A stretch of DNA of 64,000 nucleotides, taken from Psammoneis japonica (Eukaryota). The position numbers and the translations under genes were made by a program. Below are positions 1 to 64,000 of the stretch, piece after piece. The number at the start of each line of letters is the position of its first letter. The first letter of the stretch is position 1. The notes beneath the pieces were generated by a model. It was not told the origin of the DNA. It worked only from the letters and a program-made list of their open reading frames with translations, and did no database searches. Location: NCBI GenBank assembly GCA_008632985.1, contig QPGO01000118.1, positions 62,001-126,000 of the forward strand. The letters are read 5' to 3'.

Positions 1-498
1 GGCGTGCACGTCACATTGAAACAACCGGACTCTACAACAAATTCAGTGGGTGAATTTCGAAACGATATTTTACAAATATTACAAACCAAGGAAAATAACA
101 TTGGCATACTCGTGGTTTCCTTTGCTCGATCGTCCTTGGGACAAACGGGAGAGGGCCACTTTTCACCCATTGCCGCCTACCACGCCGCGTCCGATTCGGT
201 ATTGATTTTGGACGTGGCCCGATTCAAGTATGCACCCTATTGGGTTACCGTAAGTGACTTGTACAGAGCCATGGAGCCATTGGATCCAGCCACGGACAAG
301 CCACGGGGATGGTTTCTCATGGTGCCTCCCGAGAAAAACGCCTATGCCACCGTGACGGAGGAACACCGACGACCGGTGGAAATTGTGCCCGAGTCTGGCG
401 AGGCTGATATTTGTCCCATTGGAAAGTTCAAAGTCGAGTACTGCTCTGCGAGACGACGAGAACAGGTGAATGCAGAAAAAGTGTCAAATCTACAATGA
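1..498 (+). CDS. PCS: Phytochelatin synthase, 3' part (5' end outside window)
   Basis: Motifs LGQTGEGHFSPIAAYH and VLILDVARFKYAPYWV (catalytic His/Asp region of the PCS papain-like domain). Confidence 0.9.
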   Translation, partial: GVHVTLKQPDSTTNSVGEFRNDILQILQTKENNIGILVVSFARSSLGQTGEGHFSPIAAYHAASDSVLILDVARFKYAPYWVTVSDLYRAMEPLDPATDKPRGWFLMVPPEKNAYATVTEEHRRPVEIVPESGEADICPIGKFKVEYCSARRREQVNAEKVSNLQ

Positions 499-637
499 GC
501 TAGACTCTCTCGCTTTATAGAGTCTTCTGGCCCACGACTACGTAATTATTCTCCCAGAGATCAAAAGCGCCGCTTGCTTTTCCAACAGTTTCTAGTTGTT
601 TGGGCACCATAAGGCATACTAACAACTCCCATCACCT

Positions 638-1560
638 TCAGTATTCTATAATTCTCGGTTCTTGCTCTGGCTCTTGCGCTTTTTTATGCAGTTGCATTTG
701 AAAAAACAGTATAGTCCCAACCACGACACAGATGGTCGTCCATTCGGCTCCGTCCTTGTTGTACCTCCAATGCCACAAATCCAAGTGTTGGAATAATAGC
801 TGCTCGCCAAGGGCACAAATCGATCCGGCCAAAATTCCCGCCGCGTGTCCCCACAAGTCTTGTTTCTGGAAAAAGGGATAAAGCACGGCGAGTTGCAACA
901 CGTGCACCAGAGGAATGGGCATGCTGACCAGCGCGTCCAGTACAGTTGGGGCATTTTCAACAAGCCAGTTTGATACAAATTCGGGCACGATGGATTCGTT
1001 GTAATGATAAGAGGAAAAGGCATTCAAGGCCAGCACGACACCGGTAAAGCCAATGCGGCTCGTGAACGTATCGCCCGGTTGCCACTCTTTGACAATCCAA
1101 ACATTCATTACTCCCACCAAGAAGACTAAAAACACCACAAAGAGAAAATAACCCAGAGCCGGTAGTGTCGATTTGCTCTCGACTGTTGACAGTTTCATCA
1201 AGCAAAGCACCGAAAAGAGCAAATGCACCTTGTTGTAGTGAATCAACTGCCCCGTCCAGATACGTGTCGCTTTTCCCTCCAGGATGGAACCCGGTTGAAA
1301 CGAATACAACATGTTGAAGGATGGATCGATCGTTGGAGTTCCTCGAACAAAGTGTTCTCGTAGTTGTGCATAAATCATGACGAGAATCAAACTCGACGTG
1401 ACGGGTGCCAGTCTCGACATGCTTGATGAATAGACAACATAGGAAAGACCGACACACGTCAAAAACAACAGAGCATCGACTTGTTTGTTCGATATGATGG
1501 CATTCAGTGTTGCTTAAAGGAATTTTGGGTGTTGGGTGCTGCTGCAGTGGCGCTACTCAT
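638..1560 (-). CDS. Rhomboid-like multi-pass membrane protein
   Basis: RIWTGQLIH..HLLF, IGFTGVVLAL (GxSG position), WGHAAGILAG (HxxGxxxG). Probable ATG at 1560 joins the 638-1468 ORF only via a 1-nt frameshift near 1515. Confidence 0.55.
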
Positions 1561-1929
1561 GGTGAATTGCTGCTGCAACCTGCAACGTGTCAAAAGCGGT
1601 CATTGTGAGCTGTCGCTGAAATCCTGAAAGAAAAACGATCCGTCAGTAGGCGGACAGACGGAGAGTTGAGTCTTGGGAATGAATGAAATCGAGTCGTGCT
1701 TTTCCAAGTTTCAGATTTCGGATTCGGATGTTGTTTTGCCAGCTGTCACACGCTGACACCGGGATATTTGCTTGAAGCAGCAACCGAAAAGGTGAAATGC
1801 AGGAAAAGCAAAAACGAGCTATAGCGCTGCAAGTCTACGAGACTCACACACCCTCATTTGCTGTCGTCCAGTAAACAAGAAATGCAAAAGGAGGAGTCTA
1901 ATCGCACCGTCTGAACCATCCCTCTAAAA

Positions 1930-2769
1930 ATGTTGATTCAACTCGAGAACAATCCCAATCTCGAACGATTGGCATGGGGCGCATGCATGATTTTCTCTGT
2001 ACTCTATTTTGTACTCTTTTATCAAACCGCCACAAACACCGAGAATCCACCCTTTGGTCACGGCATGACGGATGGTTTTTGTGTTTGGGACTTTCCTCCG
2101 CCGCACGACGACGAAACGTGTGATTATTGGAATTCCCATCGAATCGCCTGGTGGCTGGATTTGACCATGACGGGAATTGCCTTGGTGTTGTGGATGATTC
2201 AAGTGAAAACCGAGGGCTACAACAAAACGACCATGACGTTGTTTGTAGGAATTGCAGCTGTGATTTTGGTTCACGGTTTGTTGCATGGTTGGATTGCAAG
2301 CATGGGGTGCTTCTTGCCCATTCACGACAGTCAAGTCGTTCGGGACTGGGGTGAATTCTTCTACGCAGCCTTTACTTTTATGCTTTGCATGGTCTTGTTT
2401 GTGTTTGGAGTGCCTGAAATGAAACAAAAGACCATGTGGGCAGGCGGGATTGCGCTCGTGACATTGATCATTACCAAGAATATTGTACCCGAGTATTCAC
2501 TCTCGACTCTTTTTGCAGTATCACATCCATTGAGTTCGTTTGTAGGATTCATAAGTACGTCGGGATACTTGACATGGCCTGTTGGCATTGTATTTCTTTT
2601 GGCTACCCTTGCCGGCATTGTCGAGTTGGTGGCGTGTGCGTCGTTCCATTTGAGCGTGGGAGGTCATGTTTGGTATGATTTGTTTCTTCACATTGCCATG
2701 CTGGTGGCGCTCTTGCTGGCACCGTCTCCTGAAAATGAAACCAAGGAACCGAAACCGAAGGACGCGTAG
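1930..2769 (+). CDS. Uncharacterised polytopic membrane protein (copy 1, intact)
   Basis: 279-aa ATG ORF with many hydrophobic segments and a C-terminal GGHVWYD motif; normal dinucleotide composition. Confidence 0.75.
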   Translation: MLIQLENNPNLERLAWGACMIFSVLYFVLFYQTATNTENPPFGHGMTDGFCVWDFPPPHDDETCDYWNSHRIAWWLDLTMTGIALVLWMIQVKTEGYNKTTMTLFVGIAAVILVHGLLHGWIASMGCFLPIHDSQVVRDWGEFFYAAFTFMLCMVLFVFGVPEMKQKTMWAGGIALVTLIITKNIVPEYSLSTLFAVSHPLSSFVGFISTSGYLTWPVGIVFLLATLAGIVELVACASFHLSVGGHVWYDLFLHIAMLVALLLAPSPENETKEPKPKDA

Positions 2770-3070
2770 CTTCGAATATATTCCAAAGTCATAACTGATT
2801 GCACAGCCTCACGTCTATTTTAATTTGCTATTCAGCACTATCCTCCTAATCAGGCAATTCACTCTAGAATTCTGTGTCTGGCGGTTTGAAAGTGATAAAT
2901 GATACTATTGTTTTTTAAGAATATACACAACTTTGTGGAATGGAAACATGTTGCATTTGCTTATCGCCCGTGGCTTGCCTTTACTCAAACAGAGCAGGAC
3001 TCGAATGCCCAGCCCAGAGCAATCTCAATGAGAACAAGAGAGAACCTGGCAAGCGATCCGGGCTCGCAGA

Positions 3071-3553
3071 TTAGTTGATGGGCTGTTCGTTTCCATTGCC
3101 TTGCACATGGTGTGCTGGCCGTTGATGTCTCCTACGTCTCCTACGTCGTGCTCCTATAAGACGCATAAAGACCAAGATCCGATCTCCGTGCCGAATTCCG
3201 TACGAACGAACTAGGCGTTCTCCCACCAGCTGCTGTCCTCCGAAAAGCAGGCGCTGTTGATCAGCTGGAATACCATCAATATTCTGCATCGTTGCCATCA
3301 AATCATTTACCGTGTCGTTGTACCTGACAAATGCTTGATATTTGCGACCTGTTGTGTTGCTGATCTTCACGTTGAAGCCCAACTGTGGGAGCCGCGCGCT
3401 CAGCTCTCTGTGTTCTTGTTCTACCTTCTTTCTGTTTTCTTGTTCTAGCTTCAGCTCTCTGTTTTCTTGTTCTAGCTTCTTGTTCTCCTCAAGGACCTCC
3501 AACATGGCTTTGTCGCGTATGGCAGCGGCAACAAAGCGGCCAAGATCCGTCAT
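3071..3553 (-). CDS. Coiled-coil + ubiquitin-like domain protein (copy 1)
   Basis: MTDLGRFVAAAIRDK, ENRE heptads, then UBL fold DTVNDL..GIPADQQRLLFGGQQL..LVRSYGI; Arg-rich tail. Confidence 0.8.
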   Translation of the reverse strand: MTDLGRFVAAAIRDKAMLEVLEENKKLEQENRELKLEQENRKKVEQEHRELSARLPQLGFNVKISNTTGRKYQAFVRYNDTVNDLMATMQNIDGIPADQQRLLFGGQQLVGERLVRSYGIRHGDRILVFMRLIGARRRRRRRHQRPAHHVQGNGNEQPIN

Positions 3554-3774
3554 GATTGCAACTCCTGTTCGACTTCTCTTGCGCGTCCAGTTCTTTTCTT
3601 GCGTTGCTGTATGGATGCTATTGTGTGCCGTATTGTGCCTCGTGCCTCGTGGCGGGCGGTGTGTCAATTTCGCTCGCAAATCGGCTCATGCCCAAAGAAT
3701 GATCAAGCAGACTAATGCCAACAAATGCTGTCTGCACTGTGATGGACAAGCTGACAATTTCAAACGAGCCGAAA

Positions 3775-6687
3775 GATGCTCGTTCGGCCTCTTGAGGTGA
3801 TCTGAATGCAGGTGCCAAAACCAACTGAATGGGGAGTGGTGGGACTTCACTGGCGCAGCTGGCACTTTTGGCTGCCCAGCCGACTCTTGTTGCCAAAGCT
3901 CTTTGGAAGAATGAGAGGCAAGCAGCAAACTCGTGTGCCAGCTTGGTGCCATGTGTTCAGCGTTGGTGATGGGGAGAATGACCGACTTGCCATTGAGTCA
4001 TCAACTGGCAACGGGCCATCTGCACCCCCCCCTTGTTGGCCCACATGAGGCCAGCAACTTGCACTGCTTTGCTCACTCAGCCCCTCTTGTGGTGATCTGA
4101 ATCTGGGTGCCAGAGCCTGGCCAAATGACAGAGAAGAGTTGAGTGTCTGCAGTGTGGACCGAGGGGGCAGCAGCGCACTCCGCGGGATGCAGCAGAAAGA
4201 AGAATTCCAAGGTGGGAGACTGGTCATCATGTTGGCTGGTGCTTGTGAACTGGGGCGGTTGGTTGAAGATGCGGCATGTGGGATCCAAAAGAGGGTGGTG
4301 ACAGGGGCCAGCCGGTTGGGTGCCAGAGGGTCTTCTTCTTTCTTGTGGAAATGGATTTGGCGGGCAAGTCGGAAATCAATGTTGACTTGTTGGGGTGTGC
4401 AGCAGCATGGATCCAGGGGCCCCCCATTGCAGCAAATGTTTGGCCAGTTGAGTGCAGGGCACACTCGGTGGTTCTTGCCTGGATGATGGGGTTGCCCCTC
4501 CTCCTCTGGGTGCAATGATGCCAGTGCAGTGTTGGTGCAGCGTTGAGACTTGAAAGAAGACAACCTGGTCTGCGACATCTTGAAGCAGAGGGTTGATGGC
4601 CAGATTGATGCAAAATTGTCGCCATTTGTCCCAGCGGGTGTTGGAGGAGGAGGAGGCAGAAGGGGTGGTGCCATGGTGGGCAATGGTGCACTGCACAGCA
4701 CTGAGGTCACACAGGAGTGCAGTGCAGATGGCGGGGTCCAGAGTCACCAGGATGGAGTCTGTGGGGATGGTGAGTGTCAAAATGGCACAGAAAGGTGTGG
4801 CTGGACAATGACTGCAAGTGTCGTGAGGCATTGTCAGCAGCTGCTTCAAGCAGGCTCAGAAAGCAATCATCAAGGGAGAGGCAGCAGCGATGGCGGTGAT
4901 GCTGGCCCCGGTGGCGGAGGAGCTTGGAGGCTGCTTTCACTGTGGCAGTGGAGCCTTTGCATTGGCAGTGCTTGTTGGACAACCAGATGCTGATGCCACT
5001 GATGCTTGTCAGCGGCACACAAAACCAAAGCAAAAACAGATTTCACTTTTTTCATTCTCACCAAATTGTGGCCCAGCACTTTTGCAACCTTCATGATGCC
5101 AGCTCAATCTTTCAAACTGAGTTGCCACTTGTCAATTCTTTGTCATTGTTGTTCAACCTCCTGCAGAGCCAGGGAACCATGTCGCTCCACTTGACACATG
5201 TTTTTTTGTGAAAATCGACAGCACCACCACCGAGTTGTGACCAAGACCCACCGGCCCGTTTTGCGGTCGGCAGACACACATTTTTTCACACCACACCACA
5301 TTGACACCAACAGCTGCAATGATGTGATGATTTTGTTTTTGCCACTGGGACAGAATCACCATGACAGGGAAAGTTGCCAGTTTTGCACCACAGACTTCCG
5401 CACCAAATCCGCGCCACATCTGTTGTCCATCAGTGCTGTCAAATCTTTCCTCAAGTTGGAAGCATCCAAGCCATTGCTCGCTGAGAACAGCACTGCAGCA
5501 TGGAGTTGGCTTGGCTCACAAATTCAATGTCACTGGGACAGTGCTGCATGGGCAGGAGCGCTGCTGTGAGCCAACACAAATGGCTGGGTGCAATGATGGT
5601 GTTTGTTTGTTGGTGCCTCCCAAGTTTCTGGTGATTTCATTCCTTTTAGATGGCTGGCATGTTTGGAGCATTTTCCCCTGCCACCGCCAACAACGTCATT
5701 GAACAATCAACCATGGGATGAAATGAGTTCTGGCAAGTGAGTGTGCTGTCTTTCATGCTGTTTCTCTCTTCCAGCACTGCCGCATTTCTCACTTTTTTTG
5801 TCCAATTCATTTAATTGCTTCTTGCAGAGGTGGAATTTGTGCGTGCACCCAGCTCATTGCTTGCTGTCTCTGAATCACCATCTCATGCTCTGTGGCAAGT
5901 GCATCCAGTGTGTGCATTCTCTGCATCAACTCATTTTGTTTTTTCTCAACCTCTTTGTTTTGCAATGATGTCTGTTCCTTGTTCTGCAGAAAAATGATGC
6001 CCAGTTGGGTGGCAAAGAAGAGGGCACAGGGGTGCAGCACCATTGCTGTGACTGCTGCTGCTGGGGGTGTGGCCCCATTTGGGTGGTGACAAGAAGGTGT
6101 GCTGCCACTGCGACTGCCACAACTGCTGCTGTGGCTGTTTTTACTTGTGTCTCTGGTGGGGCAAAAACTGCTGTTGCTGTGACCACTGCGGCTGTGACTG
6201 CTGTGGACGGGGATTCCTTTGGTTGGTTGATGACAAGGGGACAAGGCGCAGCACCATGGTGGATGTCCCATGCACATTCTCAGTGTTGACTCTCTTTCTT
6301 GTTTTCTCAACCTGTTTGTTTTGCATTGACACTTGTCCCCGCAGCTGCTCCAACAGTCGGGTGACAAGAAGGGGACAGGGCATCACCGCGGCACTCCCAC
6401 AGTGAATGCTGCTGCAGCTGCAGCCATGGCTGTTGTTGCTTGCAATGCTGGTGGGGCAACAACTGCTGCCAACTGCTGCTGCTGTGACCACTGCTGTGCT
6501 GCTGCTGTGACAGTTGGTTGGCAAGAATGGGGCATGGTGTGATGCTGTGGTGGATGTCCCGTGCACGTTCTCTTTGTTGTTCATCAACATTTGCCTCTGC
6601 TGCTGCTGCTGCTGCTGCTGCAATTTCTGTGGTTGGGTGACAAGAAGGGGATGCAGCACCAGTTGGGCCATGAGAAAGGCACTTGGC

Positions 6688-6723
<36 letters not shown>

Positions 6724-9700
6724 GCTGCCACTTGGGACTGTGGTGGGGTGGCACATTTTCTGCCAAATTGTCAACATTGACATTTGTTGGTGGAAACACC
6801 CCACTCTCCACACCCATGGAACATTGCAAATGGGGCTTGTGCTGCACTCATGATGCTGACACCATCTGATGCCAAAGGTTTGCTTGATTGCTGCGACAAT
6901 GGATTGAGTCTGGACACCAAATTGGAGTGTGTCTCACAAATGACATGGTTTGTCCTGTGCAGGACCTGGTTTGCAATTGCCGTGCATCATTTTTGTCCAT
7001 TTGCTGTTGGATTTCTGCTGAGCATTGTGGCTGGGTGTCGTGCAGCCTCTGCTGGCTTGCTGCTCTCTGCTCCAGCTGGCAGTCAACAGGTGTTTGCTGC
7101 ATGGAATGAAAGGACAGCAGCTGAAATGGATCAAGCAACATCTTAACCTGCACACAGTGCTGCATGCAATGTCAGCCTGACTGTTTTTTCCAGATGGCAG
7201 CAATGGATGTTTTGGGATTCACTGCTGCTGCGGCAAGAGTCCTGCATTGACTGATCAGTCCACATCATCCTGCTTCTTCTTGTTTGACATTTTCTTGACT
7301 CTCCAAAGACATTTTCAAAGGCATCTCCAGTGCTCTTCTTTCTCCATTTTGGCCTGAACCCTGACAATGTCTTTGGCAAGCACACCCCCGCCCAGCACTG
7401 CAGGAAGAGAAGCACTGGGAACAGCAGGAAGAGTTGCTCAAATTCATGGTCTTTGCATCTCATGGAGCAAGCAATGGCGCCACCGCTTGGAAAGCCATTG
7501 CCAGATGACAGAGACTGGGAAGAATGTCTCATCTTCTTCTCTCTTGCCATCACTGCAAATGAAGACAATGGCCGCAGTTCATCAGCCACACATCCTCAGT
7601 TCCAAGGGGTTCACTCTGGTGGTGAGTTTTATGACATGTCTTGCCGGTGTCTCCAGCAGGAGCAACAAGCTTGCTGGGTGGATGGTGCATGATGCACAGG
7701 CCAGTGCCACTTGAGAAACTAAAATGGAGCATGTGGTGGTGGTCCAGATCATCATCATCACCATCAGCACACATTGGTTTGAGTTGATGCCTGCATGACA
7801 TGCACCCCAAATGCACTCAGCCTGCATTTGTTGAGTGGGTTCTTGGCCCAACTGTGGTGTCTTTGCACTCTTGATTTTGGAAGCTGCAAGCCTTGACTTG
7901 GGCAGCAGCAGCAGCCCCTTGTGCGTGATTCCTCCACACAAGAAGATGCCCAGCTGCACAAGGTGAGGAGGCACCAGCCAACCTGCAAAGATGACAAGGG
8001 AACCATCTGTGTGATGGGACTGATGCAAGCAGCACTCCATTGTCTTGGGATGGCTTTTGGTGGCTCATCCTGCAAGAAAGACAAGGGAGCCATCTGTGTG
8101 ACAGTGCAAGCACTCAGCAGTCTGGGGGCGGGCACAAGAGACTCTGTTGGGTCCAGGAGGAGGCAGCAACAACAGTGGTTGGGAAGGAAAAGCCTTGTCT
8201 TGGGCCAGTGCAGCCCCTTTTCTTTCTGATGTGATTGGCTTGCTTTGGTGACCCAGCCACCCCACTTGCAGAGGCAATGCAGGGAGCTTTCTGTGTGACA
8301 GCGCAAGTGCCCAGATGTCTTTTGCTGGCCATGGGTGATTCCATTGTGTCCCAAGAGAGCCAACAACAACCTTGGTTGGGGAGCAAAGGCTTGTCTTGTG
8401 TCAATGTGGCCCCTTTTCTTTTTGACATGACTGGGGGCTTCTTTGGCCCAGCCAACACACCTGTGCAGAGACCATGGAGTGAAGCAAAAACACATTCACT
8501 GTAGAAATGACAAAACACAGCTAGCACAAACACATTGCAAGCAACACACAGCCAATGCACTAGCATCTTAATGAGACAAATGAATGTTGCAGTTGTCAGA
8601 AATGTGCAATGTTGCAGAGCAGTCACAATTGCACCCTTGTCAAGAAGTTTCATTGACCATTGTTTCCCACTTGGAAGGTGGCATTGATTGTGAACGTGAA
8701 CTGAATCATTTCAAAACCATTGTGGTCACAATCTTGTCAAGACCAAACAAAGAATTAGAGTCATTTTCATTTGAGTGTCAAACCCCACTTGGAGTGTTGA
8801 AAAGATCATCAAAATTGCTTCATGCACAATTGATGAGCACTTGTTAAGAGCACAGGATTCTTGACAAGCAAGTGCAAGTTGTGAACAAGAGCCACAACAT
8901 TTTCCAGATGATGGCTCGTGAAAATGGCACTTGTTGTGCAAACAGTCCTGAGTCCATTTGAGGCCTTGATCAGCAGCCCATGCAGGAACAACTCAAAGTT
9001 GTGGGATGTGGAATGGTGTTTGGTGTCAGAAGTGCAGTGCTGACAGCACCATGACTGGCTGCATTGTGGCAGCTGGTGACTGTTGGCAGAAGTGGCACCA
9101 GCTTGTCAGTTCTTGGAAATTGTCCAGGATTGAGCAAAAGTTGGCGGCAAAACAGACTTGGTCATCCAATGTTGTGTGGAATGGTGCTTCTTGGAGCTTG
9201 GAAAACAACTCACATGAGTGGCACCAGATGCATGTGGCACAAACCATTGGCCAGGTTGATCTCAATGAGGTGGATTCAACCACAAGCCAGGTTGGCTGAA
9301 AGGATGCGTCACAGCAGCCAACCAAGTGTCCGGCCAAATTGCGTTAACTCTGCAAGTGCATTGGGATGTGTTGATGTGTTCATCATGCCGCAAAAGGTGC
9401 AGTCAACAATTGGGCATGGTCTGTGCCCATGTTGTGGCAGTGCTTTGATCAGGCAAAAATGCAGCCCTGGGATGTCCTTGTTGCATGGCAAGGTGGCACC
9501 ACCCAGAAACCTTTGTTCACCACATCTGCCATGTCTTTTGCAAGAACTCAATGTGTTTGCATGCAGACTTGTGTTGTCCCCTTGTGATGCTGCCTTCAAG
9601 CTCAGCAGCATTGGACCATGGATGATCAGCCACTGTGGCTGGCATGCCTTGGTGTTTGCAGCCTGTCACCATGCGGTGTGCTGTGTGTTGGGGTGCATGC

Positions 9701-9925
9701 TGGTCAGTGGTCCCCTGTTCCCAGTTTTGCCCTGCTGCTGTGCAGTTGCAACAAGCAACTGGGGCCTCTTGAGCAAAGGAGATTGGCATCACAAACACCA
9801 ACTCAGTCACCCAGTTTGTCAGCATGTGCTGATGCAGTGATGTCCTGACCCCACATGAAGTGGCAATGCTGCCTCTCTTTGACTCCACTTGCGGGGGTTG
9901 TGGATGCACAGGTCTGGTCTGTGCA
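3775..9925 (-). mobile_element. Degenerate DIRS/Ngaro-like tyrosine-recombinase retrotransposon relic (copy X1) with unassigned Gln-rich interior
   Basis: Minus-strand remnants in RT-RNaseH-YR order: RGQHKSACKHIEFL / RPCPIVDCTF / QFGRTL (~9700-9200), KGSTATVKAAS / ADNASR (~5000-4750), WDKWRQFC / GQTFAAMG / IDFRLARQI / FFFLLHPAEC (~4640-4140). Many frameshifts; TpA almost absent. Confidence 0.75.
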
Positions 9926-9929
9926 GAGT

Positions 9930-10537
9930 TGAATTGCACTGCAAACCATCTCTCTAAAAAGAATGTGTTGATTCAATTCAAGAACAACCCCAATCTTGAA
10001 CGCTTGTTGGCATGGGGTGCATGCATGATTTTCTCTCTGCACTCTGTTTTGTTTTCTTTGTCAAACTGCCACAAACACCGCCCTTTGGTCATGGCATGAC
10101 TTTTGTGTTTGGTGCTTTCCTCCACCGACTGACGACGATGACGAAACGTGTGATTGTTGGAATTCCCATCGAATCGCCTGGTGGCTGGATTAGGCCATGA
10201 CGGTGATGGCCTTGGTGTTGGGGATGATTCAAATGAAAACTGAGGGCTGCAACAAAACGACCATGACGTTGTTTGTAGGAATCGCCGCAGTGATCCATTG
10301 AGCTCGTTTGTGGGATTCATAAGTACGTCAGGACACTTGACGTGGCCTGTTGGCATTGTATTTGTTATGGCTACCCTTGCCGGCATTGTCGAGTTGGTGG
10401 CGTGTGCGTCGTTCCATTTGAGCGTGGGAGGTCATGTTTGGTATGATTTGTTTCTTCACATTGCCATGCTGGTGGCGCTCTTGCTGGCACCGTCTCCTGA
10501 AAATGGAACCAAGGAACCGAAACCGAAGGACGCGTAG
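9930..10537 (+). pseudogene. Membrane-protein gene copy 2 (5' half mutated, ~260-bp internal deletion)
   Basis: Aligns to 1900-2769; segment equivalent to ~2265-2525 is missing; 3' end nearly identical to copy 1. Confidence 0.85.
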
Positions 10538-10838
10538 CTTCGAATATATTCCAAAGTCATAACTGCTTGCACAGCCTCACATCTATTTTAATTTGCTATT
10601 CAGCACTATCCTCCTAAGCAGGCAATTCACTCTAGAATTCTGTGTCTGGCGGCTTGAGAGTGATAAATGATACTATTGTTTTTTAAGAATATACACAACT
10701 TTGTGGAATGCAAACATGTTGCATTTTCTTATCGCCCGTGGCTCGCCTTTACTCAAACAGAGCAGGACTCGAATGCCCAGCCCAGAGCAATCTCAATGAG
10801 AACAAGAGAGAACCTGGCAAGCGATCCGGGCTCGCAGA

Positions 10839-11321
10839 TTAGTTGATGGGCTGTTCGTTTCCATTGCCTTGCACATGGTGTGCTGGCCGTTGATGTCTCC
10901 TACGTCTCCTACGTCGTGCTCCTATAAGACGCATAAAGACCAAGATCCGATCTCCGTGCCGAATTCCGTACGAACGAACTAGGCGTTCTCCCACCAGCTG
11001 CTGTCCTCCGAAAAGCAGGCGCTGTTGATCAGCTGGAATACCATCAATATTCTGCATCGTTGCCATCAAATCATTTACCGTGTCGTTGTACCTGACAAAT
11101 GCTTGATATTTGCGATCTGTTGTGTTGCTGATCTTCACGTTGAAGCCCAACTGTGGGAGCCGCGCGCTCAGCTCTCTGTGTTCTTGTTCTACCTTCTTTC
11201 TGTTTTCTTGTTCTAGCTTCAGCTCTCTGTTTTCTTGTTCTAGCTTCTTGTTCTCCTCAAGGACCTCCAACATGGCTTTGTCGCGTGTGGCAGCGGCAAC
11301 AAAGCGGCCAAGATCTGTCAT
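10839..11321 (-). CDS. Coiled-coil + ubiquitin-like domain protein (copy 2)
   Basis: 483-nt CDS; I see only three substitutions relative to 3071-3553. Confidence 0.8.
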   Translation of the reverse strand: MTDLGRFVAAATRDKAMLEVLEENKKLEQENRELKLEQENRKKVEQEHRELSARLPQLGFNVKISNTTDRKYQAFVRYNDTVNDLMATMQNIDGIPADQQRLLFGGQQLVGERLVRSYGIRHGDRILVFMRLIGARRRRRRRHQRPAHHVQGNGNEQPIN

Positions 11322-11466
11322 GATTGCAACTCCTGTTCGACTTCTCTTGCGCGTCCAGTTCTTTTCTTGCGTTGCTGTATGGATGGATGCTAATGTTGTG
11401 TACCGTATTGTTCCTCGTGCGGCAAAGCGGCTGAAGTTCGGTGCGCGCACGCACGTGTGTCAGGCT

Positions 11467-12304
11467 CGGTCTACAGGTGAACCGCGCCGGATCGGATCGC
11501 CGGATCGGATCGCGTCAGAATTCCGTTAGTCGACAGGTGGAACCGGATCGGATCGCGGATCGGATTCGACATTTTGATGAGTCGCAAAACGACGTAAGTT
11601 TCAAGATTCCAAATTCTCAAGAACAACAAAGCACTGAAATAGCGAACAACAGAGAGAGTGTGGCCATGATGCTTCACATCTTGTCATAACGAGACAATAT
11701 GACGACAGAACTATGCTGTTATTACTGCTTTACATACTTACTTGACCGCATCATTGAGCATCATTGTCACTCAGTGTTTGCAGCACGCTAAGGAAGAAAA
11801 AGCTATCACTTTTGCAATTCAGAAACTGACGCTATGTTTTCGTATTGAAATTTCGAATTACATAATAAATACTTGTTATTTTGCTTATTTAATGTTTCTC
11901 CAACAAATCTTTACGGCATTATCGGTTTGACAAGCTATTCTATTGCCATACGACCTTTTTCATCTCCATTTCAAGCATGGGAAGAGTAAGGCTGTAATGC
12001 TAAGGAAGTTCTGTGCCCTTATGGCTGAATGTTATGCCGCCCTGTATCATAATCGTGTGATGTTGCGCCATTGTCGTGATGACGGCACGGAATCTTCCAA
12101 ATTCGATCCGACATCCGATCCGGATTTTCGGATCGGACGGTCTTCGGAGCAAAATATTTTACTCCGAAGACCGTCCGATCCGAGATGGCGGATCAGTCCC
12201 ACGAAGGCCACGGATCGACTTTTTGACTCGATGGACTAATATTTTAATGGGTTATGAAGGAGTCGATCCGGCGATCCGATCCGGCTCGGTTCACCTGTAG
12301 ACCG
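11467..12304. mobile_element. Non-autonomous TIR element (MITE-like, 838 bp)
   Basis: ~40-bp TIRs CGGTCTACAGGTGAACCG(C/A)GCCGGATCGGATCGCCGGATCG; subterminal CGGAT arrays; no coding capacity recognised. Confidence 0.85.
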
Positions 12305-14549
12305 TGAGGAGTCTATGCGTCGACCGTTCTTCGCGCGCGCGCTCGCACGCACCCGAAGGTCTCCTCATAGACTCTCGCGGAAGTAAGACGGACGATGTAC
12401 CAGGGTCGTATGTAGGCCGTTTGTTACGGTGCCGTTTTTCTGGACATGCCGCAAGCGCATCGTCTCATTGCTGTTATCGGCATGAACGACTCCCAAGGCT
12501 GTCTAGGGCTGGCACTGTAGAATGAATCTTTTGCAGCATTGGGACGTTTTGAGCACACCATGACAAAGCCCTGCAGTTGCACAACTGCTGCATGGCTCCT
12601 CATTCCATCATTCACAATCGGATGTGTTGACCCTTTTCTCTCGGCTCGATCGCGCTAGCCACACATCGAACCACGACCTGTGAACTGTCACGCCAGGTCA
12701 TTGAGCTGGCAGCAGTCCACCAGCAGTTGCCGCAGGAGGCCGAAAAGAGAAGGGAGGATGCAAGAAGTGAGAACATCCGTGACACAGGATTCAAGAGAGG
12801 CAACAAAATTGGAAACATCAATGCAAAAAACAGAAACATTCTCACCGGCAATTAACGCCAAGGAAGAGACACGACAGTGCCGCCGCTGAGCACTGAGAGG
12901 CGTGCCAAAGAATGCTGCTGAATCCCCACCAAGCCCATTGATCAGCCTGCGTTTTCGATCCACGCTGCGTCTCAAAGCAGGAGATCTTGCCAGAGGCGAA
13001 AACAAAAACTGCAATTGTTGAGTCACAGAAGCAAATTGTGAGCAAAATCACAACACCAACTTGCCAATTGGCCTTTGCACACATTCTTTTGTGTCTCATG
13101 TGTGTGTGTGCTTGTCGCTGCAACGGCATTTGTCTCATCCCATTGCTGGAGGCATTCACACTGTCGCGAACTGATGAAATCCTGCGCAAAGTGCAAGCCC
13201 CATTGAGTGAGTTTGAATGCCAACAATTAACAACACTGTCATGTGAGCTTGCCTCCTTGACTCAGTGTCACCAAATGAGCACAGCCAATGCACTCAAATC
13301 TGCCCAAGCGGCAAGAAATCGACACAACCGTCCAAAAATCTCCAAAAATGTCATGAAACAGTGACGCCCAACCAAAAATGAGACCCCAGACCATCTTTGC
13401 CTCAAATCTCAGAGCTGTGGTCAAACCACGCCTCATGCAGACACCAACAAACAACACCAAGGTGCTCCATGGACTGAGAACCTGCGTGACAACAAGGAAG
13501 AGCCCATTCCGTGAGTGAGCACATTTCTGGCAAAAAACACAAAGCCATTTGTTACAAACAACAGAAACAACGGTTGCGCCACAAGAAAGACAATGCCATT
13601 GCAAGCCAATGACGAAAATGCGCACAAATTTCCATGTCATAACTCACAGGGTGCAATGGAGCGGAGCATGCGACGACAATCAACGACACATGTCAGCACC
13701 TGCCGAAAAAGTGACGATTTTGCACTCAGTCAGTCTCGGGGATAAATCAATCAAATGTTTGCCAATTTTCTCTGTTCCAACACCATGGTGCGCTTCAACA
13801 GTGAGTGTCTGAACAACCACTGAATGGTGCAAGGCACAGCGGTCGATGCACCGATGAAATCGATCATCGTTGGAACGGCACATTTTCTGGCATGTTTTGT
13901 GTAGAAAGCTCTGCAGAGCATTTCGCAAAATCCAGGGAGGCATGGCAACAAATTTTGAGCCACCGTCCGTCCAGAAAACGCATCCGCAGCATGGCAAGTG
14001 CAGTCATGATGGCGGCATGGAAATCTGATTGGACAAATGACGTCAGCTAAGAACCTTGTTGTTCACAATGAGCAATGATGACATCATCCTCACCCCACCA
14101 TCTCCTGTCCACCCCGCCGCCCGCGCTGGCCGTGGCGATTTGCTGCGCCCCAACTCAAACTTCAAAAGAGAAACATTCACAAGCCCCAAGAGACTCAGCA
14201 AGACAACAACACATCATGACACACAAACAGCACAAACCACCCATGACAGCGGCAACTTTCGGACTGGCGAGCACAAAAATGACGCCATTGGAACCGCAGC
14301 ATTTTTGTCAGCACGTGTGTGTTGTTTCTCTTTTTGTTCAATGCAAGTGCGACCCTCTTGTGGGACAATTTCAGCAACTTTCAAGTGGAAAGTTTTGCAC
14401 CGTCCTTCTTGGGCCATTTGGTCCACCTGCTCTAAAATCATTTGACTCACAAATGACACCGTTCAATCCGCCATGTCTAAATTGCTCTGTGTGGCAGTTT
14501 CTGTGCACCCGGAGCCTTCGCACTTCAACCCACTTCCCTTGCTTGATGA

Positions 14550-16618
14550 TCAGGCAGCTTCCACCTTTTGCCTCTTTGATGGCTTCTGAACAACCATTGC
14601 TGCATCCTGCCCAAGACCTTCTTGAATGCTGGTCATGTCACGTCGTTCCTTCGCCACCAACTTCTTCCTTTTGGCCCGCTCATGCGCAAAGCACTGACAA
14701 CAGAAGGCAACATGTTCTTCCTTCAGACTGTTGACTGCCGCCACCTGCATCTCTCTGGGCAGTGAAGAGAACCGACCAATGGTTCGCAAGTCGAGCAGCA
14801 AAGACATGAGCTGTTGTTCGCTGCACTCGATCTCCCCGACTTCCACCAGCCTGTTGTTTGTGTTGTTGCCCAAGAATCGACGCTCGAATTCTGTTGTAGC
14901 CCACTCCAAACAAACCTGCCCAACAGCAGACAGGTTGCTCACTTTCACCTCTTGGCGCGGCAGCTTTGGACTCGTGTCGACTTGCTCGGGCACAACCATG
15001 GAAATTGTTTCGCCAGTCAACTGCTTGTAAGTCGTGGTCTTGATGATGCTTCCACACCCAGCAGCACGTAGCTTCTCATGCTGGGACATGGTTGTGAGCA
15101 GTTGACACGGATTGAGAACAGCCTCGAACTCTCGGAAATGCTGCCGCAACATGCTGTTGGTGCCGAGTGCACCCCTGTTGGCCATGTTGTAAAGTTCAAT
15201 CGCTCGTTGCATCCGAAGAGCCCAGCTGAGCAGCTGGAACTCTGCTGCAACCCGTGCACCATTCAAGTCCAGCTTTGGCTTCAAGGTTGCCACATTGTTG
15301 GTCTCCGCTAGATCCGTCAGCTTCGAAAAACGTTTTTTGCACCGGAAGTGCTTCGCGACATTCTTGGCATCATTCATCACTTCAACTCCTTCCGGGAATG
15401 GATTGACTGGCTTTTTGTCCTTAGAACGCACTGGGGCTCCAACTGCAGATGCCCCAACCTTGTCCCCATCATGCATGTCACAGCCCTCTGTGTCTTTAAT
15501 CTTGGGAAAGTCCCTGGAAACTCCAGTTGCGGCACGATCCGACACCATGGAGCTCAGCACATTGTTCAACTCCATTCCAGTGCGGTCACGAAAAGTGCCC
15601 CGAAACAGTTTTGCGACCGCTGGATCCGTGCTGTCTTTTGATCTTCTAAATCCCATGCAAACAACAAGATTTGCGCACCAACACGGATCAATGAATTGCA
15701 AACCAAATGATTGACACTTGTTGTGGTTTGCCAGCGTGACGCCATCATGAATCCCTTGCCCAAAATGGTTGCCATGACTCTGGGCCACTTTCAACTGAAG
15801 TGTGATTTGAAGGAATTGTTTGAAAACTTCAAACTCCGCTCTAACGTGTCCTCCGAGCTTGTGCCGGGTCATCAACGGGACATCGGGATTTGCAGCACGC
15901 ATCATCTCTTGGAAAAATTCGTCTTCAAAGGTTCGCCCAGATGTGAGTGGGTTTCCATGCACGCACCAGGCTCCCTGTGCTGACAGGTTTTTTTGTTTGC
16001 AGGTGAGCATGAACCCCAACTTTTGCTGCTTCTTGGGCTTCTGCGCATTCGAGTCAGACTTCTGGCAAGACTCGGTGGCAGACTTCTCCACTGAGCACTG
16101 CAGTTGATGATCCGCAAGCTCTTCCTAAAACAAAACAAGCAACAAATGCAAGTCATTGGCGAAAGACTCTTTGCTGACACATGCACCCAAGCATGCAACA
16201 AGAGGGAACTGACCTTTTTCTTTTCATCCCGAGCTCGCTTTTCATTGTTTTCAGGTGAGTCGACATGCCACTTTTGGATGTGATGCACGGCTTTGGCAGT
16301 GCCCCAATGATCCTTGCCTTTGGGTTTAACAAGTGTCATAAATGGTGACTCGCAACCTTCCACAGTGCAGATGTGAGTGCACTCTTTTGCCATTGGATGA
16401 GTCGCTTGCAACCTTTTGACAGTGTCCCACACCGTGGACTTGTTGGGCCGATGACCAGGGGTGTTGGCACGCGTCAAATGCATGGGGTCCGTCTTCCAGG
16501 GCTCCTCCTTGTCTTCGCGAGAAGCCTCTCTCCCACTTTCCTCGGATGCTTTCGTGGTGCCGAAAAATTCCGCATCTTCGTCGGTGCTGGCAATCATGGT
16601 GTTGTTGGCGGCACTCAT
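14550..16618 (-). pseudogene. hAT-family transposase, join(16618..16214,16124..14550)
   Basis: BED-like finger (STVWDTV..HICTVEGC..HIQKWH), GIHDGVT, VSDRAA, GCDMH (CxxH), LNGARVAA; in-frame 89-nt GT-AG intron; C-terminus decayed. Confidence 0.75.
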
Positions 16619-17116
16619 GGTGTCTCAGATTGACACCATGGTGCATGAACCAAAGTGCAAAACCTTGGAGAAAGAAAATGCAAAATGTTGTGAGAAGCTG
16701 GCGCATGAGACAATCATCGACAACAACAAAACAACAATTGTTGAAACATTTGTTGGAACTTGCGCATTGAACATTTTGTCATGAACCAACACAATGGTTG
16801 AGCAATTGCTGAACAAATGCGTGCATGATTGCTGAACAAATGCACGACACAATTGCTGAACAAACATGCCACAATTGTTCAGCAATGCAACACGATCCAT
16901 CCCCCACATTCCAAAATGATGCTGCAGGCCAATCCACAACCGTTTGTTCAGTCTGCCGACGAGTGTTGTTGTCATCACTGATGGTGCCGCTGCCGCGGCA
17001 CTTGCCGCAACGATGTCTGAGCGAGCAGTGAGCAGGTGAGAGGTGCGAGCTGTTTGCCATCTCTTGACACAATGGCTCAAATTTTGATTGCAATCGACTG
17101 CAACCACCGACTGCGA

Positions 17117-17722
17117 TTGCGACCTCGGCACATTCCCAACAATCGAGTCTTTGCAATCGAGTTTGCAGTTGCAACTGCAATCAAAGTGGGGCCGATTGCA
17201 ATCGATCCTGGCAATTGGGCAACACTGGTTAAATCTGACAGTGAAATTACACGCCATTCACACGGAGAGAGCCGATTTTTGTGGAATTTTCAGCACCGAA
17301 ATGCGGCTCGCATCTCCTCCTTGGCATCCGTCCTGACGGGATGAAGGCTTTGTTTGTCGTGCAGTGGAATGTAAACACAACAACTCCTGTTGACCACTTT
17401 TTGGAGTTTGTCCTTTGCCATTGCGACCTCGGCACATTCCCAACAATCGAGTCATTGCAATCGAGTTTGCAGTTGCAACTGCAATCAAAGTGGGGCCGAT
17501 TGCAATCGATCCTGGCAATTGGGCAACACTGGTTAAATCTGACAGTGAAGTTGCACGCCATTCACACGGAGAGAGCCGATTTTTGTGGAATTTTCAGCAC
17601 CGAAATGCGGCTCGCATCTCCTCCTTGGCATCCGTCCTGACGGGATGAAGGCTTTGTTTGTCGTGCAGTGGAATGTAAACACAACAACTCCTGTTGACCA
17701 CTTTTTGGAGTTTGTCCTTTGC
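17117..17722. repeat. Tandem duplication, 2 x 304 bp
   Basis: Near-identical units starting TTGCGACCTCGGCACATTCC at ~17117 and 17421. Confidence 0.9.
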
Positions 17723-18390
17723 TTTTTCGAAAAGAGCCTCGGAATCGAGAAGAGCATTTCGCGCACAACCAAAAAATTTGCTGTTGACAATGATGCAAGC
17801 ATGCGGGCGTGTTCACTCATTTCTCGCCAATTGTGAGCATGCGGTCGTGACAATCACTTAATTTGTCATAAGTCTTGTGAGTTTCATTGTGAAAGAATGC
17901 GATTGAGTCGCGTTGTCATGGCATCAAAGACCGGCATGCAAAATCTTCGTCGCCATTGTCTCGTCCGTGTGGTTCTACATGGTTTTAGTGCCAGGCCTGC
18001 AGCGATGCCCGCGTTTCGCACTCGCTGAAATGGGGCGAAATTTTGTCGCTCATTTGGTGGCAACGTTTCTTTACAAGATTCACAGCCCAACCGGCGCGAC
18101 CAAGACACCGCTGGAAAGCTGAGAAAGTCCTCTTTCGATCTTTGGCAATGAAAATGACACAAAAACAGTTCTGTGCATGCATTTTTCATAGAAAAATTTA
18201 GCCAAATGCGCATCAATGGCGCGCACCTCTGTGGGGCCCTGCAAGTGCCGGCACTCGTGCCTGCGGTGCCTGCTGCAGGTGCTGGGGGGCAACAATGATG
18301 TCAACATTGCTTGTTGTGAAGAACAAAGTTCACAGCTGACGTCGTTTGTCCAATCAGATTTCCATGCTGCCGTTGTGACCGCACTCACCA

Positions 18391-18559
18391 TGCAGCAACT
18401 CACTCGCACGCTTCTGACACATGGCACCAATTTTGGACATTAGATTGGTGCAGCCGTTTGAGAGAGGCTTGCCAGTGTTCGCCAACGCTTGGGCTCCCCT
18501 CTCTTCGGTCTGCTCACTTCTTTGTTTTGACATCAGTTTCAGCTTGAGCTTGCACTGCA
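18391..18559 (+). repeat. 5' LTR (169 bp)
   Basis: Direct repeat of 24066-24236, TG...CA ends. Confidence 0.9.
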
Positions 18560-18786
18560 ATTACAGTTGATTGTAAAGAGCTGAATGAGAAACAACGATG
18601 CAACTAACAGGCTTGCGAAACAAGAGAAAAGAACATTGAGAGCGAAGGCAGCGAATTGGGCTTTGGAACAAAAACAGCAAAAGGAGACACGAAAACAACG
18701 CGAGCAGGATTTGGCGATTCGGGTTGCACAACTCGAGTCGAAGGTAGAGTGCTTGAAGCAGTTTCTTGGAGGACCAACTTGGCCTG

Positions 18787-19938
18787 ATGAGCAATCGCGA
18801 GAGCCTTGAAGAACCGTGCATTTTGCATGTTGTGAAATTTGCTCATTCGGATTTGGAACTTGCAAAATTGACTCAATCGCATGATGATGGTGGCACGCGT
18901 ACAAAGAAGTGCCCTTGTTTTGACGGAACTGATGGCATTGAAGCGTTGTTGTTCGTGGAAGATTGTTTTCGTAAACTGGCTGCAAAACTTGAATTCACTG
19001 CAGGCGAAGAACTGTTTGACAATTTCGAGGAAGTGTCGACAGACACCGCTGAAGACAAATGGTCCAATCTCACCATGGCGATTCCGAATGTGCAGAAGAC
19101 GGTGGCTCGTTTTGACCAAGAATTGGCTCGTTTTTATTTGTCACATTGTGAAACTGAAGCGCGTGACACGATGATTGAATGCTTGCTCTCTCTTAAAAAG
19201 CCATGTGATGTTGAAGCACAGGCACACGCGGATCGAATGGAGACCTCAGTGCGACACACGAACAAGTTGCCGGGAAACAATCCAGTTGTCACTCAGAACC
19301 AGAAGAAGAAGATGATCTTCGACAGCTTCCCTTTGTCGTGGCGCGAGATGCACACAAGAGCAGGACGCACGATTGGAAATGACACGTTGGCGGAAATTGT
19401 CGCGCACATGAGCACGGAGAAATCATTTGCAGATGGGAACAAGAAGACTTCAAAGAAGCGCAAAGACAGACAGTCGAAAGGTGGCGGCTCTGCCAAGAAG
19501 AAAGGCAATCGCATTGACCCAGAATCTCAATGTCCTTTGCATGCTCACAATCACAAGTGGAAAGATTGCGCCATGAATCCCGACTCTGACAACTGCCGTC
19601 CAAGAACTGATCGCGGAGGTCACGGATGTGGTGGCCGTGGCGGTCGAGGTGGCGGTCGAGGTGGAGGTCATGGTTGTGGCGGAGCGCAAGGTCGTGGTTG
19701 GCAAGGCCGTGGCTGTCAAGGTCATGGTGGCGGCCGAGGAAACTACGGTGGTCGCGGAAACTGTGACTCTGGCGGCAACAGCGGCGAGCATCATGATGAT
19801 GGTGGCTCTCACATGCAACATCAAAACGACACCCGAACCAATGCAAATGGCAGCGGTTGCGGCAATCCGGCCAGAACGGCTCCTCCCAATGATTGGTCTG
19901 CTGAAAGCCATCATCTTGATTCGACAGGAGGGCCTTGA
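18787..19938 (+). pseudogene. Gypsy gag
   Basis: Open frame with CPLHAHNHKWKDC knuckle-like motif and Gly/Arg-rich tail. Confidence 0.8.
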
Positions 19939-20055
19939 GAGCATCAAGGTGGAACGGGAAGTTTTCGACCTGGCGGTCGCTTCTCGGGACGCGGTCGACA
20001 CTGACCCAATGAGCTTGAAGAGCTGTCGTCCGAGTGTGTCGCTCCTGATTCTTTT

Positions 20056-23000
20056 GTGTTTGATGATTGTGCTGATTGCGTTGATGATTGTTGTGCACAT
20101 GCTGCTGATTTATTTGATGATGATGATTTCGGAAATTGTGCCATGAATGACGAAGACGATGTGGGACTTGAGTGCGCTGCACCAACCCCAAAAACAAAAC
20201 CAATTGGACCATTGAATGTGGTCCCTACAACCTCATTCGCGGCGCGATTCATTCAAGACAAGGAAAGCAAGCACGTGATGCGGGTGTCACTTGATTCCGG
20301 TGGAACCCATTCAATGATTCATGCTCGGGTGTTGCCGGTTGGAGCGGCTCCAGCATTGGAAGAGACAGGACCAATTCGTGCAAAGTTTGGGACAACAGCA
20401 GGAGAATTCGAATCAACTCGTCATGTTCGACTGCAAGACTTGGTGCTCCCTGAATTCGACAAGACCAAACATGTTGACGGCATGCATGCGCATGTGTTTG
20501 ACTCACCCTGCCAATGTGACATGATCCTTGGACAGGACTTCTTGGCGAGAGCGGGTGTCACATTGGATTTTGAACACGGAATTGTCAAGTGGCTCGGTTC
20601 AAGCATTGCGATGAAGCCAAGGAATCAGCGGACTGGCATCCAGCAATGGCTCGATGATTTGACTGATGAGCTGGCCAATGATGATGACGTGTGGGATGGC
20701 CACATCCTCGATGCAAAGCATGAGGAGACGTCCCCTTCTGAAGCAGCTTCAGCTCAGAAGCATCTCACTGCCGAACAGCAAGAGAAATTGCGCCTCGCAT
20801 TGGAAAAACACACTGCTCTTTTTGATGGCACCCTTGGCAAGCATGCTGACGAAAAAGTTCACCTTGACATTGATCCCAACGCCGTTCCGCACCATTCTCG
20901 AGCATGTGCAGTGCCGCACAATGATCTCGAGACTTTCAAGCAAGAATTGGATCATTTGGTGGCTCTTGGCATTCTTGAAGAAGCCGGAACTTCGGAATGG
21001 GCTGCAGGTGCCTTTGTTCGGCCGAAGAAAGATGGTCGAGTGCGGTGGCTCAGCGATTTTCGGGAACTCAACAAAGCCCTCAAGCGCAAGGTTTGTCCCT
21101 GACGCATTCCAGGTCTAGGTGGGACCTCGCACTGCTGAACTGTGACATCGACAGTTTTTTGAATCACGTCGCATGTCGCGCACGTAGATTTCTACGTGAT
21201 TTTTTTGATGTTTTGTGTCATTTTACGGTGCACTTGTTGAGCGATCCGTCCAACAACTTTTTGACATTTTTTGTTACAGTGCGATTCTACAATGTCTTAA
21301 GAATCGCGTAGGGCAGGTGCATTTGCAAAAACGTCGAGTGGCAAGAGGCACAATTGCACCACAAACTTGGCCGTTTATTTGATGTTGAAGACAAACATGT
21401 CCATCAATTAAATTCTCGTACTACGGAGCTCGCACGTAGAATTCTACGGGCCCAATGTCACACGGAGTCCCACCTGGGGCTGGAACGCGTCCCCTTGCCG
21501 ATCATTCAAGATGTGTTGCAAAAGAGAGCCGGGTGCAAATTTCTTACAAAGTTGGATCTCTCAATGATGTGCTGTGCGTTTGAACTGGACGACGATTCCA
21601 AAGATCTGACGACAATCGTGACACCCTTTGGAAAGTGTCGATGCTGCTGTCCAGCAATGGGTTTGAAGCCGGCTCTGGATGTTGCGCAACACTTGATTGA
21701 GAAAACTGTGCATGACTTGGACGTTGACGCACATGTTGATGATCTCGCTCAATTTGATGACAATTTTGATGTTCACCTTGCTCGTCTCGACAAACTCCTG
21801 CAACGTTTGGAAGAAGCTGGATTTAATGTGAACCCTTTGAAATGTGAATGGTGTGTGCAGGAAACGGATTTCCTTGGGCATTGGCCAACTCCAACTGGAA
21901 TTCGTCCGTGGAAGAAGAAAGTGGAAGCCATTCTGCGAACGCAACCTCCGGAAAATGTCAAGCAGCTTCGTTCATTTCTTGGTGCTGTGACATGCTGTCA
22001 CAACATGTGGCCTCGGCATTCTCACTTGTTGAAACCCTTGACAGATCTCACAGGCAAAGGCTCGTGGACGTGGACAGCAGATTGTCAGACGGCGTTCGAA
22101 GAGATGAAAGCAGCACTGGCGGCCAAAACGTTGATGGCGCATCCGAATCACAACAAACCCTTCCACATCTGTGCTGATGCCAGTGATTGCCAAATGGGCG
22201 CAGTGATTGCACAAGATGGAAAACCCATTGCATGCTGGTCTTGAAAGCCAAACGCGGCGCAACAAAACTGCTCGACGATCGAAAAAGAACTCTTGGCCAT
22301 TGTCATGTGCTTTCACGAATTCCGAACGATGCTCCTTGGTGGCGACTTGCATGCATTCACCGACCACAAGAACCTTGCCTTTCGCACCTTGAATTCACAA
22401 CGTGTGCTCCGTTGGCACCTCTTTCTGGAAGACTTTGCCCCTCAATTCCATTGTGTCGAAGGCCGCTTGAATGTCTTGGCTGATTGTTTTTCTTGTTTGC
22501 CTCACATGGATCCTCCCTCTGAAGGGAAGAGCTTGGCTCCGGGTGAAGGAACTGTTGTTGATTTTGCTCCGCTCGATTCGAAGTTGGTGCCGAGTGAGGA
22601 ACCATCCAAAGTCGAGGATTTCCGCGATGAGGACTTGGAGCTCGGCGCATGCTGATTCAAGTGTTGTCGCAACATTGAAAATGAAGGCCACTCACACTTC
22701 TTCTCTTTCTTTGTTGATGAGCCGGAACTGTTCGACTCCTTTTTGAATTGCCCTGCGATGCAGGAGATGCAAAATCCAGCGGCGTTACAACGGATTCAAG
22801 AGTGCCAGTTCGAGGACCAACAATTGAACCAGATGCGCATTGCTCACCCTGATCGTTTCCTTGTGGAACATGTGAACAATCGACCACTTGTGTGTCATCG
22901 CGTGCGACCAAATGATCCTCCAGGACAGTGGAAAATCTGTTTGCCGACTGCGCTCATGCCCGACATTTTATGGTGGCATCATCTCGTCCTTGGCCATGCC

Positions 23001-23942
23001 GGAAGCCAGCGCATGCGTGAAACAATCCAGGCTCATTGTTGTCACCCTGGGTTGCGTCGCATGTGTGATGAACATTCTTGTGCTGATTGCCAACGTGACA
23101 AAACTTTGGGTCCTGGCTGTGGAGAGCTGCCCGAATGAGAAGCTCCATTGACTCCCTGGTCGGAAGTGGCGGTTGACCTCATTGGCCCGTGGAAAATCAA
23201 AGTGCCGAATGGAGAGATTGAGTTTCAGGCATTGACCTGTGTTGATCCTGTCTCCAATCTTGTTGAACTGGTGAGAATTGAGAACAAAGCTGCTCAACAT
23301 GTTGCCAACCAATTCGAAAACTGCTGGCTTGCACGCTGTCCCAGACCAAATTGATGCATCCACGACAACGGCGGCGAGTTCACTGGGTGTGAGTTTCAGA
23401 TGCCATTGCAACGAGCCGGAATTGATGATGTGCCGACCACTTCACACAACCCTCAAGCCAGTGCCATTTGTGAACAAATGCACCAGACTGTCGGCAATGC
23501 ATTGCGCACGCTCATTGCTTCCAATCCACCTCAAAACCTTCAGGATGCAGCCAGCCTCGTGGACGATGCTTTGGCAACTGCAATGTGTGCAACCCGCTGT
23601 GCTGTTTCCCATTCCTTGCAGATTTCACCAGGTGCTGTGGTGTTCGGACGTGACATGATCTTGGACATCCCAGTGCTGGCGGATTTGTTGACGATTCAAG
23701 GCCATCGCCAGACGCTGATCAACGACAACTTGCGACGAGCCAATGCCAAGAGAAGATCCTGCGATTGTCAAGTGGGTGATCAAGTTCCAATCAAGTGCAC
23801 TGAGCCATCCAGACTCGAGCCTCATGCTCATGGTCCTCACCCCATTGTTCAAGTGCATGTAAATGGCACACTCTCGGTTCGTCGAGCTCCTCATGTGGTT
23901 GAGTGCCTCAACACTCGGCGCCTGATTCCTTTTCGCGGTTGA
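20056..23942 (+). pseudogene. Gypsy pol (protease, RT, RNase H, integrase), interrupted by a MITE and several stops
   Basis: LDSGGT, KKDGRVRWLSDFRELNK, HVDD (YxDD position), DASDCQMGAVI, EKELL, VAVDLIGPW, HDNGGEF, NPQASAICE, HGPHPI (GPY position). Confidence 0.92.
21101..21491. mobile_element. 391-bp MITE inserted in RT, 4-bp TSD CCCT
   Basis: 25-bp imperfect TIRs GACGC(A/G)TTCCAG....AGGTGGGAC; removing it with one CCCT restores ...RKVCP-LPIIQD. Confidence 0.92.
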
Positions 23943-24065
23943 TCAGGGGGGTTTCTTCCCAACACCTGGGTTTCCTCCTGCTGTCATCTTCACTTTTGGT
24001 TTTGGTCCTTGGTTTTTGGCCCTTTGCATGATCCTCCAGTTCTTTTGGATCATGGAAGGGAAGAG

Positions 24066-24236
24066 TGCAGCAACTCACTCGCACGCTTCTGACATGTGGT
24101 GTCAATTTTGGACATTAGACCAACGCAGCCGTTTGAGAGAGGCTCGCCAGCGTTCGCTGACGCTCAGGCTCCCCTCTCTTCGGTCTGCTCACTTCTTTGT
24201 TTTGACATCAGTTTCAGCTTGAGCTTGCATGCCACA
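24066..24236 (+). repeat. 3' LTR (171 bp)
   Basis: Direct repeat of 18391-18559 preceded by a polypurine tract. Confidence 0.9.
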
Positions 24237-24498
24237 CCGCAGACACGTTTTCTGCCGTCCGTCTCACTTCCGTGAGAGTCTGCCAGCACATTGTCCCGGG
24301 AATGCAACCCATGTTGCATTGCGCAGTGTTTCTCCGTTGAATTCTGCACCTTGTGCTGACCGTCACCCCCACTTCAGGGACCGCATCTTCCATGTCATTG
24401 TGGAGGAAGCACGGGGATTTTTCCCGCATCGAAACAACCGGGTTGTTGCATGGTACGTCGCGTTTCTGACAGATTCATGCAACAATGCAACGGAGACC

Positions 24499-24815
24499 AT
24501 GCCATCTAAAAAGCACTGCAAGCCAACCTTGACAGCACTCACGTCATTTCTTGACGGGGTGACTTGTCAATGTGAACAAGACTTCACCAACCAGAGGCCA
24601 TTCAAACAACCCCCAACGATGTCGTGGTGGATGGATCTAAAGGCGTGTGGAACGCCCGAACCAGGCGACAACAGCTTGCCCACGCAAGCAAGGTCAAATT
24701 GGTTGGAACACTGGAAGAAGCCCATTTCCAGCCACGTGTCAAACCGATTGGTGCCGTGGAATGTTCTGTCAAATCAAGGCAACCCGACACGATCAACTGA
24801 CATAAAAAACCTTGT
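24499..24815 (+). pseudogene. N-terminal fragment of a Crypton-like tyrosine-recombinase transposon protein
   Basis: KACGTPEP..PTQARSNWLEHWKKPISS..NRLVPWN..GNPTRSTDI resembles stramenopile Crypton N-termini (recalled, not searched). Confidence 0.55.
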
Positions 24816-25668
24816 GCCATGTTTGACATTCATGTTTGACATTCTTTGTTACATGCAGTGCGTGTCTGGGGCTTCATTCTACCTTGTTCAATCCACAACA
24901 TCGCTGGAGCACCCCTTCCAATTGAAGCATGTTTTCTGTGCGCACGGCATCCAATAAATCCATCTGCACAGAATGGAATTTTGCACAACAAAACCAAGCC
25001 TCTTGGATTCCTTGTACAATTTCCATTGACAATGAAACAAGAGTCGCAAAAATCGGCCCAAGGGATGTTGAGATGTCACCGCCGCCAACTCTTGACCATA
25101 AATTCCAATGGCAGCTCAATTTTGATTATTCAACGATAAGTTCCGAAGAGAAAGTCAGCACCGAAAAAACCCAAGCCCCATGGACACCTTGTAGCACACA
25201 CGTCAAAATGATGACAAGAAGTGAGAAACAACACCAAAGACACAACAGCATGTCACAAAAATCCGTCATGTTGGTGCTGCATTCTCACAATTTTTGCACC
25301 GTACCTTCAGCGACAAATCCGCCTCGACGGAATGAACTCAACGCCAGCGCCACTAGACCATCACATTGCTTGTATAAAATCTCCGAATGCTGCAAAAAGA
25401 AACGGGAAAATACGGCAAAAATAGATATAGATATCAGCGACGCAAAGTTCGCCGCGCGTCTTGGAGGGTGCTGTAGGTTGATGTAGCGGAAGTCGGTGTC
25501 TGTGCTTTCCTGGTGACCCTGTAGAAGAAGTACTAGACCCTACGCAGTTGTACCCAGGGTTGTATTCTTTCCGTCTACCTACCTCCACAGTACCACCTTC
25601 GGGTGCGTGCGAGCGCGCGAGCGAAGAACGGTCGACGCATAGACTCACGATGGAGAGTGATGCCGACC

Positions 25669-27207
25669 GACCAGGACAAAACGGGTGACAGCGCGCATCA
25701 CGCGCACAGAAATCCACAACATTCCGATTCAAAAACAACCAACCGTCACCTCGCTCCATGACCGTCAGTTTGTTGCGTCCGTCTCATCCCGGTGGCCTGT
25801 ATTGTTGCTGTACGACACATCAGATCCCCTATTCATCCGCTATGGGCAAAGAAGGCTGCTGATCACTGGTGTATCACGTTCTCGATAAAGATGGAATGTC
25901 GTTTGATGACTTATGCACCATTTTTCGGCACAGAGCGACAGTGCGTGGCAGGTAGAGACGACTCGTTTATTGTGTATGTTGACACCAACTGGCTTGTCTC
26001 GGAAATGTAGCAATCATGTCTATGGACTTATTATTGGGAATAGGCAGCAGTGTAAGTGGCAACCGTGTGCCTTGTTGCGTGCCAGCAGTTGTGTGTGTCT
26101 GCACTTGCACTTGATTTATCTATTGCTTTGGATACACTTCTTTATTATCCCACGTAAGACATATGGAGTGGGCTTTGTTAAGAATTCAGACGTTGCCATG
26201 GGTCGGAAGACTATGTTTCTAAAGAATCTTCCATGTCAATGATGGCGCACTGCTTGTTGCAGACAATGGATTATGGATTCATGGATGGCACACGCGACGG
26301 TACAATTGCGGATGGCATACGTGTGGCATATTTCTTGGTTCAAAGCATGATCATGGAACAGACAGCGGCTCTTTACTTGGAATCACACTTGGTCGTTCCA
26401 ACAGTGTTGATGATGGCGCACTACTCGGTGCAGACAATGGATTCATGGATGATGGATGGCAGAGGGCTCGCCGCCTCTAACACTTTGGGACCATGCTATT
26501 GTGTCTGCAATCGTCAAGGCCAATCCTAGACTGCTGAATTCAACGCCAACCGTTTGAAGGTGGGTTCATGGCTTTGAAAAGTGTGATCCGTACCGCACGA
26601 ATCATCTTGTCTCGGCATACGGCAGTGGTGCAGCACCCATGCCAACACACTAGAACAACACATCTCATGTGCTTGAGCGTTTTTGAGACGAGTTCATGAA
26701 ACGCTTGTCTTTGGTGCATGCAACAGGGACAATTTGAACTTGTTCTGTCGAGTCACAGTTACAGTAATATGACAAGGTATAGATTGCCTGCTTGCTGCGA
26801 GTAGAGAGTAGATAAGACTCAGATGGTCCTAGTGACAGAATGTTAACAAGTGACAAACACACATGCTAAAGATGGATAGGTTCACTGTCCATGTCTCGGA
26901 GCTGTCGGGACATGTTTAGGGTGGCTTCAAGGTCAACTCCATAGCGCCATGCCGTTGAACAATCGTGTGACACATGGCTTTCCAGGCTAATTTTATGCCC
27001 AAGCCTGCACTGTAAATGTGCATTGTTAATAACTGCTTCTTTTTACTGACAATGAAGGAGTTGTTTTGATCTTATTGTATCTAACAACCTTGTCACCTGC
27101 CATTCTCGTAACCGCTTGATGTTAGCGGAGGCTTTTGACATTTGGGATCTTACCTCGATTTTTTGCGCACGAGGCGCGCTGTCACCCGTTTTTTAATTGT
27201 CCTGGTC
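25669..27207. mobile_element. 1.5-kb non-autonomous TIR element carrying a host-gene fragment
   Basis: TIRs GACCAGGACAA(..)AACGGGTGACAGCGCGC at 25669-25714 and 27157-27207; internal PSxxPS-coding remnant on - strand ~26240-26460. Confidence 0.75.
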
Positions 27208-27320
27208 TCCATTTCGCTCGCAAATCGATCATGTGCCCAAAGAATGATCAAGCATAGACCAATGCCAACAATGCTGTCTGCACTGTGATGGACAAGCTGA
27301 TAATTTCAAATGAGCCGAAA

Positions 27321-30300
27321 GATGCTCGTTCGGCCTCTTGAGGTGATCTGAATGCAGGTGCCAAAACCAACTGAATGGGGAGTGGTGGGACTTCACTGGC
27401 GCAGCTGGTCCCCCCCAGTCCCACCCAACAAGCTGAAGCTCTGCATGGCCAGTGGGAGGGAGAGGTGGGAGCGCTTTTGGCCATCCAGCCAACTCTTGTT
27501 TCCAAAGCTCTTTGGAAGAATGAGAGGCAAGCAGCAAACTCATGTGCCAGCTTGGTGCCATGCGTTCAATGTTGGTGATGGGGAGAATGACCGACCTGCC
27601 ATTGAGTCATCAGCTGGCAACGGATCATCTGCACCCCCCCTTTTTTTGGCCCACATGAGGCCAGTGACTTGCACTGCTTTGCTCATTTGGCCTCTTGTGG
27701 TGATCTGAATCTGGGTGCCAGAACCTGGCTGAAGAATGATGGAGAAGAGTTGAGTGTCTGCAGTGCGCACCGAGGGGGCAGCAGTGCACTCTGTGGGATG
27801 CAGCAGAAAGAAGAATTCCAAGGTGGGTGACTGGCCATCATGTTGGCTGGTGCTTGCAAACCAGGTGGTTGGTTGAAGATGCAGCACACAGGATCCAAAA
27901 GAGGATGGTGACAGGGACCAGCCAGTTGGGCACCGCCGGAGGGTCTTCTTCTTTCTTGTGGAAATGTGTTTGGCGGGCAAGTCAGAAATCCATGTTGACT
28001 TGTTGGGGTGTGCAGCATGGATCTGGGCCCCCCATTGTTGCAGCAAACATTTGGCCAATTGAGTGCAGGGCACACTTGGCGGTTCTTGCCTGGACGATGA
28101 GGTTGCCCCTCTGCTGGGTGCAATGATGCCTGTGCAGTGTTGGTGCAGCATTGAGACCTGAAAGAAGACAACCGGGTCTTCGACATCTTGAAGTGGAGGG
28201 TTGATGGCCAGATTGATGCAAAATTTTCACCAGTTTGTCCCAGCAGGTGCAGCAGGAGGAGGAGGCAGAAGGGGTGATGCCATGGGCAATGGCGCACTGC
28301 ACAGCACTCTGAGGTCGCACAGGAGTGCAGTGCAGATGACGGGGTCCAGAGCCACCAGGATGGAGCCTGTGGATGGTGAGTGTCAAAATGGCACAGAAAG
28401 GTGTGGTTGGACAATGACTGCAAGCGTCATGAGGCATTGTCAGCAGCTGCTAAAAGCAGGCTCAGAAAGCAATCATCAAGGGAGAGGCAGCAGTGGTGGC
28501 GGTGATGCTGGCCCCGGTGGCGGAGGAGCTTGGAGGCTGCTTTTGCTGTGGCAGTGGAGCCTTTGCATTGGCAGTGCTTGTTGGACAACCAGATGCTGAT
28601 GCCACTGACGCTTGTCAGTGGCACACAGAACCAAAGCAAAAACAGATTTCACTTTTTTTGTTCTCGCCAAATTGTGGCCCAGCACTTTTCCAACCTTCAT
28701 GATGCCAGCTCAATCTTTCAAACTGAGTTGCCACTTGTCAATTCTTTGTCATTGTTGTTCAACCTCTTTCAGAGCCAGGAAACCATGTCACTCCATTTGA
28801 CATGTGTTTCTTGTGAGAATCAACAGCACCTTCACTGAGTTGTGACTGAGATCCACCCAGTCATTGCGCGAGTCCCATTTGACTCTTGTTTTGTGACAAG
28901 TGCAATGTGGGTCAGCATTGTTGTGACCAGCCATGATGGGGCCCCTGGGGTTTTTGCAGGTGGCTGAATGGCCGGCGATCATCTGCAACATGTTTTGGTG
29001 CTTGTGTCAAGAACGAAACGTGTTGATGAACAAAATTGTTGCATGCATGCCATCTCTGTCCACCAGTCTTCAATGTGCTTGCTTGTCAATTGTGCACTCT
29101 TGCAAACGTTCATTCTTCATCCACAAACAATCTGATTGTGAAACTTGTCAACAAACAAAATCATTGCAAATGTGCTGCTGCAACTCTGTCCATCCATTTT
29201 CAATTTGCACAGTTGTCAATTGTGCATCTTGCAAATGTCAAGTAAAAAACAATTTGACCATTTTTTCCCTTTTTAAGTTGTTGATGCCTGTGTGGCCCGT
29301 TTTGCGGTTGGCAGACACACATTTTTTCACACCACACCACACACAACATCGACACCAACAGCTGCAATGATGTGATGATTTTGTCTTTGCCATTGGGACA
29401 GAATCACCATGGCAGGGAGAGTTGCCAGTTTTGCACCACGGACTTCTGCACCAAATCCGCGCCACATCTGTTGTCCATCAGTGCCATCAAATCTTTCCTC
29501 CCTGCCCCAAGTGTGCCACGCACAGCACACACACATGGCAAGTTGGAAGTGTCCAAGTCATTGCTTGCTGAGAACAGCACTGCAGCGTGGAGTTGGCTCC
29601 GTTCACAAATTTAATGTTGCCTGGACAATGCTGCATGGGCAGGAGTGCTGCTGTGAGTTAACAGAAATGCAATGTGCTGAGTGCAATGATGGTGTTTGTT
29701 TGTTGGTGCCTCCCAAGTTTCTGGTGATTTCATTCCTTTTAGATGGCTGGCGTGTTTGGAGCATTTTTCCCTGCCGCCACTGACAATGTCAATGAACGAT
29801 CAACCATGGGATGAAACAAGTTCTGGCGAGTGAGTGTGCTGTCTTTCAAGCTGTTTCTCTCTTTCAGCACTGCTGCATTTGTCACTTTTTGTCCAACCCA
29901 TTTATTTGCTTCTTGCAGAGGTAGAATTTGTGCACACACCCAGCTCATTGCTTGCTGTCACTGAATCGCCTTCTCATGCTCCGTGGCAAGTGCATCCAGC
30001 ATGCATTCTCTGCATTGACTCATTTTGTTTTTTCTCAACCTCTTTGTTTTGCAATGATGTCTGTTCCCAGTTCTGCAGAAAAATGATGCACAATTGGGTG
30101 ACAAAGAAGAGAGCACAGGGGTGCAGCGCCATTGCTGTGACTGCTGCTGCTGGGAGCGCGGCACCATTTGGGTGACAAGAAAGGATGAGCTGCCACTGTG
30201 ACTGCCACAATTGCTGCTGTGTGACTGTTTTTATTTGCAACTCTGGTGGGGCGAGAACTGCTGCTGCTGTGACCTCTGCTGCTGCAATTGCTGTGGAAGG

Positions 30301-33300
30301 GGATTCCTTTGGTTGGTTGACAACAATGGGACAAGGTGCAGTGCCATGGTGGATGTCCCATGCACATTCTCAGTGCAGACTCTCTTTCTTTGTTTCCTCA
30401 ACCTGCTTGTTTTGCATTGACATTTGTCCCTGCGGCTGTTCCAACAATGGGGTGACAAGAAGGGGACAGGGCATCACTGCAGCACTCTCACTGTGAATGC
30501 TGCTGCAACTGCAGCCATGGCTGTTGTTGCTTGCGACTCTGGTGGGGCAACAACTGCCACTGACTGCTGCTGCTGTGACCACTGCTGCTGCTGTGACAGT
30601 TGGTTGGCAAGAATGGGACATGGTGTGATGCCACGGTGGATGTCCCATGCACGTTCTCTTTGTTGTTCATCAACATTTGCCTCTGCTGCTGCTGCTGCAA
30701 TTTCTGTGGTTGGGCAACAAGAAGGGGATGCAGTGCCAGTTGGGCCATGAGAAAGGCACTTGGCACTGCTGCTGCTGCTGCTGCTGCTGCTGGAACTGTC
30801 ACTTGGGACTGTGGTGGGGTGGCACATTTTCCACCAAATTGTCAACATTGACATTTGTTGGCGGAAACACCCCACTCTCCACCCACGGAACATTCAAGGT
30901 GCCAAACAGGGCATGCGCTGCACTCATGATGCTGACACCATTTGATGCCAAAGGTTGGCTCAATTGCTGCGACAATGGATTGAGTCTGGACACCAAATTG
31001 CAGTGTGTCTTACAAATGACATGGTTTGTCCTGTGCAGGACCTGGTTTGCAATTGCCATCCATCATTTTTGTCCATTTGCTGTTGGATTTCTGCTGAGCA
31101 CTGTGGCTGGGTGACATGCAGCCTCTGCTGGCTCACTGCTCTCTGCTCCAGCTGGCAGCCCCTAAAATGGATCAAGCAACATCTTAATCTGCACACAGTG
31201 CTGCACACAATGTCAGCCTGACTGTTTTTTGCAGATGGCAGCAATGGATGTTTTCCCACCATGGCAAGAGTCCTGCATTGACCAGTTGGTCCACATCATC
31301 CTGCTTCTTCTTGTTTGACATTTTCTTGACTCTCCAAAGACATTTTCAAAGGCATCTCCAGTGCTCTTCTTTCTCCATTTTGACCTGAACCCTGACAATG
31401 ACTTTGGCAAGCACACCCCCGCCCAGCACTGCAGGAAGAGAAGCACTGGGAACAGCAGGGAGAGTTGCTCAGATTTAAACTTGCCAAGGCATGGTCTTTG
31501 CATCTCACAAAGAAAGCAATGGTGCCACTGCTTGGAAAGCCATTGCCAGATGACAGAGACTGGGAAGAATGTCTCATCTTCTTCCCTCTTGCCATCGCCA
31601 CAAATGAGGACAATGGCCGCAGTTCATCAGCCACACATCCTCAGTTCCAAGGGGTTCACTCTGGTGGTGAGTTTTGTGACATGTCTTGCTGGTGTCTCCA
31701 GCAGGAGCAACAAGCTTGCTGGGTGGATGGTGCATGATGCATGGGCCAGTGCCACTTGAAAAACTAAAATGGAGCATGTGGTGGTGGTCCAGATCATCAT
31801 CATCACACCATCAGCACACATTGGTTTGAGTTGCTGCCTGCACAACACGCACCCCGAATGCACTTAGCCTGCATTTGTTGAGTGGCTTCTTGACCCAACT
31901 GCGGTGTCTTTGCACTCTTGATTTTGGAAGCTGCAAGCCTTGTCTTGGGCAGCAGCAGCAGCCCCTTGCACATGATTCCTCCACACAAGAAGATGCCCAG
32001 CTGCGCACAAGGTGAGGAGGCAGTGCCCACCAGCCAACCTGCAAAAACAACAAGGGAACCATCTGTGTGATGATGCAAGCACTCCATTGTCTTGGGATGG
32101 CTTTTGGTGGCTCAACCTGCAAGAAAGACAAGGGAGCCATCTGTGTGACAGTGCAAGCACTCCGTTGTCTTGGGATGGCTTTTGGTGGCTCAACCTGCAA
32201 GCAGGACAAGGGAGCCATCTCTGTGACAGTGCAAGCACTCAGTTGTCTGGGGATGGGCACAAGAGGCTCTGTTGGGTCCAGGAGGAGGCAGCAACAACAG
32301 TGGACTTTTGCCGATGCACAGCCCCTTTTCTTTCTGATGTGATTGGCTTGCTTTGGTGACCCAGCCACCCCACTTGCAGAGGCAAGGCAGGGAGCTTTCT
32401 GTGTGACAGCACAAGTGCCCGGATGTCTTTTGCTGGCCATGGGTGATTCCATTGTGTCCCAGGAGAGCCAACACCAACCTTGGTCGGGGAGCAAAGGCTT
32501 GTCTTGTGTCAATGATGTGGCCCCTTTTCTTTTTGACATGACTGGGGGTGGGCTTCTTTGGTCCAGCCAACACACCTGTGCAGAGACCATGGAGTGAAGC
32601 AAAAACACATTCACTGCAGAAATGACAAAACACAGAGCTGGCACAATCACATTGCAAGCAACACACAGCCAATGTGCGAGCATCTTAATGAGACAAATGA
32701 ATGTTGCAGTTGTCAGAAATGCACAATGTTGCAGAGCAGCTGCAATTGCATCCTTGTCAAGAAGTTTCATTGATCATCATTTCCCACTTGGAAGGTGGCA
32801 TTGATTGTGAACATGAACTGAATCATTTCAAAACCATTGTGGTCACAATCTTGTCAAGATCAAACAAAGAATTAGAGTCATTTTCATTTGAGTGTCAAGT
32901 CCCACTTGGAGTGTTGAAATGATCATCAAAATTGCTTCATGCACAATTGATGAGCACTTGTTAAGAACACAGGATTCTTAACAAGCAAGTGCAAGTTCTG
33001 AACAAGAGCCACAACATTTTCTAGATGATGGCTCATGAAAATGGCATTTGCTGTGCAATTGGTCCTGAGTCCATTTGAGGCCTTGATCAGGAATGCGGCC
33101 CATGTGGGAACACCTCAAAGTTGTGTGATGTGGGATGGTGTTTGGTGTCAGAAGTGCAGTGCTGACAGCACCATGACTGGCTGCATTGTGGCAGCTGGTG
33201 ACCATTGGCAGAAGTGGCGCCAGCTTGTCAGTTCTTGGAAATTGTCCAGGATTGAGCAAAAGTTGGTGGCAAAACAGACTTGGTCATCCAATGTTGTTTG

Positions 33301-34025
33301 GAATGGTGCAACTCACATGAGCGGCACCAGATGCATGTGGCACAAACCATTGGCCAGGTTGATCTCAATGAGGTGGATTCAACCACAAGCCAGGTTGGCT
33401 GAAAGGATGCGTCACAGCAGCCAACCAAGTGTCCGGCCAAATTGCATTGACTCTGCAAGTGCATTGGGATGTGTTGATGTGTTCATCATGCCGCAAAAAG
33501 TGCAGTCAACAATTGGGCATGGTCTGTGCCCATGTTGTGGTGGTGCTTTGATCAGGCAAAAATGCAGCCCTGGGATGTCCTTGTTGCATGGCAAGGTGGC
33601 ACCACCCAGAAACCTTTGTTCACCACATCTGCCATGTCTTTTGCAAGAACTCAATGTGTTTGCATGCAGACTTGTGTGCCCCCCTTGTGATGCTGCCTTC
33701 AAGCTCAGCAGCATTGGACCACGGATGATCAGCCACTGTGGCTGGCATGCCTTGGTGTTTGCAGCCAGTCAGTGTGCGGTGTGCCGTGTGTTGGGGTGCA
33801 TGCTGGTCAGTGGCCCCCAATTCCCAGTTTGCCCCTGCCGCTGTGCAGTTGCAACAAGCAATTGGGGCCTCTTCAGCAAAGCAGATTGGCATCACAAACA
33901 ACTCAGTCACCCAGTTTGCAAGCATGTGCTGATGCGGCGATGTCCTGACCCCACATGAAGTGGCAATGCTGCCTCTCTTTGATTCCACTTGCGGGGGTTG
34001 TGGATGCACAGGTCTGGTCTGTGCA
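27321..34025 (-). mobile_element. DIRS/Ngaro-like relic, copy X2
   Basis: Colinear with 3775-9925 (RGAHKSACKHIEFL, AESMQFGRTL, FFFLLHPTEC); extra segments at ~27406-27475, ~28858-29290 and ~32150-32230. Confidence 0.75.
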
Positions 34026-34029
34026 GAGT

Positions 34030-34620
34030 TGAATTGCACTGCAGCAAAGCATCCCTCTAAAAAGAATGTGTTGATTCAACTCGAGAACAACCCCAATCTT
34101 GAACGCTTGTTGGCATGAGGTGCATGCATGATTTTCTCTCTGCACTCTGTTTTGTTTTCTTTGTCAAACTGCCACAAACACCGCCCTTTGGTCATGGCAT
34201 GACTTTTGTGTTTGGTGCTTTCCTCCACCGACTGACGATGATGACGAAACGTGTGATTGTTGGAATTCCCATCGAATCGCATGACGGTGATGGCCTTGGT
34301 GTTGGGGATGATTCAAATGAAAACTGAGGGCTGCAACAAAACGACCATGACGTTGTTTGCAGGAATCGCCGCAGTGATCCATTGAGCTCGTTTGTGGGAT
34401 TCATAAGTACGTCAGGTCACTTGACGTGGCCTGTTGGCATTGTGTTTCTTTTGGCTACCCTTGCCGGCATTGTCGAGTTGGTGGCGTGTGCGTCGTTTCA
34501 TTTGAGCGTGGGTGGTCAGTTTGGTATGATTGGTTTCTTCACATTGCCATGCTAGTGGCGCTCCTGGTGGCACCGTCTCCTGAAAAGGAAAGCAACGAAC
34601 CGAAACCGAAGGACGCGTAG
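34030..34620 (+). pseudogene. Membrane-protein gene copy 3
   Basis: Same internal deletion junction (GCAGTGAT|CCATTGAG) as copy 2; additional indels. Confidence 0.85.
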
Positions 34621-34916
34621 CTTAGAATACATTCCACGGTCATAACTGCTTGCACAGCCTCACATCAATTTATAATTTGCTATTCAGTGTTCTCCTCCCA
34701 AGACAATTCATTCTAGAGTTATGTGTCTGGCGTTTTGATAGCGATAAATGACACTATTGTTCTTTAAGAATATACACAACTTGGAATGGAAGCATCTTGC
34801 ATTTGCTCATCGCCCGTGGCATGCCTACACTCAAACAGAGCAGGACTCGAAAGCCCAGACCAGAGAAATCTCAATGAGAACAAAAGAGAACCTGGCAAGC
34901 GATCCGGGCTCGCGCA

Positions 34917-35425
34917 TTAGTTGTCCTGCTGTTCGTTTCCATTGCCTTGCGCGTAGTGTGCTCGGTTTCGAGTCATTTTTGTACGTGCTCCTCCTCTTAG
35001 ACGCATAACGTTAACGATCTGATCTCCGTGCCCAATTCCGTACGAACGAACTAGGCGTTCTCCCACCAGGTGTCGTCCACCAAAAATCAGGCGCTGTTGA
35101 TCAGCTGGAGCACGCAAGCCCAATGGTTCATTGACTGTCAGGTGCTCCACTGTTGCCTTCAGATCATCTACCGTGTCGTTGTACTTGACAAATGCTGACA
35201 GGTGCGATGTGTTAGCGTGCGGATCTCGACGTTAAAACCCAACTGCGAGAGCTGCGCGTTTGCATCTCTGTTTTCTCGTTCTAGCTCTCTGTTTTCTCGT
35301 TCTAGCTCTCTGTTTTCTTGTTTGAGCTCTCTGTTTTCTTGTTCTAGCTTCTTATTCTCCTCAAGGGCTTCCAATATGGCTTTGTCGCGTATGGCAGCGG
35401 CAACAAAGCGGCCAAGATCCGTCAT
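34917..35425 (-). CDS. Coiled-coil + ubiquitin-like protein (copy 3; one 1-nt frameshift near 35195)
   Basis: MTDLGRFVAAAIRDK..; after the shift AFVKYNDTV..PADQQRLIFGG..MRLRGG. Could be a pseudogene or an assembly indel. Confidence 0.7.
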
Positions 35426-35859
35426 GATTTCAACTTACACTCTTTGCGTTTTATCTTTTGCGTTGTACGCCCACGCACCACGCACGGCGAGTGGCGAGCA
35501 AGGGGCAAGCGTTGACGTTCTGCACGCGCGGAAACCTGCGGAAACGCGCACTGCTGGTCAATTTTCGCGCACAAATCAAATCTTGCCCGAAGAATGATCG
35601 GGCGGACACATACTGTCTCTAATTCTATGGACAAGCTGACAATTTCAAATGAGCCGAAGGCGACGCCGGCGCGAAAGCGATCTTTTCAAACTTTTCGCAA
35701 GGGTTGACATCACCGACACATGCCGAACATCATCAGGCACAACATCATCCCGTTCTTGACAACATAGGGCCCTATTATCATCATCCATCATCCTTGCTCA
35801 AATAAGTTACTGTACAAGTACTCCCCAACATCGCTATACGGGCTTACATATTAAAAACC

Positions 35860-36873
35860 ATGAAGCTTGTTATTGATTTGTCATTTGTGCTGCTAGTCGT
35901 CGCATCGGTGGCAACGAGTGCGACTGCTTTTCAGGCTCCAACAACACGTGTCGCTCATGTTGGAATCCGCGTTCCTGCGGTGACAAACAGTTATTTCCAT
36001 CCCGGTAGCTCTGTCGTTGGTTGCAAAAGCACAACTACTACTCGTCTCCAAATGGCAGCTAAAAACGACGACAAGAAAAAGAATCGTATCGCGTTTGGGC
36101 ATCAACTCTGTTCGTTTCTCTTTTTTGCAGTCACGGTGGGCATTCTGTACAACAAGCTCAACAGTCCTGGCGGCTGGGGTTTGCCGGTTTTTGCCGCATC
36201 CGGCCCTTACCTTGCCGCGGGGGTCTCGTCCATTTTATCCGATGCCGCCTCGGCGGATCGGTTAGAGTCGGACACGTACAAACGTTTGGCCTTGTTTCAA
36301 ACCGAATTCAATCTCTGTGGCATTTCCACCCTCATTCTAGCTTTGGGTGGGACGACACTCCGGGAGCAACTCTTTTATGGCTTGTCGCTTGCCTCGTTTT
36401 TATCATTTTCTCCCACTCTGGCGGGATACAAGAATGGTAAACCCAAGTTGTTTAGCGATATTGGTGGTGTCATCAAGGGGTTCTTCACGTGCAAGAATTT
36501 AAATGCATTCGTCTACTTGGTGGGCACGTGGTTTGTCGCATCCCTCAAGGTATTCAAGCTCGTCGACATGATCAATCTAGCCAGAGCTGGCAATCCCGCC
36601 AAGACCCTGGTCACTCGCGCCATTCGTTTTGGACGCTTGGCGCTCTTGACGGGTGTCATGCTTGTACTCAAGGATGCGGCAGATCGTGATCGGTTGCAGG
36701 GAACCACCTTTATCGACCTCAACTACTTGGCAGCCATTACGTTTGGTGCCATGGCCTATTACCTCAAGACTGTCAAGGGTGCCAATGATCCGCTGGTTTG
36801 GGTTACGGCTGGTTATTCTGTTTTTACAGTGCTAAATGGGCGTATTGCCTCGGTGGAAAAGTCAAAAAAGTAA
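35860..36873 (+). CDS. Plastid-targeted uncharacterised membrane protein
   Basis: Signal peptide + ATA-FQAP (ASAFAP-like) + Ser/Thr-rich transit peptide; internally duplicated DAA.xDRL..TY/F motif. Confidence 0.8.
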   Translation: MKLVIDLSFVLLVVASVATSATAFQAPTTRVAHVGIRVPAVTNSYFHPGSSVVGCKSTTTTRLQMAAKNDDKKKNRIAFGHQLCSFLFFAVTVGILYNKLNSPGGWGLPVFAASGPYLAAGVSSILSDAASADRLESDTYKRLALFQTEFNLCGISTLILALGGTTLREQLFYGLSLASFLSFSPTLAGYKNGKPKLFSDIGGVIKGFFTCKNLNAFVYLVGTWFVASLKVFKLVDMINLARAGNPAKTLVTRAIRFGRLALLTGVMLVLKDAADRDRLQGTTFIDLNYLAAITFGAMAYYLKTVKGANDPLVWVTAGYSVFTVLNGRIASVEKSKK

Positions 36874-37356
36874 GACCGTGATTGTATCTGTATGTTGAAA
36901 AGAAGAGGAAGCAAATGTTGGCTTGATTGACTCGAGATCTACCAGACAGGTGCGCTAGCTATGAATATTAACGTGTAGTAGGAAGTCGCGAATATGCGTT
37001 CGTTANAACTTTTCTCTCGAATCGAGTAGCAAGTTACAACCGTACGCCAAGAAGAAATTACGTTGGCTTGATCGGCTTACGATCCACCTAACGGGTACAT
37101 GAGCTATCAATGAGAGTGAGAAAGTAGAAGTCGCCGGTATATGATGTTAGTTGCAAACATTCGTCTTTCGTATATCTCTAGTAGTCATGTCTTCAACTAA
37201 ATCCTGCATGCAGAATGCTGCCACAACGACATAACCTACTAGTAGCTTGCATTTCAGAAAGTAAAATGGCAATTACGGTATGTAAAATTCCATATGCAAG
37301 ATACTAAAATTCTAATGGGTCCAACGGCAGTGGCTTTCGTCCAATAGGCTATCGTA

Positions 37357-39092
37357 CTAAGCCATTTCAGCCTTTTCAAACGACAAATCATCGTCAAAGT
37401 CATCCGCCGAAACCACCTGAGAAAATTGACCTCTTGGTGACACTGTACTTACACCAGCGTGAGAGCGACGCCTCTTGATGATGAAAACGACAACAAGTAC
37501 AATGGAAACTCCCACGGCGGCTGCAACCGCGGCAAATATGGTACTGGAGCTGCTGTCGTTGCTCTCGTCTTCATGGGGTGCGCCCAAGGACACCTCTGCT
37601 TTGACCTTTTCAGAAGATACCTCGGCATCGTCCGAAGAAGAAGAAGAAGACTCTTCCTCCTCGGTGGATGACGAAGGCCATTCTTCCTTTTCTTCCTCTT
37701 CAGCCGTGGTAGTCCCACTATCGTGAGTTGTTCCTCCTCCGTTGCACACAAGGTTGAAATTGCTGTAGCGTTCAATGATATTCTTGTTAGACCCAGATTC
37801 TTGATAGACACGTTTGCAGGTATCCGGTAGTTCCGACGCAGTCAGCTTGGGTGGTGCCACAATCGACACGGGAGGTTCAGGCTCCAAGGCGCATTTCTCC
37901 ATAACTTCTACACACGAAAAAGAAGTCTTGTCGGCAGCCGGGAGGCACTTGTCGAGAGCAATCAGTTCATCTTCACACATGTCATCCAGTGCATGGCAAC
38001 CAATTCCAAGCAAGCACGTTGCCTTTTTCAAAAGCGACAAGGGAAGCTTCAAACCACCCTTGGGGATCATATCTTCAAAGCCCTCTGGCACTTCTACATC
38101 ATCGGGAAGCGGAACCTTGTATACGCAGGTAGGGAGTGCGTCACCAAAGTCAGACACGCACTTGCAAATCTTGTCGGGATTGTGGTAAACGCTGCGTAGC
38201 AAGTCTCCCACCGGATTGTCACCCAATATGTCATCCAAGCAATCGCTATAATCTTCCAAATTGACCTCTGACGCACCCATGGTGAGGGCCATGCCCGAGA
38301 CAGCGTCTTGGGCTTCCTCACAATGTTCTCCAATCTTGGCAAGCACGTCGTCGTCCAAGTCATCCGAGATAAATCCTGAAAATAGAAAAAGTAGTAGGCA
38401 CATGCATAAGAGTGAGTTTCTGAACCCAGTCGAAAGCCGGGGACCAACTTAAGAATATCCACATCACTGTCTATGCGTTTTATCAACTCACCAGCACACG
38501 TATTGAAAGTATCAATGGCTTCCTTCACGTCTGTTTCTTGCTGCGGAGTGCAATCCTCTTCATCGTCTTCTTTGAGACCCAACAAAATATCACCCGGTGA
38601 TGTAAACGCACCCATCATGGATGCAAAGTCGCCGTCTTCTTGTCCGTCTTCGGGAATACCACCGCCGCCACCCATCATGGCACCCATCATGACTTGCATC
38701 ATCATTTCTTCTAAATCGACATTACACTGTTCCATTTTCTCCGAAATGGCTGGATCAAACAAGCCGCCCATCATGTTGAAATCATCGTCATCGCCTCCCA
38801 GAAAATCAAACACCTCCTCCAGATTACGTTCCTGTTGAACAATAGCGCTGGTCACTTCTGTCAATGCAGACAAGACGCGATGGCTGTTGGTGGGATCCTG
38901 TAAAATATCATGTGAACAAGATAGCCGAAGCGTGAAACATGAGAGCGGAATACGCGAGGGCAATTATTGAAAAATCTCATACACTGAAAAATCGGCAATT
39001 TCTCGGGGTTTCTAGATTTTCAAACCACTGACCTTTTGCGCCTCATGAATCCAACCAAGGCCATAAACGAGAGCTTGTGAAAGAAAACGCAT
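37357..39092 (-). CDS. Cys-rich, acidic single-pass membrane protein, join(39092..39033,38897..38492,38375..37357)
   Basis: Two GT-AG introns join the ORFs in frame; C-terminal TM helix followed by KRRRS. Confidence 0.7.
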
Positions 39093-39547
39093 ATCGTGTA
39101 ATATTAGAAGTGAAGGAGAGTGTATCGTTTCGTTCTTTTTGTATTAAAAGTTGCCAGTCACAACACCGACAGCACAACGCGATAGGCCTACGCGATGCGC
39201 TCCCGCGAACATCGCGCGAAGTTCGGGTTTACCGTACTGTAGGTTCTGGTATCTTTCTACTTTACGTGATGAGGCGTTGGGCAGTTCAGTCGTGTTGTCC
39301 AATGTACGAGAAAGTGAAGTACAAACCTACGTAAGAGTTTCTTGCTCAAAAACGCGCGAACTCCACACCCAAGCACATCGGCCCAATTGGGCGTTCTCAA
39401 ATTCTGAACTCAAACCGCCGAAAGACGTGAAAGACGTCGTCTCAAGAACCAAGAACGAACGCATTGGAATGAAAGGAATAAATCGCAAACATCAAACATC
39501 ATAGATCATAGCAAGAAGAGCACCCAAACTCGTCGCAACTTGAAACG

Positions 39548-40612
39548 ATGGGAAAGAAAAGCAGACGCAACCGGGTCAAGTGCAATTCACAGCTCGTGAG
39601 GACGATTCCAGAGCTAGTCGCTGATTTATACGGGCCGTCTTCACTCGCTGCTTTGAAGAATGTTCACGACCTCGTCGTTGTACCGATAAGCAGTCGTCTC
39701 GTAGGAGCCGTTGTTCGTTCAGGCGGTTTGGATGCTATTACGCGTCTCATGCGTACCCACAATCAAGATACAAGAGTTCAACACTGGGGTTGCCGTCTTC
39801 TTTGTGAGGCAGGGCTAGAAGGTAGCGACGACAGCAAACGAGCTATTGCTACGAGCGGAGGAGTCCCCGTTGTAATTACCTCTTTGAGCTTTTGGGTTGC
39901 TCAAGAACTGCCGTACAATGAAACGACAGCATTCGCAGCGTCCGTAGCTAATTGCATGATCCTCTTGTGTATGATGTCTCAGTACGGTGAAAATGTTGGG
40001 AAACTCATGCTAGATTCTGGCGGGTTCGCATGGGTTGTGGAAATCTTGAAGCGTACACGTGCTTTCAGCGTAGAAGAGAGTAAACGGGTCCTTTGTACTG
40101 AAGCGCTTCGTTTGATGCACGAAATCACAACACGCACCGTTTGTTATGAAAATTACAACAGCGAGGAACTCTCATCCTTTGTTACTGAAATAATACGTTA
40201 TGGAGGCATTCCAAACGTTCTGGCTACCTTGGCGTACTTTCCAGGCGAAGATGACATCCTACGGTTCGGGAATTGGATGATACTGGTCATGTCGTCCGTA
40301 GAATGGGGTGGCAACCCTTCACACGTCCTTGCTGCTAGCGGTGACACCGTCATGAAAGACATCCTGGAACGCAATGTGTCTCGTAATCCGGAGCTTGCCA
40401 ATATGGCACGTATTGCAATTGATCTACTACAAGAAGTTGTTCCTAATTGTCGCCACTGTGATAGGGAATCCGTTGATATGATGGTTTGCAGCCGTTGCGG
40501 TATTACCTGGTACTGCAACGATGGATGCATTGCAGCCGACTGGACGAACCACATGGCTGAGTGCAACGTGGCTCGGTGGAGACTTCGAAGGAACCAAGAA
40601 GCCCACTCTTGA
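39548..40612 (+). CDS. Armadillo-like repeat + MYND zinc-finger protein
   Basis: SGGLDAITRLM / SGGVPVVI ARM-like units; CRHC..CSRC..YCNDGCIAADWTNHMAEC. Confidence 0.85.
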   Translation: MGKKSRRNRVKCNSQLVRTIPELVADLYGPSSLAALKNVHDLVVVPISSRLVGAVVRSGGLDAITRLMRTHNQDTRVQHWGCRLLCEAGLEGSDDSKRAIATSGGVPVVITSLSFWVAQELPYNETTAFAASVANCMILLCMMSQYGENVGKLMLDSGGFAWVVEILKRTRAFSVEESKRVLCTEALRLMHEITTRTVCYENYNSEELSSFVTEIIRYGGIPNVLATLAYFPGEDDILRFGNWMILVMSSVEWGGNPSHVLAASGDTVMKDILERNVSRNPELANMARIAIDLLQEVVPNCRHCDRESVDMMVCSRCGITWYCNDGCIAADWTNHMAECNVARWRLRRNQEAHS

Positions 40613-41436
40613 TAGGCATGCCACGACGCTGGAGACACCTTTATCTACCGCTTTGGAATCTACAAAATGCCAAGGGGGTCAGAGTATATATTGTGACAAT
40701 TGTTTTGCTAGCTTGGAGCCAGTGAACTCAGTTTTCGAGACACGTGACAGGAAAGGGTTTGACTTTCGTCTGTACTAGATGTAGCAGCGCCGACGTTGCT
40801 TGTATCCAGATCACTTTTTTGCGATGCAGCTTGTACTTCCCGGAAAGCATCAAACAAGAGGAATGAGAGATTTGGAGTCTTTTGTTTCCATAGCCTATGA
40901 ACTAGTAGGTATCACGCAGCACATGCTATCTTCTCTTTTGAATGCTCACTCCAAATATGACATAGTCAAGCCACTGGATAAACCTTACTTTTCATTTCGC
41001 CTAGCGCCTGCCCATGATCCCATCATCTTCCCATTACTTTCCCCAGGAACTCAAAATTCATCTCGCGCGTACTTCTGATCGAGAAAGCCTTGTAGGCCCT
41101 CTAGCCATTCAAATGTCGATGAGTCGCTCACCAGAATACATTGGGCGTCGCTTATGTCTTGCTTGCTTTATCTACTGTACGATGAGCTCTGGTAATAAAA
41201 CAGGCGACCATGGTGGGCTACTCTCTCTAGCTAGAGGGCTGGTAGCTTGGCATAGCTGTTTTTGGGCCAAGAAAAAAAAAAGTAATAGCTTCTTCCATGC
41301 ATGGTCTTGCCATTGTACGGACGTGAGGAAAACCGCGCCGCAATCAATAGAACTCGCACGCAAAACACACAACACACAATCAGCACACACCGCAACACAT
41401 CAGAATATCAACAGGCATCATCATACAGTAACCACC

Positions 41437-42519
41437 ATGGGAAAGAAAAGCAGACGCATGCGAGTCAAAAGAGGGTCACAGCCTCTTGAGACGATTCAAG
41501 CTCTCGTCGCTGCCTTGCCTAGGAAGTGCGTATCTGACAATGACGTAGACGGGGCCTGCGGCGTTTTGAAGTGTCTTTGCGAACTTGTCCAGCAGTGCGA
41601 CGACTTGCACAAAGCGCGTAGCTGCACCGTAGCTATTGTTCGAGCTGGCGTAATAAGCACCATCCTTACTCTCATGCGTGAGAACCCACAAGTCGTGCTC
41701 ATTCAAACTCTGTGTTGTATGCTGCTTGACGATGCAGCGGAAATCAAAGGCATTGGCGACAAAGTCAAACGGGCCATTGTGGAGAGCGGTGGAATCCATA
41801 CTGTGATTGCTTCCGTAAACACACTTATCGCGCAGCAAAAGTATCAAAACGAGGAAGAAATCGTGGCATGCTGCTTTTTATGCTCACTTCGCCTGTTGGA
41901 TGTCGTATCTAGTGATAATTTCATCGAAGCTGTACGCGAAGCCGGCGGCGTCGCTATGGCTGTGGAGATCCTCAAGCATTCACGGGCTCTAAGCCTACAA
42001 AACTTTCAGAAGTTCCTTTGTGACTGGTCACTAAATTTGATGAATACAATGTTAGTAATGACTAAAAGCAAAGGCATTGAAGATTTCTCATCCGTGGTAT
42101 CTGAAATCCTTGGTTGTGGAGGCCTTCCAAACATTCTCGCTAGTCTGAAGCGATTTCCTGACGAAGCAAGCATCCAAAGTAACGGAACCAGGTTGATGTT
42201 AGTTTTGTCTTGCTCGACGTATGGTGGCAGCCGTGTAGCCACCCTTGCTGCTGGTGGTGACATTGTCATGAATGATGTCCTGGAACGAAATGGGCCGCGT
42301 GATCCTAAAATTTCAGAGTTGGCGGAGAAGGTGTGCAACCTAGTACAAGATGTTGTTCCTCAGTGTCGCTATTGTGGTAAGGAAGCCGAGGACATGATGG
42401 TGTGCAACCGCTGTGATATTGCTTGGTACTGCAATGATGATTGCATTGCAGCGGATTGGACAAATCACAAGGCTGCTTGTAATGCGGCAAGGTGGAGGCC
42501 TCGCCGGAACCAAGGTTAG
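41437..42519 (+). CDS. Armadillo-like repeat + MYND zinc-finger protein (tandem paralogue)
   Basis: Same MGKKSRR start; CRYC..CNRC..YCNDDCIAADWTNHKAAC. Confidence 0.85.
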   Translation: MGKKSRRMRVKRGSQPLETIQALVAALPRKCVSDNDVDGACGVLKCLCELVQQCDDLHKARSCTVAIVRAGVISTILTLMRENPQVVLIQTLCCMLLDDAAEIKGIGDKVKRAIVESGGIHTVIASVNTLIAQQKYQNEEEIVACCFLCSLRLLDVVSSDNFIEAVREAGGVAMAVEILKHSRALSLQNFQKFLCDWSLNLMNTMLVMTKSKGIEDFSSVVSEILGCGGLPNILASLKRFPDEASIQSNGTRLMLVLSCSTYGGSRVATLAAGGDIVMNDVLERNGPRDPKISELAEKVCNLVQDVVPQCRYCGKEAEDMMVCNRCDIAWYCNDDCIAADWTNHKAACNAARWRPRRNQG

Positions 42520-43054
42520 TCTTTTGTGAGGCATTGACTGAGCTTGAGAAACTTTTGTTCTATTGGAATTGGGAATAAATAAGGGTTTAGGAATCATATC
42601 ACTAGCTTGGAGCTCGTGAACAGAAAAGGTCCCTGTACCGGTACTCAAGAGAGAGGAGAAATTCCTACCTGGTATTGCGACGCGTACATACGGCTTGTAC
42701 ACAAGTCAGTTTCCGGTTTGCTGGCAAGAAAGGGTAGAGAAACAGCTACGAGAGACTTGGAGTCTTTCGTGTAGACCTAGATATGAACTGTAGGCTCAAT
42801 ACGCTCAATACTTTCCATGAAAATGTCGCTCTACATTTCGATGCTCCTCTAGCTCTAGATTAGCAACGAGTCGATCTGTCCGACATTGTATTTTTCCATC
42901 TACATGTCCTTGGATATTTTATCAACTTTGCCACGCCATAACGCTCTCTTTTTCTTGTTCCATTACATTTTGTGTGAAAAGAAAAGCTTGAACACCCTTT
43001 ATTGAATCATCAACAGATACGAGTTCCCCGGTTTGTCGTCTGCATTTGCAGGAG

Positions 43055-44523
43055 CTAGGTGTTAACATGACCGTAAGGAGACCCCACTAGGATTCCGAGT
43101 AAATCCAGCTTTGCTTTTTCGGGGTCTTTTCTCTCCTGAAAAAAGAGCAACGAAAGCTCCTCCTCTTCTGCCTTTGAAACTGTGTCATACGGTGTCATGG
43201 TCCAAACTTCGAGATTTGAGATATTAAATTCTTCCCCGCGTTTCCCCAGGTTGGTTAGACACGGATTGGCAAACGTCTCGGACGTGCTAGTGGAACCGCG
43301 TGCAAGGCTCTTGTCGACAAACAAGGCTGATCCATAGTGCTCACCAGTCCCGCCATTGTCTTCCAGTTCACCATTTCCTAGAGTGATGCCGTCTCGGCTA
43401 CAGCACTGAACGGCATTGTTTGACTGCGCGTATGGAAAGACCTCCAGCTCACCCTCCATGGCAGCCATTTCGGTTGGAGAAAGAGACCGAGTCAGACGAG
43501 ACTTTCTCAGTCTCCACAAGAACGATTCTCTACTTCCAAAATACCGTCCGTTGGATAGTCGCCATGGAAAAGACGTAAACGAGCCAAACACGTAGCCCTC
43601 GGTTGTCTCAATGGCAAGAACCGTGTGTGTCGAACCACGCACCGATCGGAGCAATTTCATCAGGCCGGGACCATCACGAACAAGAGAGTACTTGAGCCAA
43701 AAGTGTGTTTCGGTTAATGATTCTGGCATGAAGGCTTGGATACCCTCCATAAGTGGAGGCGACAAGACATGAGGGTGTGCCGAGACATCATCCGCTGCCG
43801 TTCCCAGTATTTGAAACGAAGAAGCTTGCTCCATAAGCGGAGCACCATGGTCGTCAACCTCGACACCTTGATCACCATCTAACCAGGAAATAACCTCTGC
43901 TAAATCCCTCTCGGTTGAGTGTTCACTATCTTCTGGCTTGTGATCACTGACACCAATAGAAGTTGTCGCTGATGCTGTTCTGCTGCTGAGTCGACGCAAC
44001 ATCATGGATGGGCGCATAGAACCCCGTTCGTGAAACGAAATAGTTCTTGTTGAAGCTTGGAATTTCTTCTGACAATTACTGGTGGAGCTTCTCGTTTCTC
44101 TTCATCGGCTAGCGGGAATAACGTTTCGTCCGAAAGCCGTTCACTCGCCTGCTTCATGGTTTTCGGATCGGCGGATTTCAGCACTTTTTCCAGATACGCT
44201 CGCTCGCTGTCCGTCAGAGAAGCACGCAGCGAACTCGACTTTATCGACGATCTGGCACTATTCCCGTTCGAGTTTCCATCCCGGTCGATATTACTTGTTC
44301 CATAAGTAGAAGAAAAAAAGGACGATGCGGCTGAGGACCTGCCGCTGTCGGAGCCGAAGTCCATAGGGCCAGACGTAAACAGAGGCGCCATTCTATGCAT
44401 AACCATGGCGTTCAGTAGGCCCTGTCGAGCTTCCTGAACCTCTGGTGGTGAATTCTCGCCATCTGGGGACAAGCCAATGCTTGAGGAATGCGCTAGTTTC
44501 TTGCGTTGGGGCGTTTTCTCCAT
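43055..44523 (-). CDS. TLDc-domain (OXR1/NCOA7-like) protein; 1-nt frameshift near 44032
   Basis: WLKYSLVRDG, VLAIETTEGYVFGSF, YFGSRESFLW, STSETFANPCL, LEVW. Confidence 0.85.
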
Positions 44524-45119
44524 GGTGAGGTAGACTAGGGCGTGGTGTGGGAGGAGAGAGGGAGAGGATAGTACCGTCCTACCTAGAAGAATCTGAATGA
44601 TTCCAAAAATCATGTTCAACTGACGGGCACATGCAGGTCCATAAGTAACCATTGAAGATATATCTAATATATGATATACATAAATTGCTCACATATATAT
44701 GTTATCTATTTAATGTTTTCTTGATTATTATAATTTCATTCAACCTCTGATAAAATATATACAAAAGAGACACCCTTGATGAGGGGCGCGGCGGGTGAAG
44801 GACGGGCCCACTTCAACATGGTGCGTTTCTAAAAAAAAATGAGGGAGTCGCAGTACTTTTTCTACGTGGATTTTGCGTAGATTTGAGTCGCGAGTTGTGA
44901 TCGAAGGTGTCAAAAGTGAAAGTTCCTGCTCTTCCCACACTTGATAACTTACGCACCTGTTGTACTGCATCCCTCGTGCAAACGAATCTCCTGATAACCC
45001 ATAGTGACGGCAAAAGAACAAGGAAGATAGCTAAGTTGGTGTGGGTTCAGCTCTTGAGATCGGCTGAAGCTTTTCTTTTACGTTCAGAGTTGGATTTCTT
45101 GAAATCTTGTGACCAGAAC

Positions 45120-46790
45120 ATGCTATCCGGAGGAGCTTCTTCGTGTCGATTCGTGACACTAACCTCAACACGGTCTGCTGGATTTTCTGGAGGGAGCAGA
45201 CGTCAGGTGCGAACAACCACAACAGCAACTACAGCGTCGCATGGGACAACGACATGTTGTTCTCACTCCAATCGTCTGGCGAGTGCTAGAACAGAACGAG
45301 CCTTGAGCAGTCACAGCGGACTGGGTGCCACTCACGATTTAACAGCACTCATGTCGTCGCTGTCGGTATCTTCAAGGAATGGAAATCAACGCGTTGCATC
45401 GTCTTATCTAAGTGCAACTACTTCATCCGACAAGCTAGTTACCGTTGAATGCAGTTCACCTGTTTCATCCATATCTTCGGTTCATCACAATTATTATGCT
45501 GGCTCTAATCGATTCAATTCTTCTGAGGGCAACGAATGGAACAACAGTTACGAATTCTATGCTGGTGCATTGCTAGCGATGGCTGGATCAGTCTTGATGA
45601 CATCATCAGTGACTTCTGCTTCGCCTTCTCATTTTGATGCTACTCCCTTGCACCCTCCAAATTTTCAGATCGGAGGAATTGCACCCAACAACAGTCCCAA
45701 AGCAGTGAGACCGGGATCTCCCTCCAAGACTGGCTTGACACCGCCAGCGGGAGACGCGAGACTGGTAAAGAGCAAGGCAGCTACTGACACCAAGCCATTT
45801 CCGTCTTCATATGATGTGAGTATTCCTTACTGATCAATATTCTTAGTATTCTCTAATGAGAAAATCACAGCTCACAAGTTCTCTCATTTGTGTTTTTCAA
45901 AGGTCTCGGTCAAGGCTCTTCAGGGTGCACGACAATACATGGAAGATGAGTACTACATTGGCAAAGGTGGTAAATGTGCCGCAATCTTTGATGGCCACGG
46001 TGGAGGGGAGGTCTCGAAATATCTACAAGAGCGATTGCCGGTTTTGATTGACGAACAATTGAGAATCAAACACTGGGAAGAAACCGACGAGGATGTCACA
46101 GACGCAAGCACGATCCAGCCCTCAATTTCGAGTCGAGTAGGAGCCATTCGATCCGCATTCACACTGATTGATGAAGAGGTGCTGGAGAACAATAAGCTCA
46201 AGAATGTGGGAAGCACCGCTGTTCTGGTTGTTGTTCATGAAGGAGACGATGGCTACAGGACTCTTCTTTCTGCCAATGTTGGAGATAGCCGCGCTATTCT
46301 AAGCAGACGCGGACGAGCGGTTGATCTCACGCGAGACCACAAACCGAATGATGAGAGAGAGAAGACCCGCATTTTATCCATGGGAGAAACAATTGAATGG
46401 GACTACTACAGCAAGGTACATCGGATCCGAAATTTGTCACTCTCTCGATCCATTGGCGACGCCTTTGCCAAGCCAGCTGTAAGCGGTGAGGTGGAAATCA
46501 AGCACTTTCCTGTTGCCGAGGATGGGGACGAATTCATCTTGTTGGCAAGCGACGGACTTTGGGATGTCATGACTTCCCAGCAAGTCGTGGAATTTGTTCA
46601 TGCACGCCTGGCAGATTCACCACCGCCGGGTGCTTCTGACAAGAAGGATGTTGGACGGCTGAAGTATGCACGACGAAAAAACATGGCACGATACGTTGCC
46701 GATGAAGCAATAGCGAGAGGCACTGGCGACAACGTATGCGTTGTCGTTGTTTGGCTGAAAGATGCTAATTTTGCTGCTACTTACGAATAG
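45120..46790 (+). CDS. Protein phosphatase 2C, join(45120..45815,45903..46790)
   Basis: QGARQYMED, IFDGHGG, GSTA, ANVGDSRA, LTRDHKP, LASDGLWDV, GDN; in-frame GT-AG intron; long Ser/Arg-rich N-terminus. Confidence 0.92.
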
Positions 46791-46900
46791 CTGGCTATTG
46801 GAAATGCTCTTGCCCGACGGAAACTGTACAGTACTCATTGAACATTGATATCCCGTACATCTCGTCTTCTATTATAAAACGTACATATATAGTCCGTGTT

Positions 46901-49900
46901 CTATCGCATTTCATTTTCTTTGTTTGGGGTCTTCTCATCCGACAGTAGATCACCAAACGGCTGAATTACGCTCGGACGCGACTGCCTTGGCATTTTGGCG
47001 GAATGGCTACTAAGAGACGTTTCGTTGACAGATACAACAAGAGGAGTTCTCCGGGGTTCAACAGTTTCTTCCTTTCGACCAATCCTTATTTTCTTGGGAC
47101 TCTTCGATCTATTGCCGGAGTTATGTCGTTTCTTAATCGCCGCCGCTCGAGCCCGGGATGCGTCAGGTTTTGCCGAGGAATCCGGTGGTGGAACCCGTCG
47201 TTTCTTCGGAGTAGGCGACATCAGAGTGCCTACCAACTTCCTTGCTGAGCCAACGGGCTGACGACGCGGCGAAGCGGAGGCTTTACGGGATGACTGCGGA
47301 GAAGCCCGGACTATACCCGGTGTACGGGTTTCTCTGCTGTGGCTGGGTTTTCTTTGAGATCTCGGAGTGCCGCTACGATTGATACTCTTGCTGGGGTTAG
47401 GTTTCACTGTCCTCAAATGCATAAAAGCGGTTCTCTTTTCGACTAAGTCCTTCATTTCACCCGAACTCTCAAGCAGCTGTCGTACCTCATCACTTAGAAT
47501 ACTGGAGTCAAACTCGCTTCTTCCCTCCGCGTTCCACACCTTTAGTAGGGCACCGAGTTGTTCCAATTTTGCCGCAAACTTCCCCTGCATGTGTTTCCTA
47601 AATCGTTCTTCCTTGAGTAGAGCTGAGCTGTTTGTTTTCTTTGTGAGCAATCGCTGTTTACTGCATTTCTTCTCCTCGAAATCGGCAAGCTTAGCGTTCA
47701 GAATTCGTATCTCAGAATCAAGGGAGATAATTTTACTTTTTGCGTCTTGCTTTGACCTCAACTTTTCCACTTCCTTGTGGATCAGGTCGAATTTTTCCAG
47801 CTTCACCTTTAGCTGACAGTACGATTCGCGGGCTTGCTTTATTGCCGCAATCACCCATTCCTCGGCGCCCTCCGAATTGCATGACTGTAAGACGATATCA
47901 AAAGGACTCAATCTCTCTGATTGCAGCGAAGAGGCGGCTTCCTCGATTTCCCCCCAGAAAAGACCACGCTCACTTGTGTTGGTGTTCAGCGCCTCCCAAA
48001 CTATTGTAAGCGCCTCGATTTCGCTTTGCGTCATATCCTCAGCCCCATTGAGAAGCTTCGTCATCTCATCGATGCAAGCATGAATGAACTCTTTTGAGAG
48101 AGGGGGGAGCCGGTAAAGCGCATCATGAAAACTAGTGATATCCTCACTGGCATCTACTTCTCCTTCAACCGCCTTGACGAGCGTCCTCTGCGTTTGTTCT
48201 AGAGCGTTTTTCAACTCAGTCGAGAGAGATCGACGAGCAATAGCGATACCGGTAAGGGACTTGTGAAAACGGACCAGATGGTCATTAAAAAGCTTGGTAG
48301 CACCAACTACACCTTCCGTAGATGCAATAGTTCGTGAGAGTCTCTTAGCAGTGTCATGGTCCCACCACGTCGGAATCTCCTCGCCGCTACTTTTGATATT
48401 TTGCGTTACCAGAACTTGCACTTCACTCGGAGATAAATGCATTTCCTTTGAAAGACTTTTACACTCGTTACACCACTCCGTGTTCCGAGACAGAATATCT
48501 GTCTTTGATCGCCTCAGTACTCTCACGTCTTGTTCGCAGCGTTCAAGGAATTCATCACCAAGGGACCCAGGAGGACCAAAGGATGGGGTCTCTTCGTTGT
48601 CGTCAAACGACCCGGTAGCTTCCACCTCAGACTGTGGTACTTCCTCGAGAGTGTCCAAAGCATTCATGATATCCTCAACATTTTTCAGCATTGTTGCTCG
48701 ACGCTGTCGACCCATTATCTCCGCTGGAGTCAATGGAACAAATTCTCGTAATCGCCTACCGGGAGCTGGCGTAGTAGCATGCGTTTTTCTTGTCTGTGTA
48801 TACTGACGATTCTCTCGAATCAAAGTTTTCAGGGATCCACTGAGCTCATCGTCATTCAAGTCCATACTGCTAGCGAGTTTTTCGGTGTCCTTCACGATAT
48901 TCGCTCTCCGTATCAAGGCGCTTTCAAAAGCTGGTTTGAGGCTGTCGACTCTCTTTTGGTGTACACTGAGTTGTTGAAGAAGCGCCAGGTCTCTAGCTGG
49001 TTCCTCTGGCGAATCCTTGCTGTCTTCAATAGGTGCACCAAGAGCGTTCTGCATCGTAGAGAACTCCATCTGAAGCTTTCGCATCTCGGTATTGGCCCTC
49101 TCTTTCCTAGCAAGTGCGTCAGTAAGCTGCCCTGTACAGGTGTCGTGAAAGCAAGATTCGATCTTTGCACGATTTGCTTCACGATCCTCTAGAGATACCC
49201 CCAGTTCCTCCCATACCTCCTGCGCTTGTTGGAGTATGGATACCGCCTCGTGTTTATCACTTTGCTCAAGCATGGATGCCTTGAGAGTTAGCTTTTCCCT
49301 AATGACTGCATGCTCGCGTTCCTCTTTCTGGAGTTTCTCTTCAACAGAAGAGAGCGTACTTCTCAGATTATTGTTTTCTGCACAAACTTTTTCGTAGTCT
49401 ACCTCTCGCAATTTCTTTTCATGTTGAAGTCGCTGAATAATATCCAAAGGGTCTTCACCAGATAGCGAGAGCTTCCTCCGTTTAGCTGCATCATTCGAGA
49501 GAGCGGAGATCTTCCCATTCAAACGCTCTACTTCTCGCTCGAATCCTTCTAATGCAAAGCTCTTCCTTTTTATTGACGACTCTTTATCCAGTAGGGTACT
49601 CTGCAAACAGTGACGCGACAGGGTTAGAGATGCATTCGATACGACAACAATCTGCTGATAGTGCTCCCAGACGTACCTCCGACTTGGCGAGTTTATCCAT
49701 GAACCCCCACAGCAGAGTTCTCAGTATTGGAGCCTCCAGGTTCAAAATCATTTTTTTCGCAGACTCTTGACTTTAGTCGTCTCCTGCAATCCTTCTCCAA
49801 GATCTTGAGCCACCTCGTAATCAGGCAGCTTGGACTCAAGATCCTCGATTTCCGCGTTGACGAGCTCAAGCTTCAGCTCTAAATCTTCTAGATTCTGTTC

Positions 49901-52542
49901 GTGCTCTCTCACCATATCCTCTAGATCACCGTCTTCAACATTGCCAATGTCTTCTTTCTTTCGAATCTCCTTCAAGGCCTTGCTTTCCTCCACAATCTCG
50001 CGCATGATTTCGCCGTGCTCGTTGACGCGATCTTCGTATCGTCGCTTCCTCTGAAAGAGATCGACATGATCAGATATCATTTTCTCCAAAACGAACTGCA
50101 TGGACGTGATTTCTTCTGACTGAGGTGCAAAGGATGTACCCTTTTTGCTCCCTTTGGAGTGATGGCCTGTTGTACTCCCGATTATAGACGTCCGCCTTCG
50201 TGGTTCATGGAGGTCGCGCTTTCGCATAGATAGCATCCTCTTCAGATGCAACTCTGTCTCCTGGAGCTTTTCTGATAGCTTGTTGCACATAACTTTGCGT
50301 TTCTCAAGATTCGCTTTGTGCATTCTAATTTCTGTCTCCATCTTTGACACTTTGTTTCCGGCGGTTCTCTCTTTTCGCTTCAGAGACATGATCTCTTTCG
50401 TTCTTGCTTCTGTGTACTGCCGATGCTTTGCCGCCGCCGCGCGTTGCTTTTTAATCAGCGCCACTTTTCCTTGCTTCAGCTCTGCGATCTTCCTCTCCAT
50501 TACCTTGCACTTAAGAGCTTCCTGTTCGGCCTTCCGATACATTTGTTGGTGCTTTCTTGTCTCACTCCGCGCTCGCGTCAAGCTTTTCTCAACCTTTTCA
50601 AGCTTCTGCTTAATTGCCCTCGAGCAGCCCTTGGAAGGATCTGCAGTAGCCTTTTCAAGCTGATCTGCCAAGTTCAACTTTTCTTTTTCGAGATTTTGCA
50701 TCTCGGCCATTTGCATCTCGTACTTCCCTTTCATGTTGTGATACACCTTCAGACTTTCACGTAGATGGAGAAGCATTGATTCTTGTTCTGCAAGCTCTCC
50801 TTCGACTTGCTCTAGCTCTTCGTCATCCTTTTGCTGCTCCTTGTGAAACTCCTTGTCTCGATGTTGAAGGTCAAGAAGTTGATCCAGGATCGCCATTTCT
50901 TCGTCTGGGTTGACCTCCTCCAACATTGCGTCGTCGAATTTCGTGATTGCGGTATCAAGCAGTGCGTGGTCTTCTTTACCAGAAATCGTTGGAACTGACC
51001 CGGTGGAAGGAAGCAACACATTATGATTCAACGACGAGCTGCTAGGAATCGGAAGAGGGTGAGAGGGCGCAGCGATTGGAGCGGGTAATCCTCCGGATTG
51101 CTCCGCCGCTGCTTGGTTCAGCAGCATAAGATAATCCTGTACATCCTGACGTTTCCAGAGGCTCTCATTGGCGTGTCCGATCTTTTCCTCTTCAGCGATT
51201 CCCATCGCCTCATCTGTTTCCATGGAAGATGATGCTGTAGAACCAACAAAACGCTTCACGAGCTCAGACTGGAACACATGGTTGAGGGCGTGTAGACGCT
51301 GCAATTCCAAAACGGTAGGATCGATGTTCTTGGTAGGCGCGTTCTTGATATTACGAGCACGATTAGCGTAGTGCAGTGTGGACAGTGTTTCACTGGCGTT
51401 TGTATCTGACGGTGACACGCATGCTAAAAACAGAGTCTGGCTGTTTCCTCCCAATGCATCCTGCAGAAGCCGAGTGAGCTTCGACTGGCGATAAGGAACA
51501 TGAATCTTCTTTTCTTTCGCTAGTCGTTCTTCGTCTGCAAGGGCGTTGATTACGTTTCCAAGAGCCAGGAGTCCCTCATTGATCTTGATGCCCTCCCGTG
51601 CTCTTTCTCCCTCAGCTCCTGTCTTCTTCATCCGTTCACTTCCGGCCAAATCAACAAATGTGAAGCAGGATCGAGTAGTAATATCGACATCGGCGCCACC
51701 AGAACTACTGGTGCGAATTACTTGCTCGAGACGAATCGTAAAGACAGCATGGGATCGACTGGACGTTAGATTCATCAACGTTGCGGCTGTAGTACGATTC
51801 AGCGTGCCCAAATGCAATACATTGAGAGCCTCGGATGCACCAGCAATCGGCCGGTTCGTCAGTCCAACACAAATTACTCCTCCGTCGGAGTCTTCACGAA
51901 TAGGAAGCGTCTTACGATCTTCATCAAGCAAGTCGTGAACGTCTTCTCCATACACCTCGAGGAATGACGCTGAGACATTGTAGTCAAGCAGCACTTGGTT
52001 GTTTTCGCTATCTTGACAATCATCAGAGTCAGTCTTCTTTTGCTGGAGCAAATCGAAAATGTCTGACATGAACCTTGGGATCAATCCCGGGTGAACAATG
52101 CTCTCGCCTCCTGAATGTGCCTCGCTACCCATGGTAAATGTCTTGCCAGATCCTGTCTGGCCATAAGCCATAATCTGTTGAGAGTCGGAACGAGTAGTTT
52201 TGAAAAATCGAGCGAGTGAGTACGAAATAGGTACGTTTGATCTGGCAAAGTAGTCAGTGCCGCATCTAAACACAAAACACTCACCGTTGCATTGTATCCT
52301 TCCAAGAACGACCCCAACAACTGAGGCGATACAGAGTCGTAAAGATCGGACTGTGTCACGTTGGAGTCAAAGGCAGCGTCGTAGGTAAACTTCCGTTTGC
52401 CAATTCCAACAGTAGGGCTGCAAACATCGACAACAAGCTTACCACCCTGACTGACTTCTTGCGATGTCAAGGGGCGAACTCTTACTCCCACACGCACTTG
52501 GGACGTGTTACTCGTCTGTTGCGACGACGACGCGACCGTCAT
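46901..52542 (-). CDS. Kinesin-4-like motor with C-terminal MAP65/Ase1/PRC1-like region; introns 52284-52175 and 49676-49601, 1-nt frameshift near 49772
   Basis: VRVRP, AYGQTGSGKT, SSRSHA, VDLAGSE, HVPYRQSKLTRLLQDALGGN; long coiled coil; LLKEERFRK..L...LKVW..E...F in the last exon. Confidence 0.85.
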
Positions 52543-52891
52543 GGTAGTCTGTTGCTTTTTGTTCCTTTTTGTGATGACGCCAGCGCGTTTGACTGTTTGG
52601 TTTGTAACGCGTAGAAATTCTACGGAGTTCTACGTGGATCAGCAAAAAACTCTAACGGCTACTTTTGAATCGAACAAATCCTTGGTGCGACTGCAGACAG
52701 ACGCTGACTGCACCTCGCGCTCGCTCGCTCGCTCGCGCATGAGCCTATGGCTCGCGCATCGCATCGGTTGGTGAGCTCACAAAAAATAGCGAAGGCAAAA
52801 GCACTGAATAAACGCGAACGGACGAATTGTTTCCATCTTCTGTAGGGCCCTATGAACCGAACGTTCCTTCTATTTTTTCATTATTATCGCA

Positions 52892-54688
52892 TCATCTTGC
52901 GTTTCTCAACTCATGTCGCTTCCTTGCATTCAAATAAGGCGATCCGAACAGTTCATCCTTTTGGTGTCGAGACGTCGTGTGACCATCATAGACATGCCGT
53001 GTCAGATAGAGCGCGGCCACACTTGTCCCCAAACATGTGAGACACAGCGTCGCCGTAATGATATACGATAATTGAAAACAACCAATCCCATAACAAGTAA
53101 TGTCATCCATTTTTGCATCCGCAGGATCAATATGTGCCTCGTAAACGGCACTCGTGACAAAGTCGGAGATCACCAAGGTCCCGACGGCACTCGTAAATCC
53201 ATCATAAAACATGTAATTTGCTCCATGATTTGTCACACCAAAGACTTCACCAATCACTAACACCATCAATGGCCATACCATTCCAAACGCCGTCCCCGCC
53301 AGCACAACGCCAGTCACAAACGCCCGTCTCGTGATTGCCCAAGCCAAAGTCGAATGCGCCAAGACTCCAAAAGCGGATGCCACTATAAGAAATACGGGTC
53401 TCGGTAAACCATGATCTATTCCGCATTGACGGATATTCCATGTGGATGCCCACTCTGAAACGGCTCCGGCAGCAACACGAGCCGCAGCCTGGGCCACACT
53501 AAACATGGCGAGACAAGCCGACGCGGCCCGAGACGGAAAGTCGAGAGCCTCCACCATTTGACCCATATTGTTGGTCATGATTGTACCAGAGCCCACCAAA
53601 ATAGTGCACGTCCATAACAAGAGCCAAGCCTGGGCGGTTTGCATGGTTTGAACGAGGGTATAATCTTGTACAGGATGGGGTGCTGGCGGTTTTATCAACG
53701 CTTGTGACTCTACTTTGTCTTCGCTTTTCACAGAACTTTCACGTTGTCGTTCACTCTCATTTATTGTTGACGCCGAGGGGGCTCGTACATTTAGCCACAG
53801 AAGAGACGAGATTGGTCCAAACCATGCCAAGATGATAAAGAGAGCTCGAACGAAATGAGGGCCTTGGTCTTCTGAGCTTTCTTCCGCAATAATCTCATCT
53901 ACATTGTCGGGTAAGGGCTCAAAGAGAAATATGGCACTCGTTCCCACCACCAAGAGTGCCAGAGCAAACAAGCCACAGTAGACGACTCGATAATGCGTGG
54001 GGGTGGCGACTTCTCGCACATGCGCCAATTGTTGCTTCTCGGGCAAGAGCAACACAGCAGGGAAAACAATGCAAATGATTGACAGCACTGATGCCATGGG
54101 TAAGAAATTCAAGTCAGACGCTTGTTTAGGTGCAATGGCATCAAACAAGCAAGAATAAGCCCCGGCTCCCAAGCCAACGTAACCCTTGGCCGCTCCCACA
54201 GCGGAACCTTTACTGCCACTCCCACAACAAACCACAATGGCCTTGAACAAGCTTCCAATCACGAGAGAATTAGACATAAAAATAGCAACACCCAAGAGCG
54301 ATAATGTCGGTACTGTAATGTGACTTGATGTTGACTTTGCTTCAAAATATCGTGCCGCCAACCAATACAGAAGCAACGCAATCGATTCCAAAATGCCGCC
54401 CACAATCATTGCAATCTTGATTCCCCACCTGTCTACCGCAAGACCTGGGATCCAACTCAGCAGTCCAGAACAAAAATTGGCAGAGGAAATTGTGTTGAGC
54501 TGTGATTGAGTCAGATGCAAAGCGGTCTTGAGTGTCGATCCAAACAGTCCAAAGGCATAGGTCGGACCTCCTGTGGCGAGAGCCGCAGAAAAGCAAGTCA
54601 CCAAAACGGGAACGTTTGTTTTTGATGACGTCTCGCTACTTTCTTCTACAACTACAAGGGACCCATAAGAAGAGTGTTCTGCTTTCAT
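52892..54688 (-). CDS. MFS transporter, nodulin-like/NFD4/Mch1 type
   Basis: YAFGLFGSTLK, GLAVDRWG, GSAVGAAKGYVGLG, NNMGQM, EVFGVTNHGANY, CYGIGCF. Confidence 0.88.
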   Translation of the reverse strand: MKAEHSSYGSLVVVEESSETSSKTNVPVLVTCFSAALATGGPTYAFGLFGSTLKTALHLTQSQLNTISSANFCSGLLSWIPGLAVDRWGIKIAMIVGGILESIALLLYWLAARYFEAKSTSSHITVPTLSLLGVAIFMSNSLVIGSLFKAIVVCCGSGSKGSAVGAAKGYVGLGAGAYSCLFDAIAPKQASDLNFLPMASVLSIICIVFPAVLLLPEKQQLAHVREVATPTHYRVVYCGLFALALLVVGTSAIFLFEPLPDNVDEIIAEESSEDQGPHFVRALFIILAWFGPISSLLWLNVRAPSASTINESERQRESSVKSEDKVESQALIKPPAPHPVQDYTLVQTMQTAQAWLLLWTCTILVGSGTIMTNNMGQMVEALDFPSRAASACLAMFSVAQAAARVAAGAVSEWASTWNIRQCGIDHGLPRPVFLIVASAFGVLAHSTLAWAITRRAFVTGVVLAGTAFGMVWPLMVLVIGEVFGVTNHGANYMFYDGFTSAVGTLVISDFVTSAVYEAHIDPADAKMDDITCYGIGCFQLSYIITATLCLTCLGTSVAALYLTRHVYDGHTTSRHQKDELFGSPYLNARKRHELRNAR

Positions 54689-54874
54689 GGTTTCTATTCG
54701 CTCTATTCTAAAAGGTTCCAACCGGCACAAGATCAGGATGTCATTGCGCTGATTCTCGCCATTCTCGCTTCTCGGCTATTTGCCGAAGTCTGAAGTCTGC
54801 AAGCTCGTAGACGGACAGACCGAAGATTCAATCTTCACGCGCGCACGGCATACGGGAGCTATCTTGACTCGTGC

Positions 54875-56330
54875 GTGACCGAGGGATTTTTCCTCTTTTT
54901 TGAACACTCTCTAGCTAGCAGCGTTTGTGGTCGAATGCAATTACAGATGCACTCACGTCAAGGAGTGATTCACATCTCACTTGTCGGCACCTCAACACAG
55001 TTTGTTTTTGAGCAACATCGCAATGAAAAAGTCTTGTTTTGTTGTTTCGTCTCGGTTTTCTTTTTTGGCTCGGTGGGCTCTTGGTTGACTCAGTTGTTTC
55101 TCTCACCAAATTTTAAAAATGATGGGAAAAAGGCTTGTGATGGTGTTGGACACATTTTGAATGCACACAAAAGGCAGTGTGCTGCTCTGGACAACCCGGG
55201 AGTTGAGAGCACACAGCAGGCGTGTGTGCGAGGCAGGCACCACAGACCAGAGATGACACCCGACTTTCACGCCACTTTGGACTTTCATCAGAGTTTTGAT
55301 GCAGCAGATGATGTGAACACATCAAGCTGATTTTCTCATTGGTTTGACAACCCTGTTGTTGCAATGCTCATTTCAAAGCTGTCAAAAAAGACAAACATTG
55401 CAGCAATGGTGTGCACTCTCCGGCTGCTGTGCCCCCGTGGCCTCTCTCATCATCTCAAAATCCTCCTGTGCACTCTTGGCTTTGTTGGCCTCCACTCTTG
55501 TGTGCAGATGGCACAACTGAGGCACTGACCAACATGTTGAATGTCTGGCTTTCTTGGGCCCCAAAACCTGGATGCTTGGACATTTTAACAAGGCTCTGGC
55601 ACGGGCAAAGCAAGCTGAGCTTCAGCGCTGCCATGTTTTTCATTGTTCACATTCTTCCATGCAATGTTGTCATCTGCATTGTTGGAGTCAATGCAGCCCA
55701 ACAAAATGCTGGAACCACCAAATCATCTCACTTTGCATGTGAAATGGCTGGCACGCAGCCCACAACCATGGCACAGAAGATGTGGCATCTCACAGCAACC
55801 ACAAATTCAAGGTCAAATTGCTGGAAACCCTTCACACCTGGTGCCAGTGGCAAAGTCTGGCATGCCCACAAAAAACATTGTTTTTTTTGCTTTCTTGTTT
55901 CACCAAGGACAACCACCACATGGATCCAAAGTTGGCCAACCTTGTTTGACCACAAGCACAGATGACAAAATGCTGTAGCTGGCATGTGTCACACCCTGAG
56001 AATGCACAAACTTTCTTGCTGATGTTGCAGTGGCTGTGTGTTGAGTCTCAGTGGGATGTGGAAAGTCACACCAGATTTTGGTCGACAATGGGGATCGCCG
56101 TGCTGCAAGTCACTGTGGCAATTTGTAAAAGCTAAATCTTTCTAAAGCAATGTGCAACGATCATCTGCTGCCATGCTGACAGTTCCTGAGCAACCACGTC
56201 CACAGAGAGACAGAAACGCGAAAATCTTTAAACAACCAGACCATAAGGTGTCACATGGGGTGGACAATGAGTTCGTTGTCAATGCAGATATGTACAGAAG
56301 GAAAGCCTCTAATAAAAGCAACAACTATGT
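54875..56330. mobile_element. Decayed TE-like relic (family unresolved)
   Basis: TpA/CpG-depleted block between two intact genes; GKKACDGVG resembles the HGKxxCDGxG motif of some DDE transposases. Confidence 0.4.
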
Positions 56331-56366
56331 ATGGATGTCACTCCATTGCAGTCCTAAAGACTGTTG

Positions 56367-57419
56367 TTACCGCTTGCTTTTGATCTTCGAGTACATGGTT
56401 TCATTGACGAAGAACGATGGACTCAACTTCAAGAAAGCAAACTCAACACCTCCTGCTCCATTCATATAATTTGCTTCCTTGCTTGTAATTACATAGCCCG
56501 CATCGTGCAAGTCATAGAAGAAACTTTTTGCCTCCGGCATTGGTGCATTATGTGTCTCGACCAATATTTGTCGAAGATCATGTTGGAGCCACTGTTGATA
56601 AGTGAACCATTCGCACCATTCACAATCAATCTTGAAGACGTCGATTGTTCTATTCTCGTGGCCTAACTCGACAATAGTATCCTTCAGTGTCTTGAAAGCA
56701 TGCCCCCTTTTCGTCTCTTTGTATTTTTTCGCCTGTTCTTCTGTTCCTAATCCCCACGGGTGAAAAGTCGCGTATCCCTCCAGTGCTTTCTTAAAGTCAC
56801 CATTGCGTTTGTTGTGTGTGACCATATCAAATGTGTGGATTTCGCAATGCGGTCCGATCTCGTCTCGTATTCCCTTTTCAAACATTACGTTTCCATTGGA
56901 ACCAATGGAATATACAAGACAATCTTTCTTCTTGGCAAGTCGGTGAGGGTCGCACACCCATTTCGGGCCGTCAATTTCAGAAGTCGTTGGAATCCGCTGC
57001 ATTAGTGGACAATGAAATTCTTCTTGAAAATGGGCTCCGTTCCAGTGGCTGGACATTTTCAAAGCTGGGACCTTTCCGAAGTCGGTGCCTTTGTTTGAGT
57101 GCCTGTTCAAGTTTGGTCCGTGATTTGGAAAGAGGCGAGCATGGATACGCTGTGCCACCTCCCACTGTTCATCAGAAATATCATCAAAAAATCCGTAGCT
57201 CTGGTCAAAGGCAAGTCGGTAGCTCAAACGTGAAGACTCCGCGACGTCACTACGTGCAATACTTGGAAAGCGGTTGGGCACGTCTGTATCGATCGTCGCT
57301 GAATTGTTTCGAAACAAAGCATTCAAAAGGTACAATTCGAGCGCTACACAAGCAAAAAAGGTAAGACTCCCAAAGGCAGCAAAGCTACGAAAGCAGGAAC
57401 GGCTTTTCCCAGCTTCCAT
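56367..57419 (-). CDS. Methyltransferase-domain protein (Methyltransf_22/METTL24-like), N-terminal TM anchor
   Basis: DGPKWVCDP, CLVYSIGSNG, CEIHTFD, IDVFKIDCEWCEW, QILVETH. Confidence 0.85.
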   Translation of the reverse strand: MEAGKSRSCFRSFAAFGSLTFFACVALELYLLNALFRNNSATIDTDVPNRFPSIARSDVAESSRLSYRLAFDQSYGFFDDISDEQWEVAQRIHARLFPNHGPNLNRHSNKGTDFGKVPALKMSSHWNGAHFQEEFHCPLMQRIPTTSEIDGPKWVCDPHRLAKKKDCLVYSIGSNGNVMFEKGIRDEIGPHCEIHTFDMVTHNKRNGDFKKALEGYATFHPWGLGTEEQAKKYKETKRGHAFKTLKDTIVELGHENRTIDVFKIDCEWCEWFTYQQWLQHDLRQILVETHNAPMPEAKSFFYDLHDAGYVITSKEANYMNGAGGVEFAFLKLSPSFFVNETMYSKIKSKR

Positions 57420-57649
57420 GGCTGCTTCAACTTTCTGTCGCGTGTCCGGAGCAAACGAGCAACTGCTTTTTGCTGTAGTCGTTTAATACTCTGGGTCCGG
57501 AACTAAGTACCTCAAAGCAACAGTGGGGCCAAAGAGAAAAAAAATGTGAAAAAGTCACCAGATGTGCAAGAGCTGCGACATTTTTTTGCATCGTCCCTTT
57601 TACTGCATGTAACGAACAAAAGGGTTCAAAATTTCAAATTCAACGGATA

Positions 57650-60600
57650 CTAGACCCTCATCGACGATTTAACATAGCATGGAGCACAGTGACGTCACCT
57701 CGCGAACCCCGTTTGCCGTGTTGGACGACACCAACAATGGCGACAATGGCGGTTCCAAATCGACGCCCACGAAACCCCCTGCTAAAAGAGCAAGAGTGGA
57801 GTCTCGAGAACTTTCCCTTCATACGAGTAAGGAAGTACAAGCAAAGAGATTGAGCGAGAAGACGTGCTGTAATTGCACCTTGGTGGGGTCAACTTGCCAA
57901 ACACGTGGTTGCTCATGCTGCAAACATGACCGACCATGCACCAACTGTGTTTGCTTCCATAAATGTAAGGACAAGGAAGGACTCCCAACATGTGGCTTAA
58001 GTGGCAGGCATTTGGACAAGAAGCAACGGAAGCTTCAACCCTCCCCGGAATCCAGTCCACTTCAGCCAAAAGTTTGTCATTCATCAATGACACCCCTGAT
58101 GCTGCCGACAAACAAAACAAAAACAATGCCAACACCAAAGCCAACAAGGAAAACATTGCTCCCTTTTTTTCAGCTTTGCTTCTCAGTGTCCTCTGATTTC
58201 TTTGACAACATTTCACGATGGGGGGCACTCCCTGTGATCAGGACGAGTTGGCTTGACAAAGCCCGGATCTGCTTTGCAGTTGCCTTCATCACCCACAGAG
58301 CCACTTGGCAGGGGGTCACTGAAACACACCTTGGTGTGTGGTCATCCTCTTGTGTTTGATGTTTGCCACCCCCTGTGAGCTGTTCAAGCACAAAGCCAAA
58401 ACCTTGCTGGACATGGTTGGCAAAGCGGGGTTGGGAAAGTTTGTCTGAAGAGGAAGACCTTCATGGTCACTCCTCTGGAGGCATCTCATTTAATTGGGAA
58501 ATTGTGGCCAGCATCTCAAAAGAGAAGAAAAACTCTGGGCTGAATGGTGCTGCCCTTGATGTCTTCCATCCACCAAGATGCAAAGGGCACTGGGGTCATC
58601 TGAAGGCGACCAATCTGAGAAAGGTGCACCCCAGCAGTCACATCTGCACTGATGCATTCTTGAGTTGCTTGTTGTGCTTGGTTGTCTCAGTGCACATCTG
58701 GCGGCAAATGTTTGGGAATCAAAGGTGCAAAGCAAGTTGCACAAAGGTGGGAAGATGGGAGCACCCAGTGAGGGTCATGCTGTTGTTCTGAAAGCAACTG
58801 ATGTTTGGTTTTGCACCCCTGTTGTGGACATTTTGAAGGTGTTGGTGGCCTGCTGGACAAATGGGAGGGTGACCAAGTTGCCCTCTTGGAGTGGCATTGT
58901 TGGCTCTTGGAAGCCATGGAAAGAAAGGAAATTGTGCTGCAAGATCTGCTGGGTAATTGGCAGCAGAACATCAGAAGGCACTGGACTTCAAGACTCCAAG
59001 GAAGTGAAGAGACTGTCCTTCAGATGTCAACCATGCAATGTGGCAGGCAAGGCAGCAAATCTGCTGGTGGCCAAGGTTTCTCTGTGCATCAGCCCCCATC
59101 TCAATTTGTGGAGGATCCAAGGGTGTTGGGAGAGGCACCTCTTGGCAAGTGGAACATTGGCTGTTGGGTGGCCAGCAGGGCAGTGATGGATGTCAACACA
59201 TTCTTTGTGCAGCAGATGGCATCAACCAACTGAAACTTCAGAAGTGTGACCTTGTTGGATTGCATGACAGACCAAATCAAGGTGACAAGAGCAGGCCAAC
59301 TGTCAACCGGCATGATGCCAAACTGACTCCTTGGCACATTTGACTCACAGCTTAGGTCAGGACTGCACCGGATCCTAGGAGCCTCTCACAAAAGGTCAGC
59401 TCAAGAGGCCTCCTCCATCATGTTTCAAGCAAGCAATGGGGGGGCTTGGTCAAAGAATGGGTGGCAGGCTGCCACAGCCAGTCTGGCTTGAAGGGTTGTG
59501 TTTGGAGGTGAGGGGCACTGTCCCTCCAACAAGCGGTGGTGCATCAGCAACCTCTGCTGAGTTGGAGGCCTTGAGAATGTGAGTGTGGAAATTGGGTGGG
59601 GCACTTGGTGAAATCAATGCCAAGGCAGACACCAGTGCATTCAAGTTCTCCAGCACAGGGGTGCTGTCTTGTGTGTCACAGAGTGTCAAGCATTGATGAC
59701 CCCCAGCACTTTGGATCAAGACCCTCCTGTGGGTGAGCTCAGGAGGCCTCCTCCATCATGTTTCAAGCAAGCAATGGGGGGGCTTGGTCAAAGAATGGGT
59801 GGCAGGCTGCCACAGCCAGTCTGGCTTGAAGGGTTGTGTTTGGAGGTGAGGGCACTGTCCCTCCAACAAGTGGTGGTGCATCAGCAACCTCTGCTGAGTT
59901 GGAGGCCTTGAGAATGTGAGTGTGGAAATTGGGTAGAGCACTTGGTGAAATCGACAGAAGGTCATGAAGTGGAGTTGGGACAAAGCACCATTGAGAAAGC
60001 AGTTGCAAGAGATCTCAGGACTTTTGTGGATGATTTGTGACAGAGTCTGAGGCTCACCTCAGCAAAGAAAATGCTTGGCAAGCAGGGCAATGAATGGCAT
60101 CTTGCCTTCTGTGCAGCACCTGCCTCAGCATTCAGAGTGTTGCCCACCACCCCTCTTGAGAGCCTGTGGGATCCATTTTCAGAGTTTTGGAGGAGGAGCT
60201 GACAGAGAGGGTGTCCCAAGCAAAATGAGACAAGGCAAAGGTTGTGATCAGAGAGCCACTTTGAGAAGCTCTGTCTCAAGAACTCAGCTGCTGGGTGTGG
60301 ACCTGCAGCTCTTGGACTTTGGCAATCTGTGGCCTGCAAGTTTCTCACACTCTTTTTTCCAAAAGAACTTCAATGGCAACTTTTAACTCATGGAGACCAC
60401 CAAATCAGCAAGCAAACAGATGGCTGTGCAACATCTGGAAAGGAGTTTGGGTTGTCAGCTGCAACACATTGTGAACAAGTGTGGGGAGTCACGCTGGGGG
60501 CATTGCACAGGGAAGAAAATGGAGGGGCCAAGTGCACCCCACACCATGCAAACTGTGTGTGCCTTGTGTTTCCTCAGAGGCCTTGAAGTGATCAGCTGGA

Positions 60601-62200
60601 TTTTGGTGCTGGTCAAACCTGTCTGCATTGCTGTTCATTCTCATGAGATTGATGTTGCTCCGTGAGGCTTTGGCGGTGCATCTGAAAGGGCTCAGGGCCC
60701 TTGTTTTTGAAGCCTGGCTGCTCAGTGTCACACCACACACTTGGGGCAAGGATGAAAAGCCAGAGTTGTCCAGGTGGAAGGAGATTGCCAACATGGGCAA
60801 ACTCAATTGAGGTGCTTGGCAAATTGGGTGACCTGTTGGGATCTGGCTGAGTTCATGTTTTCAATCAAAGACAACTCAGTGGCAGAAGCAGTGCTCAACA
60901 AGGGCACTTCTTTGAGCCCAAAGCTCTTTTGGCACATGTCATCTCCCTTTGGTCCATCTGAACAAAGCACAGCTTCGTTTTCTGGCTGGTGCATGGGGAT
61001 CAGATGCCAGGTGCTTCTTGACGAAATGAAGGGTTGGGGAGCAAATCCAGAAATCTGCCCCCCTTGCTCCAAGAATGAGCACTGATGCTGTGTGTGAATC
61101 TTTTTTTTTGGGTTGCTTTTTCTGTTTGTCTGCCTCAGCCCCTGGCATGATTTGGAAGCTTTGCTCTGCCCACCACCAAAATAAAGGAGTTCTGGCATTT
61201 GGTTGAGGCAAGAGCAAACAAGGCATGGCAGCAGCAGAGTTTGGTGGCAAATGGTGCCTTTGCATCTGCAGCAACCCATTTGCATCCTTGTCTTTGGATG
61301 TGTGAGCAATTGAAAAAAACTTCCCTGGAGATGATGCTCCAATGCTGTCAGCTGATCAGTCACAAAGGAGCAAGAGTTGGGGCTGAACAACCCACTCACA
61401 GGGGCGCAAAACAACACTGCACCATCACAATTTTTCAGTGTTGTTGGAGCCATTTCTTCAGGGTTGCTCATGGTGTGACATGAGCTTCAAGTCAGTGGAT
61501 CTTGTGCTGGTGTGCCCAGCAGGGCAAAATTCTTTGCACACACAGGTGGCCACTGATGTCCAGAGTTTCAACAGGGGTGGAAGCAAGAGATTGCATGATC
61601 CCCAGCAAGTTGTGCTGGGAGCTTCCAGGGTCATGAGCAAAGGGGCCATGAGTGCAAAATTTTTGCTGGGGTCTCTTCATCCCAGGCCATCCCCTCAGCC
61701 AATGTTGAGCTGCAAAACTCCAATTTTGATGTGGTGTCCCACCACAGCAATGCTTTGAAGAATTTGACAAGACTGGCTTTGGAGGCTGCACTTCTTGGCC
61801 TGATTCCATGCTCTCAGAAGACATCATTGACCACATTGATGATGCACATGACACCCAGTTGGGGTCTCTGGCTTGACAACTGTCATGGACACATCAGCAC
61901 CCAGTCAAATGCTTCAGTTGACAGCATTCTTTCCTTGAAAGCTGCTGCTTGTCTTCCACAAGCAATGCAGCCATGAAAACAATGGTGGTTTGTCAAACCT
62001 GACAACAGCACATTGTCAAGTTCAATGATTGGCATTTGAAGGTTGACAAGGGCCATTTGCACACAGGTCCAACACCCCCTGATGGGGGGCAGAGACACTT
62101 GCAAGTGTCAGCAGGGGCAGTCAGATGCGCCACAAAATGACACTGGCAAAGTGTGGGAAAACTGCAAAATCATGAGCTGTCAAAAAAAAGATCAAACCAA
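57650..62200 (+). mobile_element. Degenerate CRE/Ambal-like non-LTR retrotransposon
   Basis: Cys-rich N-terminus (CCNC..CQTRGCSCCK..CTNC) then decayed, correctly ordered remnants: ATWQG, SKLHKG..PSEGHAVVL, RHLLASG, EAWLLSV..ELS, DPQQV, SVDSIL..RAI. Confidence 0.55.
59398..59952. repeat. Direct repeat of ~215 bp (59398-59615, 59736-59952)
   Basis: GAGGCCTCCTCCATCATGTTTCAAGC...GCACTTGGTGAAATC present twice. Confidence 0.9.
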
Positions 62201-62404
62201 TGACCCACTCTCAAGAACCCCTCTCTGATGTGATGGAATTTGCATGTCAGAGGCAAATCTTGGCTCCCTCAATTTGAGTGCTTTGGGAAACATGGGTCAT
62301 GTGATCATGAAAATCAAACTGCACACAAATTTGGGTGTGCATGAGTTTGCCAAATTTTGGGCACAAATTTGGACATTCCTCCCTCTGTCACTTGAGATTT
62401 GGTC

Positions 62405-62970
62405 ACAAAAACAAACCACAGCTCCCTCTTCAGCAAGCCTCCAATGACCACACAAGAGCATTGATGAACACAAAAACTGCAAGAACACCCAAGAGTGATG
62501 ATGTCAGCACTGTGATGTGACTTGATGTTGACTTTGGTGCTTCAACATGTTGTGTGCTGCCACCAGCTGGTGCCCACAACTGCCACAATCTTGCCCCCCT
62601 GTCTCCTGTGCTGCAAGACCTGGGGCATGTCCATCTCAGCAGTCAAGCAAAAAATTGACAGCTGGCGAAGAGAGAGCTGCAGCAGAAAAGCAGCAGTGGG
62701 TGTTGCCAAGACCCCCACCACAAGTGCTTGCTTTCTCTTTGGCACAATCTCACCACTTTCTTCTTCAACAACAATGGACCCGCAAGAAGATTTTCTGTTT
62801 TCATGTTCTCCATTCGCTGTTCTAAAAGATCCCTGCCGGCACAAGGTGTCATTGCGCTGCGATTCTCGCTTTTCGTTTTCAGGTCTGTAGGGCCCTACAG
62901 CAAGTAAGTGGTGCTTCATAGACGGACAGACCTAAGATAGATTTAACCATCGCGGGACTGGACTCGTGAC
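62405..62970 (-). pseudogene. Mutated duplicate of the 5' end and upstream region of the MFS gene
   Basis: Aligns with ~54220-54870 (e.g. TGTGACTTGATGTTGACTTTG, TAGACGGACAGACC); SSCGSIVVEEES vs SSYGSLVVVEES. Confidence 0.85.
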
Positions 62971-63099
62971 TCATCACCGACTGTCCGCGTTCGGCAGGCA
63001 GCGATGATGGATGATGCGTTCAATGTTCAATGTACTGTATGTGGATGATGATGATGTTGTGTTTTGGAGTTTGTTTCTCGATGCAAGTCTTCATTTAGC

Positions 63100-64000
63100 A
63101 TGATGCGTTTGAATGTTGCCTTCCATCTTGTTTGCGCTCTTGGCGCTCTGAGCGGCACTGTTTCTGGCTTTGTGTCGCCTTCTCTTGATGCAACCATCAA
63201 ATTTGGGGTGAGAACGAATTGCCCTCTTGCATCACCACTGACAAAATGGGCGTCAGCTTCTGAAGATCACGAAGAAGATGCACGACAGGGAGGTTCTAGA
63301 TTCAAGGAAATGATGCAACAGGCACAGGCATCCGGCAGTTCATCTTTGCAGCGTGTACCTCCTCCACAGTATGAACCTTATGAGGAGCCACAGCAACCGG
63401 CGTCTCAGCCAAAAATCTCCGTGGATAACTTGTCTGTGGAAGATCAGGCTCTTTTGTTTCGACAATTCATGGCCAATCAGCAGCAGCCAGCCGTACTGCC
63501 TTCTCCTCCAAAGCAAATGAGGGGGGGAGTCGATGCACAGGGACGAAAGATTGGACGCAATAGGGATGCCGATTCGATTGCAAACTCCTCCGATGTGTAC
63601 TTTGCCCAGCTCAAAAGGGATTCGACTATACGGATACAGGCACGCATGCGTGGAGATGAAGAAACAGCTCAAAAAGTCTTTGCTGACCCAAGTATAAAGG
63701 AAATTGAAGAACAGTTAAGGAAGAATCCATACTTGACCGAGTAAGTTTGAAACGAGCCATGAATTTTCGTAACGGTTCCTATGTACCTTGTGATACTTTC
63801 TGACCACCATTCTTTATGTCATGTACTACTCTCTACTCTAGGCAGGAAGCTAGAAGCCGCTCGTTCATTGAGGGCACTTCTCAAGAAGAATCGTTGATTG
63901 TCGTTCCGGAGAAGGATAAGACGGACAAGCCTGAGACATACGCTGGAGTCAGCTTTCGCAAAAAGCTGGAGGAGGCGAAACGAAAAACGGCTGGAAGTGG
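63100..64000 (+). CDS. Plastid-targeted uncharacterised protein, intron 63741-63841, runs off window
   Basis: Signal peptide + VSG-FVSP motif; GTAAGT..CTAG intron keeps the frame open to the window end. Confidence 0.75.

Follow-up and report, generated by a model that had tools for sequence, protein, structure and literature searches.

The window, as the whole 64-kb stretch of diatom DNA analysed here is called, carries host genes, among them a triplicated ubiquitin-like gene region (copies A, A′ and A″), a PP2C gene and an MFS gene, together with a hAT-like DNA transposon remnant, a Ty3/Gypsy retrotransposon nested in it, a MITE-like insertion and four blocks of unclassified repeat (X1, X2, B4 and B5). 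Two-state segmentation divides out six segments that are poor in the dinucleotide TA, at 3632-10275, 12519-21115, 21446-24802, 27302-34403, 54943-56125 and 57999-62822. They sum to 31,707 bp (31.7 kb of the 64 kb), and their TA observed/expected ratio (o/e) is 0.02-0.09, compared with 0.56 outside. The repeats X1, X2, B4 and B5, the MITE-like insertion and the piece of host element that follows the Gypsy element are given below without strand.

The contrast in composition is abrupt, the segment edges being sharp to under 100-300 bp. Counted per 1-kb interval, TA numbers 21-55 outside the blocks, in agreement with the TA-rich flanks of the preliminary description, and 0-16 (mostly 0-8) within them, the sole block interval with 16 being the one that carries the MITE-like insertion. 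The longest stretches without TA measure 1934, 1641, 1150, 1036 and 1002 bp; at the background density of 38 per kb, the chance of 1934 bp without TA is P = 1e-32. Per kb, the background holds 38 TA, 56 CG, 72 CA and 76 TG, X1 holds 2, 12, 105 and 132, and the 12.6-25.3 kb block holds 6, 48, 95 and 98, respectively. The loss of TA plus CG is thus roughly equal to the gain of TG plus CA, both in X1 (-80 versus +89 per kb) and in the Gypsy/hAT block (-40 versus +45 per kb), and TG/CA o/e reaches 1.5-2.0 across the six TA-poor segments. The block bounds given earlier hold overall; however, the second block stops near 24450-24800 rather than at 25300 and, TA-poor as it is, holds an unmutated MITE-like island, and the depletion of X1 and X2 passes their right ends by ~300 bp into the flank.

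X1 (3714..9954; TA o/e 0.035, CG o/e 0.19) and its second copy X2 (27302..34057; 20 TA, o/e 0.048, CG o/e 0.20) belong to a repeat of unknown class and are 87-90% identical. A full count finds 13 TA over 3714-9954, where roughly a dozen had been estimated by eye. To the right of X1, depletion enters the start of the A′ copy of the ubiquitin-like gene region by ~300 bp (9955..10275, plus strand), and to the right of X2 it runs on to ~34403, in flank A″. A′ and A″ have TA>TG and CG>TG changes in common relative to the paralogue A (1914-2264), in which the TAs are retained. Most converted states are likewise common to X1 and X2 by descent; after their split, 14 TA-versus-TG/CA sites accrued compared with 94 CpG sites, with few further TA losses. 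Two smaller blocks are depleted of both TA and CpG: B4 (54943..56125; 3 TA, o/e 0.037) and B5 (57999..62822; 7 TA, o/e 0.023, CG o/e 0.08). At its right end, B5 carries the 5′ part of the adjoining MFS gene (54226-54354) as a converted copy (62410-62554), and the 25-nt example compared earlier, 54296 versus ~62492, is exact in all its changes (CG>TG, TA>TG, CG>CA, TA>CA and TA>TG). Across X1, X2, B4 and B5, CG o/e is 0.08-0.29, indicating methyl-CpG decay there as well. Pfam searches found no domain in X1 across six frames, in the two ORFs of B4 (178 and 205 aa) or in the three plus-strand frames of B5, whose minus-strand scan covered ORFs of at least 120 aa. The label of transposable element given to X1/X2 and B5 is accordingly not backed by a recognisable transposon protein domain in the frames searched (plus-strand in B5), and it draws there on high read depth only: summed contig depth in X1 is 110-2067 per bin, compared with ~30-67 elsewhere, where contigs match or nearly match.

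The second block is more readily classified. A hAT-like DNA transposon remnant occupies 12657..18390 on the minus strand (33 TA, o/e 0.09), with CG largely kept (o/e 0.72) and an ORF at 14553-16124, also on the minus strand. A Pfam search for this element returned no match, and its probable hAT affinity is suggested by the structure model (pLDDT 70.8) of P0121, a homologue of the ORF with 40% identity: Foldseek placed Hermes transposase at ranks 1-11 (E 6.7e-7 to 1.4e-4; TM 0.54-0.61 on the target) and nothing besides Hermes under E 0.1. A language-model lead likewise points to hAT. Nested in this remnant, 18391-24229 is a Ty3/Gypsy LTR retrotransposon on the plus strand, complete with TG..CA LTR ends, a target-site duplication, a polypurine tract directly 5′ of the 3′ LTR and the order PR-RT-RNase H-IN. 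The target-site copy CACCA (18386-18390) precedes the 5′ LTR (TG...CA, 18391..18554), and the copy TGCCA (24230-24234) follows the 3′ LTR (24066..24229). The gag and protease part (18555..21098) has ORFs at 18757-19935 and 20005-21099, with 2 Tyr in 393 aa and 0 in 365 aa, and an Asp_protease_2 match (E 2.8e-4); 18391-21098 holds 12 TA. The reverse transcriptase, RNase H and integrase part (21495..24065) matches RVT_1 (7.6e-9), RT_RNaseH_2 (4.8e-14), RT_RNaseH (4.7e-13) and Integrase_H2C2 (2.3e-6), and Pol is 57-58% identical to its best homologues. Between these parts lies the MITE-like insertion with terminal inverted repeats (21099..21494, 396 bp), which is unmutated (14 TA, o/e 0.51; CG o/e 1.19); other copies skip it, running from 21098 straight into 21495, and summed depth in its bin is 151,721. 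Beyond the Gypsy insertion on the right, what is left of the depleted host element (24230..24450) has 0 TA in 219 bp.

Based on sequence comparison, the direction of the change, TA to TG/CA, is proven. When polarised against 247 columns conserved among 70 Ty3/Gypsy Pol homologues, all 11 conserved Tyr residues of the Gypsy Pol are changed, 9 to Cys and 2 to His, and the YxDD box reads HVDD (21732-21743). Adenines outside TpA (fixed adenines at the second codon position that follow A, C or G) changed to G at only 2 of 66 sites, so that TA changes are far in excess of other A>G transitions. Three Leu>Pro replacements carry CCA codons, as expected from CTA, and the two Thr>Ala and one Ile>Val replacements every one follow T. 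In the hAT-like ORF, three of four conserved Tyr are changed. Intact relatives, a comparison set in advance, are not equally TA-poor: 31 of 31 related metagenome loci are TA-normal (o/e 0.48-0.98). The differences between contigs of other copies and the window number 1,684 beyond the 40 listed; among these 40, 8 have TA where the window has TG/CA, and 2 pairs are TG/CA doubles. On a single strand, TG and CA products lie intermingled at distances of tens of bp, and a stray same-strand A>G occurs 1-3 nt from a converted TpA occasionally, if rarely. The conversion proposed from the first inspection is borne out in both its polarity and its restriction to the mobile-element blocks.

The loss of TA depends on the adjoining base, in the order TAT > TAC > TAG >> TAA. 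With ancestral composition proxied by the window background and by unrelated Gypsy loci, TTAA accounts for 26 of 94 residual TAs; the background has 35 of 1234 (P 7e-16) and the relatives have 453 of 6221 (P 3e-9), while the ATAT/ATAC/ATAG class accounts for 1 of 94, compared with 405 of 1234 in the background. A one-factor neighbour model fits these data (chi2 6.5 on 6 df) and a uniform rate does not (269 on 9 df). TAA being disfavoured, TTAA survives. A sense-strand bias of conversion is also possible: TG/CA in the Gypsy pol is 1.57 (188:120), compared with 0.84 in 14 unmutated relatives, and a model of context only predicts 46:42.

We consider it likely that a process acting on chromosomal DNA turned T:A into C:G at nearly every 5′-TpA-3′ in discrete domains whose DNA is mobile or foreign. 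According to the strand hit, a TA would become TG or CA, both strands being affected, and the targets would be the Ty3/Gypsy element, the hAT-like transposon under it and a further three or four unclassified repeats. The sharp-edged domains spill over into the flank for a few hundred bp, and anything inside is converted, a host-gene fragment included. All Tyr codons would be lost, the YxDD catalytic box among them, as would ATA, TTA, CTA and GTA codons, and TATA- or AATAAA-type signals would be removed along with TA. Through the loss of Tyr and other TA codons, the elements would be killed by missense, without turning AT-rich.

For the chemistry, our tentative candidate, to which we give a little under even confidence, is a nucleic-acid deaminase that is brought to silenced DNA and deaminates adenine to inosine, which is then read as G. 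ADAR prefers a 3′ G, and at tRNA position 35 ADAT meets G, C or A; both differ from the rule observed here, in which a 3′ T is best and a 3′ A worst (T>C>G>>A). Since A>G on one strand is T>C on the other, sequence alone cannot separate an adenine-directed from a thymine-directed mechanism, and every sequence result presented here would fit equally a TET/JBP-type oxidation of the TpA thymine to 5-hydroxymethyl- or 5-formyl-uracil, mispairing with G at replication and giving T>C. In dinoflagellate DNA, 5-hydroxymethyluracil occurs preferentially at TpA and TpC, and 5-formyluracil is known to mispair with G, both of which lend support to a thymine-directed route. However, the two Tyr codons that follow a T both read TGY now, which fits the rule as read from the 3′ side of the adenine, although there are two such sites only; overall, we regard thymine oxidation as unlikely.

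TA loss is an activity separate from CpG methylation decay, as the preliminary description had held in positing a second activity. The two have the same products, TG and CA, and both occur in X1, X2, B4 and B5; however, the Gypsy/hAT block keeps its CpG (CG o/e 0.72-0.90) with TA erased (o/e 0.04-0.09), and several of the 31 related loci, which belong to other organisms, have CG o/e of 0.02-0.2 and yet retain TA at o/e 0.6-0.8. The same is seen in protein: P0058 retains Tyr in 3 of 17 columns and Arg in 14 of 15, and P0114 retains Tyr in 4 of 16 and Arg in 15 of 15. These observations disfavour the previously suggested coupling in which T:G mismatches at methyl-CpG draw mismatch repair and a Pol-eta-like polymerase, whose errors opposite T at WA would give A>G at TpA, because TA was lost where CpG was kept and CpG-poor relatives hold TA. 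Such patch repair could account for the joint shortage of CpG and TpA in X1, X2, B4 and B5, and patch synthesis could give the stray A>G changes close to converted TpA. However, ApA, which WA also covers, is not depleted (61-91 AA per kb in the blocks compared with 73 in the background), and the near-complete erasure of TpA stands against the 2 of 66 changes at other adenines. We therefore judge this route quite improbable.

Conversion took place at the DNA level, once the elements were integrated. The two Gypsy LTRs differ at 16 positions in 164 bp, and 16 of the 16 differences are transitions; they include four clean CA/TG doubles, along with TAT>CAC/TGT and TTAA>TTGG/CCAA patterns, where CpG decay alone would predict ~0.2 doubles, as estimated from the 6 CpGs that the LTRs share and the 3 that are half-lost. 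The two target-site copies are discordant as well (CACCA versus TGCCA). Conversion is also seen in the hAT-like DNA transposon, in a host-gene fragment and over ~300 bp of flanking sequence. ADAR-like A-to-I editing of transposon transcripts, with its 5′ U preference, fixed by reverse transcription and reintegration, would be in keeping with the sense bias of the Gypsy pol (nine Tyr>Cys to two Tyr>His among its changes). It predicts, however, LTRs that are identical at edited sites, and it would not touch a target-site duplication that was never in RNA, a DNA transposon or flanking host sequence; CA products are, moreover, abundant overall. In the chlorarachniophyte Bigelowiella natans, according to the main text of a preprint, comparable mutations appear while clones are grown, in single-copy DNA that is already integrated (Mettrop et al., bioRxiv 10.64898/2026.01.13.699255, April 2026). 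We reject editing fixed by retrotransposition as the source of the pattern and regard it as highly improbable.

Contigs from a public sequencing run, which may be the assembly's own source, match the window with 0 differences at 14547-15099, 15072-15823 and 15983-17145, so that the contigs back the changes with that reservation. That there was no mutation at all, the pattern being an assembly or sequencing artefact, a misread base modification or intrinsically TA-free DNA acquired horizontally, is the least credible reading: the sequence is present in the runs of one study only, yet the three contigs equal 2.4 kb of the block exactly, the interleaving of TG and CA is unlike strand-wise misreading, X1 and X2 inherited most converted states by descent, Gypsy Pol ORFs with at most 0.6% Tyr make up 6 of 150 representatives (Tyr-free records coming from NCBI, ENA, Logan and JGI), and a Pol that lacks Tyr and has HVDD for its box cannot have worked in that form from the outset.

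The process acts on not everything that is repeated. The triplicated A segment retains its TA and shows normal divergence (125 transitions, 112 transversions), TA being present even in a 1.1-kb stretch that is 97.5% identical between two of the three copies. The 396-bp element, whose read depth is very high, was left untouched within the mutated Gypsy, and the 14.8-16.8 kb segment is mutated though its depth equals one or two copies. The term RIP-like, in the sense of repeat-induced, is hence not supported, and the duplication trigger of fungal RIP is not seen in the window.

In other respects, ascomycete RIP is similar in being a DNA-level, defence-like and dinucleotide-specific transition by which mobile elements may become saturated, with sharp domain edges and a degree of leakage into the flank. 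RIP depends on a cytosine-methyltransferase-like protein and on a premeiotic stage. The direction of RIP is nevertheless the opposite: RIP turns CpA into TpA (C>T), giving AT-rich DNA and creating stops, whereas in the window TpA is turned into CpA/TpG, G+C is slightly up (0.47-0.57 in the blocks, ~0.48 outside) and TAA/TAG stops are removed, a mirror-image chemistry. AID/APOBEC and ADAR are likewise enzyme-driven and context-dependent in their transitions against mobile or viral nucleic acid; however, APOBEC acts on C in single-stranded cDNA to give one-strand G>A, and ADAR acts on dsRNA, while the substrate here is integrated DNA, on both strands and with DNA transposons included. A 5′ U/T preference, as noted in the discussion of the B. 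natans preprint, is shared by ADAR and the pattern in the window (bioRxiv 10.64898/2026.01.13.699255).

The closest likeness is to B. natans itself, and the hypermutation is thus not undescribed, as had been supposed. The only description of TpA hypermutation that we found is this 2026 preprint on an unrelated alga, in the main text of which two viral regions integrated in the genome gained 231 mutations across mutation-accumulation lines, 230 of them A>G or T>C and located without exception at TpA. It also reports 124 genomic clusters that are poor in TpA and rich in CpA and TpG, an enrichment of RT and DDE domains among low-TpA genes and a de novo rate ~1000-fold over background that is episodic among lines, and its authors likewise propose an ADAT-like deaminase (bioRxiv 10.64898/2026.01.13.699255). 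As far as that text goes, the two cases agree in the exclusive A>G/T>C change at TpA, giving TpG or CpA by strand, in the confinement to discrete nuclear domains of foreign or mobile DNA adjoining normal host genes, with integrated DNA as the substrate, and in a long-term footprint of TpA depletion with CpA/TpG enrichment. They differ in host, a rhizarian there and a stramenopile here (the named relatives of the window's PP2C, 55-62% identical, are all diatoms); in background TpA (6.0% of dinucleotides there, 3.8% here); in targets, which are a giant virus and a virophage there, and LTR and DNA transposons with unclassified repeats here; and in degree, the NCLDV region having a Rho of 0.45 there, compared with the saturated TA o/e of 0.02-0.09 here. 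We infer by analogy that the two are probably the same kind of process. With less assurance than for the deaminase chemistry, we suggest an old and widespread TpA-editing defence of SAR eukaryotes, spanning at least Rhizaria and diatoms. It may be run by a dedicated T-A-(T>C>G>>A) enzyme at silenced domains, perhaps favouring the non-template strand and able to erase all TA.

The window extends this very recently described hypermutation to another lineage and in a saturated form. The main text of the B. natans preprint nowhere uses the words "diatom", "flanking" or "trinucleotide" (bioRxiv 10.64898/2026.01.13.699255), and the window goes beyond that text in the proof of action after integration, the range of substrates (class I and class II elements and flank), the independence from CpG, the neighbour rule that spares TTAA and the possible sense-strand bias. 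If the diatom and Bigelowiella share one mechanism, T:A>C:G editing would serve as a defence in two distant and ecologically dominant protist lineages, and the enzyme behind it would be a naturally occurring editor of chromosomal A:T pairs with sequence specificity. To our knowledge, no characterised eukaryotic system offers such editing in chromosomal DNA. SAR-wide TpA editing, if true, would mirror fungal RIP in function and amount to a naturally occurring adenine editor of DNA. In genomes of this type, TA-free and Tyr-less "genes" with long ORFs will mislead gene prediction and the dating of transposons; for the Gypsy element of the window, LTR divergence is almost wholly due to editing and is therefore no measure of its age.

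The 1361 TA dinucleotides of the window are very unevenly distributed. In 1-kb steps, 0-16 TA (mostly 0-8) are found within the depleted blocks compared with 21-55 outside them, and the sole step with 16 TA inside a block is the one that holds a later insertion. A two-state segmentation of the window delimited six depleted segments with a total length of 31,707 bp (3632-10275, 12519-21115, 21446-24802, 27302-34403, 54943-56125 and 57999-62822). The longest TA-free run measures 1934 bp, which has a probability of 1e-32 at the background of 38 TA/kb. With trimmed borders, the TA observed/expected ratio (o/e) is 0.035 and 0.048 in X1 (3714-9954) and X2 (27302-34057), two copies of a 6.2-6.8 kb repeat, 0.037 in block B4 (54943-56125), 0.023 in block B5 (57999-62822), 0.09 in 12657-18390, and 0.07 and 0.04 in the two halves of a Gypsy element, against 0.56 in the background. 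Based on these per-kb counts, TA-free runs and segmentation, the TA-poor blocks of the preliminary description were confirmed as highly non-random, and the pair of 25-mers quoted there was exact on re-checking. The loss of TA and CG per kb is balanced by a gain of TG and CA. Relative to background densities of 38 TA, 56 CG, 72 CA and 76 TG per kb, X1 has 2, 12, 105 and 132 (loss 80, gain 89), and the 12.6-25.3 kb block has 6, 48, 95 and 98 (loss 40, gain 45). The domain ends are sharp, since a Methyltransf_22-family gene with normal TA content, apparently intact (56370-57482; Pfam E 8.8e-68), lies between B4 and B5. Three public contigs show no differences to 14547-15099, 15072-15823 and 15983-17145 and support the depleted sequence, although the run may be the assembly's own source; the runs listed for the sequence were three from a single study, with no RNA run among them. 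Apart from a single N at 37006, the sequence is complete.

Several of the blocks could be identified. A Ty3/Gypsy element occupies 18391-24229 on the + strand, with 164-bp LTRs (TG...CA), a 5-bp target-site duplication, a polypurine tract preceding the 3' LTR, and protease, RT, RNase H and integrase. It is inserted in an older element (12657-18390 and 24230-24450) with a 524-aa ORF on the - strand. None of the 18 homologues of this ORF has a Pfam domain, and a Pfam search of the ORF and six homologues gave one sub-threshold chance match only. The predicted structure of its best homologue (40% identical, pLDDT 70.8) matches the Hermes hAT transposase at Foldseek ranks 1-11 (E 6.7e-7 to 1.4e-4; first non-Hermes match E 0.14), and a language-model search gave the same hAT lead. 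The older element is therefore probably a hAT-like DNA transposon, a reading supported by the modelled fold. An insertion of 396 bp between the Gypsy protease and RT (21099-21494) is MITE-like, has terminal inverted repeats and is missing from contigs of other Gypsy copies, which run from 21098 straight to 21495. Read-through searches found no Pfam family in the six frames of X1 or in the three + frames of the 58-62.8 kb block, and Rfam gave no match at the gathering threshold in the whole window; B4 and B5 are unclassified repeats. Long single-residue runs (Cys, Ala, Gln, Leu, Ser) occur in different reading frames of X1 at ~6600-7000 and of the matching part of X2, a sign that this TA-free repeat contains microsatellite arrays with trinucleotide units of the GCA/GCT/TGC type.

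The direction of the change was read from the Gypsy Pol protein. Tyrosine cannot be encoded by TA-free sequence. In a comparison with 70 homologues, each 700 aa or longer, 247 columns were at least 80% conserved and 36 of them differ in the window. All 11 conserved Tyr columns are changed, nine to Cys (TAY>TGY) and two to His (TAY>CAY), and at 21732-21743 the RT box has HVDD in place of YxDD. CCA codons (from CTA) are found at three Leu>Pro changes, and in two Thr>Ala changes and one Ile>Val change the altered A lies immediately 3' of the preceding codon's T. Arg is changed in 7 of 20 conserved columns, to Cys, His or Gln, as expected for the CpG type, while Ala (13/13), Glu (11/11), His (9/9), Gln (8/8), Trp (7/7) and Met (6/6) are unchanged. 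A single A>G is seen in just 2 of 66 second-position adenines after A, C or G (Lys, Asn, Glu, Asp, Gln, His), so that changes at TA exceed other A>G changes. An earlier comparison with 60 homologues, in which the first 60 query residues were MITE-derived, gave 14 Tyr columns changed to Cys (10), His (3) or Val (1). In the hAT-like ORF, His or Cys replaces three of four conserved Tyr. Nearly all differences between the window and contigs of other genomic copies are transitions. Among 40 listed differences of 1,724, eight are TA in the contig and TG or CA in the window, all within 13.1-14.4 kb, seven are CG in the contig, and two pairs form TG/CA doubles; TA is restored in none of the nine X1 differences among these 40. 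Gains of product tetranucleotides over background were dropped as a measure, being confounded by ancestral composition. Adenine deamination would be the most likely chemistry, a choice we hold with slightly less than even confidence; a thymine-directed route may equally be compatible with the TpA changes as read from sequence.

Survival of TA depends on its neighbours. TTAA accounts for 26 of the 94 TAs surviving in the blocks, compared with 35 of 1234 background TAs in the window (P 7e-16) and 453 of 6221 in unmutated relatives (P 3e-9), whereas ATAT, ATAC/GTAT and ATAG/CTAT together account for 1 of 94 against 405 of 1234 in the background. Scaled survival is 0.78 for TTAA, 0.23 for CTAA/TTAG, 0.12 for GTAA/TTAC, 0.07 for both CTAG and ATAA/TTAT, 0.06 for CTAC/GTAG, 0.01 for GTAC, 0.007 for ATAG/CTAT, and 0 for ATAT and ATAC/GTAT, the ranks being firmer than the values because ancestral composition is only approximated. 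All ten classes are fitted by a model in which each strand has a single factor, the base 3' of the edited A, with 2.9 (T), 2.0 (C), 1.3 (G) and 0.15 (A) hits (chi2 6.5 on 6 df); chi2 for a uniform rate is 269 on 9 df. The base two positions upstream would, by symmetry, be an equally good predictor; the only polarised hint favouring the 3' neighbour is the change to TGY in both Tyr codons that follow a T.

No strand-coherent TG or CA domains beyond background were found at the 400-bp scale (sd 0.144 vs 0.176). In Gypsy pol (21495-23135, + strand), TG:CA is 188:120 (1.57) against 0.84 in 14 unmutated relatives, all 14 below 1, and the context model expects a split of 46:42. Tyr>Cys and Tyr>His stand at 9:2, which alone is not significant (P 0.07), and discordant LTR sites are mostly TG in the 3' LTR and mostly CA in the 5' LTR. 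This one element could reflect a transcription-related bias, with editing preferring the non-template strand. Both the LTR pair and a tandem duplicate show collateral A>G changes on the same strand, 1-3 nt from a converted TpA; one copy of 17112-17426/17416-17730 has TA>TG and a second A>G 3 nt upstream. That pair and 59394-59615/59732-59952 are young tandem duplications in depleted blocks, 97-98% identical.

The preliminary description called the process RIP-like. Repeat induction is unproven, and TA loss is not simply repeat-induced. The ubiquitin-like gene region, triplicated as A (1914-3645), A' (9944-11420) and A'' (34047-35435), keeps TA and diverges normally, A differing from A'' by 125 transitions and 112 transversions; past the first 300 bp, the three copies show ordinary divergence and no TA bias. 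The MITE keeps normal TA (14) and CpG (26) within the fully converted Gypsy element, with a summed contig depth in its bin of 151,721 against ~30-67 for single-copy pieces. X1 and X2 were rejected as a polarised pair, TA loss being older than their split: they differ at 14 TA-versus-TG/CA sites, 94 CpG-versus-TG/CA sites and 59 CA/TG doubles (most explicable by CpG decay), and the converted states common to both indicate that X was converted before the copies separated. The history of the A copies is mosaic. Over its first ~350 bp, A' closely resembles A'' and has 82.6% identity to A; over the remaining 1.1 kb it has 97.5% identity to A and ~84% to A'', which suggests gene conversion between A and A'. 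Exact contigs over 14547-17145 have a depth of 29-36, as do contigs ~83-85% alike, and a near-exact contig (4 differences) in unmutated 10384-10872 has a depth of 66.7. In a diploid, this pattern may reflect either a hemizygous insertion or two haplotypes that have diverged.

A by-product of methyl-CpG repair, also put forward in the preliminary description, would fit X1, X2, B4 and B5, where CpG o/e is 0.08-0.29 and TpA is lost as well, but it is contradicted by the Gypsy/hAT block, in which TpA is lost and CpG o/e is still 0.72-0.90. Two Tyr-poor Pol homologues from other records kept Arg in 14/15 and 15/15 columns and Tyr in only 3/17 and 4/16. The 31 related Gypsy metagenome loci, recovered with a Tyr-poor Pol homologue whose own locus was not among them, all have TA o/e of 0.48-0.98, several with CG o/e of 0.02-0.2, so that relatives are TA-normal rather than equally TA-poor. 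Together, these observations indicate that TA loss is independent of CpG decay and constitutes a separate activity.

The two LTRs of an element are identical when it integrates. The Gypsy LTRs now differ at 16 of 164 positions, all 16 by transitions, including four clean CA-versus-TG doubles and three CG-versus-TG differences. One CAC versus TGT site is explained by an A>G change on one or the other strand of an ancestral TAT, and one TTGG versus CCAA site together with a CpG site by ancestral TTAA. Both LTRs retain the same six CpGs and a single TA, which lies in TTAG. As CpG decay would yield only ~0.2 CA/TG doubles, estimated from the six shared and three half-lost CpGs, the doubles come from TA, and each LTR was resolved independently. 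The target-site copies (CACCA vs TGCCA) show the same pattern outside the element's RNA. Also converted are a DNA transposon, ~300 bp of flank past X1 and X2 (changes common to A' and A'' and missing in A), and a copy of the 5' part of an MFS gene at the B5 edge. Transposon RNA editing followed by reverse transcription is excluded as the main route by these discordant LTRs and target-site copies and by the converted DNA transposon, flank and gene copy.

The preliminary description was correct on the TpA to TpG/CpA chemistry as seen in sequence and on its independence from CpG decay, but its view that the process was undescribed was wrong. A preprint on Bigelowiella natans (Mettrop et al., bioRxiv 10.64898/2026.01.13.699255) reports that, in mutation-accumulation lines, integrated giant-virus and virophage regions received 231 of the 302 mutations found in the nuclear genome; 230 of these 231 were A>G or T>C, all at TpA, and they arose in 11 of 15 lines, the rate being ~6e-7 per site per generation. 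It also reports 124 genomic clusters of TpA-poor, CpA+TpG-rich windows, enrichment of RT and DDE domains in low-TpA genes, and an ADAT2-like deaminase proposed as a candidate. Our literature search found the process described solely there, and the available portions of a diatom retrotransposon paper (PMC2806351) and of Phaeodactylum epigenome papers (PMC9998398, PMC4504042) do not mention TpA loss in transposable elements. The window is not B. natans, since background TpA is 3.8% of dinucleotides against 6.0% in that species and the named relatives of its PP2C (55-62% identity) and Gypsy Pol are all diatoms; the host is a diatom. The best reading, and a likely one, is that diatom transposons were edited to saturation by a process of the B. 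natans type, which acts on DNA, targets domains and turns TpA into TpG/CpA. This kind of process is already known, though very recently described, and diatom transposons would be an additional case.

Tyr-poor reverse transcriptases also occur in other records. Of the 150 best representatives from a whole-library RT search, six have at most 0.6% Tyr (e.g. none in 699 aa and none in 424 aa), against a median of 3.5%, and all the others have at least 1.85%. The six come from NCBI, ENA and Logan records with contigs of up to 123 kb, and the Tyr-poor Pol homologue used as the metagenome query is from JGI. Within the window, the neighbouring MYND-finger genes at 39512-40609 and 41005-42516 share 42% protein identity and form a tandem paralogue pair.

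Follow-up and report, generated by a model that had tools for sequence, protein, structure and literature searches.

TpA-specific hypermutation has so far been described for a single alga, Bigelowiella natans, in a 2026 preprint. When B. natans lines were propagated for mutation accumulation, two viral inserts acquired 231 new mutations, of which 230 were A>G or T>C, all at TpA, and in some lineages the de novo rate is about 1e-7 per site and generation (bioRxiv 10.64898/2026.01.13.699255). In the main text of that preprint the words 'context', 'trinucleotide' and 'flanking' occur zero times, and the literature that we searched did not mention TpA hypermutation in any diatom. Here, we describe TpA-depleted blocks in a 64,000-nucleotide stretch of DNA (the window), and we consider it likely that a graded A:T>G:C process at TpA, acting on integrated DNA, drove these blocks near completion.

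TpA-depleted blocks in the window

Mutated blocks were set by a TA O/E below 0.2 in 400-bp windows, with edges trimmed to the last flanking TA clusters (Table 1). All five TA-depleted blocks have sharp edges, and gene regions show a TA O/E of 0.58. Taken together, the three saturated blocks retain 42 TAs in 18,403 bp (TA O/E 0.04), with O/E values of 0.18 for CG, 1.79 for TG and 1.91 for CA. The moderately mutated block (12853-24955) has a TA O/E of 0.08 and a CG O/E of 0.77, and the gypsy element within it has lost TA and largely retained CG; CpG decay in the older blocks is independent. TG and CA reach O/E values of 1.5-1.9 across the saturated and moderate blocks, in which the non-CpG dinucleotides other than TA, TG and CA stay near their unmutated values.

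The blocks probably represent transposon or repeat DNA in the nuclear genome of a probable diatom. They contain a gypsy element, a hAT-like lead and high-copy repeats, and the neighbouring genes are spared. The hAT-transposase-like label of the element at 12853..18390 is a lead only, from language-model similarity alone (score 0.94-0.95), and six unmutated homologues of this element gave no Pfam domain match. Nor did Pfam return a credible domain for 93 stop-to-stop ORFs of the saturated and flanking blocks, whose repeats are therefore left without a class. In the mutated blocks, the loss of TAA and TAG stops leaves long spurious ORFs. Copies 1 and 2 of the saturated repeat are 87-90% identical by BLAST and 93% identical over aligned columns. 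The 392-bp insert is absent from other genomic copies of the gypsy element, and the unmutated flank beside copy 1 has duplicates at 2525-3645 (97.5%) and 34377-35435 (83.6%).

Table 1 Features of the window, with positions counted from its first letter.
Feature	Position	Strand	Remarks
Saturated hypermutated repeat, copy 1	3714..10190		14 TAs remain, 11 YTAR; no Pfam domain
Saturated hypermutated repeat, copy 2 (paralogue of copy 1)	27302..34403		21 TAs remain, 16 YTAR
Third saturated block	57999..62822		7 TAs remain, 4 YTAR; sequence unrelated to copies 1 and 2
Small TA-depleted block	54943..56125		3 TAs remain, 2 YTAR
Moderately mutated element	12853..18390	-	524-aa ORF at 14553-16124 (-); homologues align over 14415-16591
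Ty3/gypsy LTR retrotransposon	18391..24229	+	Polyprotein frame 19969-21099 and 21492-23936
5' LTR of gypsy element	18391..18554	+	TG...CA ends
3' LTR of gypsy element	24066..24229	+	16/164 positions differ from 5' LTR
392-bp high-copy insert within gypsy element	21100..21491		Normal TA density, 14 TAs
Unmutated paralogue of mutated 9944-10294 and 34047-34378	1914..2264	+	Permits before/after comparison
Unmutated flank with ubiquitin-family ORF	10293..11420		Right-hand limit of hypermutated domain

Graded flank dependence of TpA loss

An earlier sequence-only reading of this DNA had claimed that the TAs left in the most saturated blocks are mostly YTAR, and this was borne out: the 42 survivors comprise 31 YTAR, six RTAR, five YTAY and no RTAY, and each of the 16 positions that it had singled out marks, to within 2 nt, a TA in TTAA, TTAG, CTAA or CTAG. 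Depletion differs between the NTAN classes when mutated blocks are compared with unmutated parts, with RTAY gone and YTAR in excess. Expected YTAR shares lie at 17-24% over three baselines, with p values from 1e-11 to 1e-16. Where the window is unmutated it has 1196 TAs, of which 202 are YTAR (16.9%, p=7e-16). Taken over every YpR step of the saturated blocks, the flanks, a measure that TA>TG/CA and CG>TG/CA leave as it was, give 23.9% (p=1.3e-11); on this baseline 22.5% RTAY would be expected, against none observed (p=2e-5). Among 31 related unmutated gypsy loci from metagenomes, the share is 1300/6063 TAs (21.4%, p=6e-13; range per locus 9-35%). These loci came from a metagenome scan for the DNA of P0150, a second hypermutated gypsy protein present in a public protein set; the contig of P0150 was not found in the scan, and the loci, which show no TA depletion (TA O/E 0.48-0.98), were reused as an unmutated transposon baseline.

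Nine survivors are common to copies 1 and 2 by descent, and when shared survivors are counted once YTAR still makes up 24 of 33 sites (p=4e-10). The same trend, weaker, is seen in the moderate block minus the 392-bp insert (YTAR 24/57, RTAY 2/57). Even YTAR has become some 4- to 10-fold less dense.

Loss is described far better by an additive per-strand model than by a single rate (chi2=155, 3 df). The per-strand rate is highest with T at +1, the position 3' of the adenine, followed by C, G and A, an order that is stable under the three baselines, and four separate +1 rates (AIC 76 or 82) are preferred to a simple R|Y split (120 or 97). Fitted rates are 3.4-3.6 for TAT and 2.1-2.6 for TAC, and TAA lies 4- to 25-fold under TAT, a span set by baselines that are stand-ins for the true ancestor. 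An A at +2 also protects. Adding a -2 term brought no significant gain to the rate model (p=0.06). A pure -2 model, mathematically identical to the +1 model on survival data, is ruled out by the codon products only. In all six comparisons the tetramer product of the TAA strand was gained at 2.0-3.0 per kb, as against 5.3-7.7 per kb for the product of the other strand. The proposal that TAY is the mutated motif stands in part. Survivors belong to the class without TAY on either strand, RTAY is lost first and the mixed classes lie between, in line with the additive model; TAY is not the exclusive target, however, as the dependence is graded from T through C and G to A and TAR sites are mutated too, more slowly than TAY, including four CTA>CCA changes.

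Changes in codons, paralogues and LTRs

For the gypsy element, replacements were scored against 120 unmutated homologues, at 543 positions covered by at least 30 of them and conserved in at least 60% of those. Single-transition replacements at these residues number 63, of which 36 fall at TA, 17 at CpG and 10 elsewhere; A>G in AA context accounts for 3 of the 63. All 22 conserved Tyr residues are replaced, 17 by Cys and five by His, residues that are rare at the same columns in homologues; in practical terms, proteins read from mutated blocks will have Tyr swapped for Cys or His. None of 50 conserved Lys or Asn positions shows Lys>Glu or Asn>Asp. TpA specificity is evident at the codon level as well as in dinucleotide composition.

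The products also reveal which pair of the TpA step changes, namely the A:T pair adjoining a 3' pyrimidine. Gypsy Tyr codons after a pyrimidine became Cys in 10 cases and His in 0-1, and those after a purine became Cys in seven and His in five. With a second element included, the Cys/His counts after Y and after R are [[10,0],[11,7]] (Fisher p=0.027, rising to 0.077 at a 50% conservation threshold), so that the evidence from products is modest. In codons preceded by T, the first base shows A>G in 8 of 9 changed Ile/Met and Thr codons, and Leu CTA became CCA at four conserved positions. The view that adenine is the mutated base holds as regards the pair; A in T-A-Y and T in R-T-A on the opposite strand fit equally and are indistinguishable by sequence alone. 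We also observed three TTAC>TCAC changes, counter to the expected product, and an excess of TG over CA on the + strand of copies 1 and 2 and of the gypsy ORF, a strand bias that could add to the Cys excess.

The two LTRs of the gypsy element differ in YpR steps at 13 of their 16 differences, including five CA<->TG double differences, and since LTRs of one element differ at these steps, the process acts after integration, on chromosomal DNA in place. In an alignment of the unmutated paralogue with its two mutated counterparts, we read by eye CTAT>CTGT, TTAT>TTGT twice, CTAC>CTGC, GTAC>GCAC and GTAG>GCAG, with CTAA retained in all three sequences. Between copies 1 and 2 we counted 59-60 CA<->TG double differences and 15 sites with TA in one copy only, and TG and CA outcomes in the two copies are independent. 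The flanks of the double differences are spread as 14/11/11/8 among the 44 with matching flanks, with no R..Y excess. CA<->TG doubles can come from CpG, and many of the 59 probably did. Elsewhere in the genome, other copies carry TA where the window has TG or CA at 13 sites among the matches listed (40 of 1864 variant rows); within the same matches, mixed-class sites are divided between five consistent and five inconsistent cases, the latter including ATAA>ATGA twice.

Mechanism, rival explanations and known systems

In the mechanism that we propose, the A:T pair of TpA is converted to G:C, turning TA into TG or CA according to strand; each strand is hit at a rate set by the adenine's 3' neighbour (T >= C > G > A) and lowered further by A at +2. 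The loss rate of a TA step would be the sum of its two strand rates, so that R-TA-Y, fast on both strands, would go first, Y-TA-Y and R-TA-R would be intermediate, and Y-TA-R, slow on both strands, would persist longest and make up the leftovers, TTAA above all. The agent may be a sequence-selective polynucleotide adenine deaminase that converts A to inosine, read as G, on silenced foreign DNA; this is a tentative assignment, made from a mutational footprint that identifies no enzyme.

In an alternative chemistry, an enzyme would alter the thymine in 5'-R-T-A-3'; if it were oxidized, for instance, the resulting uracil derivative would pair wrongly with G and leave T>C. Other protists possess systems that modify thymine, and all class, codon-product, model and tetramer counts fit the A- and T-versions equally; nevertheless, the window holds no positive evidence for it, the B. 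natans authors prefer adenine deamination, by homology only, and we regard it as unlikely. Error-prone repair at WA motifs by a Pol-eta-like polymerase, triggered by lesions in methylated repeats, would be in keeping with TA being among the A>G hot spots of Pol-eta, and CpG decay does accompany TA loss in the saturated blocks. Such a polymerase would hit AA as well as TA, however, and AA is not depleted (O/E 1.18 in unmutated, 1.24 in saturated and 1.30 in moderate sequence), AA-context A>G is as rare among the replacements as noted above, transversions are few and the gypsy block lost TA with its CG largely in place. A spectrum of the Pol-eta type does not fit, and this explanation is very improbable.

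It is equally hard to credit that the YTAR excess is secondary, reflecting new TAs formed by TG/CA transitions or the original composition of the elements. TG and CA are so abundant in the blocks that new TAs must arise, and some of the TAs present in one copy only may be such gains; but within these blocks no more than 23.6% of TG/CA steps have Y..R flanks, YTAR makes up 21.4% of TAs in related unmutated gypsy loci (9-35% per locus), and the nine shared survivors lie in copies differing at 7% of aligned sites, so this reading is disfavoured. Base modifications can yield systematic transition-like errors in some long-read assemblies, and TA and CG loss coincide in some blocks, as an artefact of sequencing or base-calling at modified bases in methylated repeats would have it. 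Against this, public-run contigs (k-mer depth ~30; platform not on record, possibly the same sample) match 14547-15099, 15072-15823 and 15983-17145 without a single difference, though not as independent confirmation; the changes form a coherent pattern in codons, the paralogues carry different sets of them, as do the two LTRs, and P0150 provides a second hypermutated protein, which leaves an artefact scarcely plausible. If transposon RNA were edited by an ADAR-type or fungal TAD-type enzyme, reverse transcription could fix the edits, so that copies are born mutated. The TG excess on the sense strand of the gypsy ORF agrees with this, as does A>G after a 5' U, given as typical of ADARs and of fungal mRNA editing in the portions of PMC10661471 and PMC11156358 consulted. 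LTRs of one element that differ mainly at YpR steps are impossible before integration, however, and largely refute it; moreover, both strands are mutated, a probable DNA transposon and non-coding repeats are also affected, TAG is hit less than TAY although UAG is the ADAR hot spot in the consulted portion of PMC10661471, and the B. natans target is a silent single-copy DNA-virus insert (bioRxiv 10.64898/2026.01.13.699255). We therefore give RNA editing almost no weight, and retain the graded process on integrated DNA.

As an A:T>G:C defence at TpA, this process would be the mirror image of fungal RIP. Both are dinucleotide-specific transition hypermutation with sharp domains that inactivates repeated or mobile DNA in place, but RIP works in the opposite direction, creating TpA from CpA (C>T), whereas here TpA is destroyed and CpA gained. 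Unlike in RIP, duplication alone is no trigger: the process has spared both duplicated gene segments, such as the 1.1-kb pair with the ubiquitin gene (97.5% identical), and the 392-bp insert, which is high-copy, and a low-copy element (depth ~2x unique level) is mutated. With ADARs the process shares A>G with a preferred 5' U. The ADAR footprint, however, has a preferred 3' G, with UAG as hot spot in the part of PMC10661471 covered, and arises before integration, whereas here +1 G ranks below T and C, a 5' T is required almost without exception and the substrate is integrated DNA, with LTRs that diverged after integration. With the flank hierarchy, the agent is constrained for the first time; the hierarchy speaks against mechanisms of the ADAR, Pol-eta or RIP kind, and the fit to TadA/ADAT is only loose.

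The tRNA substrate of TadA/ADAT has A34 following U33, in a U-A-C-G anticodon context, and TadA-derived DNA editors are said to favour YAC-type contexts. This 'YAC' preference was not confirmed in the literature checked; in the part of PMC10953296 covered, YAC stands for yeast artificial chromosome. A match to TadA, suggested from sequence at the outset, survives for the 5' T only; the target adenine follows U or T in both. A +1 C may be a good context here, as it is for TadA/ADAT2/3, for which a review table gives 5'ACG (PMC10661471). On the other hand, the TAC rate does not exceed that of TAT, and TACG does not appear specially depleted, with 5 of 26 surviving TAC strands in the moderate block against a 25% baseline, a small sample confounded by CpG decay. 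In the part of PMC10354150 consulted, amphioxus ADAT2, the one natural ADAT2 shown to deaminate DNA, has a preference for GAA with adenine and acts on cytosine at TCG.

The closest likeness is to B. natans. In both, A:T>G:C change occurs at TpA and essentially nowhere else, yielding TpG or CpA, and is restricted to regions of foreign or mobile DNA that have sharp boundaries, with long-term TpA depletion and CpA/TpG enrichment; the B. natans footprint includes reverse-transcriptase and DDE genes. The hosts differ, a chlorarachniophyte there and a probable diatom (a stramenopile) here, as do the targets, which here are an LTR retrotransposon, a probable DNA transposon and unclassified repeats. 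De novo events were seen there, whereas the window preserves a footprint in sequence, and the NCLDV insert of B. natans has a Rho of 0.45, compared with near-total depletion here (TA O/E 0.02-0.1). Saturation in a probable diatom suggests a spread through SAR lineages, and it is possible, though we would not put it higher, that diatoms and chlorarachniophytes share an ancient genome defence in which a DNA adenine deaminase erases TpA from transposons and viruses. If so, the footprint (T-A followed by T>C>G>>A, with a protective A at +2) could identify the enzyme and may offer a natural DNA adenine editor. Applied to the 231 de novo mutations recorded in B. natans, the same hierarchy yields a direct prediction.

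Hypermutated blocks and the elements within them

Across the whole window, the TA step has an observed/expected ratio (O/E) of 0.33 and TG/CA a ratio of about 1.45. The TA deficit is confined mainly to five blocks with sharp edges; outside them TA O/E is 0.58 and CG O/E 0.99, while the O/E of AA and the remaining non-YpR dinucleotides stays close to its outside value in the blocks. CpG is almost entirely lost in the saturated blocks (CG O/E 0.03–0.3 per kb), whereas the gypsy-containing block has retained most of it (0.77), which makes TpA and CpG decay separable in time or target; the TpA process is separate from CpG decay, the latter being strong in saturated blocks only. Relatives of fungal RID, the DNMT4 enzymes, have been described in diatoms (PMC9998398).

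Features of the window and their coordinates
Feature	Coordinates	Description	Dinucleotide O/E or TA count
Saturated blocks	3714–10190, 27302–34403, 57999–62822		42 TAs in 18.4 kb; TA 0.04, CG 0.18, TG 1.79, CA 1.91
Moderately mutated block	12853–24955		TA 0.08, CG 0.77
Small TA-depleted block	54943–56125		
Copy 1	3661–11331	Paralogue of copy 2	
Copy 2	27205–35435	Paralogue of copy 1	
Ubiquitin-family ORF segments	2525–3645, 10293–11420, 34377–35435	Unmutated	
Ty3/gypsy element	18391–24229	In moderate block; 164-bp LTRs, TG...CA ends	
Insert, 392 bp	21100–21491	Interrupts gypsy frame	Normal TA density, 14 TAs
Window ORFs		Kinesin motor, MFS/nodulin-like protein, MYND fingers, TLDc protein, PP2C, methyltransferase	

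The window, complete save for one N at 37006, is nuclear DNA of a eukaryote, and its ORFs are long and poor in introns. Named relatives of the PP2C ORF all come from diatoms (among them Fistulifera, Fragilaria, Thalassiosira and Cyclophora), as do those of the gypsy polyprotein; the best match to the PP2C ORF, at 82%, lies outside this named set. On these grounds the host is taken to be a probable diatom. The adjoining paralogous MYND-finger ORFs 39512–40612 and 41005–42519 (70% identity between 40170–40598 and 42086–42514) are free of hypermutation.

Copies 1 and 2, the paralogous saturated repeats, are 87–90% identical by BLAST and 93% identical over aligned columns, and no recognisable domain was found in the saturated repeats. 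A ubiquitin-family gene segment always follows the saturated repeat, with minus-strand ORFs 3071–3685 and 10839–11459 being 97.5% identical. Hypermutation reaches its left limit about 50 bp or less from the left end of the repeat, and its right limit about 250–330 bp beyond 9944, within sequence whose paralogue at 1914–2264 is unmutated. Long (GCT)n/(CTG)n runs at 6590–6720 in saturated copy 1 inflate CTGC/GCAG tetramer counts. Many long stop-to-stop ORFs without family match, in all frames and up to 298 aa, occur in 3600–10300 and the other blocks; they are a by-product, since TAA and TAG are gone and TGA is the sole remaining stop.

The gypsy element keeps a single intact reading frame across 19969–21099 and 21492–23936. 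The insert between these parts is missing from the other copies of this element in the genome (21093 is joined to 21495), has a very high depth of about 1e5 in a public run, and may represent an element, young or short, that escapes hypermutation. A second, minus-strand element in the moderate block carries an ORF family without Pfam domains, for which a language-model similarity search gave hAT transposase as a lead only. With likeness set at 80%, 7553 contigs from a single public run match 5400–25399, so most of these repeat families are high-copy; differences between copies in the public-run contigs number 303–394 per transition type versus 40–59 per transversion type.

Flanking bases of the surviving TA steps

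The sequence-only reading had described the surviving TA steps as mostly YTAR, and all 16 sites that it singled out are as described. The saturated blocks hold 31 YTAR, 6 RTAR, 5 YTAY and 0 RTAY survivors, YTAR making up 11/14, 16/21 and 4/7 in the individual blocks. This exceeds the share in unmutated window DNA (202/1196 TAs, 16.9%; p=7e-16), in 31 related unmutated gypsy loci (1300/6063, 21.4%; p=6e-13) and around all YpR steps of the saturated blocks themselves (Y..R flanks 23.9%; p=1.3e-11), the last being an internal control unaltered by both TA and CG decay. Nine survivors are common to copies 1 and 2; counting these once leaves YTAR at 24/33 (p=4e-10). For survivors arising anew from TG/CA, Y..R flanks would be expected in just 23.6%, and this origin is disfavoured. 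The moderate block represents an earlier stage, with RTAY at 2/57 and YTAR at 24/57. The YTAR survivor pattern is therefore real and far beyond chance.

We modelled TA-step loss as the sum of two strand rates, each governed by the base that lies 3' of the A on the strand in question (+1). Four rates outperformed a single rate (chi2=155, 3 df); a single rate gave an AIC of 225 or 178, two classes (R/Y) 120 or 97 and four rates 76 or 82. Over three baselines, in units of saturated-block exposure, the rates were 3.4–3.6 for T, 2.1–2.6 for C, 1.2–1.5 for G and 0.12–0.88 for A; the order T > C > G > A was stable, and A alone depended strongly on the baseline. The mutated motif TAY, proposed earlier, is thus a fair two-class summary (TAY versus TAR about 3-fold) and a good first approximation of a 3'-neighbour effect that is in fact graded, TAR being mutated as well: YTAR density is itself several-fold under every baseline, and the gypsy polyprotein shows four cases of Leu CTA>CCA at conserved positions. 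Adenine is also enriched in survivors at +2 (47.5% versus 26.3%) and at +3, and surviving TAC strands of the moderate block have A at +2 in 18/26 and T in 0/26. The refractory context is T-rich 5' and A-rich 3', with TTAA as the extreme.

The base pair changed and the DNA acted upon

Because survival data cannot tell a +1 rule from a rule on the base 5' of the T (-2), we scored the products, aligning 120 unmutated gypsy polyproteins (<=65% identity) to the window and examining 543 well-conserved positions. None of the 22 conserved Tyr is kept: 17 have become Cys (TGY) and 5 His (CAY), residues that are rare in the same columns of the homologues. After a pyrimidine, Tyr codons gave Cys 10 times and His 0 times; after a purine, Cys 7 and His 5 times, a split that fits T-A-Y and is contrary to the -2 rule. 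The second element added Cys 4 and His 2, every one after a purine, with one TTAC Tyr codon surviving; for both elements combined, Fisher p=0.027, or 0.077 with a looser conservation threshold. First-base A>G occurred in 8/9 T-preceded Ile/Met and Thr codons, none of the 50 conserved positions with Lys or Asn in the gypsy polyprotein showed Lys>Glu or Asn>Asp, and in tetramer bookkeeping the TAA-strand product gained less than its alternative in 6/6 comparisons. Against this, mixed-class sites among the 40 between-copy variants listed split 5:5 (consistent:inconsistent), and TTAC>TCAC occurs three times. Among the 120 homologues, P0150, from a public protein set, is itself hypermutated (Tyr 0.8% of residues; Cys or His in 15/20 conserved Tyr columns); its coding DNA was not found in a metagenome scan.

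The plus strand carries more TG than CA (852/674 in 3714–10190, 913/755 in 27302–34403, 432/320 in 19969–23936), which may stem from codon composition, transcription or the direction of replication; this excess, present in copies 1 and 2 and the gypsy ORF, could contribute to the excess of Cys. We infer adenine deamination as the chemistry; an identical footprint would be expected from a modification directed at the thymine of R-T-A.

Unmutated 1914–2264 is a paralogue of 9944–10294 and 34047–34378, both at edges of mutated domains. Inspection of the alignment by eye reveals CTAT>CTGT, TTAT>TTGT (twice), CTAC>CTGC, GTAC>GCAC and GTAG>GCAG in the mutated copies, together with several CG>TG; one CTAA is retained in 3/3.

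The two LTRs of the gypsy element, identical when it inserted, now differ at 16/164 positions. YpR steps account for 13 of these, among them five CA<->TG double differences and three TG<->CG, and the same TTAG is kept in both LTRs. Copies 1 and 2 likewise show 59–60 CA<->TG double differences, with CG kept in one copy at 95 sites and TA at 15. These differences indicate that the process targets DNA after integration and affects both strands. Repetition alone is rejected as its trigger, as neither the duplicated ubiquitin-gene segments nor the high-copy 392-bp insert has been mutated and one mutated stretch has just ~2x unique depth.

Comparison with known systems

Pol-eta WA mutagenesis, earlier proposed for comparison, is disfavoured, as AA is not depleted in the blocks, and so is RIP, which runs in the opposite direction. 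The ADAR hot spot, UAG (PMC10661471), runs counter to the T > C > G > A order, and natural DNA-active ADAT2 prefers adenine in GAA and cytosine in TCG (PMC10354150), in contrast to the TpA steps of the window. A match to the U-A-C-G site of TadA had seemed suggestive; TAT, however, appears at least as good a target as TAC, and TACG does not appear to be singled out. What the window has in common with TadA is limited to the 5' T and a tolerated C, and past the 5' T the analogy finds no support.

Our literature search found nothing comparable for diatoms. According to a 2026 preprint, the same chemistry occurs in Bigelowiella natans, where, of 231 de novo mutations in a pair of viral inserts, 230 were A>G or T>C, every one at TpA, and where the long-term footprint is TpA depletion with CpA and TpG enrichment, transposon genes included; an ADAT2 homologue was proposed there as a candidate, on homology only, and flanking bases are not analysed in the main text (bioRxiv 10.64898/2026.01.13.699255). 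The process in the window is a second, far more saturated case, from another algal lineage, of a type of genome defence that was described only very recently, and its flank hierarchy is new information on that type.

What the first reader, a model, noticed from the sequence alone, without database searches (positions are those of the whole stretch)
18391..24236. LTR pair records independent post-insertion mutation; reversing it restores perfect termini
LTRs are identical at insertion, yet these differ reciprocally (CACATGGCAC vs CATGTGGTGT; GCCAAC vs GCTGAC; CTTGGG vs CTCAGG). Undoing TA>CA/TG turns the ends TGCAGCA and CACTGCA/TGCCACA into TGTAGTA...TACTACA, a perfect 7-bp inverted terminus. 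The changes therefore arose in chromosomal DNA on both strands, not by RNA editing or RT error, and LTR-divergence dating would overestimate the age.
Basis: partly seen in the sequence, partly recalled or inferred. Interest (0 to 1): 0.75.

Follow-up and report, generated by a model that had tools for sequence, protein, structure and literature searches.

The report
TpA hypermutation in a diatom retrotransposon

Summary
The element is a Ty3/gypsy-type retrotransposon in a diatom, with 164-bp LTRs at 18391-18554 and 24066-24229. They differ at 16 positions, all transitions. Other copies in the genome place 10 of these at five TpA sites hit on opposite strands, 3 beside a TpA and 3 at CpG. Over 16 LTR pairs, TA-CA and TA-TG differences number 30 and 30, with 6 transversions in 2,630 columns. 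Tyrosines conserved in outside homologues read Cys or His in 290 of 320 cells. A DNA transposon and a target-site duplication are hit too, and neighbouring hits are not strand-coordinated. So post-insertion mutation of chromosomal DNA on both strands is confirmed, and LTR dating is inflated about 14-fold. CA versus TG alone does not prove a TpA origin, because CpG decay gives the same pair. LTRs that keep TpA also keep CpG, which points to silenced chromatin as the target. Closest known: TpA hypermutation in Bigelowiella (2026 preprint). The enzyme is unknown. This scan already noted the process elsewhere in this genome.

The parts
18386..18390 (+). Left target-site duplication, CACCA
   Evidence: differs from the right copy by CA versus TG at its first two bases
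18391..18554 (+). 5' LTR, 164 bp, TGCAGCA...GCTTGCA; 1 TpA and 6 CpG left
18757..19938 (+). Open frame in the gag position, with a Cys/His cluster and a Gly/Arg-rich tail; gag is inferred from position only
   Evidence: ORF; no Pfam match
20005..21102 (+). Aspartic protease piece and start of RT
   Evidence: PF13650, E 2.8e-4, below the curated cut-off
21101..21491 (.). Nested 391-bp non-autonomous DNA transposon (MITE-like) with terminal inverted repeats and 4-bp duplication CCCT; keeps 14 TpA against up to 28 in other copies, so it is younger than its host
21492..22655 (+). Reverse transcriptase and RNase H, broken by a stop; no Tyr in the 250-residue RT piece; the catalytic motif reads HVDD at 21732
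   Evidence: PF00078, PF17919, PF17917
22656..23942 (+). Integrase region, broken by stops; zinc-binding domain detected, core inferred from position
   Evidence: PF17921
24054..24065 (+). Polypurine tract GGAAGGGAAGAG abutting the 3' LTR
   Evidence: shared by 3' LTRs of other copies
24066..24229 (+). 3' LTR, 164 bp; 1 TpA and 9 CpG left
24230..24234 (+). Right target-site duplication, TGCCA
13000..25000 (.). TpA-depleted island that holds the element (TpA observed/expected 0.05-0.15 outside the nested insert, against 0.59 in the gene block at 35.8-54.8 kb)

Best explanation
SHOWN: after this retrotransposon inserted, a process acting on chromosomal DNA converted A:T to G:C at TpA steps. Each site was hit once, on either strand, independently of its neighbours, giving TpG or CpA and almost never CpG, until about 92% of the TpA sites were gone. 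Slower CpG decay ran alongside. Both LTRs lie inside a mutated island, so they diverged reciprocally, and all conserved tyrosine codons became Cys or His, which leaves the copy dead. INFERRED: the target is set by location in a silenced, probably CG-methylated transposon domain and not by pairing of repeats. The likeliest chemistry is enzymatic deamination of the adenine (A to inosine, read as G) by a TadA/ADAT-type deaminase that prefers a 5' T, acting in episodes over many cell divisions as a host defence. I put about 0.95 on the shown part, 0.7 on chromatin-domain targeting and 0.5 on adenine deamination.
For: LTR pairs, 16 elements: TA-CA 30, TA-TG 30, CA-TG 44, transversions 6 in 2,630 columns; 151 of 216 mismatched columns lie at TpA-type sites, 39 at CpG. 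Against the real copy L042, TpA sites read TG 44%, CA 40%, TA 12.5%, CG 0.6% in six sister copies. Polarity from outside the genome: 20 Tyr columns conserved in 50 homologues read C 186, H 104, Y 26 of 320, while F is kept 294/304, W 220/224 and H 159/160. DNA level: the MITE shows TA to CA 96, TG 73, CG 0 over 25 copies; target-site duplications differ at such sites here and in MITE copy L083; two near-identical copies of one insertion (C295, C26; probably haplotypes) differ by 33 TA-versus-TG/CA changes and 3 transversions in 11,818 bases. No strand coordination at any distance (correlation -0.04 to 0.04). Rate about 300 times the non-TpA A>G background (1.27 versus 0.0042 per base). Domain targeting: LTR TpA count tracks the adjacent flank (rho 0.61, n 32); LTRs that keep TpA keep CpG 80/81 versus 129/171. 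Enzyme-like context: 3' base T 3.7, C 2.9, G 2.0 relative to A; the second A of TAA changes mostly together with the first (TGG 25/465 versus TAG 2/496). Precedent: bioRxiv 10.64898/2026.01.13.699255.
Against: Sequence alone cannot tell whether the A or the T is attacked. No enzyme was found: the genome shows a small deaminase set with no expansion. Methylation was not measured. Copy L042 lost 18% of CpG, near its sisters' 22-25%, yet at most 32% of TpA against 85-93%, so methylation alone does not suffice. The flank rule has exceptions: 2 of 8 asymmetric elements disagree, and 5' LTRs are spared more often than 3' LTRs (11 versus 3), which could reflect promoter activity. A small sense-strand excess remains (raw TG 1574, CA 1201; context-corrected 1.14). 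Spread into flanking DNA was not significant (p 0.16). A defensive purpose is inferred, not shown.
Confidence: 0.6

Rival explanations
1. Same targeting, other chemistry: the thymine of TpA is modified, or an error-prone repair or replication step in silenced chromatin puts C opposite A. It may be a by-product of silencing and not a defence.
For: The end products are the same. TpA loss and CpG decay are spared at the same edges. No dedicated deaminase stands out. Tandem TAA-to-TGG changes could come from a repair patch.
Against: Strict dinucleotide specificity, about 300-fold. No Tet/JBP match, though that search rang nowhere and shows nothing. TpA loss is uncoupled from CpG decay in L042.
Confidence: 0.25
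2. A homology-triggered process like fungal RIP but with opposite chemistry: repeated DNA is recognised by pairing.
For: Only repeat-rich DNA is hit in the window. Diatoms have DNMT4 enzymes related to RID (PMC9998398, passages), and the genome has several C5 methylases, not assigned to families here.
Against: The closely linked LTR pair, the best RIP substrate by recalled knowledge, is often the spared part: L033 LTRs differ at 1 base while its interior lost 70% of TpA. Many copies of a very abundant MITE keep 26-28 TpA. No strand-coordinated runs. The Bigelowiella target is single-copy.
Confidence: 0.1
3. Editing of the RNA or cDNA intermediate (ADAR or APOBEC type), or RT error, before integration.
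For: Small sense-strand A>G excess; two A_deamin-domain genes in the genome.
Against: Both directions occur in every copy (window 70 TG, 71 CA); the LTRs of one copy differ; a DNA transposon and target-site duplications are hit; no coordination along a strand.
Confidence: 0.02
4. Ordinary methyl-CpG decay, or assembly error, explains the CA/TG pairs.
For: CpG decay is real: 39 of 216 LTR mismatch columns and 17% of this copy's CpG sites.
Against: TpA-type and CpG-type sites are separate classes, with 12 of 435 showing both. Tyr codons cannot hold CpG at the changed step. Contigs of run X1 show the same transition excess, 181 transitions and 16 transversions (X1 may be the source sample, so it is not independent).
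Confidence: 0.02

Closest known systems
TpA hypermutation of integrated giant-virus and virophage DNA in Bigelowiella natans (Mettrop et al., bioRxiv 10.64898/2026.01.13.699255; parts 1-3 of 5 read, plus term look-ups; supplements not seen)
   Same: TpA to TpG or CpA in nuclear DNA of foreign origin, both strands, orders of magnitude above background, uneven between lines or copies; an ADAT-type deaminase is proposed, not shown.
   Different: There: a rhizarian, two viral regions, rate measured directly, modest long-term depletion, only indirect hints for transposons; the words diatom and LTR do not occur in the text. Here: a stramenopile, LTR and DNA transposons near saturation, spared edges shared with CpG, a measured flanking-base preference and tandem hits.
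Repeat-induced point mutation (RIP) of ascomycete fungi (abstracts; details recalled)
   Same: Repeat-restricted, dinucleotide-specific transition hypermutation that kills transposons and inflates LTR divergence.
   Different: RIP is C to T, mostly at CpA, and creates TpA; this destroys TpA. RIP is triggered by homology; here paired LTRs are often spared.
CG methylation of transposon islands in diatoms by DNMT5 (PMC9998398, passages)
   Same: [quoted passage not shown]
   Different: The passages seen describe silencing, not TpA mutation. Methylation was not measured in this genome.
ADAR and APOBEC editing of retroelements (recalled; PMC2873906 seen only as a listing)
   Same: ADAR favours a 5' U, as cited in the Bigelowiella preprint.
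   Different: Those act on RNA or cDNA and leave one-strand clusters; here both strands, no clusters, and DNA transposons too.
Ty3/gypsy LTR retrotransposons of diatoms
   Same: TG...CA LTRs, 5-bp duplication, PR-RT-RH-IN order, polypurine tract; named homologues come from diatoms such as Cylindrotheca, Pseudictyota and Ditylum.
   Different: The element itself is ordinary; only its mutational record is unusual.

Membership tests
Ty3/gypsy LTR retrotransposon | Direct LTRs with TG...CA ends and a 5-bp target-site duplication | tested here: met
   14 of 17 copies have a perfect duplication; here CACCA/TGCCA
Ty3/gypsy LTR retrotransposon | Domain order protease-RT-RNase H-integrase | tested here: met
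   (protease match below cut-off)
Ty3/gypsy LTR retrotransposon | tRNA primer-binding site, and RT phylogeny within Ty3/gypsy | not tested
   A conserved stretch follows the 5' LTR but was not matched to a tRNA; no tree was built
Bigelowiella-type TpA hypermutation | A:T to G:C changes confined to TpA | tested here: met
   minor extra class at the second A of TAA
Bigelowiella-type TpA hypermutation | Acts on nuclear DNA of foreign origin on both strands, sparing host genes | tested here: met
Bigelowiella-type TpA hypermutation | Rate per generation about 1000-fold above background, active in some lines only | tested here: inconclusive
   About 300-fold relative to a background that is an upper bound; copy L042 lags its sisters; no per-generation data
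Bigelowiella-type TpA hypermutation | Same enzyme | not testable with these tools
   The enzyme is unknown in both organisms; ADAT2/TadA-like genes are present here but such genes are universal
Fungal RIP | C:G to T:A transitions at CpA | tested here: not met
   CA or TG to TA is rare outside L042's own reference effect; TpA is destroyed, not made
Fungal RIP | Triggered by sequence duplication | tested here: inconclusive
   Paired LTRs often spared and abundant MITE copies often untouched, but no single-copy target was tested
Fungal RIP | Needs RID and the sexual phase | not testable with these tools
   C5 methylases present, not assigned
ADAR/APOBEC editing of retroelement intermediates | One-strand, clustered changes fixed before integration | tested here: not met
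Methyl-CpG decay | CpG to TpG/CpA in methylated DNA | tested here: inconclusive
   The sequence signature is present for 3 of 16 mismatches; methylation itself was not measured

The most novel reading that the evidence does not exclude
A host DNA adenine deaminase is steered to silenced chromatin and rewrites TpA in any resident mobile DNA: a second, chemically opposite RIP-like defence shared by diatoms and Bigelowiella, and so perhaps ancient in the SAR group. Because all tyrosine codons contain TpA, it would strip essential tyrosines from transposon proteins. It would be a natural genomic A-to-G editor, and 7 of 239 outside homologues suggest it works in further organisms.
Probability: 0.35. 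Interest if true: 0.9.

Novelty: new variant of a known kind. Interest (0 to 1): 0.66.

Why it matters
If the process is enzymatic, it is a natural A-to-G editor of chromosomal DNA, an activity that base-editing tools had to be evolved to gain (recalled). It would extend a phenomenon found in print for one rhizarian alga to diatom transposons and make it measurable, because LTR pairs and nested insertions give direction, context and relative rate. In practice, transposon ages, codon and amino-acid statistics and repeat annotation are biased in such a genome: LTR distances are inflated about 14-fold where the LTRs are hit and not where they are spared.

Tried and rejected
Terminus reversal: rejected on real copies. 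Strand-coordinated, processive hits: not found. Spread into flanking DNA: two ends show 0 TpA in the first 200 bp (L032 3', L044 3') but the group test is not significant. MITE TpA count versus flank TpA: weak (rho 0.35, p 0.08), probably because insertion ages differ. Secondary CA-to-CG or TG-to-CG mutation: rare. Search for a special enzyme: 9 matches to PF00383, of which the seven translated look like dCMP deaminase, TadA-like, ADAT2-like and other routine genes by my reading; two A_deamin loci, where the Atlas gave only generic hits or none; no Tet/JBP match, uninformative. DNA of outside relatives: the metagenome scan returned no locus. Runs: no RNA holder listed. Other open frames in the TpA-poor islands: 0 of 38 matched Pfam. 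No tRNA gene in the window. A citation for the TadA context preference was sought and not found, so that likeness is recalled only. Look-alike notes from other genomes: none. Rows dropped: C26 was left out of family counts as a near-duplicate of C295; L049 and L050 held one LTR each; the L034 3' LTR is truncated and was cut to 148 bases. 25 of 41 MITE matches were analysed, and these are the ones closest to the window copy.

Full report
What is there. Positions 18391-24229 hold an LTR retrotransposon with protease, RT, RNase H and integrase domains in Ty3/gypsy order, a polypurine tract, and a nested 391-bp MITE-like insert at 21101-21491. Named homologues of a neighbouring host gene and of the RT come from diatoms. 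The LTRs are 164 bp, align without gaps and differ at 16 positions, all transitions. TpA observed/expected is 0.054 in the element without its insert and 0.59 in the gene block at 35.8-54.8 kb.

The terminus claim fails. A search of the genome gave 40 LTR matches. I examined 30 as loci and fetched 16 further full-length copies and 2 single LTRs. In 14 of 17 full-length copies a perfect 5-bp duplication lies flush with the 164-bp ends. Of 34 LTRs, 28 begin TGCAGCA, none begins TGTAG, and 33 end GCTTGCA, including nine that keep 8 or more TpA. The inverted terminus is TGCA, 4 bp. Whether a founder once had TpA there cannot be told from these copies. The duplication itself reads CACCA and TGCCA, a CA/TG pair outside the element.

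Direction of change. CA versus TG can come from TpA or from CpG, so it needs polarising. Of 435 sites showing both states among 16 copies, 164 also show TA, 214 also show CG, 12 show both and 69 neither. For this LTR pair, other copies put 10 mismatched columns at five TpA sites (18420-21, 18425-26, 18446-47, 18483-84, 18490-91), three next to a TpA (18427, 18445, 18448; the script classed 18427 as TpA-type because of a two-copy variant) and three at CpG (18449, 18470, 18476). An independent test uses proteins from outside the genome: at 20 tyrosine columns conserved in 50 homologues the 16 copies read Cys 186, His 104 and Tyr 26 of 320, and this copy 15 Cys, 5 His and no Tyr, while Phe, Trp, Cys and His columns are kept at 97-100%. 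Against the least-changed real copy, L042, TpA sites read TG 44%, CA 40%, TA 12.5% and CG 0.6% in six sisters.

After insertion, in DNA, on both strands. Sixteen LTR pairs show 209 differences in 2,630 columns: TA-CA 30, TA-TG 30, CA-TG 44 (two columns each), CG-TG 23, CG-CA 15 and 6 transversions. Copies of the window's subfamily differ by 5.4-7.3% transitions but 0.1-0.6% transversions. The MITE, taken to be a DNA transposon from its inverted ends and 4-bp duplications, shows TA to CA 96, TG 73 and CG 0 in 25 copies. Its copy here keeps 14 TpA of up to 28 inside a host that kept 8%, as expected for a later arrival. Two near-identical copies of one insertion (C295, C26) differ at 97 of 11,818 bases, with 33 TA-versus-TG/CA changes and 3 transversions, so the process ran after they split. 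Outcomes at neighbouring sites are uncorrelated at all distances, unlike one pass of an enzyme over one strand. Against full symmetry: whole elements show TG 1574 versus CA 1201, or 1.14 after allowing for context (90% interval 1.02-1.36), while this copy shows 70 to 71.

Rate and dating. This copy lost 198 of 215 TpA-type sites and 54 of 317 CpG sites. Per base that is about 1.27 and 0.09 hits, against backgrounds of 0.0042 and 0.0051 that include pre-insertion change: roughly 300-fold and 18-fold. LTR pairs differ by 7.9% overall but by 0.57% outside TpA, adjacent and CpG sites, about 14-fold. This pair has a K2P distance of 0.109 and no difference outside those classes. The bias is not general: L033 has LTRs one substitution and one indel apart while it lost 70% of its TpA sites.

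What sets the target. LTRs next to TpA-rich flanks tend to be spared (rho 0.61, n 32, p 2e-4; 6 of 8 asymmetric elements agree). Spared LTRs keep CpG too, 80 of 81 against 129 of 171. In four copies with TpA-rich flanks the first and last 200 bp lost 30% and 47% of TpA against about 80-100% in most inner bins. Diatom genomes are described as isolated CG-methylated transposon islands (PMC9998398, passages). I infer that the mutator follows that kind of domain. Two results complicate this: L042 lost CpG almost like its sisters but far less TpA, and 5' LTRs are spared more often than 3' LTRs (11 to 3). Something beyond methylation switches the process on.

Chemistry. Read on the A strand, the hit rate depends on the 3' base (T 3.7, C 2.9, G 2.0, A 1) and falls with G two bases upstream (0.5). 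The second A of TAA changes in 25 of 465 cases where the first changed and in 2 of 496 where the site is untouched (15 of 909 where the T changed). This resembles a deaminase with bystander hits; the likeness to TadA preferences is recalled, and I found no passage to cite. The genome has TadA-like and ADAT2-like genes and two A_deamin genes, with no expansion. None can be tied to the process.

Range. Of 239 outside RT homologues with enough columns, 7 show Cys or His at half or more of the Tyr columns and 219 at under 10%. Two of the 7 were searched in this genome and match at 58-59% at best, so they come from other, unnamed organisms. Named records from Cylindrotheca (6), Ditylum (3) and Pseudictyota (1) lack the signature. 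Gene calling favours unbroken copies, so this is a hint of a patchy range, not a survey.

Known or new. Seven literature searches on this question found one description of TpA-to-TpG/CpA hypermutation, in Bigelowiella natans (bioRxiv 10.64898/2026.01.13.699255; parts 1-3 of 5 read), and none for diatoms; the library lacks most subscription journals. The finding works like that process and meets its sequence-level features; shared machinery is untestable here. It is not RIP. The scan's own notes report the same process many times in this genome (588 notes hold the words); they are unchecked and not counted as support. What this locus adds is a 17-copy gypsy family with outside polarity, the shared sparing of TpA and CpG, one uncoupled copy, the tandem signature, and a correction of the terminus claim.

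Verdict. Observation partly confirmed, interpretation partly supported, new variant of a known kind, interest 0.66.

Noticed in passing
window 2525-3645 and 10293-11420; second copy at about 27200-35435: A large element with 1.1-kb direct repeats, 97.5% identical and TpA-normal (23 differences, 8 transversions), around an interior that has lost nearly all TpA and most CpG. No Pfam match in its open frames. A clear case of spared ends.
   Followed up: partly
window 21101-21491: Very abundant MITE-like family (1,582 candidates; depth about 2,000 times single-copy in run X1) with GACGCG... ends and variable 4-bp duplications; superfamily not identified. Of 25 copies, most sit in TpA-poor islands.
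   Followed up: partly
L042 = G000:C160:15500-22950: Copy with near-normal CpG decay but little TpA loss; unexplained uncoupling.
   Followed up: partly
L090, L091, L092 (G000:C301, C297): C5 DNA-methylase genes that lie in TpA-depleted DNA (observed/expected 0.07-0.10), probably carried by mobile elements and mutated with them.
   Followed up: no
L095 (G000:C40) and L096/L097 (G000:C79): Two A_deamin (ADAT1/ADAR-type) genes; one is expected for tRNA editing by recalled knowledge, so the second is a candidate worth a phylogeny.
   Followed up: partly
L010/L024 (copy L033) and L016 (copy L036): The same T-to-A variant occurs in the 3' LTR of one copy and the 5' LTR of another, hinting at recombination or conversion between copies.
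   Followed up: no
window 17112-17730 and 59394-59952: Recent tandem duplications of about 304 and 338 bp spacing, 97-98% identical, inside TpA-poor islands.
   Followed up: no
window 58000-62500: Island with both TpA (0.025) and CpG (0.07) erased, probably an older stage of the same two clocks.
   Followed up: no
proteins P0149, P0246, P0254, P0260, P0283, P0302, P0360: Gypsy RT proteins from unnamed records with the same Tyr-to-Cys/His signature.
   Followed up: partly
window 39512-42519: Two tandem MYND-finger genes, 70% alike over 430 bp; nearby TLDc, PP2C, kinesin, MFS and methyltransferase genes with normal TpA.
   Followed up: no

Follow-up and report, generated by a model that had tools for sequence, protein, structure and literature searches.

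Saturating loss of TpA underlies a tyrosine-free Ty3/Gypsy pol in the diatom Psammoneis japonica

Why does the pol frame of a retrotransposon in a diatom chromosome encode no tyrosine at all? The question arose in a 64,000-nucleotide stretch of the Psammoneis japonica assembly (GCA_008632985.1, QPGO01000118.1:62001-126000; hereafter the window, to which all coordinates refer), for which a first-pass annotation had noticed that conserved tyrosines of Gypsy pol were systematically cysteine or histidine and had named TAY as the target. Our analyses indicated that the tyrosine-free pol records, at the level of protein, the action of a saturating TpA mutator in the diatom, and that the process is a variant of the TpA hypermutation so far described once, in Bigelowiella natans (a 2026 preprint; Mettrop et al., 10.64898/2026.01.13.699255).

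The element is a Ty3/Gypsy LTR retrotransposon, as judged from its LTR pair, target duplication, gag and order of pol domains. Its parts are as follows.

18386..18390, + strand: left 5-bp target-site copy, CACCA, identical to the right copy except CA vs TG
18391..18554, + strand: 5' LTR of the Ty3/Gypsy element, forming a 164-nt direct repeat with 24066-24229
18757..19938, + strand: gag-like ORF, stop to stop, 393 aa, with 2 Tyr remaining; 36 tblastn HSPs to related loci
20005..21100, + strand: pol part 1, aspartic protease and start of reverse transcriptase (RT); weak Pfam Asp_protease_2 match, below cut-off
21101..21491, no strand given: 391-bp MITE in RT, with terminal inverted repeats and CCCT duplicated; placed by its junctions and empty-site joints
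21492..23942, + strand: pol part 2, RT, RNase H and integrase, with 0 Tyr and 4 internal TGA stops; Pfam RVT_1, RT_RNaseH, RT_RNaseH_2 and Integrase_H2C2
21732..21743, + strand: RT active-site motif, reading HVDD, CATGTTGATGAT; from the alignment to 120 homologues
24066..24229, + strand: 3' LTR, partner of the 164-nt direct repeat
24230..24234, + strand: right 5-bp target-site copy, TGCCA, read from the sequence

The 164-nt LTRs have the ends TG...CA, their 5-bp flanks agree except for CA/TG, and one short-read contig spans the empty target site of the element. Along the strand, pol is ordered protease, RT, RNase H, integrase (Pfam, and a continuous match to full-length homologues), and part 1 shares 48-51% identity with the homologues P0001, P0006 and P0012. 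Its top matches among solved structures are 4ol8 and 7q5b (E 1.5e-21 and 1.1e-20), 7q5b being Ty3-G Gag-Pol, and on this basis the RT is closest to the Ty3 type. The named matches for the RT and for the neighbouring PP2C gene were diatoms, and none of the 30 pattern matches in viral contigs was a relative. The LTR pair, 5-bp target duplication, gag, pol order and a Ty3 RT as top solved match are all shared with Ty3/Gypsy retrotransposons, whereas the present copy is dead, having a pol without tyrosine, four stops and a MITE in its RT. The MITE had gone unmentioned in the first-pass annotation; in short-read contigs its depth is approximately 70-100x that of the Gypsy body, and its empty-site joints are present.

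In the pol frame (20005-21102 plus 21495-23942), 0 of 1182 codons specify Tyr; Cys makes up 4.7% of residues and His 4.9%. Among homologous proteins, of which the best 120 of 316 were used, Tyr averages 3.6% and is never below 2.46%, and the averages for Cys and His are 1.7% and 3.2%. Both pol pieces were aligned to these 120 homologues, excluding columns with fewer than 30 of them. Where conservation was at least 90%, Tyr had changed in 14/14 columns (11 to Cys, 3 to His), compared with 19/232 for other residues (p=3.5e-14). The comparison of conserved Tyr with other columns, which had been proposed as a test, gave at conservation of at least 70% a change in 21/21 Tyr columns (16 Cys, 5 His) vs 55/420 others (p=7e-18), with only 2/39 Phe/Trp control columns changed, so that the enrichment for Tyr to Cys/His and the systematic nature of the replacement were both borne out. 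Lowering conservation to at least 50% gave 29 changes in 29 Tyr columns, 24 to Cys or His and 5 to Phe, Trp or Arg. For example, the first position of YxDD, which is Tyr in 90% of the 120 homologues, is His in the present copy, and both Asp residues, 99-100% conserved among the same homologues, are kept.

The pol motifs listed by the annotation were found at their positions (HVDD 21732, LDLSMMCC 21552, PFGKCRC 21624, HICADASDCQ 22164, PIACWS 22224 and HGPHPI 23829). The description of their tyrosines as family-invariant, however, suits the YxDD residue (90%) but is too strong for those at 22170, 21636 and 23838, which are 61%, 63% and 52% conserved. Similarly, the gag motif GGHGCGG does occur, at 19615 and 19663, but outside the interval 20056..23942 to which it had been assigned, and within a Gly-rich stretch that is unalignable; in the rest of gag, the six Tyr-majority columns read His or Cys in four cases, Phe in one and Tyr in one. 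Overall, Cys exceeds His at Tyr positions by 18:6, largely because of the 3' context, the ratio being 8:5 where both strands read TAY (RTAY codons: 8 TG, 5 CA). The argument that the protein gives the direction of change without any paralogue also stood, because Tyr to Cys/His identifies TA as the starting point; from DNA copies alone, a CA/TG difference could also have begun as CG.

At the nucleotide level, the loss of TpA is near saturation, with approximately 96% of TA gone: pol retains 7 TA vs ~195 predicted from relatives (2.0 TA/kb vs a median of 55 TA/kb), and its TA o/e is 0.03 vs a median of 0.70. In codon alignments to 80 metagenome loci (the best 80 of 339), TA columns conserved in at least 80% of the loci were lost in 21/21 cases, 17 having become TG and 4 CA, whereas 1444/1581 of the same conserved TA were kept in the related loci themselves. 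Conserved A/T columns with T 5' of A had changed in 43/45 cases vs 8/461 elsewhere, and transversions were confined to 12/855 conserved columns. The changes at TpA fall in all codon phases, also yielding Leu>Pro, Leu>Ser, Thr>Ala and Ile>Val, and occur in non-coding DNA as well. None of these 80 best loci had a saturated TA loss, all being at or above TA o/e 0.41 over pol; the low-TA windows in loci L050 and L080 were GC-rich stretches. We also observed a weak TAY-type excess, treated as a lead only, in two unrelated and decayed metagenomic Gypsy elements (L060/L053 and L070).

The depletion extends well beyond the element. Two-state segmentation of the window delimited five TA-erased domains.

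3632..10275, no strand given: TA-erased domain, paralogous to 27302-34403; TA o/e 0.04, CG o/e 0.23
12519..24802, no strand given: TA-erased domain holding the element; TA o/e 0.04-0.09 with the MITE excluded, CG o/e 0.77
27302..34403, no strand given: TA-erased domain; TA o/e 0.05, CG o/e 0.23
54943..56125, no strand given: TA-erased island between host ORFs; TA o/e 0.04, CG o/e 0.29
57999..62822, no strand given: TA-erased domain; TA o/e 0.02, CG o/e 0.08

Together these domains cover 31.7 kb, about half of the window, at TA o/e 0.05, vs 0.57 in the remaining 32.3 kb including the host genes. The host genes are spared; eight host ORFs hold 80 Tyr. Within the erased domains CA/TG o/e is 1.73-1.74, AA o/e is 1.26 and TC o/e is 0.93 (1.14 elsewhere). 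A Pfam scan of 37 further ORFs of the window returned only ubiquitin-like, rhomboid and one weak match, and the four domains other than that of the element have no Pfam identity except one weak match and no Gypsy homology; because they are repeated, they may likewise be of mobile origin. Duplication alone does not appear to trigger the erasure, since a 1.1-kb segment adjoining the domains, present in three copies in the window (83-97.5% identity), kept 41/44 and 26/41 TA between copies, although this segment may be too young or may be protected as a gene.

Which TpA sites are hit depends on their neighbours. Surviving TA in the erased domains comprised 2 RTAY, 40 YTAY/RTAR and 60 YTAR, vs 365, 657 and 212 in normal DNA of similar length. 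A two-strand survival model with four parameters, fitted to the 16 tetramers (2dLL 161 over no context), gave per-strand TA survival of 0.05 for TAT, 0.14 for TAC, 0.31 for TAG and 0.88 for TAA. TAY, which the first-pass annotation had named, is therefore the preferred context but too narrow as the target, which is TpA, with TAG heavily hit and TAA mostly spared. From survival alone, an effect of a 3' pyrimidine looks the same as one of a purine two positions 5', but the direction of change tells them apart: where a pyrimidine preceded a Tyr codon, Cys resulted in 10/11 cases (p=0.012), and tetramer ratios across the erased domains lean likewise (1.38 vs 1.20, p=0.01), indicating that the A before Y is the changed base; within pol tetramers alone, the direction signal was not significant (163:151; homologue median 0.96). 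Three further candidates were dropped: a secondary AA target, whose excess was not significant (changes in 6/161 vs 4/340 after C/G, p=0.08, and p=0.14 at a looser threshold); 6mA, ApT not being depleted (0.89 vs 0.93); and a UV TA photoproduct, the chemistry of which would give transversions.

When and on which strand did the changes arise? The LTRs have 16 mismatches in 164 nt, all transitions with 0 transversions, including 5 CA/TG pairs, 3 TG/CG and 3 changes beside CA/TG pairs. Since LTRs and target-site copies are identical at integration and now differ, the TpA change happened in the chromosome after integration. It hit both strands, as seen in a single frame that gained 16 Cys as well as 5 His, and in the 5 CA/TG LTR pairs. 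The 0 LTR transversions beside ~96% TA loss would place the rate, as a rough estimate, about two orders of magnitude above background. The MITE keeps 14 TA, and at 4/4 of the variant sites listed for it, sister copies have TA where this copy has CA/TG; this partial editing suggests that activity continued after the MITE had inserted.

A separate, slower and partial process, CpG decay, accompanies the loss of TpA. In-frame TGA stops had been said to fit CGA>TGA, and this reading agreed with our data: four internal TGA stops lie at Arg-majority columns (81, 39, 94 and 60%), and C>T was present at 6/68 conserved CG sites vs 0/269 other conserved C sites. A fifth TGA, at 21100, was created by the junction of the 391-bp MITE. 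Conserved Arg columns had changed in 10/33 cases to Cys, His, Gln or stop. As in methylated transposons generally, CpG decay gives the same TG/CA products, and it forms a second layer here (Arg to Cys, His, Gln or stop); however, it cannot alter Tyr codons and is far weaker in the element (6/68 vs 43/45). In Phaeodactylum, methylation of transposons is reported to be DNMT5a-dependent, and the CpG decay within the erased domains fits such diatom transposon methylation (PMC9998398).

The closest known system is that of B. natans, in which integrated giant-virus and virophage DNA is reported to undergo local TpA hypermutation on both strands with genes spared; the spectrum was seen de novo in mutation-accumulation lines, being active in some lines only, TpA-poor coding sequences were enriched for transposase and RT domains, and an ADAT2-like deaminase was proposed (10.64898/2026.01.13.699255). 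The main text of that preprint makes no mention of diatom, stramenopile, tyrosine, trinucleotide or CpG, and it was the only prior report of TpA hypermutation, with nothing on diatoms, in a search of full-text literature that left most subscription papers outside. Both systems convert TpA to TpG/CpA on both strands, locally in foreign or mobile DNA, and spare genes. The sequence-level features of the rhizarian process recur here, namely almost exclusive A:T to G:C transitions (21/21 TA columns; transversions 12/855), restriction to TpA (43/45 vs 8/461), both strands, and a local reach with genes spared. Unlike the reported case, the host is a diatom and the targets are multi-copy transposons; depletion is near saturation (o/e 0.02-0.09) over half of the 64-kb window, vs a TpA o/e of 0.45 in the B. 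natans giant-virus region as given in the preprint; the 3' contexts can be ranked and CpG decay is also present; and the diatom process is read from fossil copies, whereas the other was observed de novo.

RIP in ascomycetes likewise inactivates repeats by dense, strand-symmetric dinucleotide transitions that end close to the borders of genes, but it converts CpA to TpA and creates stops. It responds to duplication as such and acts before meiosis through a RID-type methyltransferase. The diatom process shares the dense, symmetric transitions, the disabling of repeats and the ending near gene borders, and is thus RIP-like in effect; in direction it is the opposite, removing TpA (CA/TG o/e 1.73-1.74) and making no stops, which sets it outside RIP. 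APOBEC3 editing of LTR retroelements, another host hypermutation that disables retroelements, is said to act by C-to-U change on cDNA during reverse transcription, on one strand. Here, in contrast, the change is A:T to G:C, on both strands and after integration; the single-strand, pre-integration pattern of APOBEC or ADAR is absent, LTRs and target-site copies having diverged after integration. In diatoms, DNMT4 is reported to be related to RID/DMTA (PMC9998398).

We consider it very probable that a TpA hypermutation process has operated at this locus. The best explanation overall, to which we give about an even chance, may be domain-wide TpA hypermutation by a TadA/ADAT-type deaminase after the Gypsy insertion. 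A young Ty3/Gypsy element would have inserted into an older repeat of the diatom chromosome, and the region was then hypermutated from TpA to TpG/CpA, that is, from A:T to G:C at an A after T on either strand, with conversion fastest where a pyrimidine lies 3' of the A. A putative host enzyme would act in silenced, probably methylated chromatin; a candidate is a TadA/ADAT-fold DNA adenine deaminase turning A into inosine, which would be copied as G, and elements would be killed by missense (Tyr to Cys/His, including YxDD) with no new stops. TadA/ADAT is favoured because the changes are pure transitions and because engineered TadA editors have a matching sequence preference. Such editors are reported to prefer a preceding T (a 25-52% gain), to gain with 3' C and lose with 3' A, and to make <1% transversions (PMC8989541), but they are far less TA-specific than the process in the diatom. 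A natural ADAT2, the one so far shown to do so, is reported to deaminate A in DNA, but it prefers GAA (PMC10354150), whereas the diatom process hits TA. No deaminase family was matched in a Pfam scan of 55 ORFs of the window. Given the process, deaminase chemistry appears somewhat the better bet; an A-side and a T-side lesion are inseparable by sequence alone.

The lesion might instead lie in the thymine, if a TET/JBP-type enzyme oxidised the T of TpA in silenced repeats to 5-hydroxymethyl- or 5-formyluracil, which was then miscopied or repaired to C; we regard this as unlikely. Under such a mark, TpA decay would resemble that of methylated CpG. The mark would account for the sharp domain borders, and the motif is equally readable as R-T-A on the T strand. 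In dinoflagellates, 5hmU is reported to be made by a TET/JBP homologue, to be enriched in repeats, to silence transposons and to replace T preferentially in TA and TC, but in the main text of the same paper the word "diatom" is absent, and T>C mutagenesis is not among these observations (PMC11572971). Moreover, the erased domains show just a slight deficit of TC (o/e 0.93 vs 1.14, with TA at 0.05). Near-complete conversion without LTR transversions would also require a very miscoding lesion, and 5hmU normally pairs with A. Somewhat more doubtful still is error-prone synthesis, in which an eta-like Y-family polymerase would re-copy heterochromatin patches and place G opposite template T at WA motifs. 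Pol eta is reported to prefer A>G at WA motifs, but somatic hypermutation is rich in A/T transversions (9.1 vs 15.5 per 100; PMC4042646), and only transitions occur here, in 21/21 conserved TA changes and 16/16 LTR differences. The weak AA excess (6/161 vs 4/340 after C/G, p=0.08), the three LTR changes adjoining CA/TG pairs and the A>G after A in 4/40 variant rows, among those listed of 687, would suit a polymerase; AA, however, is not depleted (o/e 1.26), and its excess is not significant (p=0.14 at the looser threshold).

Editing during retrotransposition, with A-to-I changes in the RNA or deaminated bases in the cDNA made permanent by reverse transcription, seems highly improbable, even though the element is a retrotransposon, ADAR is reported to prefer a 5' U (10.64898/2026.01.13.699255) and Cys exceeds His by 18:6. 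Both A>G and T>C are present in one copy, the LTRs differ although identical at integration, and the target-site copies, which are host DNA, differ too; the changes also reach the flanks, the MITE and four further domains that lack Gypsy homology, and the Cys excess mostly follows the 3' context (8:5 where both strands are TAY). That no mutator was involved, the pattern arising from selection against UpA, codon bias in the family or an assembly artefact, strikes us as equally far-fetched. A mild shortage of TA is general (o/e 0.57 in normal DNA), but selection would not ruin YxDD, no relative among the 80 (best 80 of 339) has a TA o/e under 0.41 over pol (median 0.70 vs 0.03), and the embedded MITE and adjoining genes retain TA. 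With regard to an artefact, one short-read run contains 45% of the sampled 31-mers of the window, and 1031/6200 of the short-read contigs are at least 99% alike, but this support comes from a single sample, possibly the source of the assembly, and is not independent. At least three sequencing runs, all of that sample, carry the sequence, with no RNA run among those listed. Variant counts by kind (687 rows) were C>T 161, G>A 135, A>G 136 and T>C 115, a near-symmetry that is expected if most sister copies were edited too.

If hypermutation of TpA is the correct reading, a process otherwise known through a single 2026 preprint would reach a second major lineage of algae and would act there to completion on transposons, making a role in defence much more plausible. 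We tentatively propose, while leaning against it as it stands, that diatoms and rhizarians may share an unrecognised genome defence in which a DNA adenine deaminase of natural origin, recognising TA(Y) and guided to silenced domains, acts to saturation and kills transposons for good by stripping their tyrosines, as an adenine counterpart of RIP; were this so, the weak TAY-type excess in L060/L053 and L070 would mark its action in other lineages. The context order TAT, TAC, TAG, TAA offers a fingerprint for the enzyme hunt, and a natural, highly TA-specific DNA adenine deaminase, if it exists, would be of interest for base editing. A Tyr-free, Cys/His-rich RT provides a cheap genome screen for the process. 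For the genomes concerned, TA erasure raises the GC content of repeats, leaves long gene-like open frames and inflates ages based on LTRs.

The main features in and around the domain in which TA has been erased to TG or CA (12519-24802) and which holds the Ty3/Gypsy element were as follows:

2525-3645, 10293-11420 and 34377-35435: three copies of a segment with a ubiquitin-like ORF
11467-12304: inverted-repeat-bounded element of 838 bp, TA content mostly normal
12309-12360 and 25595-25646: 52-bp inverted repeat pair (98%) flanking the entire domain
17112-17722: 304-bp tandem duplication (98%) within the domain
18386-18390 (CACCA) and 24230-24234 (TGCCA): target-site copies of the Gypsy element
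21101-21491: MITE of 391 bp in the reverse transcriptase region
25669-27201: inverted-repeat-bounded element of about 1.5 kb, TA content mostly normal
39512-57482: host gene cluster, TA normal

The 52-bp repeats are possibly the termini of a 13.3-kb DNA element with TA kept at its ends and erased in its interior; a Pfam search revealed no transposase in this candidate element. Every copy of the ubiquitin-like ORF segment adjoins an erased domain and retains TA. The host gene cluster, which by Pfam encodes two MYND-finger ORFs, TLDc, PP2C, kinesin, MFS/nodulin-like and methyltransferase products, has within it a 1.2-kb erased island (54943-56125).

In one contig of the short-read run X2 that spans the empty target site, a by-eye comparison found TA at two positions close by, corresponding to 24235 and 24244, where the window has CA. 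Four listed variant sites lie within a 14-bp stretch of the MITE, whose contig depth is about 70-100x that of the Gypsy body; sister copies read TA at all four and the window reads CA or TG, which on sequence comparison indicates that the MITE is a late arrival, partly edited and not immune to editing. The 304-bp tandem duplication is probably younger than most editing. The LTRs differ at 18445-18449 and 24120-24124, with TTGG in one and CCAA in the other, equivalent to two neighbouring same-strand changes in each LTR, a hint of either clustered action or a 4-bp inversion. At 22779-22782, in pol, three A:T to G:C differences within 4 bp, found against all five covering sister contigs (5/5), lie in a context other than plain TA.

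The CG observed/expected ratio was 0.08-0.29 in the erased domains 3632-10275, 27302-34403, 54943-56125 and 57999-62822, versus 0.77 in the Gypsy domain. Since TA is erased to an equal degree in all five, TA loss saturates before CG loss, and CG loss may thus be usable as a clock.

Among the best 80 of 339 metagenome loci with related pol genes, L005 and L006 also ranked high for TA to TG/CA excess but resemble ordinary divergence. L060, L053 (the same element as L060) and L070 contained stops, and overall TA depletion was absent from all three. In each, conserved columns showed a weak excess of these changes that was confined to TAY context: 8/81 versus 2/407 in L060 (p=1.4e-5, uncorrected for the 80 loci), and 5 of 18 conserved TA columns altered in L070, all from Tyr to Cys or His. 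This excess provides a lead, from sequence, that the process may also occur in other organisms.
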